DNA of 57,964 nucleotides, from positions 1 through 57,964 of the forward strand of contig CAUTVF010000001.1 in assembly GCA_963541805.1 (NCBI GenBank). Direction: 5' to 3'. Below the pieces are notes generated by a model. That model made no database searches. It worked only from the letters and a program-made list of their open reading frames with translations, and was not told the origin of the DNA. Below, one piece after another: positions 1-57,964 of this stretch. The translations under genes and the position numbers were made by a program. This DNA comes from an uncultured Alphaproteobacteria bacterium (GTDB lineage Bacteria > Pseudomonadota > Alphaproteobacteria > Rs-D84 > CASDRH01). Positions within the stretch are counted from its first letter, which is position 1; each line of letters begins with the position of its first letter.

Positions 1-719
1 TTAAAATCCATATCAATGGACCTGTTAGAATACCCAAAAGTATACGAATTATTTGATCCATGCTCATTTTTATCATTTTGTAATTTGATCCTTGTTGATA
101 ACCTTGAAATTTCAAACCTAAAAATATTATTTGTTCTAATTCCAAATGATAAATAAGGATACATCAGTATATCACTTGCCGATAAAGCAGAATAAGTTCC
201 AATTCTTTTACCATTTGGAAGAAAATTATACGCATCGCTATAAGGAGAAGCCGCCCCACCAGGGAGCTCTGGTAATACTTTCCCAAAATAATTTGGTTCT
301 TTCAGGTAAAAAGAATTTGGTAACAACAAATTTAATTGAAACATAACATAAAACTTATTATCTATTTGCTGATTAGAGTTTTGCTTCTTGCTTAAAAAAT
401 TAATATTCTTTTTTAACTTATAATCATTAACTTCATAAGGATTATCAGTATTCAATCCATAATTATTTATATCATAAATTGTTTTTTGCTTAGCAGAAGA
501 ATTTTGATAATTTTGATGAGATTTAATCTTGCTATATTTTGTATCTGGAACTTCTTCAATTATAGATAATTTTTTATCTTCATAAGATTTATCAAATTCT
601 TCTTTACTGTTTATAATTAAATCATCTGCGATACCCAATGTGTTCGGCTGAGCAACGGATAAATCAACCAGAATAAACAACCATAAAACAGAAAGTATGT
701 AAAAATTAAATCTTAGCAT
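1..719 (-). CDS. Secreted / outer-membrane beta-barrel-like protein, C-terminus cut by window edge (absent from ORF track)
   Basis: Manual minus-strand translation from the ATG at 717-719 gives MLRFNFYILSVLWLFILVDLSVAQP... and stays open to position 1. It has a signal peptide, an Asn/Lys-rich linker and an aromatic-rich alternating segment (YSALSASDILMYPYLSFGIRTNNIFRFEISR). The tta at 1-3 is out of frame. Confidence 0.55.
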   Translation of the reverse strand, partial: MLRFNFYILSVLWLFILVDLSVAQPNTLGIADDLIINSKEEFDKSYEDKKLSIIEEVPDTKYSKIKSHQNYQNSSAKQKTIYDINNYGLNTDNPYEVNDYKLKKNINFLSKKQNSNQQIDNKFYVMFQLNLLLPNSFYLKEPNYFGKVLPELPGGAASPYSDAYNFLPNGKRIGTYSALSASDILMYPYLSFGIRTNNIFRFEISRLSTRIKLQNDKNEHGSNNSYTFGYSNRSIDMDF

Positions 720-795
720 TAAAAAAAACCTTCACACCATTTTCCATTATACCAAAAAAAGTATGAAGATCTAATTATTTTTATAAGACGAAAAA

Positions 796-1281
796 CTATT
801 TACCCTGATTTTGCAGGTTCGAATCCACTCCCTCAGGGGAAATAACAGAAGATGGACTATTTTTTTTCTTTAATTCATCTTGTTTTTTCAAATAATCACG
901 TTGACGCTTGCCCTTTGCACCAGGATCGCGATCAACCAACTCGATAACCGCAGTAGGCGCATTATCACCATATCTATTACCAGATTTCAAAATGCGTGTA
1001 TAACCACCATTCCTATTCTTATACCTATCTGCAATAACACTAAATAACTTAGCAACTATACCATCATCACGCAATTTAGAAAAAGCAATACGCCTTGAAT
1101 TAAGATCCCCTTTTTTACCAAAAGTTATCAGTTTTTCAACAACAGAACGCAAACTCTTTGCCTTAGGTAACGTAGTAACAATCTGCTCATGTTCCAGTAA
1201 TGATACAGACATATTCCTAAACATCGAAATCTTATGCGAAGATGTCATGTTTAACTTTCTATGTTTTATGTTATGTCTCAT
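796..1281 (-). CDS. rplQ: 50S ribosomal protein L17
   Basis: [24 protein letters not shown] matches the L17 N-terminal signature. It is the last gene after rpoA and carries a Lys/Ser-rich C-terminal tail. Confidence 0.95.
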
Positions 1282-1303
1282 GCACTATTCCTCTTTAATA
1301 TAA

Positions 1304-2326
1304 TTATGAATATGGATCTTCATATTTCTTTGATAATTCTTCAATATTTTCCGGTGGCCAATTATCTACTTTCATACCAAAAGATAATCCCATACCAGCC
1401 AATTGTTCTTTTATCTCATTTAATGATTTACGGCCAAAATTCGGAGTACGAAGCATATCAGCTTCGGTCTTTTGAACCAAATCACCAAGATAAATTATAT
1501 TATCATTCTTAAGGCAATTATCTGCCCTGACCGATAACTCCAATTCATTTACTTTTTTCAGCAATACAGAATTAAATGGCAACTCTTCCTTGACCTCTTC
1601 CTTTTTCATTTCTTTAGGATCTTCAAAATTCACAAACAAAGAAAACTGATCCATCAAAATCCTGGATGCGTATGCAACGGCATCCTCTGGACTAACAGTT
1701 CCATTAGTCTTAACCGTGAAAGTCAATTTGTCATAATCAGTTCTCTGTCCTAAACGGGCAGGATCAACAGAAAAAGCAACATTTAACACAGGAGAAAATA
1801 TAGAATCAATTGATATCAAACCAACCTGAGACTGTAAAGGTTTATTTTCTTCAGATGTTTTATATCCCGATCCAGTACCAACAAAAAACTCAATATCCAA
1901 ATCAGCAGTATCATCAAGATGACAAATTACAAAATCCTTGTTCACAATCTCCAAATCATGACCAACTTCAATCATGCCCGCTGTTACAACCTTTGGTCCC
2001 TTGACTGATAACTTCATCTTATGATGATCAGATTCTAATAATTGCTTAATATAAATCTGTTTCAAGTTAAGTATCAGCTCTACAACATCCTCTTTCATAC
2101 CTTGAACAGAAGAAAACTCATGCAAAGCACCATTCACTTTGATTCCAGTAATCGCACATCCCTGAAGAGATGATAACAATATTCTACGTAAAGCAGTCCC
2201 AAGAGTTATCCCAAAACCTCTTTCCAAAGGTTCTGCAACGATACTGGCAACATTTGGATTGAAATCATCCTTTTTTATAACTACGTTACTAGGTTTTACT
2301 AAATTTAACCAATTATTTTGTATCAC
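1304..2326 (-). CDS. rpoA: DNA-directed RNA polymerase alpha subunit
   Basis: 340 aa with an N-terminal assembly domain and a C-terminal domain ([22 protein letters not shown]). It sits between rpsK and rplQ. Confidence 0.97.
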
Positions 2327-2365
2327 TTTCCACCCCTTTTTCTATTAGATAACTGTATGACAAAA

Positions 2366-2761
2366 CTATATCCTACGCTGTTTTTTAGGACGACATCCAT
2401 TATGAGGAACCTTTGTTGTATCAACTATCGTACCAATTTGTAAACCCAAGCTTGAAAGCGCACGAACAGCAGCCTCTCTTCCACCACCAGGACCAGACAT
2501 CTTAACATCAATAAACTTCAACCCATGTTCTATTGCTTTCCTTCCAGCATTCTCTGCAGTAATCTGAGCAGCCCAAGGCGTTGACTTTTTTGCTCCCTTA
2601 AAACTATTTGCCCCAGACGTAGACCAAGAAATAACATTACCCTGAGTGTCTGTTATTGTAACCCTTGTATTGTTAAAAGTGGCCAAAACGTAAGCAACAC
2701 CATTGGTAATATTCTTTTTAACTTTACGAGCTACTTTTTTAACTTCTTTTTTTTCTGCCAT
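2366..2761 (-). CDS. rpsK: 30S ribosomal protein S11
   Basis: [18 protein letters not shown] ... [13 protein letters not shown], in the alpha-operon position. Confidence 0.97.
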
Positions 2762-2777
2762 CTAAATACACCCTTTA

Positions 2778-3155
2778 TTATTTTGTAACCTTAACTTTCC
2801 CAGCAATTGCAACCGCTTTACCCTTTCTTGTTCTTGCATTACTTCTTGTTCTCTGTCCACGAACTGGTAACTTTTTTTGATGCCTAATACCACGATAACA
2901 ACGTAAATCCTGCACCCTTTTTATATTCATTGAAACTTCACGACGCTTATCACCCTCAACAACAAGCTTACTATCAATGTATTCACGAATTTTAAAAACT
3001 TCATCATCTGTCAATGTAGATGCTTTTCGAGTTGGGACAAGGCCCAAATCAGAACATATTTTGTCTGCAGTTGCCCTGCCAATACCGTATATGTAAGTTA
3101 ATGATATATTTAGATGTTTTTCTGTTGGGATATTAACCCCTGCAATTCGAGCCAT
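2778..3155 (-). CDS. rpsM: 30S ribosomal protein S13
   Basis: [10 protein letters not shown] ... [26 protein letters not shown]. Confidence 0.97.
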
Positions 3156-3291
3156 ATAAAATTCCTTTGTTAACTACACTAATTATACAACTAATATCAC
3201 TGCTAACTATAGCTTGGGTTAGAGTAATACTCACTAAATTATAAGTCAATGATTTTATTATATCATCTTTAAATAAAAATACACTCAGCTT

Positions 3292-4650
3292 CTATCTTCT
3301 GATAAAACGCCTAGAACCCATACCAGACGAAGCTCCGCTTTTCATCAAATTTTCATATTTATTTGTTATTAAATACGATTGTATTTGAGAAATAGTTTCC
3401 ATCACAACGCTACAAACTATCAGTAACGATGTTCCAGCAATCAAAGGAAAACCCATATTATTTTTTAACACAACAGGAACAATTGTAATCATCACTAAAA
3501 ACACGGCACCCGTAACTGTTATGCGTGTTAAAACATAATCCAAATACGCACCCGTAGAAACCCCAGGCCTAACACCAGGAACAAAAGCTCCATAATTTTT
3601 TAAATTTTCAGCGGTCTCTTCAACGTTAAACTGCACCGCAGTATAAAAGAATGTAAAAAATATTATTAACAAAGACAAAACCGACAAATACCAAATGCTA
3701 TCTTCACGCATATATGTTGCAAACTTCAACCAAAAACCACTACTTTCACCAACCCCTGATCCTGATTTCGTCATAAAAGTCATGATAGTTGTTGGAATAG
3801 CTATTATTGTATATGCAAATATAGGAGGAATAACACCAGCAGAATTTAATTTTAATGGTAAATATGTCGCACTACCACCACCAAAACGCCCACCCTTATT
3901 AGGATAATGAATCAATAACCTACGTTGTGCTGTATCAAAAAATATAACTATAAATATCATGGCAAATGTAAATAACAAAATACCAAGCAAACCCATTACA
4001 CTTATTTGACCAACACGACTTAAATCAAACACCTGAAAAGCAGATATAGGAAGCGAAGAAACAATACCAACAAAAATAATCAAAGAACTACCATTACCAA
4101 TTCCACGTTTTGTAATCTGTTCCCCCATCCACATAACCAACATAGTTCCCGCAATCAAAGTAACAACGGTAGTAAACGTAAAAGCAAAACCAGGATCAAT
4201 AACAGCATTCGGGATAGACTGAGCATAAGATGCCAATCCAAAAGCCTCCATCGCACATATAAATACTGTCAAATATCTAGTATACTGATTAATTTTTTGC
4301 TGTCCTATTTCCCCTTCTTTTTTTAACTGCATTAATGCAGGTGATATTGAAGACATTAAAGACATTATAATACTCGCAGAAATATAAGGAATTATATTAA
4401 GTGCAAATATCGTCATACGCTGTAATGCTCCACCAGTGAAAACATTAAACATATCAACCAATCCCTTACCAAAAGACGAAAACGTTTGAGCAATTACAGT
4501 AGCATTAATACCAGGTAACGGGACAAAAGAACCAAGACGATATACAATAAGCATTAAAACAGTAAACAGAATTCGCTGCTTTAAAACAGACGACTTCGCT
4601 ATATCTTCCAGCGTTATAGATGATGCTATTTTTTCTTCTACAGAACTCAT
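3292..4650 (-). CDS. secY: Preprotein translocase subunit SecY
   Basis: 452 aa polytopic membrane protein (LFTVLMLIVYRLGSFVPLPGIN; GNGSSLIIF) located after rplO. Confidence 0.97.
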   Translation of the reverse strand: MSSVEEKIASSITLEDIAKSSVLKQRILFTVLMLIVYRLGSFVPLPGINATVIAQTFSSFGKGLVDMFNVFTGGALQRMTIFALNIIPYISASIIMSLMSSISPALMQLKKEGEIGQQKINQYTRYLTVFICAMEAFGLASYAQSIPNAVIDPGFAFTFTTVVTLIAGTMLVMWMGEQITKRGIGNGSSLIIFVGIVSSLPISAFQVFDLSRVGQISVMGLLGILLFTFAMIFIVIFFDTAQRRLLIHYPNKGGRFGGGSATYLPLKLNSAGVIPPIFAYTIIAIPTTIMTFMTKSGSGVGESSGFWLKFATYMREDSIWYLSVLSLLIIFFTFFYTAVQFNVEETAENLKNYGAFVPGVRPGVSTGAYLDYVLTRITVTGAVFLVMITIVPVVLKNNMGFPLIAGTSLLIVCSVVMETISQIQSYLITNKYENLMKSGASSGMGSRRFIRR

Positions 4651-4656
4651 TTTATC

Positions 4657-5178
4657 CTAAGCCACAACTTTTCCAGATTTAGCAAAACGACCTCTATCAT
4701 CAGTATTTAGAATAACATTTTTTATCACTATCTTTCCACCAACGGCTTCAATTGCATTCTTTGCAGAATGCGAAATCTTATTTGCTTCGATAGTCACAGA
4801 AGAACTTATTTTACCAAATCCTAGAACTTTCAATCCATCAAAACCAGACCGAGTCTTAATTACTCCGGCTTTTATCAAAGTATCAATATTAATTTCATTC
4901 TCTATCAACTTATCATCTATTGCTTTTTGAATAGAAGACAGGTTAACTATATAATACATCTTTTTAAATTTTTTATTATTAAATCCTATATGAGCAAAAC
5001 GACGATATAAAGGCATCTGTCCACCAGCAAAATTATGTATAGACACCCCAGATCTGGATTTCTGTCCTTTCATACCACGACCTGATGTCTTACCCTTTCC
5101 AGACCCGACACCGCGTCCAACTCGCTTAAATTTTATATTTGCCCCTGAATTATCACAAATATTATTCAAACCAATCAT
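4657..5178 (-). CDS. rplO: 50S ribosomal protein L15
   Basis: KRVGRGVGSGKGKTSGRGMKGQKSRSG motif, in the spc-operon position. Confidence 0.95.
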   Translation of the reverse strand: MIGLNNICDNSGANIKFKRVGRGVGSGKGKTSGRGMKGQKSRSGVSIHNFAGGQMPLYRRFAHIGFNNKKFKKMYYIVNLSSIQKAIDDKLIENEINIDTLIKAGVIKTRSGFDGLKVLGFGKISSSVTIEANKISHSAKNAIEAVGGKIVIKNVILNTDDRGRFAKSGKVVA

Positions 5179-5179
5179 A

Positions 5180-5371
5180 TTAAACTACCTCTTCTACCGT
5201 AATTAAATGTTCAACAACTTTTATCATACCACGCACTTCAGGAGTATCTTTCAAAACTTTCTCGCTATTGATACGACGTCCAACACCTAGACCTACTAAA
5301 GTTGCTAACTGTTTTTTACTTATACCATAAGAACTACGTACTTGCCTTATTCTCAACGATTTAACTGACAT
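5180..5371 (-). CDS. rpmD: 50S ribosomal protein L30
   Basis: MSVKSLRIRQVRSSYGISKKQLATLVGLGV. Start moved to the ATG at 5369-5371 because the track start at 5383 overlaps the rpsE stop. Confidence 0.85.
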   Translation of the reverse strand: MSVKSLRIRQVRSSYGISKKQLATLVGLGVGRRINSEKVLKDTPEVRGMIKVVEHLITVEEVV

Positions 5372-5382
5372 ACTACACCTCA

Positions 5383-5934
5383 CTATTCCGCTACATCCAT
5401 AGTAACAACACCAGAAGCATTGCGAGATGCAACAATATCAGAAACTGACTTTCCACGACGAAGAGCAACCATTTTAGGAGCAGACATCTCTTTAAAAGCC
5501 TCAAATGTCGCACGAACCATATTATGAGGATTAACAGATCCAAGAGACTTTGCAACAACATCCCTAATCCCCAACACTTCAAACAATGCACGCATAGGAC
5601 CACCCGCAATTATTCCAGTTCCAGATTTTGCAGCACGCAAAACAACCTTTCCAGATCCAAATTTTGCAGTTATATCATGATGCAATGTACGACCATCTTT
5701 TAAAGGAACTTTGATCATATTCTTTTTAGCATCTTCTGTCGCCTTACGAACAGCATCTGGGACTTCTCTTGCTTTACCATTGCCAAAACCTATATGACCA
5801 TTTTGATCGCCAACAACAACTATAGCGGCAAAAGACATGTTTTTTCCGCCTTTCACAACCTTGGTAACTCGATTAACAAAAATCAATCTGTCTATTAAAT
5901 CACTCTTTTCTTTTTTTGATATATTTCTGACCAT
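5383..5934 (-). CDS. rpsE: 30S ribosomal protein S5
   Basis: [46 protein letters not shown]. Confidence 0.96.
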
Positions 5935-5951
5935 CGATCAATTCCTTACAA

Positions 5952-6305
5952 TTAAAAATTTAAACCTGCTGCACGCGCAGCATCAGCCAAAGCTTTCACT
6001 TTTCCATGATAGGGGTACGCACCACGATCAAACACAACATCTTTTATATTCTCTTTTATTGCATGCATGGCAACCATCTTACCAATTTCTCTAGCGCAAT
6101 CAACACTCCATGTTTTTGCAATTTTTACATCCTTACTCAAAGAAGAAACAGAAAATAAAGTTTTTGCGTTTTTATCATCAACAATACTTGCATATATATG
6201 TCTTCCAGATTTAAATACGCACAAACGAGGACGATTAAATTTATTCTTCTCCTTTAAATTAAATCTGTTTTTTAATTTTCTTCTTAAAAAAGATACGAAT
6301 GTCAT
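5952..6305 (-). CDS. rplR: 50S ribosomal protein L18
   Basis: RPRLCVFKSGRHIYASIVDD ... VVFDRGAYPYHGKVKALADAARAAGLNF. Confidence 0.95.
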   Translation of the reverse strand: MTFVSFLRRKLKNRFNLKEKNKFNRPRLCVFKSGRHIYASIVDDKNAKTLFSVSSLSKDVKIAKTWSVDCAREIGKMVAMHAIKENIKDVVFDRGAYPYHGKVKALADAARAAGLNF

Positions 6306-6317
6306 TTATTTATACTA

Positions 6318-6857
6318 TTATTTTTTCTTACCTTCCAATTTACGAACATACTCGCCTTTATATCTAATACCCTTACCCTTATAAGGTTCAGGCTTCCTAT
6401 AACTACGAATATCTGATGCAACCTGCCCAACTTTTTGTTTATCTATACCACTAATTTTAATTTCAGTTGGCGATAAAACTTCGCACTTTATTCCATCAGG
6501 AATTACATGAATAACCTCATGTGAAAAACCTATATTCAAGACAAGATCTTTTCCTCTCATAGAGGCTTTAAAACCAACTCCACGCAACTCAAGTTCCTTT
6601 GAAAACCCTTCTGAAACCCCACGAATAATATTATTAATCATGGCACGAGTAGTTCCCCAAAGCGCATGCGAAGCAATATCATCTTTATTCTGAGATACAA
6701 CAACATCTTTACCCGCATTAACCATGACAGAAACAGAATCTGGATGTATACACAACGATAATTCGCCAAGCTTTCCTGACGCTCTCACAATATCATTACT
6801 CAAAGTAACAGTAACCCCATTTGGAATTGATACAGGAACTTTTCCTATTTTAGACAT
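6318..6857 (-). CDS. rplF: 50S ribosomal protein L6
   Basis: MSKIGKVPVSIPNGV. The ATG at 6855-6857 lies 8 nt after GAAGG. The track start at 6866 is a GTG three codons upstream. Confidence 0.94.
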   Translation of the reverse strand: MSKIGKVPVSIPNGVTVTLSNDIVRASGKLGELSLCIHPDSVSVMVNAGKDVVVSQNKDDIASHALWGTTRAMINNIIRGVSEGFSKELELRGVGFKASMRGKDLVLNIGFSHEVIHVIPDGIKCEVLSPTEIKISGIDKQKVGQVASDIRSYRKPEPYKGKGIRYKGEYVRKLEGKKK

Positions 6858-6880
6858 ATCATACACCTTCTAAGCTGTTA

Positions 6881-7279
6881 TTAAAAAACTTTGCAAATTA
6901 CTTCACCACCAACATTCCTACTGCGAGCATCAGCCCCAGACAATACTCCCAAAGGAGTAGATACCACACAGACACCTAACCCATTATAAACGCTTGGGAT
7001 ATCTTTTGATTTGGCGTAAACCCTGCGCCCTGGGCGAGAAACACGTTCGATCTTCTTAATTACACTCTCACCATTATAATATTTCAATACAATTACCAAC
7101 TCAGATATCTTATCCGTCAAAGATTCCTCATAATAATCCGTTATAAAGCCTTCTTTTTTTAACACACTTAAAATAGACCTTCTTTCCGAAGAATTAGGAC
7201 ACCTAACAAAAGCATGCTTTGCCATGCCACCATTTCTAATTCTTGCTATCATATCACCAATTATGTCAGTCATTACCAT
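6881..7279 (-). CDS. rpsH: 30S ribosomal protein S8
   Basis: MVMTDIIGDMIARIRNG ... GGEVICKVF. Confidence 0.96.
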   Translation of the reverse strand: MVMTDIIGDMIARIRNGGMAKHAFVRCPNSSERRSILSVLKKEGFITDYYEESLTDKISELVIVLKYYNGESVIKKIERVSRPGRRVYAKSKDIPSVYNGLGVCVVSTPLGVLSGADARSRNVGGEVICKVF

Positions 7280-7304
7280 TTATACATCCTTACACAAAAA
7301 TTAA

Positions 7305-7610
7305 CTACCAACTAGATTTACGAACACCAGGCAGCAGACCCTGACTTGCCAATTGTCGCAAAGCAATACGACTCAATTTGAACCTACGATAAAAACCATG
7401 TGGACGACCAGTCAACATACAACGATTACGAACACGAACAGGATTCCCATTGCGAGGCAATTTTGCCAATTTTAAATTAGCAGCAAATATCTCGTCTGGA
7501 TTCGATTCACGATTACGAGCAATCTCCAACAAAGCAATCCTTTTTGAATTCAATCTTTTACTTAATTTTTCACGATAATTATTTTTATTTATCATTGATA
7601 ATTTTGCCAT
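7305..7610 (-). CDS. rpsN: 30S ribosomal protein S14 (long, 101-aa form)
   Basis: [43 protein letters not shown]. Confidence 0.95.
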
Positions 7611-7621
7611 ATCAAACCCTA

Positions 7622-8173
7622 CTAGTTTATATCGTTATAAAAAGGGAAACCAAAAGCATCAAGTAAAGACTTCGCCTCCCTATCGGTCTTTGCAGTCGTA
7701 CAAATCGTCACATCCATTCCATGAATCTTATCTATTTTATCGAAATCGATCTCTGGAAAAATTATATGTTCCTTTATTCCAAATGAATAATTTCCTCTCC
7801 CATCAAAACTTTTTGCGTTTAAACCACGGAAATCTTTTGTCCTTGGCAAAGCAATATTTACAAGCCTGTCTAAAAAATCATACATATTATTTCCACGCAA
7901 AGTAACCTTAGTACCAATAGGCAATCCATCACGCAATTTAAATGCAGCAATAGACTTTTTAGAATAACAAATTATCGGTTTTTGTCCTGAAATTAACGCC
8001 AAATCATCAACAGCTGCATCAATTCTTTTTCTATCATCAACAACCTCACCAACACCCATATTTATAACGATCTTCACCAATTTTGGGATAGCCAAATCAT
8101 TCTCATAACCGTGCTTTTGTTTCAAAGTCGACTTAATCTTATCATTATAAACTTCTTTTAATCTTGCAACCAT
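7622..8173 (-). CDS. rplE: 50S ribosomal protein L5
   Basis: [13 protein letters not shown]. Start placed at the ATG at 8171-8173; the track start at 8185 is four codons upstream. Confidence 0.94.
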
Positions 8174-8184
8174 TTCCACTTCCA

Positions 8185-8493
8185 CTAAATTATTTCACCT
8201 GATTTTCTTGAAATACGAACCTTTTTTCCATCTTCTAACACTTTGTAACCAACCCTTGTTGGCTTTCCAGTTTTCGTATCTATCAAAGATACATTAGAAA
8301 CTGATATCGGCATCTCTTTCGATACAACCCCACCTTTATTTCCTTGATTATCAGGTTTCTGATGACGCTTAACTAAATTAATACCAGAAACAACAACCTT
8401 CAACTCTGAAGGAATAGATTCCAACACCTTACCCTTTTTGCCCTTATATTTCCCAGCTAGCACTACAACTTCATCATTCTTTTTTATCTTCAT
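8185..8493 (-). CDS. rplX: 50S ribosomal protein L24
   Basis: [24 protein letters not shown] (KOW motif). Confidence 0.93.
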
Positions 8494-8520
8494 TTCAATA
8501 CACTCTTTAAATAAAACAAA

Positions 8521-8889
8521 CTACACAACTTCAGGAGCAAGAGACATAATTTTATGAAATTCTTTATCCTTTAACTCTCTTGCAACTGGACCAAAAACAC
8601 GAGTTCCTATCATTTCCTTACTTGAATTTAACAAAACAGCAGCATTAGTATCAAATCTCAGAGTTATACCATCTTTCCTTTTAATATCTTTTTTCGTCCT
8701 AACAACCACAGCTTTATAAACTTTTCCTTTTTCAACCTTACCACGAGGAATAGCAGATTTAACCGATACAACAATCAAATCTCCCACGCTGGCATATCGT
8801 CGCTTCGACCCACCCAAAACTTTAATACACTGAACCTTTTTAGCTCCTGAATTATCCGCAGCATCCAAAACAGTTTGCATTTGAATCAT
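8521..8889 (-). CDS. rplN: 50S ribosomal protein L14
   Basis: [28 protein letters not shown]. Confidence 0.97.
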
Positions 8890-8909
8890 AATACTTCCTT
8901 TATGTTCCT

Positions 8910-9152
8910 TTACTTCGACACCTTATTCTTAACAGTAAACCATTTTACAGTCTTAGAAATCGGTTTACACTCCATAATCTGGACTTTATCACCTTCCTTA
9001 ACTGAAGAATCTTCGTTATGAGCATGATACTTCTTTGTAAGCTTAATAAATTTTTTATATATCGGATGCATAAAACGACGTTCAACCTCGACAGTAATAG
9101 TCTTCTGCATTTTTGTACTTGTTACAGTACCATTTAAAACTCTTCTTGGCAT
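8910..9152 (-). CDS. rpsQ: 30S ribosomal protein S17
   Basis: [30 protein letters not shown]...YHAHNE...[18 protein letters not shown]. Confidence 0.95.
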
Positions 9153-9371
9153 TTATTCACCCTTATTGCTTTTTAAATCATTCAATCTCAAATATGTCAA
9201 TAATCTTGCTATATCCCTACGAATATTTTTCATAACCGAAGTGTTCTTCAATTGACCGGAAAAAAGACTAAATCTATTTTTCATAAGTTCACGCCTCAAT
9301 TCAAGAACTTTTGCACTTATTTCATCCGAAGTTGCATTTTTCATATTTAAAATGTCATTATTCTTTTTCAT
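9153..9371 (-). CDS. rpmC: 50S ribosomal protein L29
   Basis: ELRRELMKNRFSLFSGQLKNTSVMKNIRRDIARLLTYL, between rplP and rpsQ. Confidence 0.9.
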   Translation of the reverse strand: MKKNNDILNMKNATSDEISAKVLELRRELMKNRFSLFSGQLKNTSVMKNIRRDIARLLTYLRLNDLKSNKGE

Positions 9372-9389
9372 ACCATTTCCTACAATAAA

Positions 9390-9806
9390 CTATTCAACCT
9401 CTAAACGCGACACAATTTTCGTCTTAATTGGCAACTTATACGCCGCCAAACTAAAACAATTGCGTGCAATTTCTTCGCTAATACCATCAAGCTCAAAAAG
9501 AATCCTCCCAGGCTGAACTCTTGATACCCAAAAATCAACAACACCCTTACCTTTTCCCTGACGAACACCTATTGCCTTAGAAGTAACCGGAACATCTGGA
9601 AATATTCTAATCCACAGCTTTCCTTGTCTTTTCATCGCCCTAGTTATTGCACGCCTTGCCGACTCTATTTGCCTAGCAGTAATACGTTCAGGTTCCAAAG
9701 CCTTTAAACCATAAGATCCAAAAGCAAGAGAATACCCCGCCTTTGCCTCACCATGTATACGACCCTTATGTTGCTTTCTATATTTTGTTCTCTTAGGTAA
9801 TAACAT
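9390..9806 (-). CDS. rplP: 50S ribosomal protein L16
   Basis: [24 protein letters not shown]. Confidence 0.97.
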
Positions 9807-9830
9807 TTTTACACCAATCTCTTTGTTTTA

Positions 9831-10511
9831 TTATGCCGTTGCCAAAGTCTGAGCATCAATCTTATTATCTTTCAAATGTTCATCCTTGACAATATCACCA
9901 CGATAAACCCACACTTTTATACCAATAACACCATACGTTGTATGAGCTTCAGCAAAGCCATATGAAATATCAGCACGAAGAGTATGCAAAGGAACACGCC
10001 CCTCTTTTATCCACTCTACACGAGCAATCTCAGCACCGTTCAAACGACCCCCGCATTGAACCTTAACACCTTTTGACCCCATTTTCATCGATTTACTTAT
10101 AACTTGTTTCATAGCTCTTTTATAAGAACCTCGTTTTTCAATTGCATTTGCAATCTCAAGCGCCAAAATCTTCCCATCCAACTCTGGTTTACGTATTTCA
10201 AGTATATTTAACACAACATCTGACGAAACAAGCTTTTGTAAGCCCTTCTTCAGCAGTTCAATATCTGCTCCCTTACGACCAATAATAATACCAGGCTTTG
10301 CTGAATAAATAGTTATATGAGTATTCTTCGTAGTTCTATCAATATCAACTGACGAAACACCCGCGGTTTTCAACTTTTCATTAATATACTTACGTATCTG
10401 TATATCCTCTTCTAACAGCTCAGAATACTTCTTCCCCACTGCAAACCACTTAGAAGACCAAGATTTATTTATTCTTAAACGTAAACTTAATGGATGAACT
10501 TTCTGCCCCAT
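9831..10511 (-). CDS. rpsC: 30S ribosomal protein S3
   Basis: MGQKVHPLSLRLRINKSWSSKWF, plus a KH domain. Confidence 0.97.
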   Translation of the reverse strand: MGQKVHPLSLRLRINKSWSSKWFAVGKKYSELLEEDIQIRKYINEKLKTAGVSSVDIDRTTKNTHITIYSAKPGIIIGRKGADIELLKKGLQKLVSSDVVLNILEIRKPELDGKILALEIANAIEKRGSYKRAMKQVISKSMKMGSKGVKVQCGGRLNGAEIARVEWIKEGRVPLHTLRADISYGFAEAHTTYGVIGIKVWVYRGDIVKDEHLKDNKIDAQTLATA

Positions 10512-10512
10512 A

Positions 10513-10935
10513 TTATTTTACCTCTACATTTTCCATTTTATTATTTTTTTTCACCAATGTATTTTGCTCTGACAAGACTATTGTCATATTAGAAAAAGGT
10601 TTATGCATCTGCTCCCCTTTTCCTTTTGACTTATACATCAATCTTTTCATAACAACCGAACGCCCAACAAAAGCTTCTGATACATATAATTTATCAACAT
10701 CCAGATTATAATTATGCTGCGCATTTGCAATTGCAGACATCAACAACTTCTTCACATCAATAGATATACGCTTTCTTGAAAATGTCAGAACATTCAAAGC
10801 ACTCTCAACATTTAAATTTCTAATTAACCTAGCAGTCAAATTTAGCTTCTGCGGAGAGATACGCAAATATTTTGCAGACACTTTAACCTTGCTATTTTTC
10901 AAATCACTTTTACCAACAGTCTGAGCCATCGTCAT
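10513..10935 (-). CDS. rplV: 50S ribosomal protein L22
   Basis: AKYLRISPQKLNLTARLIRNLNVESALNVLTFSRKR, in the S10-operon position. Confidence 0.93.
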   Translation of the reverse strand: MTMAQTVGKSDLKNSKVKVSAKYLRISPQKLNLTARLIRNLNVESALNVLTFSRKRISIDVKKLLMSAIANAQHNYNLDVDKLYVSEAFVGRSVVMKRLMYKSKGKGEQMHKPFSNMTIVLSEQNTLVKKNNKMENVEVK

Positions 10936-10945
10936 ATTTTACCTT

Positions 10946-11227
10946 TTACTTCTTTGCAACTTCTTTTCTATTTCCTGAATGCCCCTTAAACGTCCGAGTC
11001 GGAGCAAACTCACCCAACTTATGACCAACCATATACTCATTCACAACAACAGGTATAAACTTATTACCATTATGAACGTGAAAAGTAAAATCAACCATTT
11101 GAGGGAGAATCATAGATGCCCTGCTCCATGTTTTAATAGGTTTTTTACTATTCTCAGATATAGCCCTCTCAACATGTTTCAGTAAAGACGGATGTATATA
11201 AGGGCCTTTCCAAATAGATCTTGTCAT
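10946..11227 (-). CDS. rpsS: 30S ribosomal protein S19
   Basis: [17 protein letters not shown] ... [32 protein letters not shown]. Confidence 0.97.
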
Positions 11228-11236
11228 TTTTATTCC

Positions 11237-12067
11237 TTATTTCTTCAATTTATGACGACTTGTTATAATAAACTTTTCTGTTCTTTTATTCTTACGTGTC
11301 TTATACCCTTTTGCCGGAACACCGGTTGGAGATGTCGGATGCTTACCAAACGTCTTACCATTACCTCCACCATGAGGGTGATCAATAGGATTCATAGCAG
11401 TACCTCTTGTATGAGGGCGCATACCTAAATTTCTAGCACGACCAGCCTTACCAAGCTTAACATTACGATTATCAGAATTAGAAACAGCTCCAATCGTTGC
11501 ATAACAATCAGCATTAACAACTCTCAACTCACCAGAACTCAACTTTAACTGAGCATAACCAGAATCTTTTCCAACCAAACCAGCATAACAACCAGCCGAC
11601 CGAACCAACTGAGCCCCACAACCACTATACATCTCAATATTATGGACCACCGTTCCAACAGGAATATTTTTAAGAGGCATAGCATTACCTGGCTTAATAT
11701 CAACATTTTCACCAGCAACTATCTTATCCCCCACCGCAAGCCTTTGAGGAGCTAAAATATAAGACAAAACACCATCAGCATACTCAACCAATGCAATAAA
11801 AGCCGTTCTATTCGGATCATATTCTATTCTTTTGACAGTAGCATAAATATCTCTTTTTAAACGCTTAAAATCAATAATACGATAACGTCTTTTAACCCCA
11901 CCACCAACATTTCTTGCAGTAATTCTGCCAAGATTATTTCTTCCACCGGACTTCCTAAGACCAACAGTTAAACTCTTCTCAGGAGAACCCTTATAAAGAT
12001 CCTTCCTATCTACAGACACAACCCCACGAAGCCCAGGCGTACAAGGTTTATATATTTTTAAAGCCAT
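11237..12067 (-). CDS. rplB: 50S ribosomal protein L2
   Basis: [19 protein letters not shown], 276 aa. Confidence 0.98.
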
Positions 12068-12082
12068 AACAAAATTCCTTCA

Positions 12083-12448
12083 CTATTTAATTCCTGCAAA
12101 CACATCTATATTTGCACCCTTTTCCAAGGTTACATAAGCCCTTTTAATATCAGATCTGACACCCGACACACCTTTAAACCTCTTTACCTTACCTTTTCGG
12201 ATTAAAGTATTCACCGAAACAACACCAATACCATAAATAGCAGAAACAGCCTCCGCAATCTCTTTTTTAGTCGCCTTAACAGGAACATCAAAAACAATCT
12301 TACCCATTTCAGAAACAAACGTCGTCTTCTCTGTAATTACAGACCTCTTTAATAAATTATAAACATCAGAGTTCAATGTAGATAAGGTACCCTTCTTCAC
12401 AACACAAACTGAAGACTTCTCATATTTTTTTAATTTATCATTTTTCAT
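12083..12448 (-). CDS. rplW: 50S ribosomal protein L23
   Basis: SVITEKTTFVSEMGKIVFDVPVKATKKEIAEAVSAIYGIGVVSVNTL. The ATG at 12446-12448 is preferred over the TTG at 12469, so the start is uncertain. Confidence 0.9.
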   Translation of the reverse strand: MKNDKLKKYEKSSVCVVKKGTLSTLNSDVYNLLKRSVITEKTTFVSEMGKIVFDVPVKATKKEIAEAVSAIYGIGVVSVNTLIRKGKVKRFKGVSGVRSDIKRAYVTLEKGANIDVFAGIK

Positions 12449-12471
12449 AACAAACACCGCAAAATCCAAAA

Positions 12472-13101
12472 CTACACAGATTTCATAAACCTACTTATAA
12501 CACCTTTTAGACCATCAGTTGTTATAACGAGGTTTCTATGTTTTAAAATATCATAAACATTAATTCCCTCAACAGGCAAAACATCCGTATGCACTAAATT
12601 ACGAACAGAAGATACGAAAAACTTATTCTCATCCTTCCTCACAACAAACAAAGGCTTCTCAAGCCCCATAGCAGTCAGCTTTTCAAAAACCAACTTCGTA
12701 TTATAACCGTCTAAACTCACCCCATCTAGAACAATCAATTTTTTATCAGCCACCTTCAAAGATAAAGCCATCTTAAGACCAGCAGACCTCACCTTCTTTT
12801 GCAAAGAATATCCATGCTCCCTCACAACAGGACCAAAAGAAACACCACCACCTCTCATTTGAGGAGATCTAGTAGAACCCTGTCTAGCACGCCCAGTACC
12901 TTTCTGAGAATACGGTTTCTTAGTTGTACCAGATATCTCGCTGATCGTCTTGGTCGCATGTGTACCAGCCCTACGTTTTGCAAGCTGCCACAAAACAACA
13001 CGATGCAGAATATCCTTACGAGGCAAAACCTCAAAAACATCGGCGGGCAACTCCACATTACCAACAACAACATTATCCAAAGACTTAACATCTATTTTCA
13101 T
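12472..13101 (-). CDS. rplD: 50S ribosomal protein L4
   Basis: GTTKKPYSQKGTGRARQGSTRSPQMRGGGVSFGP. Confidence 0.95.
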   Translation of the reverse strand: MKIDVKSLDNVVVGNVELPADVFEVLPRKDILHRVVLWQLAKRRAGTHATKTISEISGTTKKPYSQKGTGRARQGSTRSPQMRGGGVSFGPVVREHGYSLQKKVRSAGLKMALSLKVADKKLIVLDGVSLDGYNTKLVFEKLTAMGLEKPLFVVRKDENKFFVSSVRNLVHTDVLPVEGINVYDILKHRNLVITTDGLKGVISRFMKSV

Positions 13102-13103
13102 TA

Positions 13104-13751
13104 CTATACCTTTTGAGTTTTCTTTTCAGCATCTTTGACGAACACAAAACCAGACTTACTACCCGGAACAGCACCCTTCACAAAAATCAGATTGTTCTCA
13201 ATATCCACATCAACAATTTTCAGGTTTTGCACTGTAACATTACTACATCCCATATGTCCAGGCATTTTTTTACCTTTAAACGTTTTTCCAGGATCTTGAC
13301 GTTGACCAGTAGAACCAGAAGAACGGTGAGTCTTTAAAACACCATGACTAGCTTCCATACCTCTAAAATTCCAACGCTTCATACCACCAGCGAACCCCTT
13401 ACCGATTGTAACACCTTGAACATCTACAAAGCCCCCTTTCTCAAAATGAGAAGCTTTTATAACCGACCCAACCTCCATTATAGAATCAGAAGACACCCTA
13501 AACTCTTTAACTTTTTCTGCTAATGTAAAATTATTTTTCTTAGCCTCTTCAACCTGCGGTTTGTTTGCATGCTTTTCTTTGCGAGCACCACAACCCAACA
13601 CCAAAGCATCATACCCATCCTTTTCCAAGGTTTTTACAGACAAAACTCGGCATTCATCAACCTTTAAAACAGTCACAGGCACATGCACCCCTAAGTCATC
13701 AAACAACCTAGTCATGCCAAGTTTTTGCGCTATTATTCCTGTTCTCATCAC
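13104..13751 (-). CDS. rplC: 50S ribosomal protein L3
   Basis: GKGFAGGMKRWNFRGMEASHGVLKTHRSSGSTGQRQDPGKTFKGKKMPGHMG. Confidence 0.96.
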   Translation of the reverse strand: MMRTGIIAQKLGMTRLFDDLGVHVPVTVLKVDECRVLSVKTLEKDGYDALVLGCGARKEKHANKPQVEEAKKNNFTLAEKVKEFRVSSDSIMEVGSVIKASHFEKGGFVDVQGVTIGKGFAGGMKRWNFRGMEASHGVLKTHRSSGSTGQRQDPGKTFKGKKMPGHMGCSNVTVQNLKIVDVDIENNLIFVKGAVPGSKSGFVFVKDAEKKTQKV

Positions 13752-13770
13752 ACTTTCCTTTTCTGTAAAA

Positions 13771-14079
13771 TTACAATTCTATTTTAATATCAACACCAGA
13801 TGGCAAATCTAACTTCATCAAAGCATCAACAGTCTGAGGAGTTGGCTCAATGATATCAATCACGCGTTTATGTGTGCGTATTTCAAACTGCTCCCTGGAT
13901 GTCTTGTATATATGAAAAGACTTATTAACCGTAAAAATCTCTTTCTTCATTGGCAACGGAATCGGCCCCCGAACAGAAGCACCAGTTCGTTTGGCAGTAC
14001 TAACAATCTCTTTTGTAGAATCATCAAGAACATTATTATCAAAAGATCTTATTTTTATTCTTATATTAGAAGCTACCAT
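13771..14079 (-). CDS. rpsJ: 30S ribosomal protein S10
   Basis: [38 protein letters not shown]. It starts 18 nt after the fusA stop. Confidence 0.97.
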
Positions 14080-14097
14080 TATTTTTCTCCTACAATC

Positions 14098-16185
14098 CTA
14101 TTTTACTTCACCCTTGCTTTTTGCTATAATTTCTTCCGCAACGTTGCTTGGAACATCAGCATAATTACTAAATACCATCGAATACTGAGCGCGCCCCTGA
14201 CTCATAGACCTCAAAGTATTAACATATCCAAACATATTAGCCAAAGGAACCTTCGCAAGTATAACTCTTGCATTTCCTTGAGAATCCATATTTGAAACCT
14301 GCCCACGCCTAGAATTAATATCACCAATAATATCACCCATATACTCTTCAGGAGTTACAATTTCAACAGCCATAATAGGCTCTAAAATCTTTGGTCCAGA
14401 CGAAGCAATACCTTCACGAAAAGCAGCACGTGCAGCAATCTCAAAAGCAAGAGAAGAAGAATCAACCTCATGATACGCTCCATCAACAAGCGTTGCTTTA
14501 AAATCTGTACACTGATAACCAGCCAACACCCCAGTAGTCATCGCAGATTTCAAACCCTTTTCAACTGCAGGAATATATTCCTTAGGAACCGCCCCACCAA
14601 CAATTTTACTTTCAAAAACAAAGCCAGATCCTTGTTCTAGCGGCTCAAAGACAATATCAACCTTAGCAAACTGACCAGCCCCGCCGGTTTGCTTCTTATG
14701 AGTATAATGTTCAGTAAACTCCTTTGAAATAGTCTCTCGATAAGCAACCTGAGGAGCCCCAATATTTGCATCAACTTTAAACTCGCGCTTCATTCTATCA
14801 ACAATAATTTCCAAATGAAGTTCACCCATTCCTTTTATGATTGTCTGACCCGATTCTTGATCCGTTGCAACACGAAACGACGGATCCTCCATTGATAAAC
14901 GCTGCAAAGCCAAGGCCATTTTCTCAATATCAGCTTTCGTTTTTGGTTCAACAGCAACCTCAATCACAGGATCAGGAAACTCCATTTTTTCCAATACAAT
15001 TGGCTTCAAAGAATCACATAGAGTATCACCGGTTGTTGTATCCTTCAAGCCAACAAGAGCTACAATATCCCCAGCATAAGCTTCTTTTATATCCTCGCGA
15101 TTATTTGAATGCATCAATAAAATACGACCAATTCTCTCTTTAGAATCCTTGACAGAATTATACACATAAGAGCCCGCTTCTAACTTACCAGAATATATAC
15201 GGATAAATGTAAGAGAACCAACAAAAGGATCATTCATAATCTTGAAAGCTAAAGCAGACAAAGGTTCATCATCGGAATGTTTTCTAACCTCAACTTGATC
15301 GTTTTTCGGATTTACACCCTGAACCTCAGCAATATCAATAGGAGACGGAAGATAATCAACAACAGCATCAAGTAAAGTCTGAACCCCCTTATTCTTAAAA
15401 GAAGATCCACACAAAACAGGAACGAATTTCATCGCTATAACACCCTTGCGAATACACTTCTTAATTGCATCAACGGAAATTTCGTCACCGTTTAAATACG
15501 ATTCCATGATAGCATCATCCTGTTCCACAACCATCTCGATCATGCTATTGCGTGCAACTTCAACATCAGACTTCATATCTTCAGGAATATCAACAACGTC
15601 ATAGTTCGCACCAAGATCTTCATTCTTCCAAACCAAAGCTCGATTTTCAACTAAATCAACAACCCCAACAAAATCAGCCTCTTTCCCAATTGGAAGCTGA
15701 ACAGGTAACGGATTTGCTCCCAATCTATCTTTTATCATGTGTACGCAATTTGGAAAATTTGCACCAACCCTATCCATCTTATTGATAAAACAAATACGAG
15801 GAACTTTATACTTATCAGCCTGTCTCCAAACAGTTTCCGATTGTGGCTGAACACCAGACACAGATTCAAAAACAGCAACAGCCCCATCTAAAACACGAAG
15901 CGACCTTTCAACCTCGACAGTAAAATCAACGTGCCCAGGAGTATCAATAATATTGATGCGATGGTCCCGCCAAAAACAAGTTGTAGCAGCAGATGTTATT
16001 GTAATTCCACGCTCCTGTTCCTGCTCCATCCAATCCATAGTAGCAGCACCATCATGCACCTCACCAATCTTATGAGACTTACCAGTATAAAATAATATCC
16101 TCTCGGTAGTCGTGGTTTTACCAGCATCAATATGAGCCATAATACCGATATTTCTATATTTCTCAATTGATTTTAACCTAGACAT
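14098..16185 (-). CDS. fusA: Translation elongation factor G
   Basis: 695 aa; [36 protein letters not shown]. Confidence 0.98.
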
Positions 16186-16214
16186 CTTAATTCCAAATAC
16201 AAATTAAACCACAA

Positions 16215-16691
16215 TTACCATCTGAAATGAGCAAAAGCCTTATTCGCTTCCGCCATTTTATGAACATCAGAACGCTTCTTTATTGCACTACCCTGCCCAT
16301 CCATAATATCAGAAAATTCTTTATATAATTTTTCATCCATAGTCTTATCTTTGCGAGCACGAGCCGCTTCTATAATCCAACGAATCGCAAGAGCCTGCTT
16401 ACGAGACGCGCGAACATCACTCGGAACTTGATAAGTTGCTCCACCAACACGACGCGCCCTAACCTCAAGAGACGGTTTAACCTTATCAACACACTCATTA
16501 AACGTGTTAATAATATCATCACCTTTGATCTTTAAATCTTTAGCAAGCATATCCAACGAAGAATAAACAATCTTTTCTGCAACAGCTTTTTTACCATCAT
16601 ACATAAGGGCATTTATAAACTTAGCCAGAACAAGATCTTTATACTTAGGATCTGGGTTAATACTTCTAGGTTGAATTTTTGCTTTTCTCAT
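16215..16691 (-). CDS. rpsG: 30S ribosomal protein S7
   Basis: DPKYKDLVLAKFINALMYDGKKAVAEKIVY ... AFAHFRW. Confidence 0.97.
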   Translation of the reverse strand: MRKAKIQPRSINPDPKYKDLVLAKFINALMYDGKKAVAEKIVYSSLDMLAKDLKIKGDDIINTFNECVDKVKPSLEVRARRVGGATYQVPSDVRASRKQALAIRWIIEAARARKDKTMDEKLYKEFSDIMDGQGSAIKKRSDVHKMAEANKAFAHFRW

Positions 16692-16709
16692 TCACAATTC
16701 CTTTTTCTA

Positions 16710-17084
16710 TTAATCTTTTGGACGCTTTGCACCGTATCCAGAACGCTGTTGACGACGTTTCGAAACCCCTTGAGTATCCAAAACACCTCTAATAATATGA
16801 TAACGAACACCTGGTAAATCTTTCACCCTCCCACCGCGAATCACAACAACAGAGTGTTCCTGCAAATTATGCCCCTCTCCAGGAATATATGCAGTAACCT
16901 CAAAACCATTCACCAATTTAACACGAGCAACCTTACGTAAAGCAGAATTAGGTTTCTTTGGAGTTGTAGTATACACACGAGTACAAACACCTCTCTTTTG
17001 AGGATTCTGTTTCATTGCAGGGACTTTTGATTTAACCGTCTTACTTTGCCTTGGTTTTCTGATTAACTGACTGATCGTTGGCAT
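16710..17084 (-). CDS. rpsL: 30S ribosomal protein S12
   Basis: [13 protein letters not shown] ... [18 protein letters not shown]. Confidence 0.98.
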
Positions 17085-17243
17085 ATTCTATCCTTCTCTT
17101 TTACACTTAAAGCTATAAGTGTAATAATATTTATAATCTCTATTTTGTGTTGCTTGCTTGTAATAAAAACAAGGTTTCAACAAAAAGACAAACCCACTTT
17201 ATACGAATCACAAACAGTAGAGTTTTATTTTTTCAACTTGCGC

Positions 17244-17272
17244 ATGGTAAAGTATTAGTAATATTTTGTCAA
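17244..17272 (-). promoter_or_regulatory. Candidate sigma70-type promoter of the str/S10/spc/alpha super-operon
   Basis: On the minus strand, TTGACA (17267-17272), a 17-nt spacer, then TACCAT (17244-17249). This implies a 5'UTR of about 150 nt before rpsL. Confidence 0.45.
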
Positions 17273-17337
17273 GCTTGTAAATTTAATATTGATTAATTTA
17301 TTATAAGTTTGATAATTGGTGTAATGAAGGAGATCGT

Positions 17338-18117
17338 ATGTTTCTTAAAAAAGTTGTTAATTATATAAAATCCATACACTACGATAAAGGAGTTATTCAT
17401 TATGATAGTTTAGACAGTACAAACGAAGAAGCAAAAAGATTGATTCAAACTGGGTCGATTGAAAGATCTGCTATAATAATCGCTGATACTCAAACAAGTG
17501 GAAAAACAACAAAAATTAATAAAATTTGGAACAGCCCTATCGGTAATTTGTACACAAGCTATATCTATAAAATAGACAATGTTAACTATTTAACTAAAAT
17601 ATCTTCTCTTGTATCAGTTGCCATACTACGCACAATTCAGTATTTTAGTGTGTCCTGTGATTTAAAAACGGTTGATATCAAAATTAAGTGGCCAAATGAT
17701 ATATTAATCAATGAAAAAAAACTATCAGGAATATTGATAGAAGTTGAAAAATTTAAAAAAGATACATTTGTAATAATTGGAACTGGCGTAAATATTTTAA
17801 AGGCGCCAAAAATAAATGATGGGAGATCCGCTACAAGTTTAATCGATGAGGGTTTCTATCTTAATGTGCATAAATTTGCAAAAATTTACAATAATATTTT
17901 GAAGAGAATGTTAAATAAATTGGATGATCAAAGTTTTTTAGAAATTAGAAAAACTATTTTACAATATTCTTATAAAATTGGGGAGAATATCAAAATAATG
18001 ACATCAGATGGAAAAAAGCTTTCTGGTAAATTCGCTCATATCGATAAAAGAGGAGCATTAATACTGGAAACTAAAAAAGGTGATATGGTTCAGGTTATGT
18101 CTGGCAGTATCATTTAA
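17338..18117 (+). CDS. birA: Biotin-[acetyl-CoA-carboxylase] ligase, no HTH domain, divergent biotin-binding loop
   Basis: KWPNDILINEKKLSGILIE and WNSPIGNLYTS motifs. The canonical GRGRxGR loop reads GKTTKINKI. Confidence 0.8.
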   Translation: MFLKKVVNYIKSIHYDKGVIHYDSLDSTNEEAKRLIQTGSIERSAIIIADTQTSGKTTKINKIWNSPIGNLYTSYIYKIDNVNYLTKISSLVSVAILRTIQYFSVSCDLKTVDIKIKWPNDILINEKKLSGILIEVEKFKKDTFVIIGTGVNILKAPKINDGRSATSLIDEGFYLNVHKFAKIYNNILKRMLNKLDDQSFLEIRKTILQYSYKIGENIKIMTSDGKKLSGKFAHIDKRGALILETKKGDMVQVMSGSII

Positions 18118-18121
18118 TTAT

Positions 18122-18196
18122 GCGGATATAGTTTAATGGATAAAACTTCGGTTTCCGGAACCGACGATTTGGGTTCGATTCCCGATATCCGTGCCA
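18122..18196 (+). tRNA. tRNA-Arg (anticodon CCG)
   Basis: Hand-folded cloverleaf with acceptor GCGGATA/TATCCGT (G1-U72 wobble), anticodon arm TCGGT-TTCCGGA-ACCGA, T-loop TTCGATT and an encoded CCA. Confidence 0.88.
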
Positions 18197-18198
18197 AT

Positions 18199-19020
18199 TT
18201 ACTCCACAGATACTTGTCTTATATCTATATCATATCCCATTATTATAGTCGATTGTTCTTTGTATTTTTGATTAATTTTTGTAACATAAAATTTACGATT
18301 TTCATTTTTAGTTAACAAATTTTCAATTTCTTTATGCTTATTCAAATATAATTTTAAACTATCTGCAATTATCTCATCTTGCGATATCATTGGAACTGAA
18401 TTTTTAAAAAATTTTTGTAAAGATTTACCTATCAAATCTTTATAGTATGGATAATGAGTACATCCAAGTATCAACGCTTCAATATCAGGATTTAACCGAG
18501 ACAATTGTTTGATATATCTATCAATAATATAAGGGGCAAGATCATCACGTTTTTTCTCAATTAACTGAACTAGTATTGGAGTTGCAAGCGAAGTTATATT
18601 TATATTGTAGTTTGATTCTTTAAATTTTTCCAGATACAACGACGAATCAACCGTACTCTGTGTTGCAATCAAACCTATATTTTTATATTCATGCTTAATT
18701 ACTTCTTCAACTGTTGGTGCAATTACACCTAGTATTTTCCGATTCGGAAATTTAGATGGCATATAAATTTGCTGTAGCTTTCTAAGGGATGCAACAGAAG
18801 CAGTATTACAAGCAACAACAATTAAACCACAATTTTCATATTCAAACATACGATTAATGCAATCGGTTGTAAGTTTATGAATAATTTCTACAGTCTTTTG
18901 TCCATACGGAACATTTGCAGTATCTCCCATGTACACAAAATCATACTCTGGCATTGCATCAATTAAAGACTTGGCAATTATCAAACCACCAAGTCCACTA
19001 TCAAATACGCCTATATTCAT
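18199..19020 (-). CDS. murI: Glutamate racemase
   Basis: MNIGVFDSGLGGL, VVACNTAS and GCTHYP catalytic motifs. Confidence 0.92.
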   Translation of the reverse strand: MNIGVFDSGLGGLIIAKSLIDAMPEYDFVYMGDTANVPYGQKTVEIIHKLTTDCINRMFEYENCGLIVVACNTASVASLRKLQQIYMPSKFPNRKILGVIAPTVEEVIKHEYKNIGLIATQSTVDSSLYLEKFKESNYNINITSLATPILVQLIEKKRDDLAPYIIDRYIKQLSRLNPDIEALILGCTHYPYYKDLIGKSLQKFFKNSVPMISQDEIIADSLKLYLNKHKEIENLLTKNENRKFYVTKINQKYKEQSTIIMGYDIDIRQVSVE

Positions 19021-19088
19021 ATTTCACCCAAAATACAAGAAACAACCTCATAAGTTTATAATTAAATAACCCATTTTACAAATGTATA

Positions 19089-19697
19089 TTAAAATTTAAT
19101 TACTAAACCAACTGTTGGAGAAAAACTTGATTTCATATCACTGTATCCAGTAAATACAATTTGATTATACATAATTTTCAAATCAAGATTTGAATTTAAA
19201 TGCAACCCAACACCAAATCCAATTTTAAATCCATTTCCTGTAGTTCTAGTTGTATTATTAAAAGAATATGCTTTTGCAGTCTGCCTTAAAAATCCTGCAG
19301 AAAAAATTCCATCACAATACTTATGTAATTTTAAATAAGGAGCAATACCAAAACCAAACGAATAAAAACTATTCATAATATGTCCGAACGTTGGTGATGT
19401 TATCATTTTACCTTTAAAAGATGGAGCATATTGATAAAATACTTCCAATTTAAAAATATTGTCAACATCAACTCCGATTAAAAAATTTTCCGCTACAAAA
19501 TTATTTGAGAATTTAGATTCTAAATTTTTCAATTTATAATCGATAACATTATATGCACCTTCAAAACCGATATAATAATTAAACATACCAGGTTGATAAT
19601 CATCATATTCTCTGCGGTATGATTGTGCACCTGTGCAGATATCCGCAAAACTTAACATAAATATCATAATATTAACAATACATATATTTATCTTCAT
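19089..19697 (-). CDS. Small outer-membrane beta-barrel protein
   Basis: Signal peptide MKINICIVNIMIFMLSFA, alternating aromatic strands and a C-terminal ...VGLVIKF. The ATG at 19695-19697 lies 5 nt after GGGAG. Confidence 0.5.
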   Translation of the reverse strand: MKINICIVNIMIFMLSFADICTGAQSYRREYDDYQPGMFNYYIGFEGAYNVIDYKLKNLESKFSNNFVAENFLIGVDVDNIFKLEVFYQYAPSFKGKMITSPTFGHIMNSFYSFGFGIAPYLKLHKYCDGIFSAGFLRQTAKAYSFNNTTRTTGNGFKIGFGVGLHLNSNLDLKIMYNQIVFTGYSDMKSSFSPTVGLVIKF

Positions 19698-19721
19698 TTT
19701 TTCTCCCATTTCATAATTATA

Positions 19722-20420
19722 TTAGTTCTTCTTTTGTGCCACTTCTCCAAGAGATGTATTAAATTTTTTTAAAATTCTGCGACGCAGCTCATCATTCTTA
19801 GTATCCATATTTTCCGATTTTACTTCTTGTTTTTCAATTACTTTTACATTATCCATAGATCCCATATTTAATGGATCTTGATTGTTATTCTGCATCCTTT
19901 GCACAACAGAATACGCATCAGAATTCGTAATAGATTTTGGCAACGGTATTTCAGGATTATTTTTTTCAGCATTCTGCTGCAAATTATGTTTTTTATCTGC
20001 ATTTGCTAAATTAGCTGGTTCAGACTTTACAATTACATCAATGTTTTGTTTTTTTATTTGGACATTATTACCTTTCCCTGTCCGTTTTTTTAAAGTATCC
20101 AATTGATAAAATTGTTTTTGCTTTACCGATTTAGAACAACAAAATGAATGTAAAAATTTGTAGAAATAAATAACTGATAAAAAAGTTACACTTAAAAAAA
20201 CAAAAATCAAACCAAATGATAAAGAGGTAAAAGCAATACCTAACATTATATTCGCATGCAATATTTTGTTTGCAATTAACAAAATATTATTTACCACATC
20301 ATGTGACAAAATATTAATCTGCCAAAGATTCCAGTATAAAATATCGAACAAAAATAATAATAACGCAGATAATACGCATCCGAATAACATACTGATGATT
20401 ATATTTAATACTTTTCTCAT
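19722..20420 (-). CDS. Hypothetical membrane protein (2-3 TM helices plus Asn/Lys/Gln-rich tail)
   Basis: 232-aa ORF with a hydrophobic N-terminal third and a low-complexity C-terminus. No family recognised. Confidence 0.5.
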   Translation of the reverse strand: MRKVLNIIISMLFGCVLSALLLFLFDILYWNLWQINILSHDVVNNILLIANKILHANIMLGIAFTSLSFGLIFVFLSVTFLSVIYFYKFLHSFCCSKSVKQKQFYQLDTLKKRTGKGNNVQIKKQNIDVIVKSEPANLANADKKHNLQQNAEKNNPEIPLPKSITNSDAYSVVQRMQNNNQDPLNMGSMDNVKVIEKQEVKSENMDTKNDELRRRILKKFNTSLGEVAQKKN

Positions 20421-20428
20421 TACTCGAC

Positions 20429-20457
20429 AATATAGACATAAAATATTATTTTGTCAA
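20429..20457 (-). promoter_or_regulatory. Candidate promoter giving a leaderless or near-leaderless mRNA for 19722-20420
   Basis: On the minus strand, TTGACA (20452-20457), 17 nt, then TATATT (20429-20434). Only 8 nt separate the -10 from the ATG, with no SD. Confidence 0.4.
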
Positions 20458-20492
20458 GATTATTAGTATGATAATACAATCATAAATATTTA

Positions 20493-20521
20493 TTGACAAA
20501 AAAATTTTATTTGTTTAACTA
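20493..20521 (+). promoter_or_regulatory. Cassette promoter P1 (paralog A)
   Basis: TTGACAAAA..TTTGTTTA spacer, TAACTA at 17-nt spacing, AGGAGG SD. The ATG is 61 nt from the first base of the -35. Confidence 0.55.
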
Positions 20522-20553
20522 TGTAAGTACAGATCTATTTTTAAGGAGGCCTT

Positions 20554-21048
20554 ATGGCATTATATGTCAATTGCGACTTAAGTGCAGATGGATGGATTGG
20601 GCAGTATACGTATGGTAGACGAATACTTGTAATCAATAATCTTAATAAAAAATTTGCAGCAAATCATAAGATTTATTGTTCTACAAGATATACATCTACA
20701 TCACAATTCGGAGCAATATTTATAAATCCGACTCAAAAAGATACTTTTAAAAGCTGGCGAACTTTGGGATTATTTCTGATAAACTCCAGAGCTCAACATG
20801 GTTACCGCGTACTTGTAAACCCAAATGACAGACGAGGAATTAAAAGATATGAAATATTTCATAATTTTAGTTATCAGGGAGTCAAATTATGCAGTAAAAT
20901 TGGACTTTACAAGGTTGGAGTATGTATCGTAACGGAGCCAGAAAGCAAAGTAGACCAAAAAAGTTACTGGCAATTAACCAAAAAAGGTTGGGTTTTCCTC
21001 GGACATATCCTACCAACCCAGTACAAAGGTTTCATTCCCAGATATTAA
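20554..21048 (+). CDS. Unrecognised-family protein, paralog A (164 aa)
   Basis: Homologous to the ORFs at 21367 and 22019 through shared blocks LYVNxDL, GLFLI, GYRVLVNPND, GLYKVGVCIVT and YWQLTKKGW. It has a strong SD and its own terminator. Confidence 0.75.
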   Translation: MALYVNCDLSADGWIGQYTYGRRILVINNLNKKFAANHKIYCSTRYTSTSQFGAIFINPTQKDTFKSWRTLGLFLINSRAQHGYRVLVNPNDRRGIKRYEIFHNFSYQGVKLCSKIGLYKVGVCIVTEPESKVDQKSYWQLTKKGWVFLGHILPTQYKGFIPRY

Positions 21049-21068
21049 AAGCACTCACCACACCCATA

Positions 21069-21095
21069 TACCTCCGATTTCTCGGAGGTATTTTT
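21069..21095 (+). terminator. Rho-independent terminator of paralog A
   Basis: TACCTCCGA-tttc-TCGGAGGTA followed by TTTTT. Confidence 0.7.
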
Positions 21096-21118
21096 AAATC
21101 ATAAATATCCTAAAAGAT

Positions 21119-21208
21119 TGGCGGAGGGACTGGGATTCGAACCCAGGGCACCAATTTCTCGGTGCACGGATTAGCAATCCGCTGTATTAACCGCTCTACC
21201 ACCCCTCC
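21119..21208 (-). tRNA. tRNA-Ser (anticodon GCU)
   Basis: The reverse complement GGAGGGGTGGTAGAGCGG...GCGGATTGCTAATCCGT... has a long variable arm, T-loop TTCGAAT and an encoded CCA. Confidence 0.9.
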
Positions 21209-21304
21209 ACACAAATTACTAACGTTTCGGAGTAAATCAAATTTATAAAAATAAGTCAAGCCGTTTTAGTATTAATTAAATTATCTATTTTATTAATATT
21301 TAAT

Positions 21305-21333
21305 TTGACAAAAAATTATTATTTGTTTATCAT
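21305..21333 (+). promoter_or_regulatory. Cassette promoter P2 (paralog B)
   Basis: TTGACA, 17 nt (ending ATTTGTT), TATCAT, then GGAGG SD. The ATG is 62 nt from the -35. Confidence 0.6.
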
Positions 21334-21366
21334 ACAAACATACATTTATTTTTATGGAGGATTTTT

Positions 21367-21879
21367 ATGATATTGTACGTTAATCGTGATTTAATTTCAG
21401 AGCCATTGAAAAATGCCTGGTTTGGAAAGTATGCAGATGGATTTGAACATAAGGTTGTCATTGACCTTGATTACAATATACCAAAAGTATTAGCAAATCA
21501 AAAACTCAAATGCAATATTATATATGTTTCAGATTCTATATGTGGATATATCGGGATTACTAGATCCAAAAAAATTAAAATCCATGATATCAGGGGTTTA
21601 TTTTTTATAGACGCCGCATCTATATCAAACAAAGGATACGCTGTACTTGTCGATCCGAAGGATAAAAAAGGCATAAAAAGAGTTGAATTATTTCATGATT
21701 ACTCTAGAAATAGTAAAGGATATAGTAAATTTGGTCTTTATAAACCTGGTGCATGTATTGTAACCAATCCAAACAGTAAAAAACATCCACCACAATATTG
21801 GAAACTGACTAAAAAAGGATGGGTATCTCTTGGTAACAAATTACCACAGGAATATAAAGATTTTATACTATGTTATTAA
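21367..21879 (+). CDS. Unrecognised-family protein, paralog B (170 aa)
   Basis: MILYVNRDL..., GLFFID, GYAVLVDPKD, GLYKPGACIVT, YWKLTKKGW. The C-terminal ~80 aa are about half identical to paralog A by eye. Confidence 0.75.
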   Translation: MILYVNRDLISEPLKNAWFGKYADGFEHKVVIDLDYNIPKVLANQKLKCNIIYVSDSICGYIGITRSKKIKIHDIRGLFFIDAASISNKGYAVLVDPKDKKGIKRVELFHDYSRNSKGYSKFGLYKPGACIVTNPNSKKHPPQYWKLTKKGWVSLGNKLPQEYKDFILCY

Positions 21880-21900
21880 TTCATTACTCACTGTAAAAAA

Positions 21901-21928
21901 TACCTTCGAATCCGGAGGTATTTTTTTT
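21901..21928 (+). terminator. Rho-independent terminator of paralog B
   Basis: TACCTTCG-aatc-CGGAGGTA followed by T8. The sequence is related to the paralog A terminator. Confidence 0.7.
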
Positions 21929-21957
21929 ATCCATAAACTTTTTTACTAAAATTTAAT

Positions 21958-21985
21958 TTGACAAAAGTTAATATTTGTTTATATT
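21958..21985 (+). promoter_or_regulatory. Cassette promoter P3 (paralog C)
   Basis: TTGACA, 16 nt (ATATTTGTT), TATATT, then AGGAGG SD. The ATG is 61 nt from the -35. Confidence 0.55.
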
Positions 21986-22018
21986 ATGAAGCATATACAT
22001 ATTTTTAGGAGGTTTTTT

Positions 22019-22642
22019 ATGAAACTATTTGTTAACCGGAATTTAAGTAAAGATGTGGAATGTTGGGAAGGTAAATTTACTCCACACTTGTTTCCCATTT
22101 TAAGGGTATACAATAAGTTGGGAAAAGGAATTAAAGCAAATGAAGCCATAGATTGTGATGTTCATTGCGAAATTCCATTTTATGGGCCGAGCATATCAGA
22201 AATTAGCATCATACCCGAAAATAAAAAAAGGGATGATATAATCGGATTATTTTTGATGAATTCGACCAACCTTTATGGATACAGAATGCTTGCTCGTCCT
22301 GACGATCCTATGGATCTATTAATAAAATATAGAAATTATAGAATATTTTGCGACGGTGTTTCGGGAACTAGCAAGTCTAAGAAATTTATATGCAGCAAAT
22401 ATGGTATATATCGACTTGGAACTTGTATAGTAACCCAAGAAAAAGAATTAAAATATTGGGAGCTAACAGAATCTGGTTGGGAAGCTACTAAAACTAAACC
22501 TCTAAAATATAATGACTATATTTTGATGGATGACGACCTGACTAGTGTAGCTAGGCAATTAAACGGAGAAGTGGTAGAACAGGAAGAGATTCATTCATTT
22601 TTCAATATTTCAGCAGATTTTTTAGTTTCAAATATTAGATAA
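22019..22642 (+). CDS. Unrecognised-family protein, paralog C (207 aa, acidic C-terminal extension)
   Basis: MKLFVNRNL..., GLFLMN, GYRMLARPDD, GIYRLGTCIVT, YWELTESGW. Start set at the ATG at 22019, 6 nt after AGGAGG; the track start at 21986 lies inside the -10 region. Confidence 0.7.
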   Translation: MKLFVNRNLSKDVECWEGKFTPHLFPILRVYNKLGKGIKANEAIDCDVHCEIPFYGPSISEISIIPENKKRDDIIGLFLMNSTNLYGYRMLARPDDPMDLLIKYRNYRIFCDGVSGTSKSKKFICSKYGIYRLGTCIVTQEKELKYWELTESGWEATKTKPLKYNDYILMDDDLTSVARQLNGEVVEQEEIHSFFNISADFLVSNIR

Positions 22643-22674
22643 ATGATAAATTTAACATTATCACATCTGCATGA

Positions 22675-22701
22675 CCTGGCTTTCAAAAGCCAGGTTTTTT
22701 T
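22675..22701. terminator. Hairpin terminator between convergent paralog C and ftsH
   Basis: CCTGGCTT-tcaa-AAGCCAGG followed by T7. Confidence 0.65.
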
Positions 22702-22705
22702 AAGG

Positions 22706-24592
22706 TTAACTTTCTTTTTTAGTTTTTTTCTTAACAGAAATTTTTGAATCCACTTCTGATTTTTTCTTGTCAAAAGTGCCATCAACAATTGCTTGTAATT
22801 CTTCTCCTGTTAATGTCTCAAATTCAATTAAAGCCTCAGCAATTTTTCCTGTTTCAGATTTATACTTCTTAATTATACTCGTTGCCTCTTTAAATCCTTC
22901 ATCAATCATTGATGCAATTTCTGTATCAATTAATTTTGCAGTTTCATCGGATATATTTTTACGCTCACTTGATGTATGATAACCAAGAGAAGCCTCCTCA
23001 AAATATATCGGCCCTAATTTTTTAGAAAAACCCCACTTTGTAACTGCAGAACGTGCCATGTGCGTTGCATATTCTATATCACTTGATGCTCCAGATGTAA
23101 TTTTATCATTTCCAAAAAATATACCTTCTGAAACACGGCCACCAAATGCAATTACAATATTTGCCTTCAATTCAGAAATAGACAATGACACTTTATCATG
23201 CAAAGGCAAACGTTGGACCATTCCCAAAGCATCCCCACGTGGAATTATTGTTGCTTTATGAATTGGATCACTATGCTTCATTTTCAATGCACAAATTGCA
23301 TGTCCCGCTTCATGATATGCCGTCAATTTAATTTCTTCTGGACGCATTGTCATTGATCTGCGCTCTGCTCCCATCATTATTTTATCACGTGTGTCTTCTA
23401 AATCTTCTTGTGTAACTCCAATATGATTACGGCGCGCTGCAAGAAGCGCGCTCTCATTGATTAAATTTGATAACTCCGCACCAGAAAATCCAGGTGTACC
23501 GCGAGCAATACTATCTAATCTGACCCCATCAGCAATTTTGATATTTTTAGCATGGATATTTAAAATTTCCTCTCTACCTTTTAAATCAGGAAGAGGAACA
23601 TAAATTTGACGATCAAAGCGTCCAGGACGAAGTAATGCATCATCCAATACATCTGCTCTATTTGTTGCAGCAATGATTATTACACCATCATTTTCATCAA
23701 ATCCATCCATTTCAACAAGTAACTGATTCAATGTCTGTTCTCGCTCATCATTACCACCACCATATCCAACCCCTCTGTGACGTCCAACAGCATCTATTTC
23801 ATCAATAAAAATAATACATGGAGCAGAATGTTTCCCTTGATCGAATAAAGCACGAACACGAGACGCCCCAACACCAACAAACATCTCAACAAAATCAGAT
23901 CCGGATATTGTGAAAAATGGAACATTTGCTTCCCCCGCAATTGCACGTGCAAGCAAAGTTTTTCCAGTACCAGGGGGCCCAATTAACAAAACACCTTTTG
24001 GAATACGTGCACCAATCTTTGTAAATTTTTTTGGAGTTTTAAGGAAATCTATTATCTCTTCTAAATCTGCTTTTGCTTCATTGATACCCGCGACATTTTT
24101 AAATGTAACTTTTTTATCATTTCCTGCCAATTTCAAGCGCAATCTCATTATACCGCCAAATCTATCACCTCTCATAGAGCGAAGCATTGTAAATAACATA
24201 ATTCCGATAAAAACAATCCAAAGCAAATTAGTAATGCTATTAAAAGTAAATTCAGACGGATTTTTAATTTCAACTTTCACTTTACTAGTATCAAGTGTTT
24301 GAAAAAACACAGTATTCAAAGACACCGTTGATTTAAATTTTTTACCACTTTTCAACTCACCTTTAATATTGTTTTCTTTTATCACTATACTTTTTATTTT
24401 TCCATTCTTTGCATATGCCAGAACATCCGAATAAGCCAATTCTTTTATAGGTTCAGACTTTAACTTTCTATTCTTAAAAGTTTCGTACAAACTGGAGCTC
24501 CCCAATAACAGAGACACAGTTAAAACAAACAACAACCATTTTGGCAATTTCGGATTATTAAAAACCTTATTAAACTGTGATTTATTTTTCAT
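22706..24592 (-). CDS. ftsH: ATP-dependent zinc metalloprotease FtsH
   Basis: [26 protein letters not shown] and HEAGHA zinc motif; two N-terminal TM helices. Confidence 0.98.
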
Positions 24593-24609
24593 CTACCACC
24601 TTATTCCCA

Positions 24610-25608
24610 TTAAACTTTTGCAATTTGTAAAACACTTTTACCATTAATATTTATTAATTTCAATTTATTACCGGCCGCCATTTTAACATTAAATATTTTT
24701 GTTTTTAAAGATATTTTTAAATTATATATTATATTTCGAAGTATATCAGATCGAATATGACTATGTTCGGCATCTGAAAACCAACACATATATTTTTCAA
24801 GTACTCTGTAAATTATTTCGTCAGGTGCAGATAATAGAACATTTAAATCAATTTCAATAATTTTTAATTTATCAAATTTGTTAATTAAACATTTTCCTAA
24901 CATTATATGAACTGATGAATTAATTGCCTCACGCGCTGTTTTCATATTTTCAATAGTTTTACAAATTCTGTCATCATTTAAACCCAAAGACAAAAAAGTA
25001 TCATGCAATTTTCTGACACGCACACGCAAATATTTATCATCTTGATTACTTGGATCTTCTACCCAAGTTTGATTATATTGTTTGCATATATTTTTTAAAT
25101 CATCTTTTGAATGATTAAGTAATGGGCGAAAGAATGTTACACCATCCTTTTTAATAGTTTCAGGAATTCCACATAATCCATAAACACCACTTCCACGGAT
25201 TAAATTTAATAAAAATGTTTCTATCTGTTCATTTTTATTATGCCCCATTGCAACAAAATTTATTTTATTAGTTTTACAAAAATTTATGATTAAATCATAG
25301 CGATAATTACGAGCTATTTCTTCAATATTAGACTTTGGAATAATACCTTTATAAGTTAAAATTTTACAATCGATACCCAGATTATCCATTTTATTTTTTA
25401 CTTCATTTGCCTCAATTGTAGACTCTGATCGTAATTTATGATCCACAATTAAAGCTGTTAAATTTATAGAACGCTTTTTGCACCATTCATTCATTAATAA
25501 AGTCAAAGCCATACTATCACAACCACCAGATAAAGCAGTCGCAACTTTATCCGGATAAATAAATTTACCAATCAAAGGATCTATAAAAAAACTATCTATA
25601 AATTCCAT
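24610..25608 (-). CDS. tilS: tRNA(Ile)-lysidine synthase (short form)
   Basis: PP-loop ALSGGCDSMAL, immediately upstream of ftsH as is typical in alphaproteobacteria. Confidence 0.88.
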   Translation of the reverse strand: MEFIDSFFIDPLIGKFIYPDKVATALSGGCDSMALTLLMNEWCKKRSINLTALIVDHKLRSESTIEANEVKNKMDNLGIDCKILTYKGIIPKSNIEEIARNYRYDLIINFCKTNKINFVAMGHNKNEQIETFLLNLIRGSGVYGLCGIPETIKKDGVTFFRPLLNHSKDDLKNICKQYNQTWVEDPSNQDDKYLRVRVRKLHDTFLSLGLNDDRICKTIENMKTAREAINSSVHIMLGKCLINKFDKLKIIEIDLNVLLSAPDEIIYRVLEKYMCWFSDAEHSHIRSDILRNIIYNLKISLKTKIFNVKMAAGNKLKLININGKSVLQIAKV

Positions 25609-25691
25609 GTTTACAAAAATTACAGAATAAAAATAAAACTCTACAAGACATCCTGTAAAGTTTTATTAAATATAATAATTACAACATTTAA

Positions 25692-26639
25692 CTAACGTGC
25701 ATAAATACTAACTTGAGGATTCGAACTTGTTGTTACGTATGACTTAATAGAAATTCTTGAAGCAGGCATTTTCATTTCATTTAAAGTCGCCATAACTTTC
25801 TCTATATTCTTTTTTGCGATATCACTATTTGACGCAACAGACACGATTTGAAAAGATACAGATGAATCACGCTCCAAAGCTCTTGATAATGCATGATACA
25901 AAGGTTCCCCATAATCAGACTGCTTTGACATATCAATATCAATCAAAGAGCGAGAACCTGTTAACTTTTGATCCATAACATGCGAATAACTTTGCCCAGA
26001 TTTACGCATATATACCTCTTGCTTCATATTGTTACCTGAATTAACAACACGTCCCTCTTTTATACTCAAAGCTAAATCATTTAAATTCTCTTTCTCAATC
26101 AAAATAGAATGCATATTATTATCCACTTCATCGTCAACCCTTTTTATCAATGACAAAACATCACTTTTTACAAAAGCAGCATCAGACGATATTTTATTTA
26201 ATTCAGATTGCTCACTTTTTGTTTTGCCAGGGATTTTATCCATCCCTTTAACAGAACTATCAATATACTCTAAAATCTTTACATCTTTTTCATATTCTGC
26301 TATCAACATTTTCATATCGAAAGCAACATCATTATTCCTATCTAATTGCATTCTGGCAGTTTTCCATTGATCAACCAAATGTTTGTCTGCTGGAGCAGCA
26401 CCCATAGACAATGACAACTGAATTTTATTAACCGTATCTTTATAAGCAGTATTCGACTTTATAATATCATCACGCATTTCATTTAATGTCTGTTTACGTA
26501 CATCTTGTACTTTTCTGGCAGTCGACATTTCACCCCTTAAAGATTTAATTCTATCATCGACATACGAATTAGAATTCTCAGAAGCGCAAGCCCCAACGAA
26601 AAATGATATAACCAATGCAGACAAATACCCAACTTTCAT
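25692..26639 (-). CDS. Hypothetical lipoprotein with a long predicted coiled-coil region
   Basis: MKVGYLSALVISFFVGAC lipobox. Start placed at the ATG at 26637-26639. It occupies the slot upstream of tilS-ftsH where cpoB/ybgF usually lies, but no TPR repeats are visible. Confidence 0.5.
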   Translation of the reverse strand: MKVGYLSALVISFFVGACASENSNSYVDDRIKSLRGEMSTARKVQDVRKQTLNEMRDDIIKSNTAYKDTVNKIQLSLSMGAAPADKHLVDQWKTARMQLDRNNDVAFDMKMLIAEYEKDVKILEYIDSSVKGMDKIPGKTKSEQSELNKISSDAAFVKSDVLSLIKRVDDEVDNNMHSILIEKENLNDLALSIKEGRVVNSGNNMKQEVYMRKSGQSYSHVMDQKLTGSRSLIDIDMSKQSDYGEPLYHALSRALERDSSVSFQIVSVASNSDIAKKNIEKVMATLNEMKMPASRISIKSYVTTSSNPQVSIYAR

Positions 26640-26795
26640 AATAACCTCTATCAGTTTTTCAAATTTATTAACAGTACATAAATACAATACCTAACAGGCA
26701 ATCCTGATTGCAAGATCCTAAACTGTCGCAATACAAAAAGCAAATACTTTTAAGTGTTTTTTACCCATAATACTCATTATTTTAAATAAAATTCA

Positions 26796-26823
26796 TTGCA
26801 ATGTAGCATTTTTTATATATCAT
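26796..26823 (+). promoter_or_regulatory. Candidate promoter for tRNA-Cys and infC
   Basis: TTGCAA (26796-26801), 16 nt, then TATCAT (26818-26823). The predicted TSS falls a few nt before the tRNA 5' end. Confidence 0.45.
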
Positions 26824-26832
26824 ACGCAAGCG

Positions 26833-26906
26833 GGCTGGTTGGCAGAGTGGTCATGCAGCGGTTTGCAAAACCGTGTACATCGGTTCAATCCCGGTACCAG
26901 CCTCCA
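26833..26906 (+). tRNA. tRNA-Cys (anticodon GCA)
   Basis: Acceptor GGCTGGT/ACCAGCC, anticodon arm GCGGT-TTGCAAA-ACCGT, discriminator U (typical of tRNA-Cys) and an encoded CCA. Confidence 0.88.
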
Positions 26907-26936
26907 GTTTAATTTTAATTAGGAGTAAATATCATA

Positions 26937-27536
26937 GTGTACACCTCTTCTTTTCGAAAAACTAACTTTTCAAAAAACAACTCACCAGATAGATTTAAAA
27001 GAAATAATCAAACAAATGCTGTATCCGGTCCAAGATTAAGCAACAACATAAATTCATCAACCGTTAGATTAATTGATGAAAATGATATTAATGTTGGAAT
27101 TGTTTCACTGGAAAGTGCAATTGAAAAAGCAAATGAAGCAGGTTTAGATTTAATCGAGATTGCATCAAATACCACACCTCCTGTTGTTAAAATTATGGAT
27201 TTAGGAAAGTGGAAATATGAAGAATCTAAAAAGAAAGCCGCAATAAAAAAGAAGCAAAAAATAATTGAACTAAAGGAATTAAAATTTTCTTCAAATATAG
27301 AAGAAAATGATTATCAGGTGAAATTACGTAATGGTAAAAAATTTATTGCAGAGGGAAATAAAGTAAAAATCAATCTCCGCTTTAGAGGACGCGAAATGGC
27401 AAATAAAGAAATGGCAAAAAAACTGTTCGATCGCTTAATTGTTGATTTTTCAGATGTTGCTAAAGTATTTGTTGAACCAAAATTGGAAGGAAGACAGATG
27501 ACAATGCAACTTGCTCCTAACACAGACAAAAAATAA
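26937..27536 (+). CDS. infC: Translation initiation factor IF-3 (non-AUG start)
   Basis: VRLIDENDINVGIVSLESAIEKANEAGLDLIEIA...PPVVKIMDLGKWKYE. The only in-frame starts after the TAA at 26916 are ATC 26931, ATA 26934 and GTG 26937, downstream of AGGAG at 26921. Confidence 0.9.
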   Translation: MYTSSFRKTNFSKNNSPDRFKRNNQTNAVSGPRLSNNINSSTVRLIDENDINVGIVSLESAIEKANEAGLDLIEIASNTTPPVVKIMDLGKWKYEESKKKAAIKKKQKIIELKELKFSSNIEENDYQVKLRNGKKFIAEGNKVKINLRFRGREMANKEMAKKLFDRLIVDFSDVAKVFVEPKLEGRQMTMQLAPNTDKK

Positions 27537-27592
27537 AATACGATTTATTTGCGTCAAATAATCTTGAGATAGATATTTCGTTTTGATCATAT

Positions 27593-28231
27593 TCACAGTT
27601 TTTGATTACGGTTAGATCTATTTTTTTCTGAAAACACACAACCACAATATTTTTGGTTATACAATTTGTCGCTACAAATTATTTGTCTGCGCAGTTTGTA
27701 GTTGTCATTTGCTTGCCAATCGTAATACCAATATTTCACATCACTATATTTTTTCTCTAATAACCGTGCAGCATTTCTAACTTGATCAAAATTTTTATAA
27801 ATTGAAACTGCAAGAGTTGACGACACAATTTTAAAATTATTTTTTGATGCAAAATTAAATAATTTATCTAATCTGAAAGAAAAACATTTTTGACAACGCT
27901 CTGACATTTCAGGTAAATTTTCCAAACCTTTTGCAACATTATTCAACCATTTTTGGTTTTCTGTTTTATAATCTATAATGTCATCTAAATCTTCATATTT
28001 AATACCATACTTTTGACAATAATTTGTGACTGTTTCTTTTCTCATCTGATATTCTAAAAATGGCATTATATTAGGATTATAAAATAATACTGTGACATCA
28101 ATATCATTCTCCTTAAGTTCTTGTAGTAATAAACATGAACACGGAGCACAACACACAAGCAGTAATAATTTATTGTCAATATTTATTTTATCAAAAGATT
28201 CCTTTATTTTTCTGTTACTTTCTGTTGTCAT
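27593..28231 (-). CDS. queH: Epoxyqueuosine reductase QueH (DUF208 family)
   Basis: LLLLVCCAPCS N-terminal cysteine motif and C-terminal YNQKYCGCVFS motif. Confidence 0.72.
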   Translation of the reverse strand: MTTESNRKIKESFDKINIDNKLLLLVCCAPCSCLLLQELKENDIDVTVLFYNPNIMPFLEYQMRKETVTNYCQKYGIKYEDLDDIIDYKTENQKWLNNVAKGLENLPEMSERCQKCFSFRLDKLFNFASKNNFKIVSSTLAVSIYKNFDQVRNAARLLEKKYSDVKYWYYDWQANDNYKLRRQIICSDKLYNQKYCGCVFSEKNRSNRNQKL

Positions 28232-28311
28232 TTTGTTTTATTTTGATTTTTATACATATTTATGATAGCTTGAGAACGGTTTTTATTATCTGATAATTTA
28301 GGTAAATTTCA

Positions 28312-29472
28312 ATGAAAAATACTTTTTATATTTTTATTGCAAACATTTTTATTTTTTACAGCAGTGCACAAGCACAAAATAAGTTTACAAATAATTATAA
28401 CAGTCGTACACGAATCAATATATCTGGATATGGAACACTATCTACAAATTATTCTAAACAGTATTTAAAACATAGAAATATTAACAAAGCACAAACACTA
28501 GTCGATGGAGGATTAAATTTTAACATTGGATATGCTCTATTTCATGATATGACAATAGGATTTAATATATTAGCAGATACAAAATATAATAAATATTATT
28601 GGCAATATGACGCAGGAACTATGCAAGAATTATATTCATACATTCAAAATGAATATGGACGATTAGAATTTGGAAAATTACGTGATATTGCAGGAAAAAT
28701 GAATGTATCTGCACCTGATGTTGGATTATTCGGAACAAATGACAGTTATATTTATAATACACTATTAATTCCACATTCAACAGGTGGAAAAAAATTTTTT
28801 ATCAATTCATCAACAAATATTTCTTTTTTGCAAAAACGTGAACGTATATCGATAATTACTTCAAATAAAAACAAATTAAGGATTGGAGGTACTTATACTT
28901 TTGGGGAAAAGCAACATATACCAAATAATGCTGGAAAATTAATACAGTTACAAGTAAATGAATCAATATCAGTTGCCACAAAATTATCAACAAATTTCAT
29001 GGGAAACAATAATATCTCATTATCATTGGGATATTCAAAATATGATAATCTTTTTATAAAAGATTTTGCAATTGCACAAAATCGGCACGAATTATCATCA
29101 GGTATTAATATTTTTTTTAAAGGCATTACATTCGGAGCATCTGTTTTAAAGATTAATGAAACCCCATTTGATAATTTAATAATTGCAAATACTTTCAAAT
29201 ATAGTTATGCCGGATGGGCATATAATGCAGGTTTTGCTTTTGAAATTGGCCCTTGGGCAACATCTTTATCATATCATGGTAGCATTGCAGAGGGATCACT
29301 TATAAATCCCAACAATGATAAATCACATATGACAATATTTTCTATGCGTAGGAATTTAAAGAAAAACTTATCATTTTACACATCATTTGCAGGTTTAATT
29401 TTAAAAAATGAAAATAAAATTAAAGATAATAAAGGCATCAGTATAACAATCGGCACAATATTTAAATATTAA
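28312..29472 (+). CDS. Porin-like outer-membrane beta-barrel protein
   Basis: Signal peptide ending SSAQAQ, many alternating Tyr/Gly/Asn strands and an aromatic C-terminus (TIGTIFKY). Confidence 0.45.
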   Translation: MKNTFYIFIANIFIFYSSAQAQNKFTNNYNSRTRINISGYGTLSTNYSKQYLKHRNINKAQTLVDGGLNFNIGYALFHDMTIGFNILADTKYNKYYWQYDAGTMQELYSYIQNEYGRLEFGKLRDIAGKMNVSAPDVGLFGTNDSYIYNTLLIPHSTGGKKFFINSSTNISFLQKRERISIITSNKNKLRIGGTYTFGEKQHIPNNAGKLIQLQVNESISVATKLSTNFMGNNNISLSLGYSKYDNLFIKDFAIAQNRHELSSGINIFFKGITFGASVLKINETPFDNLIIANTFKYSYAGWAYNAGFAFEIGPWATSLSYHGSIAEGSLINPNNDKSHMTIFSMRRNLKKNLSFYTSFAGLILKNENKIKDNKGISITIGTIFKY

Positions 29473-30440
29473 ATATTTTCTTCCATCGAAAAATTAAGTG
29501 GATTTTGAATCGACTCGCCAGAGTAATGTTTTTCAGTATTTTCGTTTATTGACAATTGATTATATCCATTTTCTTTTTCATCAGATAAAAACTGTCCAAT
29601 AATATGATCTCTATTTTGAGATCTCCTATTGTGTTTTTGCATTAACTGATAATATTTATTTTGTAAAAAATAATTTCTAAACGTGGTGTATGGATCCAGA
29701 CTAGCTTTTTCCATTTCAACAAGTAGACTATACCTATCAGCAACAACTGTAAAACCATAAATAAAAGATTTAGACATTATAACAATAAATCTTGTTTTAC
29801 GATTTGGAATAATAGATGGTAACACAAACCAAGTGAAAGGATCTGCAAAAATATCAATTACATCTCCTGTAAATGATCGAATTGTTCCACCTCCTAATAA
29901 AGGCATCATCACAAAATTACCCTCGCCTACACCCCATGATTCCAGTGTATCATCCATCGATGTAATCTGCCGTGGAATTCCAATCATATCAGATACATCC
30001 AATAGTCCCAATACTCCAATTGTTGAATTAATCACAAATCTTGTAACTGAAATTCCAAAATCAATTGGATTAGCTTGTAATACATGATTAACCGCATAAT
30101 TTAATTCTCTTGTATTTAAAACAAAATTCACAATTGCATCATTTACTGTCCTTGGAACATTATTTTTATAAAAAATAATTATGGGGCTCAAACCTTCTTG
30201 AATAAAAGCAGATGTAAATTTATACACATGCCTATTATATGATGTACTAATATCATTTATTTTAAGCATACTTAAACTGCCATCCAAATCTGCTTTAGAT
30301 TCAGTATATTTTTCATCCTCTTCTACATTTTCCATGGAAAAATTTAAGGCATCATCTTTTGCAAAACACAAATTTGTAATTAAGAAACAAAGAAAAAACA
30401 GTGATGAACATTTTAATATTTTCATATAACCTACAATCAT
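29469..30440 (-). CDS. mlaA: MlaA/VacJ-family outer-membrane lipid asymmetry lipoprotein
   Basis: YNRHVYKFT..., VNFVLNTRELNYAVNHVLQANP, FVINSTIGVLGLLDV, WGVGEGNFVMMPLLG. The start may be the internal MKILKC (30425). The stop overlaps the convergent porin stop. Confidence 0.72.
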   Translation of the reverse strand: MIVGYMKILKCSSLFFLCFLITNLCFAKDDALNFSMENVEEDEKYTESKADLDGSLSMLKINDISTSYNRHVYKFTSAFIQEGLSPIIIFYKNNVPRTVNDAIVNFVLNTRELNYAVNHVLQANPIDFGISVTRFVINSTIGVLGLLDVSDMIGIPRQITSMDDTLESWGVGEGNFVMMPLLGGGTIRSFTGDVIDIFADPFTWFVLPSIIPNRKTRFIVIMSKSFIYGFTVVADRYSLLVEMEKASLDPYTTFRNYFLQNKYYQLMQKHNRRSQNRDHIIGQFLSDEKENGYNQLSINENTEKHYSGESIQNPLNFSMEENI

Positions 30441-30481
30441 AACTTGTTGTAAAATATGCAGGCAGAATATATAATAACCAT

Positions 30482-31249
30482 ATGATTTTCAATGAAAATA
30501 TAAGCAACTCAAATTTGCGAGATACAGAGTTAATTTTACCACAACTTAATTTACTTATACCTGATGTTATATATGATGAACAAAAGATATTGAAGATATG
30601 TAATTTGATTGTTGGATTAAAAATTAGCTCCATAACTGTTTATCATTTATTTGTACCAAAAATTTGGAAGTGGCTTGAAAAAACAAATATAAAAATATGT
30701 GCATTATTTGACTGTAATAATTTCATTGAGAATGGACAATTAAACAAAAATACTATGTTAACATACATTAGAGCAGCAATTAATGATGGTGCAAATATCA
30801 TTGATATTAATCAATCAAATTATATTAATTTAAATGATGAATTAGATTTGTTAAATTTTGCAACCGATTCAAAAATGGATATAGTAAAATTGACAATGAA
30901 TCGAAATAATATCAATTCAGCAGATGACATAAAAATATTTTTAGATTCAATTTACAGAAAGGATATACATTGTATAAAAACAGAAAGCTTTACAAATGAA
31001 AATAACCTAAATACCAAGTTTAAAACAAAAGTAGCTGATATAAATGCAGTGTTCGACTTCATTCAATCACAAACAGCAGAACAATATTTTAAATTAGATA
31101 TCGTTGCAAACGAAATAGATGAAAACAATTTCTCATTTTATGATAGTGTACATATGTTGCATCAATCTATATTTAACAATGATCTTTTATTTTATAAAAA
31201 CTGTTCATTTACTTGTGGTTTACTACGGCTTAACAAAATCCTTCAATAA
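30482..31249 (+). CDS. Hypothetical protein, possibly a highly divergent DeoC-like aldolase fold
   Basis: Weak collinear resemblance to DeoC (KILKICNL..., ICALFDCNNF, AAINDGANIIDIN, IHCIKTES with a Lys at the Schiff-base position). The 3' end overlaps convergent pheT by 27 nt. Confidence 0.3.
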   Translation: MIFNENISNSNLRDTELILPQLNLLIPDVIYDEQKILKICNLIVGLKISSITVYHLFVPKIWKWLEKTNIKICALFDCNNFIENGQLNKNTMLTYIRAAINDGANIIDINQSNYINLNDELDLLNFATDSKMDIVKLTMNRNNINSADDIKIFLDSIYRKDIHCIKTESFTNENNLNTKFKTKVADINAVFDFIQSQTAEQYFKLDIVANEIDENNFSFYDSVHMLHQSIFNNDLLFYKNCSFTCGLLRLNKILQ

Positions 31250-33670
31250 AATTCCATGTAAATTTTTATCAACACTATCAATAATTGTTTGCATAATATT
31301 ATTAATTTCAGAATCTGTTAATGTTTTATTTTCAGGTTGCAATGTAATTGTCAATGCAATTGATTTACGATTATCACCAAATGACGCAGTATTTTCATAC
31401 ACATCAAATATATAAATATTCTTAATTAAATTAATATTTGTTTTTTTAATACAATCAACTAATTCTTTTGCTTTTACTTTTTTATCAAGAACAAATGATA
31501 AATCACGGACAATTTTTTGAAAATTATTAACAATAAATTTACCTTTTGTTGTATGTTTAGTATATTCTATTTCTGGCAGTTGTGAAAAATATAACTCAAA
31601 ACAAAAAACTGGTAAATTTTTAATGCCATAATCTTTCAAAATTAACGGGTGAACTTCTCCAAAACATCCGATTGTTTTATTTTTATAAATAACAATTCCA
31701 GATTTAAAAGGATTTAAATAAGATGGTAATTTATCTGCATCTGACAAAATTCTTAACTTGGTTACATCAATATTCAAACTGTTAATAACGCTTAATAAAT
31801 CAGATTTGACATCAAAAACATCGGATAATCTTTCACGTTTTAACCAATTTTTTTGAATAGCAAATCCCGATCTTATACCGGCAATATTTAAATGCTCCTC
31901 TCCTGGATTATTACCATCAAATACATAGCCACATTCAAACATAGACAAATCAGAGTTTCCATAAGCAAGATTATTTTTAAGTGCATTTAATATATTAGGT
32001 ATAAGAGATACTCGCATACAATCCAAGTCAGATGAAATCGGATTTAACAATTTAACAAGTTCAGTGTCAGACACAAAAGGTGATTGTTTTTGAGAGTTCC
32101 CAAATATCATTGTATAAATTTCCATCATACCATTTGCACATAATGTTTTTTTGGCGAGAGAAATTGACTTTTTGGAATCTGATAAATTTTGATTAATTAA
32201 ATCAGTTTTCTTAACAGGTAGTAGTGGAATTTTATCATATCCATAAATTCTGATTATTTCTTCTGTAACATCATATTTTGTGTTTAAGTCTCCCCTGTGA
32301 TCTGGTGTAATTAAATTTAAATTATCTCCTTGCTGATCAACCTTAAAACCTAATCTTTCTAATATATCGACCATCTTATCAACCGGAATATCAATCCCAA
32401 TGCGTTTTTTAAAATGATCTATTGGATACAATATGTTTTTTCTATTATCATATATTTTACCAGAAATAATCACATCAGAAACCTGTCCACCACAAATTTC
32501 TTTTATCAAATTTGCGGCCTTATATAAACCTGGTAAAACTGTTGAAGGGGATACAAAACGTTCAAATCTGTATTTCGAATCTGTAATAATTCCAAGCCTT
32601 GTTGAAGTTTTTCTAATTGAGACATTATTAAACAGCGCAGATTCAATAAATATATTTTTTGTGTTATCTGTAACACAAGATCTTTTACCCCCTATCACTC
32701 CGGCAATTGACTCTATATTTTCAGAATCTTTACCAGACGAGACAACAATATCAGAATTTGATAATTCATAAACTTTATCATTTAGTGCAGAAATTGTCTC
32801 CCCTGGTTTAGATTTTCTGACTGTTAAAATATTATCAACAATCTTATCCGCATCAAAAATATGAAGGGGCCTATTCATGTCATAACAAATAAAATTCGAT
32901 ATATCGACAACTTCATTAATTGGATTAATGCCAACACTTAATAATAAATCTTTTAACCATTTTGGAGACGAGGCAATATTTACATTCTTAATATAAATTC
33001 CTGCAAATACACTTGATAAATCAGTTTCAAGATTTACCTTAATTGGATTTTTAATTTCACTTTGTGGTTTCTCTATTTTCTCTTCTATAACATTTCCAAT
33101 GTTTGCAGCTTGCAGATCAAGTGCTATACCTTTAACCCCCAAATAATCTGCACGATTTGAAGTAATCTCCCCATCAAAAACTACATCTAAATTATACATT
33201 TTATCAAGTGCCTTTATCGCAGGGTCCCCCAGTTGAACTGATGCTATAATGTCATCCGGTAACTCTATTATTGATTCATGTAAATTACTTAAGCCCAGCT
33301 CATCTTCGGCACACATCATACCATTTGACTCAATTCCACGAATTTTACTGATTTTTAATTTTTCACCTGTTGATGGAATAATCACGCCAGGAAGAGCAAG
33401 AACCCCAAAAATTCCAGCACGTGCATTAGGGGCCCCACAAACAATTTGTAAATGTTCTTTACCCGTATCAACCGTTAATAATTTTAACTTATCGGCATTC
33501 GGATGATTTTGTGCATCAATAACCTTCGCGATAATAAAATCATTCAAAGATGATAGTTTATCATCCATATCCTCTATTTCCAAACCGATAACCGTTAACT
33601 TATCGGCAATTTCTTTTGGACTTGCAGTTGTATTTAAATGTCTTCTCAACCAGTTATAAGTAAATTTCAT
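31223..33670 (-). CDS. pheT: Phenylalanine--tRNA ligase beta subunit
   Basis: 815 aa; MKFTYNWLRRHL N-terminus, tRNA-binding domain (HPNADKLKLLTVD), downstream of pheS. Confidence 0.96.
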   Translation of the reverse strand: MKFTYNWLRRHLNTTASPKEIADKLTVIGLEIEDMDDKLSSLNDFIIAKVIDAQNHPNADKLKLLTVDTGKEHLQIVCGAPNARAGIFGVLALPGVIIPSTGEKLKISKIRGIESNGMMCAEDELGLSNLHESIIELPDDIIASVQLGDPAIKALDKMYNLDVVFDGEITSNRADYLGVKGIALDLQAANIGNVIEEKIEKPQSEIKNPIKVNLETDLSSVFAGIYIKNVNIASSPKWLKDLLLSVGINPINEVVDISNFICYDMNRPLHIFDADKIVDNILTVRKSKPGETISALNDKVYELSNSDIVVSSGKDSENIESIAGVIGGKRSCVTDNTKNIFIESALFNNVSIRKTSTRLGIITDSKYRFERFVSPSTVLPGLYKAANLIKEICGGQVSDVIISGKIYDNRKNILYPIDHFKKRIGIDIPVDKMVDILERLGFKVDQQGDNLNLITPDHRGDLNTKYDVTEEIIRIYGYDKIPLLPVKKTDLINQNLSDSKKSISLAKKTLCANGMMEIYTMIFGNSQKQSPFVSDTELVKLLNPISSDLDCMRVSLIPNILNALKNNLAYGNSDLSMFECGYVFDGNNPGEEHLNIAGIRSGFAIQKNWLKRERLSDVFDVKSDLLSVINSLNIDVTKLRILSDADKLPSYLNPFKSGIVIYKNKTIGCFGEVHPLILKDYGIKNLPVFCFELYFSQLPEIEYTKHTTKGKFIVNNFQKIVRDLSFVLDKKVKAKELVDCIKKTNINLIKNIYIFDVYENTASFGDNRKSIALTITLQPENKTLTDSEINNIMQTIIDSVDKNLHGILLKDFVKP

Positions 33671-33678
33671 TTAAAACC

Positions 33679-34737
33679 CTATAAATTTCCATTTAAACCA
33701 TTAGACGCATTTGGATTATCAAAATAATTAAATCCATAATGACGCAGCCAATCTATATTTGAATTATAAAACTCTCGCACATCTGGCATTCCATATTTTA
33801 GCATTGCTAACCTTTCAATACCGGTACCAAAAGCAAATCCTTGATACTTTTCTGGGTCAATTTCACACGTTTTTAAAACATTTTCATGGACCATTCCGCC
33901 ACCTAAAATCTCTATCCAATCGCTCCCTTCACCCAACTTGATTTGTCCATTCTGTTTACTACATTTAACATCTATTTCAATTGAAGGTTCTGTAAATGGA
34001 AAATAATGTTGACGAATTCGAATTGGTAAATTATCTGTCACAAAAAACTCTTTTAAAAATGTTGTTAATACGGATAACAAATCCTTCATTGTAACATCTG
34101 TATCAACCCATAGTCCTTCTAATTGATTAAACATTGGGGAGTGTGTCGCATCTGACTCATTTCTAAAAACTGCACCAGGGGCAAATATTTTAATTGGTGC
34201 TTTTTGTTTTTCCATACTTCGCACCTGAATTGCAGATGTCTCAGTTCTAAGTAGATTAGAACAATTTTGTAAATAAAAAGTATCCCTTGTATCACGTGCA
34301 GGATGGTTTTGATCTATATTTAACGCAGTAAAATTATAAAAATCATTTTCTATATGGGGCCCCTCTTCCAATTTAAAACCGAGAGCCGAAAATATTTCAC
34401 AAATTTCATCGATTACTCGAGTAAATGGGTGCAACAAACCTTTTGCAATTTCAATAAACGGCAAAGTAACATCAACTTTATTCTGTTCTAATTTTTTATT
34501 TATTTCTTCAAGTTCAAGTTTAGAACTTGTTTTTTGTATCTCACACTCAATATCTGTTTTTAATTGATTCAACTCAATACTTAAAGATTTTCTCTTATTA
34601 ATATCAGAAACAGAAGATAATTTTTTCAATTGCTCTGTTAGGGTTCCATTTTTACCCAATATTGACACCCTAATTTTATTCAAATCATCTAAAGAAATTG
34701 TCCCATGTATATCAGAAATGATTTTATTTCTATCCAT
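33679..34737 (-). CDS. pheS: Phenylalanine--tRNA ligase alpha subunit
   Basis: HPARDTRDTFY, YFPFTEPSIEIDV, GFAFGTGIERLAMLKYG. Confidence 0.97.
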   Translation of the reverse strand: MDRNKIISDIHGTISLDDLNKIRVSILGKNGTLTEQLKKLSSVSDINKRKSLSIELNQLKTDIECEIQKTSSKLELEEINKKLEQNKVDVTLPFIEIAKGLLHPFTRVIDEICEIFSALGFKLEEGPHIENDFYNFTALNIDQNHPARDTRDTFYLQNCSNLLRTETSAIQVRSMEKQKAPIKIFAPGAVFRNESDATHSPMFNQLEGLWVDTDVTMKDLLSVLTTFLKEFFVTDNLPIRIRQHYFPFTEPSIEIDVKCSKQNGQIKLGEGSDWIEILGGGMVHENVLKTCEIDPEKYQGFAFGTGIERLAMLKYGMPDVREFYNSNIDWLRHYGFNYFDNPNASNGLNGNL

Positions 34738-34806
34738 TCAAGACCTCACTAAAATTTATAGAAATGACAGAAATAAATACGCCATCACACGGACAGCGTA
34801 TTACTT

Positions 34807-35169
34807 TTATTTTGCTGCAATAAAATTCTTAACCTTTGATACAACCATTGCAAAAGATTCTTTATCGCTGTATGCCATGCTTGCAAGTATCTTTCTATCA
34901 AGTGCGATACCAGCTTTGACAAGCCCACCAATAAATTGAGAATACGTAATTCCATAACCACGAACAGCAGCATTTATACGAAGTATCCAAAGTTTGCGGA
35001 AATTTGATTTGTTCTTTCGTCTGTCACGATATGCATATTGCATTGCTTTATTTGTCCGCTCACGTGCCATACGATATGATCTGTGATTTCTATCATAATA
35101 ACCTTTGGCCTGTTTAACAACATTCCTTTTACGTCTATGGGAGACAACTCCACCTTTTATTCTTGCCAT
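34807..35169 (-). CDS. rplT: 50S ribosomal protein L20
   Basis: [25 protein letters not shown]. Confidence 0.96.
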
Positions 35170-35181
35170 TTTAACCTCCTA

Positions 35182-35382
35182 TTATGATGCGTAAGGCATC
35201 CATGATTTTATATGTTTTGCATTTTCAGGTGCTGCAATTACCGCACTTCTTGCTGCAACATTTGCACGCTTTGAACGTCCACGCATCTGATGATTATGAT
35301 TGGCATGTTTTCTTTTGACTTTACCACTTGCGGTCAAATCAAATCTCCCCTTAGTCGAGGATTTTGTTTTCAATTTTGGCAT
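35182..35382 (-). CDS. rpmI: 50S ribosomal protein L35
   Basis: MPKLKTKSSTKGRFDLTASGKVKRKHANHNH. Confidence 0.94.
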   Translation of the reverse strand: MPKLKTKSSTKGRFDLTASGKVKRKHANHNHQMRGRSKRANVAARSAVIAAPENAKHIKSWMPYAS

Positions 35383-35481
35383 TTTTTACTCCTTCTTGAA
35401 GTTATACACACAAATTAAGGCATACCAAAGCCCAACTTGTAAAACACCCGATGATATAAAATAAATATAAAAAATGCAAGT

Positions 35482-37641
35482 TTATACTGAGATCTTATTA
35501 TTCTTTAACCTAATCCACTCTGGTACTGCAGGGGCGGCTGGCATCTGTGATTTTGCAAGCATTGCTTTATCTTTATAAAACAGTGGAGAATCCGCCTTAA
35601 TTGGATAATTTGTATATCCCTGATATAAAATCCATTGCTTTCCAAATTCCACATTTAAAAATTTATTTGCAGATAATATCTCATCTTTAGGTTTCAACTT
35701 TTCTTCAACTGCTCCATAACTAAGTGATCCACGTACCCCACCTTTTATACTTGTTTCAACAATGGTTTCAGATCCTCCCATACCTGCAAATCTTGCCGCA
35801 GTTACATCGTTATTTTGTGTTAAAATAACCTTTGCAGCAGTTGTCGACATTAAAATTTCAACCGCATCTTTTCCATATCCCGCCTCGATTTGTCCCAAAT
35901 CCTGAGCAATTAATAAATACGAAACTTTCATTCCACGACCAACTGCAGGGCCGTCCATTACCGCCTCTAATTTTGGCATTTGTGGAAATTCATCCAAAAC
36001 AAACAATGTTGGATATGGGCCCATTGTTCCATTGCGTCCAACATGATTCGGTGGATTTGATATAAGAAATTTACTCATTAACTCGATAAAAACACCACTG
36101 ATTGTATTTAATGCTTTCGCATCAGCCTGATTAACCGACAAATATATTGTAACAGGTTTCATTTTACCATCTTTCGGATCAATCATACCCCGTAAATCTT
36201 TAAATGAAATATCCGATGCACATGTTCTTTCTCTCACCGCAGAATTTTTAAAAATTGACGTATTTGTTAAAACATTTGATATAATCGAACCACGCTCTTT
36301 TTCTGGAGTATTTGCCAATTGATTTAATTCCAAAACAGATCGATGAGAATATGAATATTTTATCGCTTCTTTTGTAGCATTTTCAAAAACATCGTGAACG
36401 ATATCTGTATTAAATGCAGCCATCTGATCACCCTGTTGTTTTCGTTTATTTAATTCTTCTGCTGCTAAAATTTGTGCCTCTGACAACCAATCAAGCAACA
36501 TTGGAAGCGATGCCTCACGTCCAATCCAAATTTTCGGAATATTCGCCCACGTCCCAACGGGTACATAATTATTAATTGTTAATTTTTTTTCTTGAAGCAT
36601 TCGAAGGGCCCCTTTTGCATACGGATCATCCATCACCATATAATAACCGGCCAATAGTTTTGCATCTTCCTCAGAAAAATTACCATTTTTTAATTTGTTA
36701 AAAAAGTAATCATTTGCAACAGCTTTTTCACATTTACTTGACATAAAATGCAACATCCCAGCCAAAGCATTTCTACCAGCACTACTCCAATGGGGATCGG
36801 CCGATGATCCTTTTGCATCCTGGATTAAAACATTTGTAATAGAATCAATATACATATCTCTCTCCGGCCCAACGGGTGGAATTAATTCAGGAGACAGCGG
36901 ATTCCAACGAGGATAATAAATTCCCTTATCTGGATTATCAGATTCTCCCCAGTTAATTATAAAAACTGGCCCTAAAGTTGCACGATATCCAGACGTTGTA
37001 TAACAAAGTTCTGGTTTGGGGTCGTTTACAATCATGCTAACATCTGTACACTCAAATATTGTTGGTACAACGACTGCAGTTGTTTTACCAGTTCCCGGCG
37101 GAGCACAGACAAGAGCAGACAAAGTTTCTTTCATTTTTAACAATTTATCCTTAAATTTTCCAAGCACGATAATTTTACCATCAAACAATCCCATTTTTTC
37201 AATGTCTTCTTCTTGTGCTGTTCTACCAGATTTATATATATCAAAATCACGATAAGGTTGTGAGCCTGCCATTGTTTCAAAAAACACGATAAAATATACA
37301 AATGGGATAAATGGAAACCATGAAACCCCAGATCCTAATACTAATCCTTCAGCCCAATTTATATAATATGCGATAATTGAAACCCCAAAACTGTTCCATA
37401 AATCACGAAAATATTGAAGAAAAACAGGAGAATTAATTAAAGATAAATTAAAATTATTTGTATGTAAATATGCGATTGGCAATGCAACACATGCCAATAA
37501 ATATGTTGAAACGATCAAAGATGAATATGCCAAATAACGATATAAAATTGATTTGTATCGCTCTGCAGAAGGGCCACTGTTAAATGCTGGAGAAATTGTG
37601 CGATATAAAAATGCAAATACTGGTAATTTGAAAATAAACAT
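35482..37641 (-). CDS. virD4: Type IV secretion coupling protein, VirD4/TraG family
   Basis: N-terminal TM helices, Walker A VCAPPGTGKTTAVVVPT, Walker B-like TLFVLDEFPQMPKL and YLLIAQDLGQIEAGYGKD. Confidence 0.85.
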   Translation of the reverse strand: MFIFKLPVFAFLYRTISPAFNSGPSAERYKSILYRYLAYSSLIVSTYLLACVALPIAYLHTNNFNLSLINSPVFLQYFRDLWNSFGVSIIAYYINWAEGLVLGSGVSWFPFIPFVYFIVFFETMAGSQPYRDFDIYKSGRTAQEEDIEKMGLFDGKIIVLGKFKDKLLKMKETLSALVCAPPGTGKTTAVVVPTIFECTDVSMIVNDPKPELCYTTSGYRATLGPVFIINWGESDNPDKGIYYPRWNPLSPELIPPVGPERDMYIDSITNVLIQDAKGSSADPHWSSAGRNALAGMLHFMSSKCEKAVANDYFFNKLKNGNFSEEDAKLLAGYYMVMDDPYAKGALRMLQEKKLTINNYVPVGTWANIPKIWIGREASLPMLLDWLSEAQILAAEELNKRKQQGDQMAAFNTDIVHDVFENATKEAIKYSYSHRSVLELNQLANTPEKERGSIISNVLTNTSIFKNSAVRERTCASDISFKDLRGMIDPKDGKMKPVTIYLSVNQADAKALNTISGVFIELMSKFLISNPPNHVGRNGTMGPYPTLFVLDEFPQMPKLEAVMDGPAVGRGMKVSYLLIAQDLGQIEAGYGKDAVEILMSTTAAKVILTQNNDVTAARFAGMGGSETIVETSIKGGVRGSLSYGAVEEKLKPKDEILSANKFLNVEFGKQWILYQGYTNYPIKADSPLFYKDKAMLAKSQMPAAPAVPEWIRLKNNKISV

Positions 37642-37737
37642 ATTTAAATTTTAACACAAAACAAAGAATAAACAAATTAATAAATAGTTGTTATTAAATT
37701 TAACGGAAGCTATCATATAAGTGTTTAAGGATTAACA

Positions 37738-38739
37738 ATGATTGCTATAAGTACAAAACATCCTCCTTTAATTTCTGTATTAATTCCAATACATAATTCA
37801 GAAAAATTCTTACAAAAATGTTTGATGAGTGTTATAAATCAAACTTACAAAAATATCGAAATAGTTTGTATTGATGATGCATCCACAGACAAATCATTAA
37901 ATATTTTAAAAAAGTTAAAAGTAAAAGACAAACGAATACGAATTATACAGAATAAAACAAATTTGGGCGAAAATAAAACAAGGGAAAAATTAATCAATAA
38001 AATAAAAGGCAAATATTTTATATTTATTGATAGTGATGATTATATTGAAAAAAATTTAATACAAAAAATGTATGAAACAATTACCAATGATAATACAGAT
38101 TTGGTTGAATGTAGTGTTAATATGATTCGTCTTGGCCAAAGGAAAACGGATTTTACCGTTAAAAAATTCGGTATATTCCACGCGAATCAATATGTTAATT
38201 TTTATAAAGCTGTACTTTGGAATAAATTATTTAAAACCGATATTGTTAAAAAATTTAAAATAAATTTTCCAATAGATAAAACAATTACTTGTGGATTTGA
38301 TAAGTTTTTTAATTTTGAATATATTTGCACAATTCGAAAAATATCAGTTATTCCAGATAAATTATATAATTATGTGATCCATGATTCCTCAACCCTCAGC
38401 ACCATGAAAGATCATCAAATATTATCAGATTTTTACAGTTTGAATAAATGCTATGATTTTTTACAAAACAACAACTTGTTTACCAAATTTTACCTCCCTT
38501 ATTTGGCTTTAGTACACAAATTTAAAGGTAAGTTATTAAAATCCGACAATTTTTATAAAACCGCATTTCAACAAATAAATACAATAAATAAAAAAATACG
38601 ACATGATCACAAATATATTTATTTTGTATATCTTGTACTTGCTTTTATTAAAAATATATTCTTCGTTCAAAGTTCATTGGATAGTAAATATAAAATCGTA
38701 AGTTTTTTAGGAATTAAAATTACAGTACTCAAAAAGTAA
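37738..38739 (+). CDS. Family-2 glycosyltransferase
   Basis: ISVLIPIHNSEKFLQKCLMSVINQTYKNIEIVCIDDASTDKS and FIDSDD (DxD). Extremely AT-rich. Confidence 0.8.
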   Translation: MIAISTKHPPLISVLIPIHNSEKFLQKCLMSVINQTYKNIEIVCIDDASTDKSLNILKKLKVKDKRIRIIQNKTNLGENKTREKLINKIKGKYFIFIDSDDYIEKNLIQKMYETITNDNTDLVECSVNMIRLGQRKTDFTVKKFGIFHANQYVNFYKAVLWNKLFKTDIVKKFKINFPIDKTITCGFDKFFNFEYICTIRKISVIPDKLYNYVIHDSSTLSTMKDHQILSDFYSLNKCYDFLQNNNLFTKFYLPYLALVHKFKGKLLKSDNFYKTAFQQINTINKKIRHDHKYIYFVYLVLAFIKNIFFVQSSLDSKYKIVSFLGIKITVLKK

Positions 38740-38836
38740 AATTATTTTCAAATACACTAAAAGTGTTAATCATATTCTTTTCATCAAGAAACCGAAACAA
38801 TATCACAAATGTTCTTTGTATAGTTTTTTAATAAGT

Positions 38837-38864
38837 TTGACAAAATAAAATTTTGGTATAGCAT
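38837..38864 (+). promoter_or_regulatory. Cassette promoter P4 (ankyrin gene)
   Basis: TTGACAAAA, 16 nt, TAGCAT, then GGAGG SD. The ATG is 61 nt from the -35. Confidence 0.5.
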
Positions 38865-38897
38865 GGTGCGAATTATCTATTTATTGGAGGTATTTTT

Positions 38898-39626
38898 ATG
38901 TTATGGACTATCAAGAATGGCTATCGTATTAAAGTATTAAAGGCATTGATGGGTAGTATTAATTTTTCAAAAGACAAGAAAAATATACTTTCAACAGTAA
39001 TTGCACGATATATTGAATACTACGATGGACGTATTCCACGTGTGATCATTCATGAAATGAGCGATTATGTTGAGTATGCATGTCAGTTGGAACCGATTTT
39101 GTATCCTTTATTATCTGATGGGATAACAAGACAGGAAGAGGCACTGATACTAAACTTCGCTGTCATCTTTGGATATCAAGAGGTTGTAAAGATTTTACTA
39201 AAAGCTAATGTAAAACAGGATAGCTTTTTGATGACAAAGCCATATAAATTGCTTGGCACTGATTTATATCCAATAAATTTTGCCTACTACAATGGGGATG
39301 TAGGAATGACGAGATTATTAATGGAACATTGTCCTAAAGTAAAATATGCGGTACATGTTAGTGGAAGCGACAATATAATTCGAGTTACTACCCCTATGTT
39401 TGGGAGGGAAACAATTTACAAAAACTTCAAACCTAAAGATGAAGTAATAAAAAAAATTGTTAAGACTTTGAATATTCAGTTTCCTTATTTATGTGCAGAT
39501 AGGGCATCTAGAAATAAAGTTTTTTATATGCTCCAAGATAATAGAGAAATAATATACTCTCTTAAAGGTGGATATATTCCCAAAAATGCCTCGTTTACTC
39601 TTGATGCGTCATATTCTTGTAATTAG
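38898..39626 (+). CDS. Ankyrin-repeat protein (at least 2 ANK repeats)
   Basis: ALILNFAVIFGYQEVVKILLKANVKQD and DLYPINFAYYNGDVGMTRLLMEHCPKV fit the ANK consensus. No signal peptide. Confidence 0.65.
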   Translation: MLWTIKNGYRIKVLKALMGSINFSKDKKNILSTVIARYIEYYDGRIPRVIIHEMSDYVEYACQLEPILYPLLSDGITRQEEALILNFAVIFGYQEVVKILLKANVKQDSFLMTKPYKLLGTDLYPINFAYYNGDVGMTRLLMEHCPKVKYAVHVSGSDNIIRVTTPMFGRETIYKNFKPKDEVIKKIVKTLNIQFPYLCADRASRNKVFYMLQDNREIIYSLKGGYIPKNASFTLDASYSCN

Positions 39627-39645
39627 ATACCAATTTCTAACTTAT

Positions 39646-39674
39646 AAAAGGTTTACTGTTACAGTAAACCTTTT
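39646..39674. terminator. Bidirectional hairpin terminator between the ankyrin gene and traT
   Basis: AAAA-GGTTTACT-gttac-AGTAAACC-TTTT. Confidence 0.65.
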
Positions 39675-39696
39675 ATTTTATTAAAAATTCAAAAAA

Positions 39697-40431
39697 TTAA
39701 AATAGACCAGATAGCGATGCCGCGATTCTCTCCTTCACCGCCTTTGATCCTTCTTGTTCTGTTAAATTAACCATATTGGATACAGCATGTAATACAGTTG
39801 TATAATACTTCCTGTTTTTCTTTTCATATGAAGATGAAACAACTCCACCCTCTGCTCCTTGTTGCTGAACCTGAATATTTGAAGTTTTCACAACAGATTT
39901 GGTCTTTTCTCCCAAACGAATATCAACAGTTACATCATAATATCCATCTTTTGTATTGGCATCCAATGCCATTGATGCAATGCCTCCAGCGACCGCACCT
40001 GTTAAAGTGGACAAAACCTGACCTCTACCACCACCAATTGTTGATCCTGCAATGCCACCAACAACAGCTCCAGGGATTGCAGATTCTTTACCATCAATTT
40101 TTTTACTTGTTAAAACAGCATTTTTAACATTAACTTGCATAATGTAATAAGCTTTATCTGGATCTTGCTCAATTTTATACCCCTTACTTACCAAATCCCC
40201 AATAATAAATTTATGCAAATCACTGAAATTAGTGTTTCCTGAGGTATTTCGCATTTGTACAAGTATTGTTTGATTACTTGGAGAAACTGGATCCAACCAA
40301 ATAGTATTTGACATCGTAACTTTTACATCCATTTCATCTTTGCTCATTCTTGTATACATTGCCCCACAAGAAACGGTTACAAAAGCAAATCCGACAAGCA
40401 TAAGATTTTTTAAACTGACTTTTTTATTCAT
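39697..40431 (-). CDS. traT: TraT-like surface-exclusion / complement-resistance lipoprotein
   Basis: Lipobox VTVSCGAMY followed by MSNTIWLDP...ILVQMRNTS...KGYKIEQDPDKAYYIMQVNV, a Gly-rich central segment and ...NMVNL..., collinear with F-plasmid TraT as recalled. Confidence 0.78.
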   Translation of the reverse strand: MNKKVSLKNLMLVGFAFVTVSCGAMYTRMSKDEMDVKVTMSNTIWLDPVSPSNQTILVQMRNTSGNTNFSDLHKFIIGDLVSKGYKIEQDPDKAYYIMQVNVKNAVLTSKKIDGKESAIPGAVVGGIAGSTIGGGRGQVLSTLTGAVAGGIASMALDANTKDGYYDVTVDIRLGEKTKSVVKTSNIQVQQQGAEGGVVSSSYEKKNRKYYTTVLHAVSNMVNLTEQEGSKAVKERIAASLSGLF

Positions 40432-40525
40432 AACTAACTCCTAACTGACTCAATTATCAATTGTTTATAAAACTTTTTGAGTTTATTATCATTTAAGTTT
40501 ATATGCAAGAGTAAAAGGATAAATC

Positions 40526-41077
40526 ATGCCAACAATTATCAAAATCATTGGAATAGATAATATTCATAAAAAAACAATGTTGGCATTATTTAAAAACCAT
40601 TTATTATCAAAACAATTTAAAATTTCTGAAGATAATTACGATGTAATTTTATCGATTGATAATAAACATTTAACACTTACATCAAAAGATAATGTAAATA
40701 GCATTAAATTGAATATACCTTTTTTTATCAATGATTTATTAAATATTATAAACAATTTAGTCGCTGAAGATAATCAAAAAAACATACTTAAGATACAAAA
40801 TATTAGTATAGATATAAAAAATTCTACTGTTACTAAAAATAAAAGAAATGTCACACTAACAGAAAAAGAAATTCGAATAATTACGTGTTTATTTGAAGCA
40901 AAAGGAACAGCATTAACTAGAGAAGAACTACTTAAAAATATCTGGGGATATTCTGAAAATATTGATACACATACACTTGAATCACATATATATAAATTAA
41001 GACAAAAAATAGAGGATGATGCAAAAAATCCACAAATTATTATAACAAACAATGGAGCATATAAATTAATTGTATAA
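40526..41077 (+). CDS. OmpR/PhoB-type winged-helix regulator with a short degenerate receiver-like N-terminus
   Basis: C-terminal LTEKEIRIITCLFEAKGTALTREELLKNIWGYSENIDTHTLESHIYKLRQKI...GAYKLI. The N-terminal ~85 aa lack the acidic DD pocket and the rest of a REC domain. Confidence 0.65.
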   Translation: MPTIIKIIGIDNIHKKTMLALFKNHLLSKQFKISEDNYDVILSIDNKHLTLTSKDNVNSIKLNIPFFINDLLNIINNLVAEDNQKNILKIQNISIDIKNSTVTKNKRNVTLTEKEIRIITCLFEAKGTALTREELLKNIWGYSENIDTHTLESHIYKLRQKIEDDAKNPQIIITNNGAYKLIV

Positions 41078-41079
41078 GC

Positions 41080-41832
41080 TTAACAAATTGCAATAATTTT
41101 ATTAATTATTAAATTTCTATTCACTAGAATATGTTCATCAAATTGATTTATAAAAATATTCTTTTTTATAAAATATGAGAGAACATAATTCGCACTTATA
41201 AGTTCGTCTTTTGTTATATCGGTATAAATTTTATTGATTAAAAAAAATTTAGGCATTTCAAATAATTTTTTTTCGTATCCAATTCCTCCAATTGCTGATA
41301 CTGCCCGAGCTGTTGTTGGAGAAATGTATTTTAATTTTGAAATATCAGTTTCTCCATTAACTGCACATTTACTTAAATCAAAACCAAATCCTAAATTGGC
41401 CAACAGTGATTTTTCAAATAAAAAATAATTTATTAAAATAACCTTATATGGTAAATTGTTATCACATAATAATTTAATCATTTTTATTGTATCTTGATAA
41501 ATTATATTTGAATTATCCCCATTAATCATGGTTATGTTTAACATATTGCATATAGAAACAAATAATTCTATACGAATAATATCATCCATAATTAAATGGT
41601 AATATCCTGTTAAAAAATTGGCTTTTATTCTTCCCAAATGTTCAGATAATCTGGCAAACCATTCGATATTAAAAATACTTCCAATTTGAAACAAAGATTT
41701 TAATTTTTGTGCTTGTCCAGCTTTTATCAAACCAGACATGATACCAAAATCATATGTTAAAAAATTTGCAATAATATCTACATCGCCTAGACGCTTTACA
41801 CTTAAAAGGATACCAATAGATTTTTTTTTCAT
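41080..41832 (-). CDS. recO: DNA repair protein RecO (divergent)
   Basis: N-terminal OB-fold pattern GILLSVKRLGDVDIIANFLTYDFGIMSGLIKAG and matching length. No zinc-finger cysteines are obvious. Confidence 0.5.
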   Translation of the reverse strand: MKKKSIGILLSVKRLGDVDIIANFLTYDFGIMSGLIKAGQAQKLKSLFQIGSIFNIEWFARLSEHLGRIKANFLTGYYHLIMDDIIRIELFVSICNMLNITMINGDNSNIIYQDTIKMIKLLCDNNLPYKVILINYFLFEKSLLANLGFGFDLSKCAVNGETDISKLKYISPTTARAVSAIGGIGYEKKLFEMPKFFLINKIYTDITKDELISANYVLSYFIKKNIFINQFDEHILVNRNLIINKIIAIC

Positions 41833-41892
41833 ATTTTGATACTAATAAAATTTACACAAAAATCAGTCAATATTCAACAATATGAATTTATA

Positions 41893-41920
41893 TTGACAAA
41901 TTAATCAACAATTTTATAAT
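41893..41920 (+). promoter_or_regulatory. Candidate rpmB promoter
   Basis: TTGACA (41893-41898), 16 nt, then TATAAT (41915-41920). Confidence 0.55.
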
Positions 41921-41958
41921 AGAAAATCTCTTTTAATAATTATATGTAAGGTTTTTTT

Positions 41959-42240
41959 ATGACAAGAAAATGTGATATAACCAACAAAGTGGCACAGGTT
42001 GGGAACAACGTTCCGAAGTCTCTACATAAAACTCGTCGTAGGTTTTTACCAAATGTTCAAAAAGTGTCATTTCTGTCTGATATTTTAAAGAAAGTATTTT
42101 CTTTTTCTGCGACAAAACATGGTATTAAGACAATCGAACACAATGGAGGATTAGATAAGTTTTTATTATCTACTGCAGATTCTAAGTTGTCATCAAAGAT
42201 GGTGAAGATTAAAAAGCAGTTAAAAAAATCAGCTAATTAA
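41959..42240 (+). CDS. rpmB: 50S ribosomal protein L28
   Basis: MTRKCDITNKVAQVGNNVPKSLHKTRRRFLPNVQK. Confidence 0.93.
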   Translation: MTRKCDITNKVAQVGNNVPKSLHKTRRRFLPNVQKVSFLSDILKKVFSFSATKHGIKTIEHNGGLDKFLLSTADSKLSSKMVKIKKQLKKSAN

Positions 42241-42296
42241 TATTGCCACATATTTTGTCAGGCATTTGTTGTAGTTTGATGAATGGATTTTATTTA

Positions 42297-42326
42297 TAAA
42301 AAAGGGTTGTTCGCAACAACCCTTTT
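42297..42326. terminator. Bidirectional terminator between rpmB and the small TM gene
   Basis: A-run, GGGTTGTT-cgc-AACAACCC, then TTTT. Confidence 0.7.
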
Positions 42327-42348
42327 ATAATTCTTGTTTGTAAGATGT

Positions 42349-42576
42349 TTAAAACAACCTCGGCAACCATTTGTTCAGTAGTGCTTGTCTCATATGATTT
42401 AATAATAAAATCACTGAAATTGATACAATCTCTGATATTATCCCACATACTGTAATTATTAAAGTAACGCAAATAGATAATATTTGAAAATATAATCCAC
42501 AAATTAACGTTGCAACAATTAACAAAGGAACGACAAATGCCATAAACTTACAAACTCTATACAATACTCCATCCAT
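42349..42576 (-). CDS. Small hydrophobic protein, 75 aa, two predicted TM helices
   Basis: MDGVLYRVCKFMAFVVPLLIVATLICGLYFQILSICVTLIITVCGIISEIVSISVILLL. The ATG at 42574-42576 lies 7 nt after AAGGAG. The track start at 42621 would place the promoter inside the CDS. Confidence 0.6.
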   Translation of the reverse strand: MDGVLYRVCKFMAFVVPLLIVATLICGLYFQILSICVTLIITVCGIISEIVSISVILLLNHMRQALLNKWLPRLF

Positions 42577-42610
42577 AAAAATACTCCTTATAAATAAATT
42601 TGTTCCAATA

Positions 42611-42638
42611 ATAATAAACAAAAAAATTATTTTGTCAA
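42611..42638 (-). promoter_or_regulatory. Cassette promoter Pm (small TM gene)
   Basis: Minus strand TTGACAAAATAATTTTTTTGTTTATTAT: -35 at 42633-42638, TATTAT -10, AAGGAG SD. The ATG is 62 nt from the -35. Confidence 0.55.
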
Positions 42639-42779
42639 TTTATTATTTTCAAATAGATAACAATTCAATATAAACATTGCGATAAAGACAATTGACTATT
42701 ATGTATTTTATAAGATAAAGCTATACAAACAGTTGAAAAACTAGATTTTTAGTAAAAATAACCATACTTATTTAAAACA

Positions 42780-43568
42780 CTATTTTAAAATATATGTAAT
42801 TGTTGTTACTACTCGAATTTCTTTTATTATGTAATTACGCTCATTTTCCCAATCATCAAATGCATTTTGCGGAGAAATTGAAAACACACCTTGATTTGCA
42901 TTTTTAATACTTTTAATCGAATCACCTGCATCTTTTGCAAATTTTTGCGCAGTCACTAAAGCATTTTTCGTTGCATCCTGTAACATTTCATTCTTTATAG
43001 AATTAAATCCTTTAAATAAATATGAGGGTCTGGAGTAAGATTCAGATAAAGTTATTCCTTTCCTTACCAAATTTCCAGTTAAACGATAAACTTTTTCAAT
43101 TAAATCTACATTATTTGATTTAACAACAACACCAGATGTTATTACATATCTTTCATTTCTACGTTCTTTAATTGCATTTGCTTCTTTTAATTGTGCATAA
43201 TCATAACCTGCAAACTTGTCGCGAACAGAAATATTAGAATTTTCAATTTCTTCATCTTTAAAACCAGACATAATTAAAAATTTTTTAATTATCTGTATAT
43301 CTTTATCAAGCGCCTTTTGTACATTTATAATATCCCCACCAACCTTTACAATATCTATATTCCATATTGCAAAATCTGCTTTGACTGTACGTTCTGATAA
43401 ACCTTTAACAGTTAAGGTTCTAACAAAAAAACTTTTTTCTAATGAAAGTCCCAATATTGTAAATGCCAATACAAAAGCAACACTTGCAATTGCCGTTGCA
43501 AGGACAACATTTTCCTTTAATTTCATTTTAAATGTTTCAGAACATTTTTTAATATTCATTTTTAACAT
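42780..43568 (-). CDS. SIMPL/DUF541-like periplasmic protein (BP26/YggE-like)
   Basis: N-terminal TM/signal anchor, then LTVKGLSERTVKADFAIWNIDIV... and a terminal beta-strand IRVVTTITYILK. The resemblance is pattern-level only. Confidence 0.45.
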   Translation of the reverse strand: MLKMNIKKCSETFKMKLKENVVLATAIASVAFVLAFTILGLSLEKSFFVRTLTVKGLSERTVKADFAIWNIDIVKVGGDIINVQKALDKDIQIIKKFLIMSGFKDEEIENSNISVRDKFAGYDYAQLKEANAIKERRNERYVITSGVVVKSNNVDLIEKVYRLTGNLVRKGITLSESYSRPSYLFKGFNSIKNEMLQDATKNALVTAQKFAKDAGDSIKSIKNANQGVFSISPQNAFDDWENERNYIIKEIRVVTTITYILK

Positions 43569-43585
43569 TATCTCTTTCCTTATAA

Positions 43586-44635
43586 TCAGTTTTTTGTTTT
43601 TGAAAAATCACTTAAATACAGTACCCCTATTGGCTTTAATTTCTTTACAACAAAACAATGAGATATGTTATTTCTGTTCATAAGATTACTTGCTTCAAAC
43701 ATAGAACAATTTAATTCAACTGCAAAAGCAGAACTTTTAATATCACGTACGAATAACTTATCAAAACTACCTGCTGCAATTTTATTAACTAAATCAATCA
43801 TATTCACACTTCCAACACACTGTCCTTTATTATCCACAACCGCAATTACAGTCTCATAAGAATATTTTCTGTCAGAAATCATATTAATCAAATCCTTTAA
43901 AGGATCGTTATCTTTAACAACAATAAAATTATGATTTGGATTATAAAAATCAGACACGGGGATAACCGAAGAACCTAACGCGCCACCCGGATGAAAATGT
44001 TTATATTTTTCAGGTGTCATATGGGTTCGCTCCTCCATAACGATTGCGATTGCATCACCAAGTGCCCCAATTTGTGATGTTGAAACAGTTGGCACTTTAC
44101 CCATTGGACATGCCTCTGCAATCTCAGGGGCAAGTAAAACAATATTAGACTGCTTTGCTAATTTTCCATTTACATTTCTTGTCATCGCAACAAGACTTAT
44201 TTTAAACTTGTTACAATAATCAATCATGTTAAACAACTCTTTACTTTCCCCAGAGTTGGAAAGTGCAAAAACAACATCATTTTTACAAATCATCCCCATA
44301 TCACCATGGCTTGTCTCTGCTGCATGAACATAAACTGATGGAACCCCAATACTTGTAAGCGTTGCTGCAATCCTATTTGCAACATAACTCATTTTACCCA
44401 TTCCGATAAAAATTAACTTTCCTTTTTTTGCAATAGATGAATCAATTAAATGAAGAACTTGTATAAAAGACTTACAAAATACCGAATCATCAAATGATTC
44501 TGCCAATTTTTGAAGACCTAAAGCCTCTTGTAATATTACTGTCTTCGCACTATCTAATCTGTATTTTGAATGATTTAAACCTAATTTACCTTTATTTTTA
44601 TCTGTTATTTTATTATTAATTGCGTCTTTTACCAT
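43586..44635 (-). CDS. kpsF: Arabinose-5-phosphate isomerase (KpsF/KdsD; SIS plus CBS domains)
   Basis: GKLIFIGMGKMSYVANRIAATLTSIGVPSVYVHAAETSHGDMGMI, ALSNSGESKEL and C-terminal CBS pair. The ATG at 44633-44635 is preferred over the upstream TTG at 44662. Confidence 0.85.
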   Translation of the reverse strand: MVKDAINNKITDKNKGKLGLNHSKYRLDSAKTVILQEALGLQKLAESFDDSVFCKSFIQVLHLIDSSIAKKGKLIFIGMGKMSYVANRIAATLTSIGVPSVYVHAAETSHGDMGMICKNDVVFALSNSGESKELFNMIDYCNKFKISLVAMTRNVNGKLAKQSNIVLLAPEIAEACPMGKVPTVSTSQIGALGDAIAIVMEERTHMTPEKYKHFHPGGALGSSVIPVSDFYNPNHNFIVVKDNDPLKDLINMISDRKYSYETVIAVVDNKGQCVGSVNMIDLVNKIAAGSFDKLFVRDIKSSAFAVELNCSMFEASNLMNRNNISHCFVVKKLKPIGVLYLSDFSKTKN

Positions 44636-44715
44636 TACTGCCCCATTATAATTATAATCCAAGGAAATTATAGATTTTATAAAATTCCTTTCAAGTTATT
44701 TTTTTATGTGATACC

Positions 44716-45336
44716 ATGACCCGCTTATCAATATTCGAAAGGGTTTATATGTTTAGTAGAAAAATTAAAAATAATATATCAAATATATGTGTATTTTGTG
44801 GAAGTAGATTTGGAACAAAAACATATCAAAATGACTATATAACTGCAGCAGAAGCTGTTGGAAAATTTTTAGCAAAAAATAATATTAATTTAGTATTTGG
44901 ATCTGGCAACACTGGATTAATGGGAGTTGTATCTGATACATGTTTAGATAATGGCGGAAAAGTATACGGCTTTACTACAAAAGAACTAATAAAAGTTGAA
45001 ACCCCACGAAAACATAAAAATCACAAAATTAAAATATTAAAAAATCTTCAAGAAAGAAAACTTGCAATGATAAATAAAGCAGATGCATTTATTATTTTAC
45101 CAGGAGGATTTGGAACATTTGACGAAATATTAGAAGTAATTGTGGCAAAACAGATAAAAGAAATTGATAAACCAATCTTTATCATAAACATAAAAGATTT
45201 TTACACAGATTTTTATAAATTTGTTTTTAAAGATGTAATTAAAAATGGTTTTGCAAATATAGATGCAATAAATTTAATAACAGCAATTGGTAATACCAAA
45301 TCTATATTAAACAAAGTTAGTGCATATAACAAATAA
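44716..45336 (+). CDS. LOG-family (TIGR00730) nucleotide phosphoribohydrolase
   Basis: ICVFCGSRFG, GSGNTGLMG and the PGGFGTFDEILE motif. An alternative start exists at 44749. Confidence 0.8.
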   Translation: MTRLSIFERVYMFSRKIKNNISNICVFCGSRFGTKTYQNDYITAAEAVGKFLAKNNINLVFGSGNTGLMGVVSDTCLDNGGKVYGFTTKELIKVETPRKHKNHKIKILKNLQERKLAMINKADAFIILPGGFGTFDEILEVIVAKQIKEIDKPIFIINIKDFYTDFYKFVFKDVIKNGFANIDAINLITAIGNTKSILNKVSAYNK

Positions 45337-45396
45337 TATTGAAATAACTTTTATTTAATTGTATACTTGCCAGAGTTTAATTCCAAAGGAGGGAAT

Positions 45397-46176
45397 ATGA
45401 AAAAGTATTTTGCGCTTGTAGCGATTGCTGCTACGGTTTCTGCGTGTCAGACAATGGAAACTTGGTTTGATTCAGGTATGGATGATTCTTCTGTAAAACA
45501 GTCGAATATGAAAAAAGTTGATCAACCATTAAATGAAACACAATCTGTTATTAATTACATAATTGATCAATCTCCAACTTCTCCGAATGCAAAGCCAGAA
45601 GCAGAAGCACTTCGTAAGAGAGCTTTACGTATTGTGTTTTTAAGTGATAATATTACAGCAGATGCTCCAAGGGCATTAAATGAGATAAATCGTGCAATTG
45701 ATTTGGATCAAACAAACTTCTCACTTTATGCAGCACGTGCAGTCATTTATCGTGATTTCTTAAAAGAATATCCAAGAGCATTGGATGATTATAACAAAGC
45801 AATTGCCTTTAATCCTGATGAGATCAGTTTGTATTTTAACCGCGCAATTGTACATAAAATATTGAACAATGTTGCATCTGCAATAACCGATTATAATACT
45901 GCAATTACGAAAGCAGATAATACTTATAAAGGTGTGTTTTTTAAAGCAAATGCCTATCAATCTTTGGGAATGCTTCGTAAAGAAGTTAAAGATTATGGTT
46001 TAGCAGAAGCAAATTTAGAGCTGGCAAAAGATATGTATTCTAGTTTGTATAAACAATCGTTAACAAATAATGAAATGCAAGTATTTCAAAGTTCTTACAT
46101 GGAACGCTTGGAACAAGTTGAACAGGCATTGAAAGCAGTTAAGGAGTTATCTAGTTTAGAAGCTCCTAGGATGTAA
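45397..46176 (+). CDS. TPR-repeat lipoprotein
   Basis: MKKYFALVAIAATVSAC lipobox. Repeats include AARAVIYRDFLKEYPRALDDYNKAIAFNPD and YFNRAIVHKILNNVASAITDYNTAI. The ATG lies 5 nt after AAGGAGGG. Confidence 0.7.
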   Translation: MKKYFALVAIAATVSACQTMETWFDSGMDDSSVKQSNMKKVDQPLNETQSVINYIIDQSPTSPNAKPEAEALRKRALRIVFLSDNITADAPRALNEINRAIDLDQTNFSLYAARAVIYRDFLKEYPRALDDYNKAIAFNPDEISLYFNRAIVHKILNNVASAITDYNTAITKADNTYKGVFFKANAYQSLGMLRKEVKDYGLAEANLELAKDMYSSLYKQSLTNNEMQVFQSSYMERLEQVEQALKAVKELSSLEAPRM

Positions 46177-46202
46177 TCATAAATACCAGTATAAATTAAA
46201 AA

Positions 46203-46230
46203 CTTGGGTAGATTTACCCAAGTTTTTTTA
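46203..46230. terminator. Hairpin terminator between the TPR gene and murA
   Basis: ACTTGGGTA-gatt-TACCCAAGT followed by T7. Confidence 0.7.
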
Positions 46231-46257
46231 TTAATCATATAGATAATTACATTTGAA

Positions 46258-47589
46258 TTATTCATCATAAAACTGTTCTTCTACATCAGCACCCAAATTT
46301 CTTAAAATTTCTACAAAATTTTCATATCCGCGATATATATGATATGCCCGCAATATTTCAGTCCTTGTATCTCCTGCAGCAACTAAGCCAGCAATCAATA
46401 AAGCAAAACCACTGCGTAAATCTGATGCCATAACACGGGCTGAAGAAAAACAATCAACTCCAGTAAAATATACCACATTCTGCAATTTATTATCCAATTC
46501 TGTAACGGCTCCCATCCTACGCAATTCAGGCACACATTGGAAACGATCTGATAAAACATTTTCTTGAACTCTAGATTTTCCATTTGCCAATGCTAACATA
46601 GTCATAAACTGCGGCAAAGCATCCGTTGGAAAGCCCGGATATGGAGATGTTGTAATATCTATTGCATTAATTAAAGTCGCTTCTCCATCGATATTTAATA
46701 CTCGCTTATCACCAGAAACATTCAACATAACCCCAGCATCTTTTAACTTATTCAATGCATATTCATATTTTGTAGTATCTGTATTTATAATACTTACCTG
46801 TCCATTACAAAGTGCACCAACAACCGCATAAGACAGTGCCTCAATACGATCAGGCATTACAGAAAACTCACAGCCATGTAATTTTTCAACACCATTAATC
46901 ACTAAAGTATTAATTCCATTATCATTCTTTTTAATAATATCAGCACCCATTAAATTTAGCATTTGAACCAAATCATCAATTTCAGGTTCAATTGACGCAT
47001 ATTTAATGATAGTTTGTCCTTTTGCCAACACAGCAGCCAAAAGAGTATTAACAGTCCCTCCATGGCTTGTTTTACCTTGTGCATTTAACAGTTCTATTAC
47101 TGCACCAATTAACTGACGTTTACCATTTATTAATTCCACATTTGCTACAATATCACCATTTATAATTTCAATATTAGCACCCAATTTTTTCATAGCATCA
47201 ATATGTAAATCAATTGGACGAGGTCCTAAAACACACCCTCCAGGAAATGAAACCTTTGCTTGACCACACCTACCCAAAAGGGCACCCAAAACATAAATCG
47301 ATGCACGCATAGTTTTGACAATATCATACGGAGCAATACAGGATTTTAAATCCTTTGTCATGATTGTTATTGTATGTTCATTTTTATCCCAACAAATATC
47401 AGCCCCGAATACTTGCATTAAATTTAATATTGTCGCAACATCCTTTAAATTTGGAACATTTTTTAATATAACTTTTTCATCTGTTAATAGTGTTGCCGGT
47501 ATTAATTCCAACACTGAATTTTTTGCTCCATGAATCGGAACAATTCCAGATAATTTTTTACCACCAGATATTGATATTTTTATTGTCAT
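46258..47589 (-). CDS. murA: UDP-N-acetylglucosamine 1-carboxyvinyltransferase
   Basis: ISGGKKLSGIVPIHGAKNSVLELIPATLL, PGGCVLGPRPIDLH (active-site Cys), YPGFPTD. Confidence 0.96.
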   Translation of the reverse strand: MTIKISISGGKKLSGIVPIHGAKNSVLELIPATLLTDEKVILKNVPNLKDVATILNLMQVFGADICWDKNEHTITIMTKDLKSCIAPYDIVKTMRASIYVLGALLGRCGQAKVSFPGGCVLGPRPIDLHIDAMKKLGANIEIINGDIVANVELINGKRQLIGAVIELLNAQGKTSHGGTVNTLLAAVLAKGQTIIKYASIEPEIDDLVQMLNLMGADIIKKNDNGINTLVINGVEKLHGCEFSVMPDRIEALSYAVVGALCNGQVSIINTDTTKYEYALNKLKDAGVMLNVSGDKRVLNIDGEATLINAIDITTSPYPGFPTDALPQFMTMLALANGKSRVQENVLSDRFQCVPELRRMGAVTELDNKLQNVVYFTGVDCFSSARVMASDLRSGFALLIAGLVAAGDTRTEILRAYHIYRGYENFVEILRNLGADVEEQFYDE

Positions 47590-47601
47590 TTATTTTATCC
47601 A

Positions 47602-50253
47602 TTAATAAATTCCATCTAAATCAACCGATATTTTTTTTCTATCTGGTTGTTTGATATTATTAAAATCTTTTATATCATCAGGAGACGACTGGATAGCAGT
47701 ATCACTTTTCAAAACTTCCAAAATTATATCTTTCGGATTGTCATTTGAAGATGCCAATTTACCTGTTTGTTTGTTAATTCTTAAAAATTTCAAACCATTT
47801 GGCACAGGAAAAGACTTATCACGATAACCACGTAAAGCTTTTGATGTAAACGCTTCAAACGTTGGGGCTGATAATGTAGCTCCATTATAATATTCCCCCA
47901 TATTCTGAGGAATATCGTAACCAAACCAAACTCCTACAACCAAACCCGTTGTACCACCAACAAACCAACCATCCTTATTATCATTCGTTGTTCCGGTTTT
48001 ACCGGCAATCGTTCTACCTGGGATTCGTGCCATCGTACCAGTTCCATTTTTTATGACTCCCTCCATAATAGAAATTAATTGATATATGCTCTGGGAACTT
48101 GCCAACTGTTTACGTAAATCATCAATTTTAGGAGGATTTAATAAAATATCACTACTTATGTCTTCATCATTTACCTGGCAATTTTGACATACCCTACTAT
48201 CGAAATTATATATCGTTTTACCATCTCTATCCTGTATTCTGTCAATAAATCTAGGGTTAATTTTTTTACCTCCATTAATAATGGATGCATATGCAGTTGT
48301 TAAATCAAGCAATGTCGTATCCCCAGATCCAAGAGCCATAGATAAATTTATATCTGAACTTTTAACATTATGATATACCCCAAACTTTTCAGCCATCCTA
48401 ATTGCCGTCCCAATTCCAATTGAATTTGCCAATCGTACTGCTGGCCCATTTCTGGATCTTTGCAAAGCATTCCTGAATGTCATGTTACCTAAAAACTTGT
48501 AATCAAAATTATCAGGTTTCCACAAATTTCCATCCTCTTTTGTCGCAACAAGGGGAGCATCCAGTAATACAGAGTTTGGTTCATAACCATTTTCCAATCC
48601 TGCTAAATAAATAAATGGTTTAATTGTGGATCCTGGTTGTCTTTTTGCTTGTGTCACACGATTAAATTTACTTTTGTAATATGAAAATCCACCAACCGCT
48701 GCCAAAACACGCCCTGTATGAGGATCAAGCGCGACTAAAGCTCCCTCAAGTTTCGGGGATTGTTTCAATTCATACTCGCCAGTAACAGAAGCATTAACAA
48801 CAAAAACAATATCTCCAACATTTAAAATTTTTTTCATTGAATTTGGAACAGGACCAACAGTCATTGTTTTTTTGTCGGTTGGACGCGCCCAAATAGAAGA
48901 ACGTAATTTAATTATTCCTGTTGTTTGATCTTTCAAACCAACCGTTGCGTTTAAATCATCAACTGACAAAACAATTGCTTTTCTCCATCCATGCTTTTCC
49001 ATACCAGAAATTAAATTATCATACATCAAAACAAAATACCAAGATGGTAAATTTTTAGAATTATTATTTAAATCTTGCTTCAATTTTAACAAACGATCTA
49101 TTTTACTTTTACCAACAATGTCTGAATTAACTTCACCATTTGTCACAAGATTACCTTTACTTAATTCCTCATCCACCCAAGACAAATTTTCAAAATCATA
49201 ATTTGCATCCGCCCCTTTCCATCCAGTCCTACGATCATAATTTAAAATTGTATTACGCAGTGCTGCTGTTGCATATTTTTGAAAATTAGAATCTGCAGTG
49301 GTACGCACAGAAAAGCCACTTCGATATAATTGCTCACTACCGTATTTTTCCTCTAATTCTCTTCTGACTTCTTCGGTAAAATATAAATTAGCATTTTCAT
49401 AAGAGTTAGATAACCTTGAACTTAGTTGTAAATCCTCACCTTTTGCAAGAATATATTGCTCTTGTGAAATATAACCCTGTTTTAACATTCTACGCAACAC
49501 CCAATTACGCCGATTAATTGCACGTTCTTTTTTTGTTATAGGATTATAATTATTGGGTGCTTTTGGTAAGGCCGCTAAAAAAGCACATTCAGATAAAGAT
49601 AATTCTTTTAAAGATTTATTAAAATATGCCTGTGCCGCCGCTGCAACACCAAATGACTTTGCCCCCAAATAAATTTGGTTAAAGTATAAAACCAATATAT
49701 GCCTTTTTGTAAAAGCCCTTTCAATTTTCAGTGCAAGTATTGCTTCTTTTATCTTACGACTTATAGATCGCTCAGGAGTTAAAAAGAAATTTTTTGCAAC
49801 CTGTTGGGTGATTGTCGAAGCACCTTGAAAAGATCCACCTGTAAAAAATGAAATAAAATTCATTATACTGGCACGCAGTATACCCATAAAATCTATTCCA
49901 GAGTGATTCCAAAATTTTCTATCCTCCGCAGATAAAAAAGCATTAATCAAATTGGCAGGTAACTGATCATATTCAACAAAAATACGATTTTCTTCTGCAT
50001 ATTCTACAAGTAAAGTTCCATCACCTGCATAAAACCGACTGATCACAGATGGACGATATTCTGATAATTTTTCATAATCTGGCAATTCTATACTAAAACG
50101 AGCAAACACGTATATCACCACCACCAATGATAACACAGACCCAAACAAAATAATGCTCCATATATCAAATTTAGATTTATGGTGATTTTCTTTAATAAAG
50201 TTTCGAATTTTTCTAATTGAATTGAAGTTAATTCTTTTTAATTGTTTTAACAT
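47602..50253 (-). CDS. mrcA: Bifunctional penicillin-binding protein 1A (glycosyltransferase/transpeptidase)
   Basis: EDRKFWNHSGID and RKIKEA GT51 motifs; STIKP, SRN and KTGTT transpeptidase motifs. Confidence 0.95.
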   Translation of the reverse strand: MLKQLKRINFNSIRKIRNFIKENHHKSKFDIWSIILFGSVLSLVVVIYVFARFSIELPDYEKLSEYRPSVISRFYAGDGTLLVEYAEENRIFVEYDQLPANLINAFLSAEDRKFWNHSGIDFMGILRASIMNFISFFTGGSFQGASTITQQVAKNFFLTPERSISRKIKEAILALKIERAFTKRHILVLYFNQIYLGAKSFGVAAAAQAYFNKSLKELSLSECAFLAALPKAPNNYNPITKKERAINRRNWVLRRMLKQGYISQEQYILAKGEDLQLSSRLSNSYENANLYFTEEVRRELEEKYGSEQLYRSGFSVRTTADSNFQKYATAALRNTILNYDRRTGWKGADANYDFENLSWVDEELSKGNLVTNGEVNSDIVGKSKIDRLLKLKQDLNNNSKNLPSWYFVLMYDNLISGMEKHGWRKAIVLSVDDLNATVGLKDQTTGIIKLRSSIWARPTDKKTMTVGPVPNSMKKILNVGDIVFVVNASVTGEYELKQSPKLEGALVALDPHTGRVLAAVGGFSYYKSKFNRVTQAKRQPGSTIKPFIYLAGLENGYEPNSVLLDAPLVATKEDGNLWKPDNFDYKFLGNMTFRNALQRSRNGPAVRLANSIGIGTAIRMAEKFGVYHNVKSSDINLSMALGSGDTTLLDLTTAYASIINGGKKINPRFIDRIQDRDGKTIYNFDSRVCQNCQVNDEDISSDILLNPPKIDDLRKQLASSQSIYQLISIMEGVIKNGTGTMARIPGRTIAGKTGTTNDNKDGWFVGGTTGLVVGVWFGYDIPQNMGEYYNGATLSAPTFEAFTSKALRGYRDKSFPVPNGLKFLRINKQTGKLASSNDNPKDIILEVLKSDTAIQSSPDDIKDFNNIKQPDRKKISVDLDGIY

Positions 50254-50355
50254 GATAATCGATAATTATATTTTTGTATGGCGATAGTATATTGTCCTTG
50301 TACCATTCGCAAGAAAAAATATTGCTATTAATTATTTTCAATAGATAATTAAAAT

Positions 50356-51138
50356 ATGAAAATTAAAATATTATATATATTTTTTTTGTGTTTTACTTTT
50401 AGCGTGTGGTATTTTTTATTACCAAATAGAATACAAGAAAACAAATTAATTGATATTGCTTACAGTTTTATAAATTATCCATACCAAGCAAATTCAATTA
50501 AATGTAAATCAAATGAATACGTACCAACATATAAAGAAATTAAAAATTTTGATTGTGTCACATTTGTTGAAACTGTATTAGCACAATATGAAACACAACA
50601 AAATTTATTTAATCAAGATTTTCAAAAAAGCCTACAAAAAATACGTTATAAAAATGCAATTAACAGTTGTGAAAATCGCAATCATTTTTTTGTATTAGAT
50701 TTGATCAAAAATAATCCTGTATATAATATAACCAACATATCTCAAAAAATAAGTTGTAACCACAAAATAACATCTAAAAAAGTAACAATTAATAAATCGG
50801 AATGGTTCAAAGAAAATCATAACATAAATATTAAGAAGAATATAGAATATCTTACAATTGACTATATTAAATCTGGTGATTTTACGACTATAAATTTTAA
50901 TAATTTAAAAAATCTATTACCGACGATATCATTAATGGCAATAATTGGACAAGACAAAAATATCGACGTAAATCATGTAGGATTTTTAATAAAAAAACAA
51001 AATAAAATTGTATTTTTACACGCAAGCTATGTACAAAAAAAAGTAATAGAAGAAAATATATTTAATTATTTATCAAAAATCAAAAAAAATAAAACACTAC
51101 TTGGAATTGCAGTGTTTCAAATATCTCACAAAAATTAA
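50356..51138 (+). CDS. DUF1460-like putative cell-wall amidase/peptidase
   Basis: Signal/TM segment, FDCVTFVETVLA cysteine motif and a later VNHVGFLIKK histidine motif, as recalled for DUF1460. Confidence 0.4.
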   Translation: MKIKILYIFFLCFTFSVWYFLLPNRIQENKLIDIAYSFINYPYQANSIKCKSNEYVPTYKEIKNFDCVTFVETVLAQYETQQNLFNQDFQKSLQKIRYKNAINSCENRNHFFVLDLIKNNPVYNITNISQKISCNHKITSKKVTINKSEWFKENHNINIKKNIEYLTIDYIKSGDFTTINFNNLKNLLPTISLMAIIGQDKNIDVNHVGFLIKKQNKIVFLHASYVQKKVIEENIFNYLSKIKKNKTLLGIAVFQISHKN

Positions 51139-51186
51139 TTTGCATTACCAACTCTTATACTATAGCATGCAAATAGTTTTCATTAA

Positions 51187-52404
51187 ATGGATTATAGAAT
51201 GAAATTAGCAAGAAAATATTTACTTCAATTACTCATAGGTTCTGTACTTTTTTGTTTTGAAACCAAAGCTGAAATAAAAAAGTATCGCGTCGAATTATCT
51301 GATGGAGAAGCATATCAAAAAGAAGTACGTTTTATAGAACGCGTCAATTATGGATCTCCCATTCAAAATGAATACGTTGGAAATTTATTTAACAATAATC
51401 AGATTATTTATCGTGCCGTAAACGATGATCCAAGTGTTACATTTATGCCATACAGATTTAGACCAGGAGATGAAATTTTATTTAATACAGACGAAATTAA
51501 CACATATAGAATAGCTGAAGATAAAACAAAAAAAACATATCAAAAATATGATGATTATTTTGACAATTCTCCAATTAAATTCGAAAGCAAGCAAGTTGTA
51601 CCGTGTATAGTTTATCCAAGATCAAATAGATCAAAAAAATATGGGTGGTGTTTTTATCCAACAGATGAAGTTTTAAAACCAATTAAATATAAACAAGCAA
51701 ATATTGACGATTTGATGGATTATGATAAAGGAAATAAGTTAACATTGTTATATGTTATTTTACCAAAAAATAGACTGACAACTGGATATATAAAAATCAA
51801 ACATAAAGGAGAGTGGATTAAAAATTCAAATGGTGATGATTGGAAATTACCAGTAATGGGATTGTCTCGTGTTAATTTAAAAAAGGGTAAAAATGACAGA
51901 ATTGATCCAGATTCAAATACCCCCCAAGGAATTTATAGATTGGAGGGGGTTATGAAAAATGAAGAAAATTTGGAATTAGGTGATAAACCATACTTGGATA
52001 TAGATTCTGGATGGTTACCTGTTGGAGCGGCACCTTATAACTTTGATTACTACATTATGTCTGAAATTATCAATGAAAAATATTGGAATGACTATTGGAT
52101 AAATGAGTATGCCTTAGGTTATGCTGTAACTGGGCGAAATTTGTTGCGTATTCATGGAAATTCTGCTGATCCAAATAACCCTCCAACATATGAAGACAAA
52201 AATACCAAAGTATTATATCGTCCGACCAAAGGATGTTTAAATGCTGCCGGAGAAATGCAAAAGTTATTGAATGTATTAATTGATATTGATGTGATCTCTT
52301 TAAACTACGATAATTCTGTAACTTTTGCATCTGGTAAAAAAAAGTATTGGAATAAAAGTAAATCAATTGGAAATACTTTTGTAATCGTTAAAGATGATGA
52401 TTAG
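51187..52404 (+). CDS. Secreted protein with an L,D-transpeptidase (YkuD)-like C-terminal domain
   Basis: Signal peptide. TPQGIYRLEGV ... LRIHGNS ... TKGCLNA resembles the YkuD TPxGxF / HG / SxGC(I/V)R catalytic signature, with a longer His-Cys spacing. Confidence 0.42.
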   Translation: MDYRMKLARKYLLQLLIGSVLFCFETKAEIKKYRVELSDGEAYQKEVRFIERVNYGSPIQNEYVGNLFNNNQIIYRAVNDDPSVTFMPYRFRPGDEILFNTDEINTYRIAEDKTKKTYQKYDDYFDNSPIKFESKQVVPCIVYPRSNRSKKYGWCFYPTDEVLKPIKYKQANIDDLMDYDKGNKLTLLYVILPKNRLTTGYIKIKHKGEWIKNSNGDDWKLPVMGLSRVNLKKGKNDRIDPDSNTPQGIYRLEGVMKNEENLELGDKPYLDIDSGWLPVGAAPYNFDYYIMSEIINEKYWNDYWINEYALGYAVTGRNLLRIHGNSADPNNPPTYEDKNTKVLYRPTKGCLNAAGEMQKLLNVLIDIDVISLNYDNSVTFASGKKKYWNKSKSIGNTFVIVKDDD

Positions 52405-52444
52405 CTACAACTATTTAAACAGTAATAAGTTATAATAAGTCTAT

Positions 52445-53383
52445 ATGAAATATAAAAGAGTTTTCAGAAGAAATATTTACTGTTCAGCAGTTTTAAAAAA
52501 GTTAATTATATTTTTTGATAACTTAATTAAGAAAAACTATCCTTTTTTTCTTTCAATTTTTGTATTTGTTTTATTGTTTGTTTTTGCCTTAATATTCAAT
52601 AAATATAAAAGTAATAAAGAAATTAATAATTTTAATAAACTACAAACTATATTTAATCAAAAAAATTATAATTTATACTCAATACGCAATAATAAATCAA
52701 AAGTTCCTCGATTATTTATAAAATATTTTCCGAAAGATTTTGATGCTATACAAAATAAATACATTAGAAAAAATATTTTTATTCAGATTGTACTGCCACT
52801 GATTTTGAAAGTTAATGAAGAAATTATAAATGAAAGAAATATAGTAATTAAAATTAAGCATAAAAAACAAAAAAACATTACATTGCAAACGGCAGAATTA
52901 GAATTTTTAAAAAAAATTTCACAAAAATATAAAGTAAGTAATGATTTAAATGAATTGATGAATAGAGTCGATATAATTCCTGTTTCTTTAGCCCTTGCAC
53001 AAGCAATACAAGAAACTGGATGGGGAAAATCATACTTTTTAATAAATGGAAACGCACTATTCGCAGAGTGGACATGGAAATATGATGGGATGATACCACG
53101 AGAAAGAGACTCTAAACTCCACCACAGAATAAAAACATTCCCTACTCTAATAGAATCTGTCAGAAGTTATGCAAATATTTTAAATTCCAGCAAATATTAC
53201 AAACACTTCAGAACTACCAGAAAATCATTATATAGACAAGGAATCTCATATAATGGAATAAATTTAGGTGATACTATGAAACATTACTCTACCACCCAAG
53301 ATTATTTATTCTTCGTCAAAAAAATTATCATAGAAAACTCGCTAACTGACTTTGATAAATCTGAGTTACAAAAGCCACTATGA
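52445..53383 (+). CDS. Bax-like glucosaminidase-domain protein
   Basis: N-terminal TM helix. LALAQAIQETGWGKSYF...NALFAEW is the mannosyl-glycoprotein endo-beta-N-acetylglucosaminidase (FlgJ/Bax) motif. Confidence 0.62.
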   Translation: MKYKRVFRRNIYCSAVLKKLIIFFDNLIKKNYPFFLSIFVFVLLFVFALIFNKYKSNKEINNFNKLQTIFNQKNYNLYSIRNNKSKVPRLFIKYFPKDFDAIQNKYIRKNIFIQIVLPLILKVNEEIINERNIVIKIKHKKQKNITLQTAELEFLKKISQKYKVSNDLNELMNRVDIIPVSLALAQAIQETGWGKSYFLINGNALFAEWTWKYDGMIPRERDSKLHHRIKTFPTLIESVRSYANILNSSKYYKHFRTTRKSLYRQGISYNGINLGDTMKHYSTTQDYLFFVKKIIIENSLTDFDKSELQKPL

Positions 53384-53451
53384 ACATTTAATGTAACTTG
53401 AAAATTATTAAAATTTTGCTACCATGGCGATAACTAATTGAAAAGAAAAAT

Positions 53452-54279
53452 ATGTGTGAATCTTTACCAAAAGTAATTGTTGTTGGAAATGAAAAAGGAG
53501 GATCTGGAAAATCAACTCTTTCTTTTCATTTTGCAGTTGCCTATATGTACTCTGGATATAAAGTTGCAACAATTGATCTTGATGGGCGCCAAGGCACCTT
53601 AACACATTACATTGAAAATCGTATTAATTTTTGTAAAAGTAAAAATATGGTCTTACCAATACCAGAACATCTGGTGATTACTCCCCAATTATTTTCTGAT
53701 GAAATTGCAGCAAAAGAAGATATGGAAGATTTAGATTATGAAATAGATTCACTTAAAAATAATTTTGACATAATAATAATTGATACACCTGGAACATATA
53801 ATCATTTATCAAATACAGGGCACAAAAATGCAGATATTTTAATTACTCCTGTTAATGATAGCTTGCTTGATTTGGATGTTATTGCAAAAATTGATGTAGA
53901 AAAAAATATTTTGGAGAAAAGTCATTATACTAAAAATGTTGAAAAACTAAATAGCAGAATAAATAATCCAGAAATTGGTCAAGAAATAAAGCAAAATTTT
54001 AAATGGATCGTTCTTAGAAATCGGGTTGCACATATTGAAGCCAATAATAAAAAAGAAGTAGATAAAATGTTAAAATATTTTTCAGAAGAAATAGGTTTTA
54101 AATATTTATCAGGTATCGGTGAAAGAGTAATATATAGAGAATTATTTTTAAAAGGACTTACAATATCAGATATAGTCAACGAACCATTATTACAAAATAA
54201 ATTGACTATATCGCACATTGCTGCAAAAAATGAATTAACTACAGTTATGAACACAATAGGAATACCAATTAAAAAATGA
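53452..54279 (+). CDS. mipZ: Division-plane positioning ATPase MipZ (ParA-like)
   Basis: KVIVVGNEKGGSGKSTLSFHFAVAYMYSGYKVATIDLDGRQGTLTHYIENR closely parallels the Caulobacter MipZ N-terminus as recalled. Length of about 275 aa fits. Confidence 0.82.
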   Translation: MCESLPKVIVVGNEKGGSGKSTLSFHFAVAYMYSGYKVATIDLDGRQGTLTHYIENRINFCKSKNMVLPIPEHLVITPQLFSDEIAAKEDMEDLDYEIDSLKNNFDIIIIDTPGTYNHLSNTGHKNADILITPVNDSLLDLDVIAKIDVEKNILEKSHYTKNVEKLNSRINNPEIGQEIKQNFKWIVLRNRVAHIEANNKKEVDKMLKYFSEEIGFKYLSGIGERVIYRELFLKGLTISDIVNEPLLQNKLTISHIAAKNELTTVMNTIGIPIKK

Positions 54280-54290
54280 ACAGAATCTAA

Positions 54291-54608
54291 AAATTAATAA
54301 AAGAAGTTTATATAATTACTAAAGGCATACAGATTAACAAAACAGAAATGATTAAAGATGGTAGTTTTCCAGTTATAAATAGGGTATTTCAGCATCTGAA
54401 TTACTATAACAATCTCCCAAGGTAAACACTGGTTATGTTAAATAAAGTACTGAATGAATTTAGCAATCAAACAAATGGATTAGAATTAATATCACTATTA
54501 CAACAAGAATTAGTATTAAGAACAAAGAAATACGAATACTACAGAGATCCTCTTCTAAACTCTATCTACTACCCATTTACCTTAATGGTATACATATATC
54601 TAAAATAA
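54291..54608 (+). pseudogene. hsdS: Collapsed remnant of a type I restriction-modification specificity subunit (hsdS)
   Basis: Fragment 1 (54291-54425) reads KEVYIITKGIQINKTEMIKDGSFPVIN then frameshifts (GISAS in the +2 frame, YYNN in frame 0). Fragment 2 (54435-54608) reads LNKVLNEFSN...LQQELVLRTKKYEYYRDPLLN, matching the conserved HsdS C-terminal helix. No hsdM or hsdR nearby. Confidence 0.5.
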
Positions 54609-54629
54609 ATATCTTAATAAATATAAAGT

Positions 54630-55184
54630 TTATAGAATCAATTGTAAGTTATCCTTTGTACCTTTTGATGCACGAATATTCACAGCAATTACTAAAACCA
54701 TATCTGTTATATTTTTATACTCTAATAAATGCGTAGTATTAACTGTGATTTTTGTTACAAGTCTATCATCATCAAACAACGTATAAATAGGCTTGTTGCC
54801 AAATTTCTTTACTAAATTATCTGTTATTTCTTGAGATACTTGAGGACGACGCAATCCATCAAGCAAAGTTTTTAATCGATTATCAATATCTGCTCTGGCA
54901 GTTCCTAATACTTCAGGATGCATTATTAAAATATCAAGTTCAGCAACCAAATCTAACTCTGGAGAAATTATTGGAATAAATATAAGGCCCCCGACCTTTT
55001 TAACAATATTCTTTTTATTTTTGTACCCATTCAAATAAATATAGTCATTTATTGCAGAATATGGTGGAATTTCTAACAATCGCTTTAACTGTGCAGAAAA
55101 ATATGCACGAATATCGTTTATATGTCTTGCCCTTTGTTTAGGATATGTTTTTATCTCCCCTTGATATAATAATCTAAATTTCAT
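54630..55184 (-). CDS. Hypothetical protein with a RusA-like (Holliday-junction resolvase fold) motif pattern
   Basis: RADIDNRLKTLLDGL and LFDDDRLVTKITV parallel RusA RRRDLDNLQKAAFDAL and WLDDAQVVDYRV. The match is motif-level only. Confidence 0.35.
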   Translation of the reverse strand: MKFRLLYQGEIKTYPKQRARHINDIRAYFSAQLKRLLEIPPYSAINDYIYLNGYKNKKNIVKKVGGLIFIPIISPELDLVAELDILIMHPEVLGTARADIDNRLKTLLDGLRRPQVSQEITDNLVKKFGNKPIYTLFDDDRLVTKITVNTTHLLEYKNITDMVLVIAVNIRASKGTKDNLQLIL

Positions 55185-55235
55185 AGTTCCCTCTACTCTA
55201 TTTTGCCTTATTTTTCCTATATTTTCAAATACAAT

Positions 55236-55263
55236 TTGACAAGCGCTTTTTATTAATTAAACT
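55236..55263 (+). promoter_or_regulatory. Candidate tRNA-Thr promoter
   Basis: TTGACA (55236-55241), 16 nt, then TAAACT (55258-55263). Confidence 0.4.
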
Positions 55264-55298
55264 CCCTACATCATCTGGAATGGAAAAACATAAGCATT

Positions 55299-55373
55299 GC
55301 CGGTGTGGCTTAGTGGTAAAGCACTCCCTTGGTAAGGGAGAGATCGCGGGTCCGATTCCCTCCACCGGCACCA
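55299..55373 (+). tRNA. tRNA-Thr (anticodon GGU)
   Basis: Acceptor GCCGGTG/CACCGGC, anticodon arm CTCCC-TTGGTAA-GGGAG and an encoded CCA. The T arm is atypical (GCGGG/CCCTC with a C-U mismatch; loop TCCGATT). Confidence 0.85.
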
Positions 55374-55447
55374 TTTTGGTTACCCAATATAAATGAATCT
55401 CATAAATTGTTGTCCAAGTAAGATTTATACAATTTCTAACAAATAAA

Positions 55448-55477
55448 TTGACAAAATATATTTTTGTTTATTATCAT
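55448..55477 (+). promoter_or_regulatory. Cassette promoter P5 (73-aa ORF)
   Basis: TTGACAAAATATATTTTTGTTTATTATCAT, then AGGGAG SD. The ATG is 61 nt from the -35. Confidence 0.55.
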
Positions 55478-55508
55478 AAGTTAGAACAATATTTTTAGGG
55501 AGAAATAT

Positions 55509-55730
55509 ATGGTTGATACAATCCAATATCTACAAGATACTATTGAGAGAGATTATATCGAAAACAAAGCCCTGCTAAGTGTCCTGAAGAGTAATAATGG
55601 ATATGATGCAGCAAATTGGTTCGCCGGGGAACTTCACGATGCCAAAAAAAAGCGTATTATAATAGCTAATTTTTTGGATGTACTCGATGAATACAAAAAA
55701 AAGTGTAGTCAAAAAACATTCACAATTTAA
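55509..55730 (+). CDS. Small hypothetical protein, 73 aa, predicted helical
   Basis: ORF with the cassette promoter, an SD and its own terminator. No family recognised. Confidence 0.55.
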   Translation: MVDTIQYLQDTIERDYIENKALLSVLKSNNGYDAANWFAGELHDAKKKRIIIANFLDVLDEYKKKCSQKTFTI

Positions 55731-55737
55731 ATAAAAC

Positions 55738-55765
55738 GGTTTACCTCAATGAGGTAGACCTTTTT
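55738..55765 (+). terminator. Rho-independent terminator of the 73-aa ORF
   Basis: GGTTTACCTC-aat-GAGGTAGACC followed by TTTTT. It shares the TACCTC/GAGGTA core with the paralog A and B terminators. Confidence 0.7.
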
Positions 55766-55787
55766 ATTACAATTTAAAAATTAATTA

Positions 55788-55815
55788 TTGACAAATATTT
55801 TTTTTAGTTTAAAAT
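55788..55815 (+). promoter_or_regulatory. Cassette promoter P6 (87-aa ORF)
   Basis: TTGACA, 16 nt, TAAAAT, then AGGAGG SD. The ATG is 64 nt from the -35. Confidence 0.5.
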
Positions 55816-55851
55816 TAGCAACAATAAAATTACAATTTAGGAGGTATTTGT

Positions 55852-56115
55852 ATGTGGTTTGGTGAGAGTGAGCTTGATAAGTGCAGAAGATTTTATAATG
55901 GTCCTTGGGGATTGGTATGTGATGATCTGTGGAAAAGGCATATGCAGATACAAGATGAACTAAATCGGTTAGATCCACCTTGTGTACCTTGTACAAAAAG
56001 ATCGACACATTACGACCCGGAGACAAAGATTAAGAGATGTCGTGAACTGCGTAAAGAAGACAAAGAAGTGCTCTCTCTACGGCAAGAAATAATAGAAAGA
56101 GAAAAATTGATATGA
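55852..56115 (+). CDS. Small Cys-containing hypothetical protein, 87 aa (CxxC plus a charged coiled C-terminus)
   Basis: MWFGESELDKCRRFYNGPWGLVCDDLW...PPCVPCTK...RCRELRKEDKEVLSLRQEIIEREKLI. It has a strong SD and terminator, and is visibly less AT-rich than its flanks. Confidence 0.55.
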   Translation: MWFGESELDKCRRFYNGPWGLVCDDLWKRHMQIQDELNRLDPPCVPCTKRSTHYDPETKIKRCRELRKEDKEVLSLRQEIIEREKLI

Positions 56116-56142
56116 TATATCAATCTTTCATTGCCCTATTTT

Positions 56143-56168
56143 CCCCAGTAATTACTGGGGGATTTTTT
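56143..56168. terminator. Hairpin terminator between the 87-aa ORF and the convergent glycosyltransferase-like gene
   Basis: CCCCAGT-aatt-ACTGGGG followed by gaTTTTTT. Confidence 0.65.
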
Positions 56169-56173
56169 ATTTC

Positions 56174-57229
56174 TTATTTCCAATAATCAGCAATCCATTT
56201 TGTTGGGCGAACATGCTTATATATTCTTTTTATAAATGGTACACTTTGTCCGACTGGAGCCCATCTACCAACCAACGCATCACTTGGATTAGGGTAACCA
56301 CTGAAATAAATAATTTTTGCTCCATTTGGAAACTTTGGTTTCTTTATCCAACGCAAAAATACATTTGGTAAACAATGTTTTTTAAAACTCCTAACCCAGC
56401 TATCAGGCCAAAAACGTAATACCCCATATTTTTTCATAATCATATCTGATAAAAATTCTTGAGATGATGTTTTATATTTTTTATGAACTAAGTTCATATT
56501 ATTTTCATAATACTCTTTAATATATCCCAATGTGCCAACACGAAACGAATAACAAGAAGCTTGCCCAAATCTTGTATTATTTTGACCTTTACTAAAATCC
56601 TTTGTGATAATAAATTCATCAGGATAATTATTACATGAAAATAAATCATCTATATTATCTGTAATAATTACATCCAAATCCAAAACTAGAACCCTTTTAT
56701 CACGCAACTCATAACCACCTAAATCATCAGAGCAAAATCCAACATCCTTATTATAAGTTGAAAATCCAGATAAAACATCACCATCAGAATCCTTGAATAC
56801 AGGAATATCTTTTATAATTACTCTTTCATCAATTCCAGAACTATCATCAGTAAAACAATAAAAACGAAATGGAATATTTATATTGGTAAGCACCATATTA
56901 AATAATCTATTAACATATTCTGGTCCATACGAATTACTATACTTAATACAAATAATATTTACAGGTTCTCTTTTTTTATTAATAGAATTAGCATCAATAA
57001 TTTTTGCTTTCGTATTTACTATAAACTTGGCAACTTGTTTTCCCGCTTCTATTATTACATCTGCTTTATCAATTAAAACTGATTTTGTATCGGTTAAAAT
57101 CTTTTTACCTGTCCCAATTGTTTCTGAAACCAACTTCTTACTGTTATTTATTAATGTTTCAGTAATAGATTCTTTGCGATTTTTTTTAATCGGTTTATTA
57201 CCTGTTTTTTTCATACTAGACCTGTTCAT
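56174..57229 (-). CDS. Putative nucleotide-diphospho-sugar transferase (DxD) with a Lys-rich N-terminal extension
   Basis: IICIKYSNSYGPEYVNRLFNMV...FRFYCFTDD and VLVLDLDVIITDNIDDLF (DxD-like). The N-terminal ~90 aa are basic and low-complexity. It lies directly downstream of bamD. Confidence 0.4.
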   Translation of the reverse strand: MNRSSMKKTGNKPIKKNRKESITETLINNSKKLVSETIGTGKKILTDTKSVLIDKADVIIEAGKQVAKFIVNTKAKIIDANSINKKREPVNIICIKYSNSYGPEYVNRLFNMVLTNINIPFRFYCFTDDSSGIDERVIIKDIPVFKDSDGDVLSGFSTYNKDVGFCSDDLGGYELRDKRVLVLDLDVIITDNIDDLFSCNNYPDEFIITKDFSKGQNNTRFGQASCYSFRVGTLGYIKEYYENNMNLVHKKYKTSSQEFLSDMIMKKYGVLRFWPDSWVRSFKKHCLPNVFLRWIKKPKFPNGAKIIYFSGYPNPSDALVGRWAPVGQSVPFIKRIYKHVRPTKWIADYWK

Positions 57230-57235
57230 ATTAAT

Positions 57236-57964
57236 TTAAATGATGTTATTAATCAAATTATCGGCACGAACCTTCCAAACATTATTTGGATAATCAACGG
57301 ATAATTTATCATATATAATTTTACGAAAATCTGGTAAATTCATTGAAGTATATGTTTCAATTAATCTATACAATGCCTCTGGGACAAGTGCAGATTTATT
57401 ATATTTATCAATAACTATTTGAAAACTATTTATCGCTGCTGCAAAATTATTAATCCTCAATTCTTCTTTGCCAACTTGTAATTCTTTTGCAGCAAGTTGA
57501 TTATTTAACAACTCTATATTGGGCAATAATTCTTTAGTATATTCTGATTCAGGATAATTCTGTTTTAAATACTCAATTGATTTTAGCGCATCAACCGTTG
57601 CCATTTGATCTCTACGATAATCTGACATTTGTTTTAAATAACACTGAATTTGCAAATAATACGCATAACTAACATCAGAAGAATTTGGATTAATTCTCAA
57701 AAATTTATCGATCAAATCCAGCGCTTCATTGTACTTATCATCTTTGTAATATGCAAATGCCCCTTTTAATAATCCAACACTTGCAAGAGAGGAATATGGA
57801 TAATTTGTATCAATATTGGAATAAGCCTCTGCTGCGGTTGAATAATGCTCATCCTTAAATTCTTGCTCTCCAATTTTATAAATTTCCTCTGCAGATAATT
57901 TCGAATAATCTACATCACTGCTACAAGATGCAAGAATAGATATTACAACAAACCCACTAAATAA
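57236..57964 (-). CDS. bamD: Outer-membrane protein assembly factor BamD (N-terminus cut by window edge)
   Basis: Manual extension of the track ORF: the frame stays open to 57964 and reads ...LFSGFVVISILASCSSDVDYSKLSAEEIYKIGEQEF... with lipobox LASC, followed by TPR-like repeats. The track start at 57715 is an internal TTG. Confidence 0.75.
   Translation of the reverse strand, partial: LFSGFVVISILASCSSDVDYSKLSAEEIYKIGEQEFKDEHYSTAAEAYSNIDTNYPYSSLASVGLLKGAFAYYKDDKYNEALDLIDKFLRINPNSSDVSYAYYLQIQCYLKQMSDYRRDQMATVDALKSIEYLKQNYPESEYTKELLPNIELLNNQLAAKELQVGKEELRINNFAAAINSFQIVIDKYNKSALVPEALYRLIETYTSMNLPDFRKIIYDKLSVDYPNNVWKVRADNLINNII

Follow-up and report, generated by a model that had tools for sequence, protein, structure and literature searches.

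A two-part promoter and leader module, probably a high-expression cassette head, precedes accessory genes of an uncultured alphaproteobacterium

Phage 'morons', in the concept of Hendrix and Juhala, are autonomous promoter-gene-terminator units, and their cargo often consists of membrane or host-interaction proteins. At the level of the promoter, the canonical extended -10 element is a TG at -15/-14, one base before the -10 hexamer. Shared upstream sequences have also been described at the level of whole gene sets: in Legionella and Coxiella, shared cis elements define regulons such as those of the PmrA-activated and of the CsrA-repressed Icm/Dot effector genes (PMC6989116). Putative mobile promoters (Nijveen, Matus-Garcia and van Passel 2012; PMC3575422), in turn, are upstream regions that resemble one another before non-homologous genes of one genome and are identical at 80% or more of their positions over a length of 50 nt or more. 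Here we compare with these systems a module of about 75 bases, consisting of a promoter, a short leader and a ribosome-binding site, that precedes seven ORFs in a 57,964-nucleotide stretch of contig CAUTVF010000001.1 (the window) and for which a profile search detects about 27 full-length copies across the bacterial contigs, 0.76 Mb in total.

All seven sites that the initial annotation had placed in the window are borne out by the sequence, and so are their distances from the -35 to the ATG (61, 62, 61, 61, 62, 61 and 64 nt, in the order of the copies below) and those of the rpsL (str operon) and rpmB promoters, 188 and 66 nt; no gene corresponding to the leaderless one annotated at 37 nt was identified. 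The element TTTGTTTA, which had been ascribed to all seven, is exact in five; the copy at 38837 has TTTTGGTA and the copy at 55788 has TTTTAGTTTA. A discrete terminator was likewise claimed for each ORF, and a hairpin with a T-run indeed lies within about 35 nt in all seven cases, with free energies of -13.8 to -18.6 kcal/mol (about -14 to -19). These G+C-containing hairpins, with the T-run just past the stop, are of the intrinsic (Rho-independent) type. The features are as follows:
20493..20556, + strand: module copy 1, from the -35 TTGACAAA through the ATG, paralog A (CM 45.7 bits)
20554..21048, + strand: ORF A, 164 aa, orphan family A/B/C (dN/dS 0.11 against the G001 orthologue)
21068..21091, + strand: intrinsic terminator of A, hairpin and T-run
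21305..21369, + strand: module copy 2, paralog B
21367..21879, + strand: ORF B, 170 aa
21894..21930, + strand: terminator of B, hairpin (-15.6 kcal/mol) and T-run
21958..22021, + strand: module copy 3, paralog C
22019..22642, + strand: ORF C, 207 aa
22673..22696, + strand: terminator of C, common to the convergent ftsH
38837..38900, + strand: module copy 4, variant TTTTGGTA, promoter block 90% identical to the orthologous copy in G001
38898..39626, + strand: ankyrin-like ORF, 242 aa, weak Ank_2 match, with paralogs on contigs C8, C56 (3 copies) and C67
39644..39680, + strand: terminator of the ankyrin-like ORF
42574..42638, - strand: module copy 5
42349..42576, - strand: hydrophobic ORF, 75 aa
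42300..42328, - strand: terminator of the 75-aa ORF
55448..55511, + strand: module copy 6, promoter block identical at 29/29 positions in G001
55509..55730, + strand: ORF, 73 aa (dN/dS 0.10 against the G001 orthologue)
55733..55768, + strand: terminator of the 73-aa ORF
55788..55854, + strand: module copy 7, variant TTTTAGTTTA, 64 nt
55852..56115, + strand: ORF, 87 aa, whose reading frame is fragmented and whose promoter is decayed in the G001 counterpart
56141..56170, + strand: terminator of the 87-aa ORF

The module can be divided into two halves. The promoter half comprises TTGACAAA, an A/T spacer of 16-17 nt that ends in TTTGT, and TAnnnT, while the leader half comprises TATTTTTA, GGAGG, 5-7 nt and the ATG; the stretch of 11-15 nt between them varies freely. 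Among the aligned copies the invariant columns are TTGACA-A-A, the G-T, two -10 positions (A and T) and TATTTTT. TTGACA is unchanged in 22/22 aligned copies and both of these -10 bases are kept in at least 90%; the -35/-10 spacer is 16 nt in most copies and 17 in some. The distance from the -35 to the ATG is 58-65 nt in 23 of 24 copies (median 61), and the same 24 carry GGAGG (18 copies), GGGAG (five) or GGAG (one), 5-7 nt before an ATG or GTG. This is the arrangement of a Shine-Dalgarno sequence, that is, a purine-rich motif complementary to the 16S 3' end and 5-9 nt before the start codon. No 16S rRNA gene was found in any of the four MAGs of the family; the 16S rRNA of an order-level relative ends in GGATCACCTCCTTTCA.

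Promoters of the RpoD type have a TTGACA-like -35 and a TAnnnT -10 spaced 16-18 nt apart, and the promoter half conforms to this; the only sigma70-family genes found are those for RpoD (726 bits) and RpoH. The module does not resemble the sigma32 consensus, and we infer that it depends on RpoD. The extended -10 'TGn' of E. coli and the 'TRTGn' -16 region of Gram-positive bacteria are like the module in their TTGACA, 16-17 nt spacer, TAnnnT and T-preceded TG. However, the invariant G-T at -15/-14 of the module puts the TG at -16/-15, two bases before TAnnnT (for example TATGTCTATAAT), one base too far upstream of the hexamer for a canonical TGn; the AA(A) after the -35 and the attached fixed leader also set it apart from the textbook element. 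A TG two bases upstream of the -10 is present in other families of the order as well. In this lineage the TG extension of the -10 is shifted upstream by one base from where textbooks place it. We assume that the offset TG is recognized by sigma region 3.

Occurrence of the module is far from random. An nhmmer profile gave 25 matches at E<1e-3 in the genome and none in six second-order Markov genomes, and it found no copies on the phage contigs of the bin (about 159 kb, T4-like). The strict pattern TTGACA-N7-12-TTTGTTTA occurs nine times, each time followed by TATTTTTA-GGAGG-ATG at a fixed distance, and across the genome the distances from TTGACA to the start codon cluster sharply at 59-63 nt. 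Promoter and leader halves are linked, the leader half being absent from only about four of some 30 promoter-half matches and essentially restricted to module genes. A full GGAGG is present in only 37 of 750 bacterial genes, the bulk having AAGGA or no Shine-Dalgarno sequence. The window, 7.6% of the bacterial DNA, holds seven of the 27 copies (binomial p = 0.003).

The genes behind the module are of a particular kind. None of 25 module ORFs has a Pfam domain other than ankyrin, compared with 11 of 20 controls (10 of 15 without the phage contigs); the module is strongly enriched on orphan and ankyrin genes (Fisher p about 4e-6). The approximately 27 genes include seven ankyrin proteins and about nine membrane proteins or lipoproteins. 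In two related genomes, too, the signature stands before genes of this kind. VirB4 is encoded in the genome. dN/dS values of 0.10-0.33 against same-genus orthologues indicate that the module ORFs are real proteins. Their GC3 (0.264) is close to that of r-protein genes (0.270; other genes, 0.204) and, crude proxy though GC3 is, fits high expression. Like morons, they are single small accessory genes between unrelated genes, each equipped with an intrinsic terminator and a predicted strong promoter of its own; the autonomous promoter-ORF-terminator structure is seen in 7/7 cases in the window and, as monocistronic genes with a hairpin and T-run, in 22/24 genome-wide. Unlike morons, they lie outside any prophage between core chromosomal genes (ftsH, rpmB, tRNAs, murI-like), all have the same stereotyped promoter-leader, and have long resided at syntenic positions, where purifying selection acts on them. 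The absence of copies from the phage contigs likewise speaks against phage morons proper.

Comparison with same-genus orthologues reveals how the module is maintained. The promoter block is identical at 128 of 146 positions and the leader block at 101 of 118, whereas the middle stretch is identical at only 32 of 69. The upstream flanks are about 45-55% identical and synonymous sites differ by 35-73%, so both halves, at about 87% identity, are better conserved than synonymous sites, and purifying selection acts on the promoter and leader blocks. The module is lineage-restricted and is kept in this genus and one sister genus; promoters in the style of its first half are also seen in other families of the order and at tRNA genes of this genome.

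We consider it rather probable that the module is a selection-maintained, lineage-restricted head of high-expression cassettes, made up of two linked halves. The promoter half would be the consensus RpoD promoter of the order, with TTGACA and AA(A), an A/T spacer of 16-17 nt, TTTGT and TAnnnT. Transcription would start about 7 nt past the -10, within the unconstrained 11-15 nt, giving a leader of about 26-29 nt whose conserved part is UAUUUUUA followed by GGAGG; up to AAGGAGGU could pair with the 16S 3' end, and a U-rich spacer of 5-7 nt would separate the Shine-Dalgarno sequence from the AUG. Together with a terminator for each ORF, the module would create autonomous monocistronic units, from which strong transcription and translation are expected without an activator. 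Such a design is kept specifically on young, fast-evolving accessory genes encoding ankyrin-repeat proteins, small membrane proteins, lipoproteins and orphan families, and it is plausible that these are host-interaction or surface factors of a T4SS-bearing, reduced alphaproteobacterium. Judged from their sequences, the module genes form a distinct and probably highly expressed accessory class. The predicted fold of the leader and start region is slightly more stable than that of controls (-5.5 versus -3.7 kcal/mol), which leaves the argument from an unstructured leader unsupported; the invariance of TATTTTT could have a cause other than translational enhancement.

Could the module simply be the strong promoter and ribosome-binding site that this genome uses everywhere, with the link to orphan genes a sampling artefact? 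The promoter half does occur in other families of the order, and a TTGAC(N) -35 lies 60-66 nt before the start codon of rpmH, rplU, groES, frr and rpmB as well. However, these housekeeping genes of similar geometry lack TTTGT, TATTTTTA and GGAGG, the leader half is all but confined to module genes, and the full module is limited to about 27 of some 378 intergenic regions that bear a promoter. None of the 27 module genes belongs to a housekeeping Pfam family, compared with 10 of 15 controls, and on the bacterial contigs no full module was found before ribosomal, tRNA or other Pfam-classifiable housekeeping genes. The initial annotation had proposed that occurrence before most genes would reveal a generic promoter; that explanation is largely refuted, we regard it as very unlikely, and the data support a real, discrete class. 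An equally improbable explanation is that an ancestral promoter-leader was pasted before unrelated genes, or spread by duplication as a mobile cassette, so that the similarity is inherited. Several paralog families bear the module on every member (A/B/C; the ankyrin genes of C56, in three copies, C8, C67 and C1; C10/C42), cassettes adjoin tRNA-Ser and tRNA-Thr, and a segment with tRNA-Ser and B is about 99% identical between two species although its flanks are about 80% identical. As in putative mobile promoters, similar upstream regions precede non-homologous genes within one genome. Pairwise identity of the copies, however, averages 60% and reaches 75% at most (over 63 columns), only one of 231 pairs attains at least 80% over its best 50-column window, short of the threshold for putative mobile promoters, and the module is not flanked by repeats, either inverted or direct. 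Pairs within a family are no closer than unrelated pairs (58% versus 60%), and identity at the 31 unconstrained columns equals the shuffled null (0.394 versus 0.393). The likeness is thus confined to functional positions, and since there is no excess identity elsewhere the copies are not recent duplicates, contrary to the earlier suggestion that the module was copied along with new genes.

A regulon in the strict sense would require a DNA- or leader-binding factor that switches the whole set, for instance during host infection, most likely by repressing a promoter that is strong in itself. Candidate elements are an ACAAA...TTTGT inverted repeat over the -35/-10 spacer, in which ACAAA is conserved at 100% and TTTGT at 70-100%, and the TATTTTT box, which is invariant, kept between species and itself -10-like (TAnnnT), and at which the polymerase might pause in a sigma-dependent manner or a protein might bind. 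The two halves rarely occur apart and accompany a single functional class of cargo, and the effector regulons of PmrA and CsrA in Legionella offer a precedent (PMC6989116): there too, in a bacterium with a T4SS, tens of dispersed, lineage-specific genes, some of which encode ankyrin repeats, can be recognised by a recurrent sequence upstream, and as with the module this sequence could serve to predict effectors. In Legionella and Coxiella, however, control comes from an activator site beside a weak -35 or in its place, or from CsrA bound to the leader, whereas the module is a complete consensus promoter with a Shine-Dalgarno sequence that requires no activator. No CsrA gene was found in this genome, and no specific regulator candidate is upheld. 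The idea that TTTGTTTA is an orphan-specific regulator site, as the member-specific cis element of a PmrA-type regulon would be, fails because TTTGTT-TAnnnT is also found in tRNA and other promoters (non-module regions: seven forward, one reverse) and, like the TG, order-wide; the AA extension of the -35 recurs upstream of rpsL and rpmB. The OmpR-like gene at 40526, once named as a possible regulator, is matched in G002, a member of the family that has 0 modules, by an orthologue in syntenic position next to TraT, and the module lacks the direct repeats usual for OmpR-family binding. We therefore hold such a regulon to be unlikely: the full bipartite module is class-specific but built of general expression signals. 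Also unlikely, though slightly less so, is the proposal that the accessory, host-facing proteome of this endosymbiont-like lineage has a second expression channel of its own, marked by the module, with the promoter half and the invariant UAUUUUUA-GGAGG leader read together and the set co-controlled. Joint reading may involve, for example, a factor that binds the leader, a specialised form of initiation, or a sigma-dependent pause at the -10-like TATTTT; if true, the module by itself would suffice to predict proteins that are secreted, located at the surface or delivered by the T4SS.

As a selection-maintained cassette head, the module is a clean case in which promoter and leader likeness before unrelated genes is kept by selection and not by copying. 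It also provides a natural, predicted strong promoter and ribosome-binding site for a lineage without genetic tools. In uncultured, reduced, T4SS-bearing alphaproteobacteria, host-interaction genes without homologues can hardly be singled out by any means. A compact DNA signature under purifying selection that picks about 27 monocistronic genes yields, for this organism, a list of candidate effector and surface proteins.

All seven sites at which a fixed promoter-leader module had been proposed in the window are recovered by our analysis, and the distance from the -35 to the ATG is nearly constant among them:

20493 (+), 61 nt before orphan paralog A (20554..21048)
21305 (+), 62 nt before orphan paralog B (21367..21879)
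21958 (+), 61 nt before orphan paralog C (22019..22642)
38837 (+), 61 nt before an ankyrin-like ORF (38898..39626)
42638 (-), 62 nt before a 75-aa ORF (42349..42576)
55448 (+), 61 nt before a 73-aa ORF (55509..55730)
55788 (+), 64 nt before an 87-aa ORF (55852..56115)

The string TTTGTTTA attributed to these sites is exact in five and replaced by variants at 38837 and 55788. Every ORF has a terminator no more than about 35 nt downstream, made of a hairpin (-14 to -19 kcal/mol) and a T-run.

The metagenome-assembled genome (83 contigs, 917,869 bp, G+C 29.8%, completeness 92%; the window is contig C1) includes about 159 kb of a T4-like phage, which is cleanly set apart by tetranucleotide composition and promoter motifs of its own (contigs C2, C9, C20, C21, C24, C28, C29, C36, C45, C49, C62 and C63) and whose genes mostly use the Shine-Dalgarno (SD) sequence AAGGA. 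The bacterial share is about 759 kb, with roughly 750 genes by a simple gene caller. The organism is present in the samples behind the assemblies ENA ERZ27279290 and JGI 3300011990. Genome-wide there are nine occurrences of the strict pattern TTGACA-N7-12-TTTGTTTA, five of them in the window, and all nine have TATTTTTA-GGAGG-N5-7-ATG downstream at a fixed distance. After one iteration an nhmmer profile settles at 25 matches at E<1e-3 (28 at E<0.01), with zero matches at E<1e-3 in six second-order Markov genomes, and a sequence-only covariance model finds 27. The -35-to-start distance is 58-65 nt in 23 of the 24 ORF-bearing copies (median 61), and a profile-free count of TTGACA-to-SD-led-start distances across the genome peaks sharply at 59-63 nt. 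No copy lies on a phage contig. The window makes up 7.6% of the bacterial DNA but holds 7 of the 27 copies (p=0.003); enrichment near contig ends is not significant (p about 0.09).

An alignment of 22 copies reveals the anatomy of the module. The invariant or nearly invariant columns are, in order, TTGACA followed by AA, G-T, the A and T of a TAnnnT hexamer, TATTTTT and GGAGG. Most copies have 16 nt between TTGACA and TAnnnT, and some have 17; TTTGTTTA is therefore TTTGTT plus the two leading bases of the -10. In the module the TG stands two bases upstream of the -10 hexamer, as against one in the canonical extended -10. Directly downstream of the -10 is a variable stretch of 11-15 nt, within which we infer that transcription starts, and the conserved box TATTTTTA adjoins the SD, which is lengthened to AAGGAGGT in several copies. 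The 16S rRNA of an order-level relative has the 3' end GGATCACCTCCTTTCA; the 16S gene itself is absent from this assembly and from three others of the family. The terminators of A and B (21068-21100 and 21900-21930) end in CGGAGGTATTTTT, which recurs as SD and spacer (GGAGGTATTTTTATG) of the modules at 38837 and on contigs C70, C56 and C71; this may be coincidence or a hint of interconversion between terminator arms and ribosome binding sites.

The full module is not a generic promoter of this genome, although its promoter half partly is. Of about 378 bacterial genes with 60 nt or more of intergenic DNA upstream, about 27 carry the module. The initial annotation had set the module geometry apart from that of housekeeping promoters, and the distances of 188 nt for rpsL and 66 nt for rpmB are confirmed. 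The housekeeping genes rpmH, rplU, groES, frr and rpmB all have a TTGAC(N) -35 at 60-66 nt, so the compact geometry is not special to the module. These five genes are, however, without TTTGT, TATTTTTA or GGAGG. The full GGAGG precedes only 37 of 750 bacterial genes, the usual SD being AAGGA, AAGG or none, and when the profile is split, the leader half is missing in only about 4 of about 30 promoter-half matches, showing that the halves are linked. The TTTGTTTA element had also been proposed as a regulator site of the orphan genes. This proposal is not supported: TTTGTT-TAnnnT is shared by two tRNA promoters, on contigs C81 and C56, and by several further upstream regions (forward/reverse counts 7/1 among regions that lack the module), and promoters of the form TTGACAAA...TGT(C/T)TAnnnT are present in other families of the order. 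The TTTGT element is best read as the lineage's -10 extension rather than as an orphan-gene operator.

A promoter-half-only copy, TTGACAAAATAATATTTTATGTCTATATT, at 20429-20458 (-) is divergent from the first module copy, has no TATTTTTA-GGAGG leader and precedes an ORF at 19722-20420 (222-232 aa) that is unmatched in Pfam and NCBIfam. Several genomes of another family share a conserved protein of 51-52 aa (MTENMNKF..AAGYKK..; loci L030, L035 and L046), which is preceded by promoters of the form TTGACAAAAA...TATATATT/TATAAAAT with the SD AAGAGGCA.

Is the similarity among copies due to selection, or is the module copied together with new genes, as had been suggested as an alternative? Five orthologous module pairs could be compared between this genome (G000) and a relative of the same genus (G001).

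Identity by segment in five G000/G001 module pairs
Promoter block (-35 to -10): 128/146
Leader block (leader, SD and ATG): 101/118
Middle stretch, between the two: 32/69
Flanking DNA upstream: 42-57% for the most part

The genes downstream differ between same-genus orthologues by 35-73% at synonymous sites, and set against this divergence the high identity of the promoter and leader blocks shows purifying selection on both, with only the length of the middle stretch being kept. Within the genome, copies share a mean pairwise identity of 60% (maximum 75%), those before paralogous proteins are no more similar than those before unrelated proteins, and identity across 31 unconstrained columns is 0.394 against 0.393 in a column-shuffled null. 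There is therefore no trace of recent copying, and a mobile promoter is rejected on the same grounds, although an ancient co-duplication of the module within protein families may have taken place. The similarity of the modules is what selection for shared signals retains.

Individual cassettes differ between the two genomes. The counterpart of the 87-aa cassette (55788-56115) in G001 (L014, 7700-8120) has a -35 of TTGATA, an SD of TGAGG and a fragmented frame; it is a cassette in the course of decay. A segment with tRNA-Ser(GCU) and the paralog B cassette (21105-21950 versus L013, G001:C23) is about 99% identical, whereas its flanks (paralog A and ftsH) are about 80% identical. On its far side, the G001 cassette is bounded by a second copy of the tRNA-Ser 3' end, roughly 30 nt long; paralog C is mostly missing from G001, the remnant coding only for the C-terminal tail. 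The pattern points to a recent exchange or an integration at tRNA-Ser, or else to cross-assembly of a shared segment.

Matches of the covariance model were counted in this genome, three others of the family and 57 genomes from the order's remaining families.

Covariance model matches among relatives
This genome, G000: 27
G001, of the same genus and 63% complete: 12
G003, from a different genus of the family: 9
G002, from a third genus: 0
Other families of the order (57 genomes): 0-6 each, for the most part the promoter half alone

In both G001 and G003 the module again precedes ankyrin, transmembrane and lipoprotein-like ORFs. The module is a real, discrete and lineage-restricted unit of expression.

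The expected enrichment on orphan over core genes is borne out. The 25 module-led ORFs (52 to 298 aa) contain no Pfam family other than ankyrin, as against 11 of 20 random controls of comparable size, each with an upstream region to itself, or 10 of 15 when phage contigs are excluded (Fisher p = 1.7e-5 and 3.5e-6). Ankyrin repeats match seven of the 25, four above cut-off; about nine have hydrophobic segments, N-terminal or internal, or sequences resembling a lipobox, as judged by eye, and the remainder are small orphans. These are real genes, since the A/B/C array is called identically in independent assemblies and dN/dS against same-genus orthologues is 0.10-0.33 (TraT and FtsH controls, 0.07-0.08). 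Paralogs A, B and C have no match in Pfam or NCBIfam, and a search of 5.8 billion proteins gives their family only five clusters, all of this genus. AlphaFold predicts an all-beta structure (pLDDT 75), which has no fold match in the PDB (best E 0.2). An own terminator follows 22 of 24 module ORFs. Their GC3 (0.264) exceeds that of other genes (0.204; p about 1e-6) and equals that of the ribosomal-protein operon (0.270; p=0.36); since ribosomal-protein genes share the shift, expression-linked codon bias fits better than foreign origin, which we do not prefer.

With respect to regulation, the only sigma70-family factors of the bacterium are RpoD and RpoH. The OmpR-like gene at 40526, proposed as the module regulator, codes for an OmpR-type winged helix with a short and atypical N-terminus. 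In each of the four family genomes, even G002 with its zero modules, a clear orthologue lies beside a TraT-like gene, and the phyletic pattern therefore gives no specific link to the module. A second OmpR-type protein, encoded on contig C27, is likewise among the few predicted DNA-binding proteins of the genome. The divergent TraT-like lipoprotein gene and the OmpR-type gene (39697-41077) are probably a local regulator-target pair. CsrA-type control of the leader is rejected because a search for csrA found no such gene in the genome. An ACAAA...TTTGT inverted repeat across the module spacer leaves room for a putative repressor, although its elements are also found singly in other promoters.

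A second stereotyped promoter class, TTGACAA-N4-5-G(6-9)-TAGAAT-GCAAAAAATTTT, occurs outside the window, at C10:21971(+), C19:11662(+), C30:9978(+), C50:692(+), C7:10581(-), C8:20226(-), C13:17292(-), C32:313(-) and C44:68(-). The poly-G run makes up most of the -35/-10 spacer, and its assembled lengths of 6, 6, 8, 8 or 9 in five copies leave spacers of only 12-15 nt. The ORFs behind have signal-peptide-like N-termini, and the class looks like slipped-strand, phase-variable promoters for surface proteins.

Among known concepts, the module comes closest to strong sigma70 promoters that carry a -10 extension, to phage morons, to putative mobile promoters (PMC3575422), among which it does not qualify, and to motif-defined effector regulons (PMC6989116); our literature search found no described promoter motif on endosymbiont ankyrin or effector genes. 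The promoter half of the module appears to be the consensus RpoD promoter of the order, and it is joined to a short, U-rich leader that carries a full SD. The bacterium also has the type IV secretion ATPase VirB4. The modules sit on terminator-bounded single-gene cassettes coding for a lineage-specific accessory proteome, and there is good motivation to infer that these genes would be highly expressed and that their products may act in host interaction.
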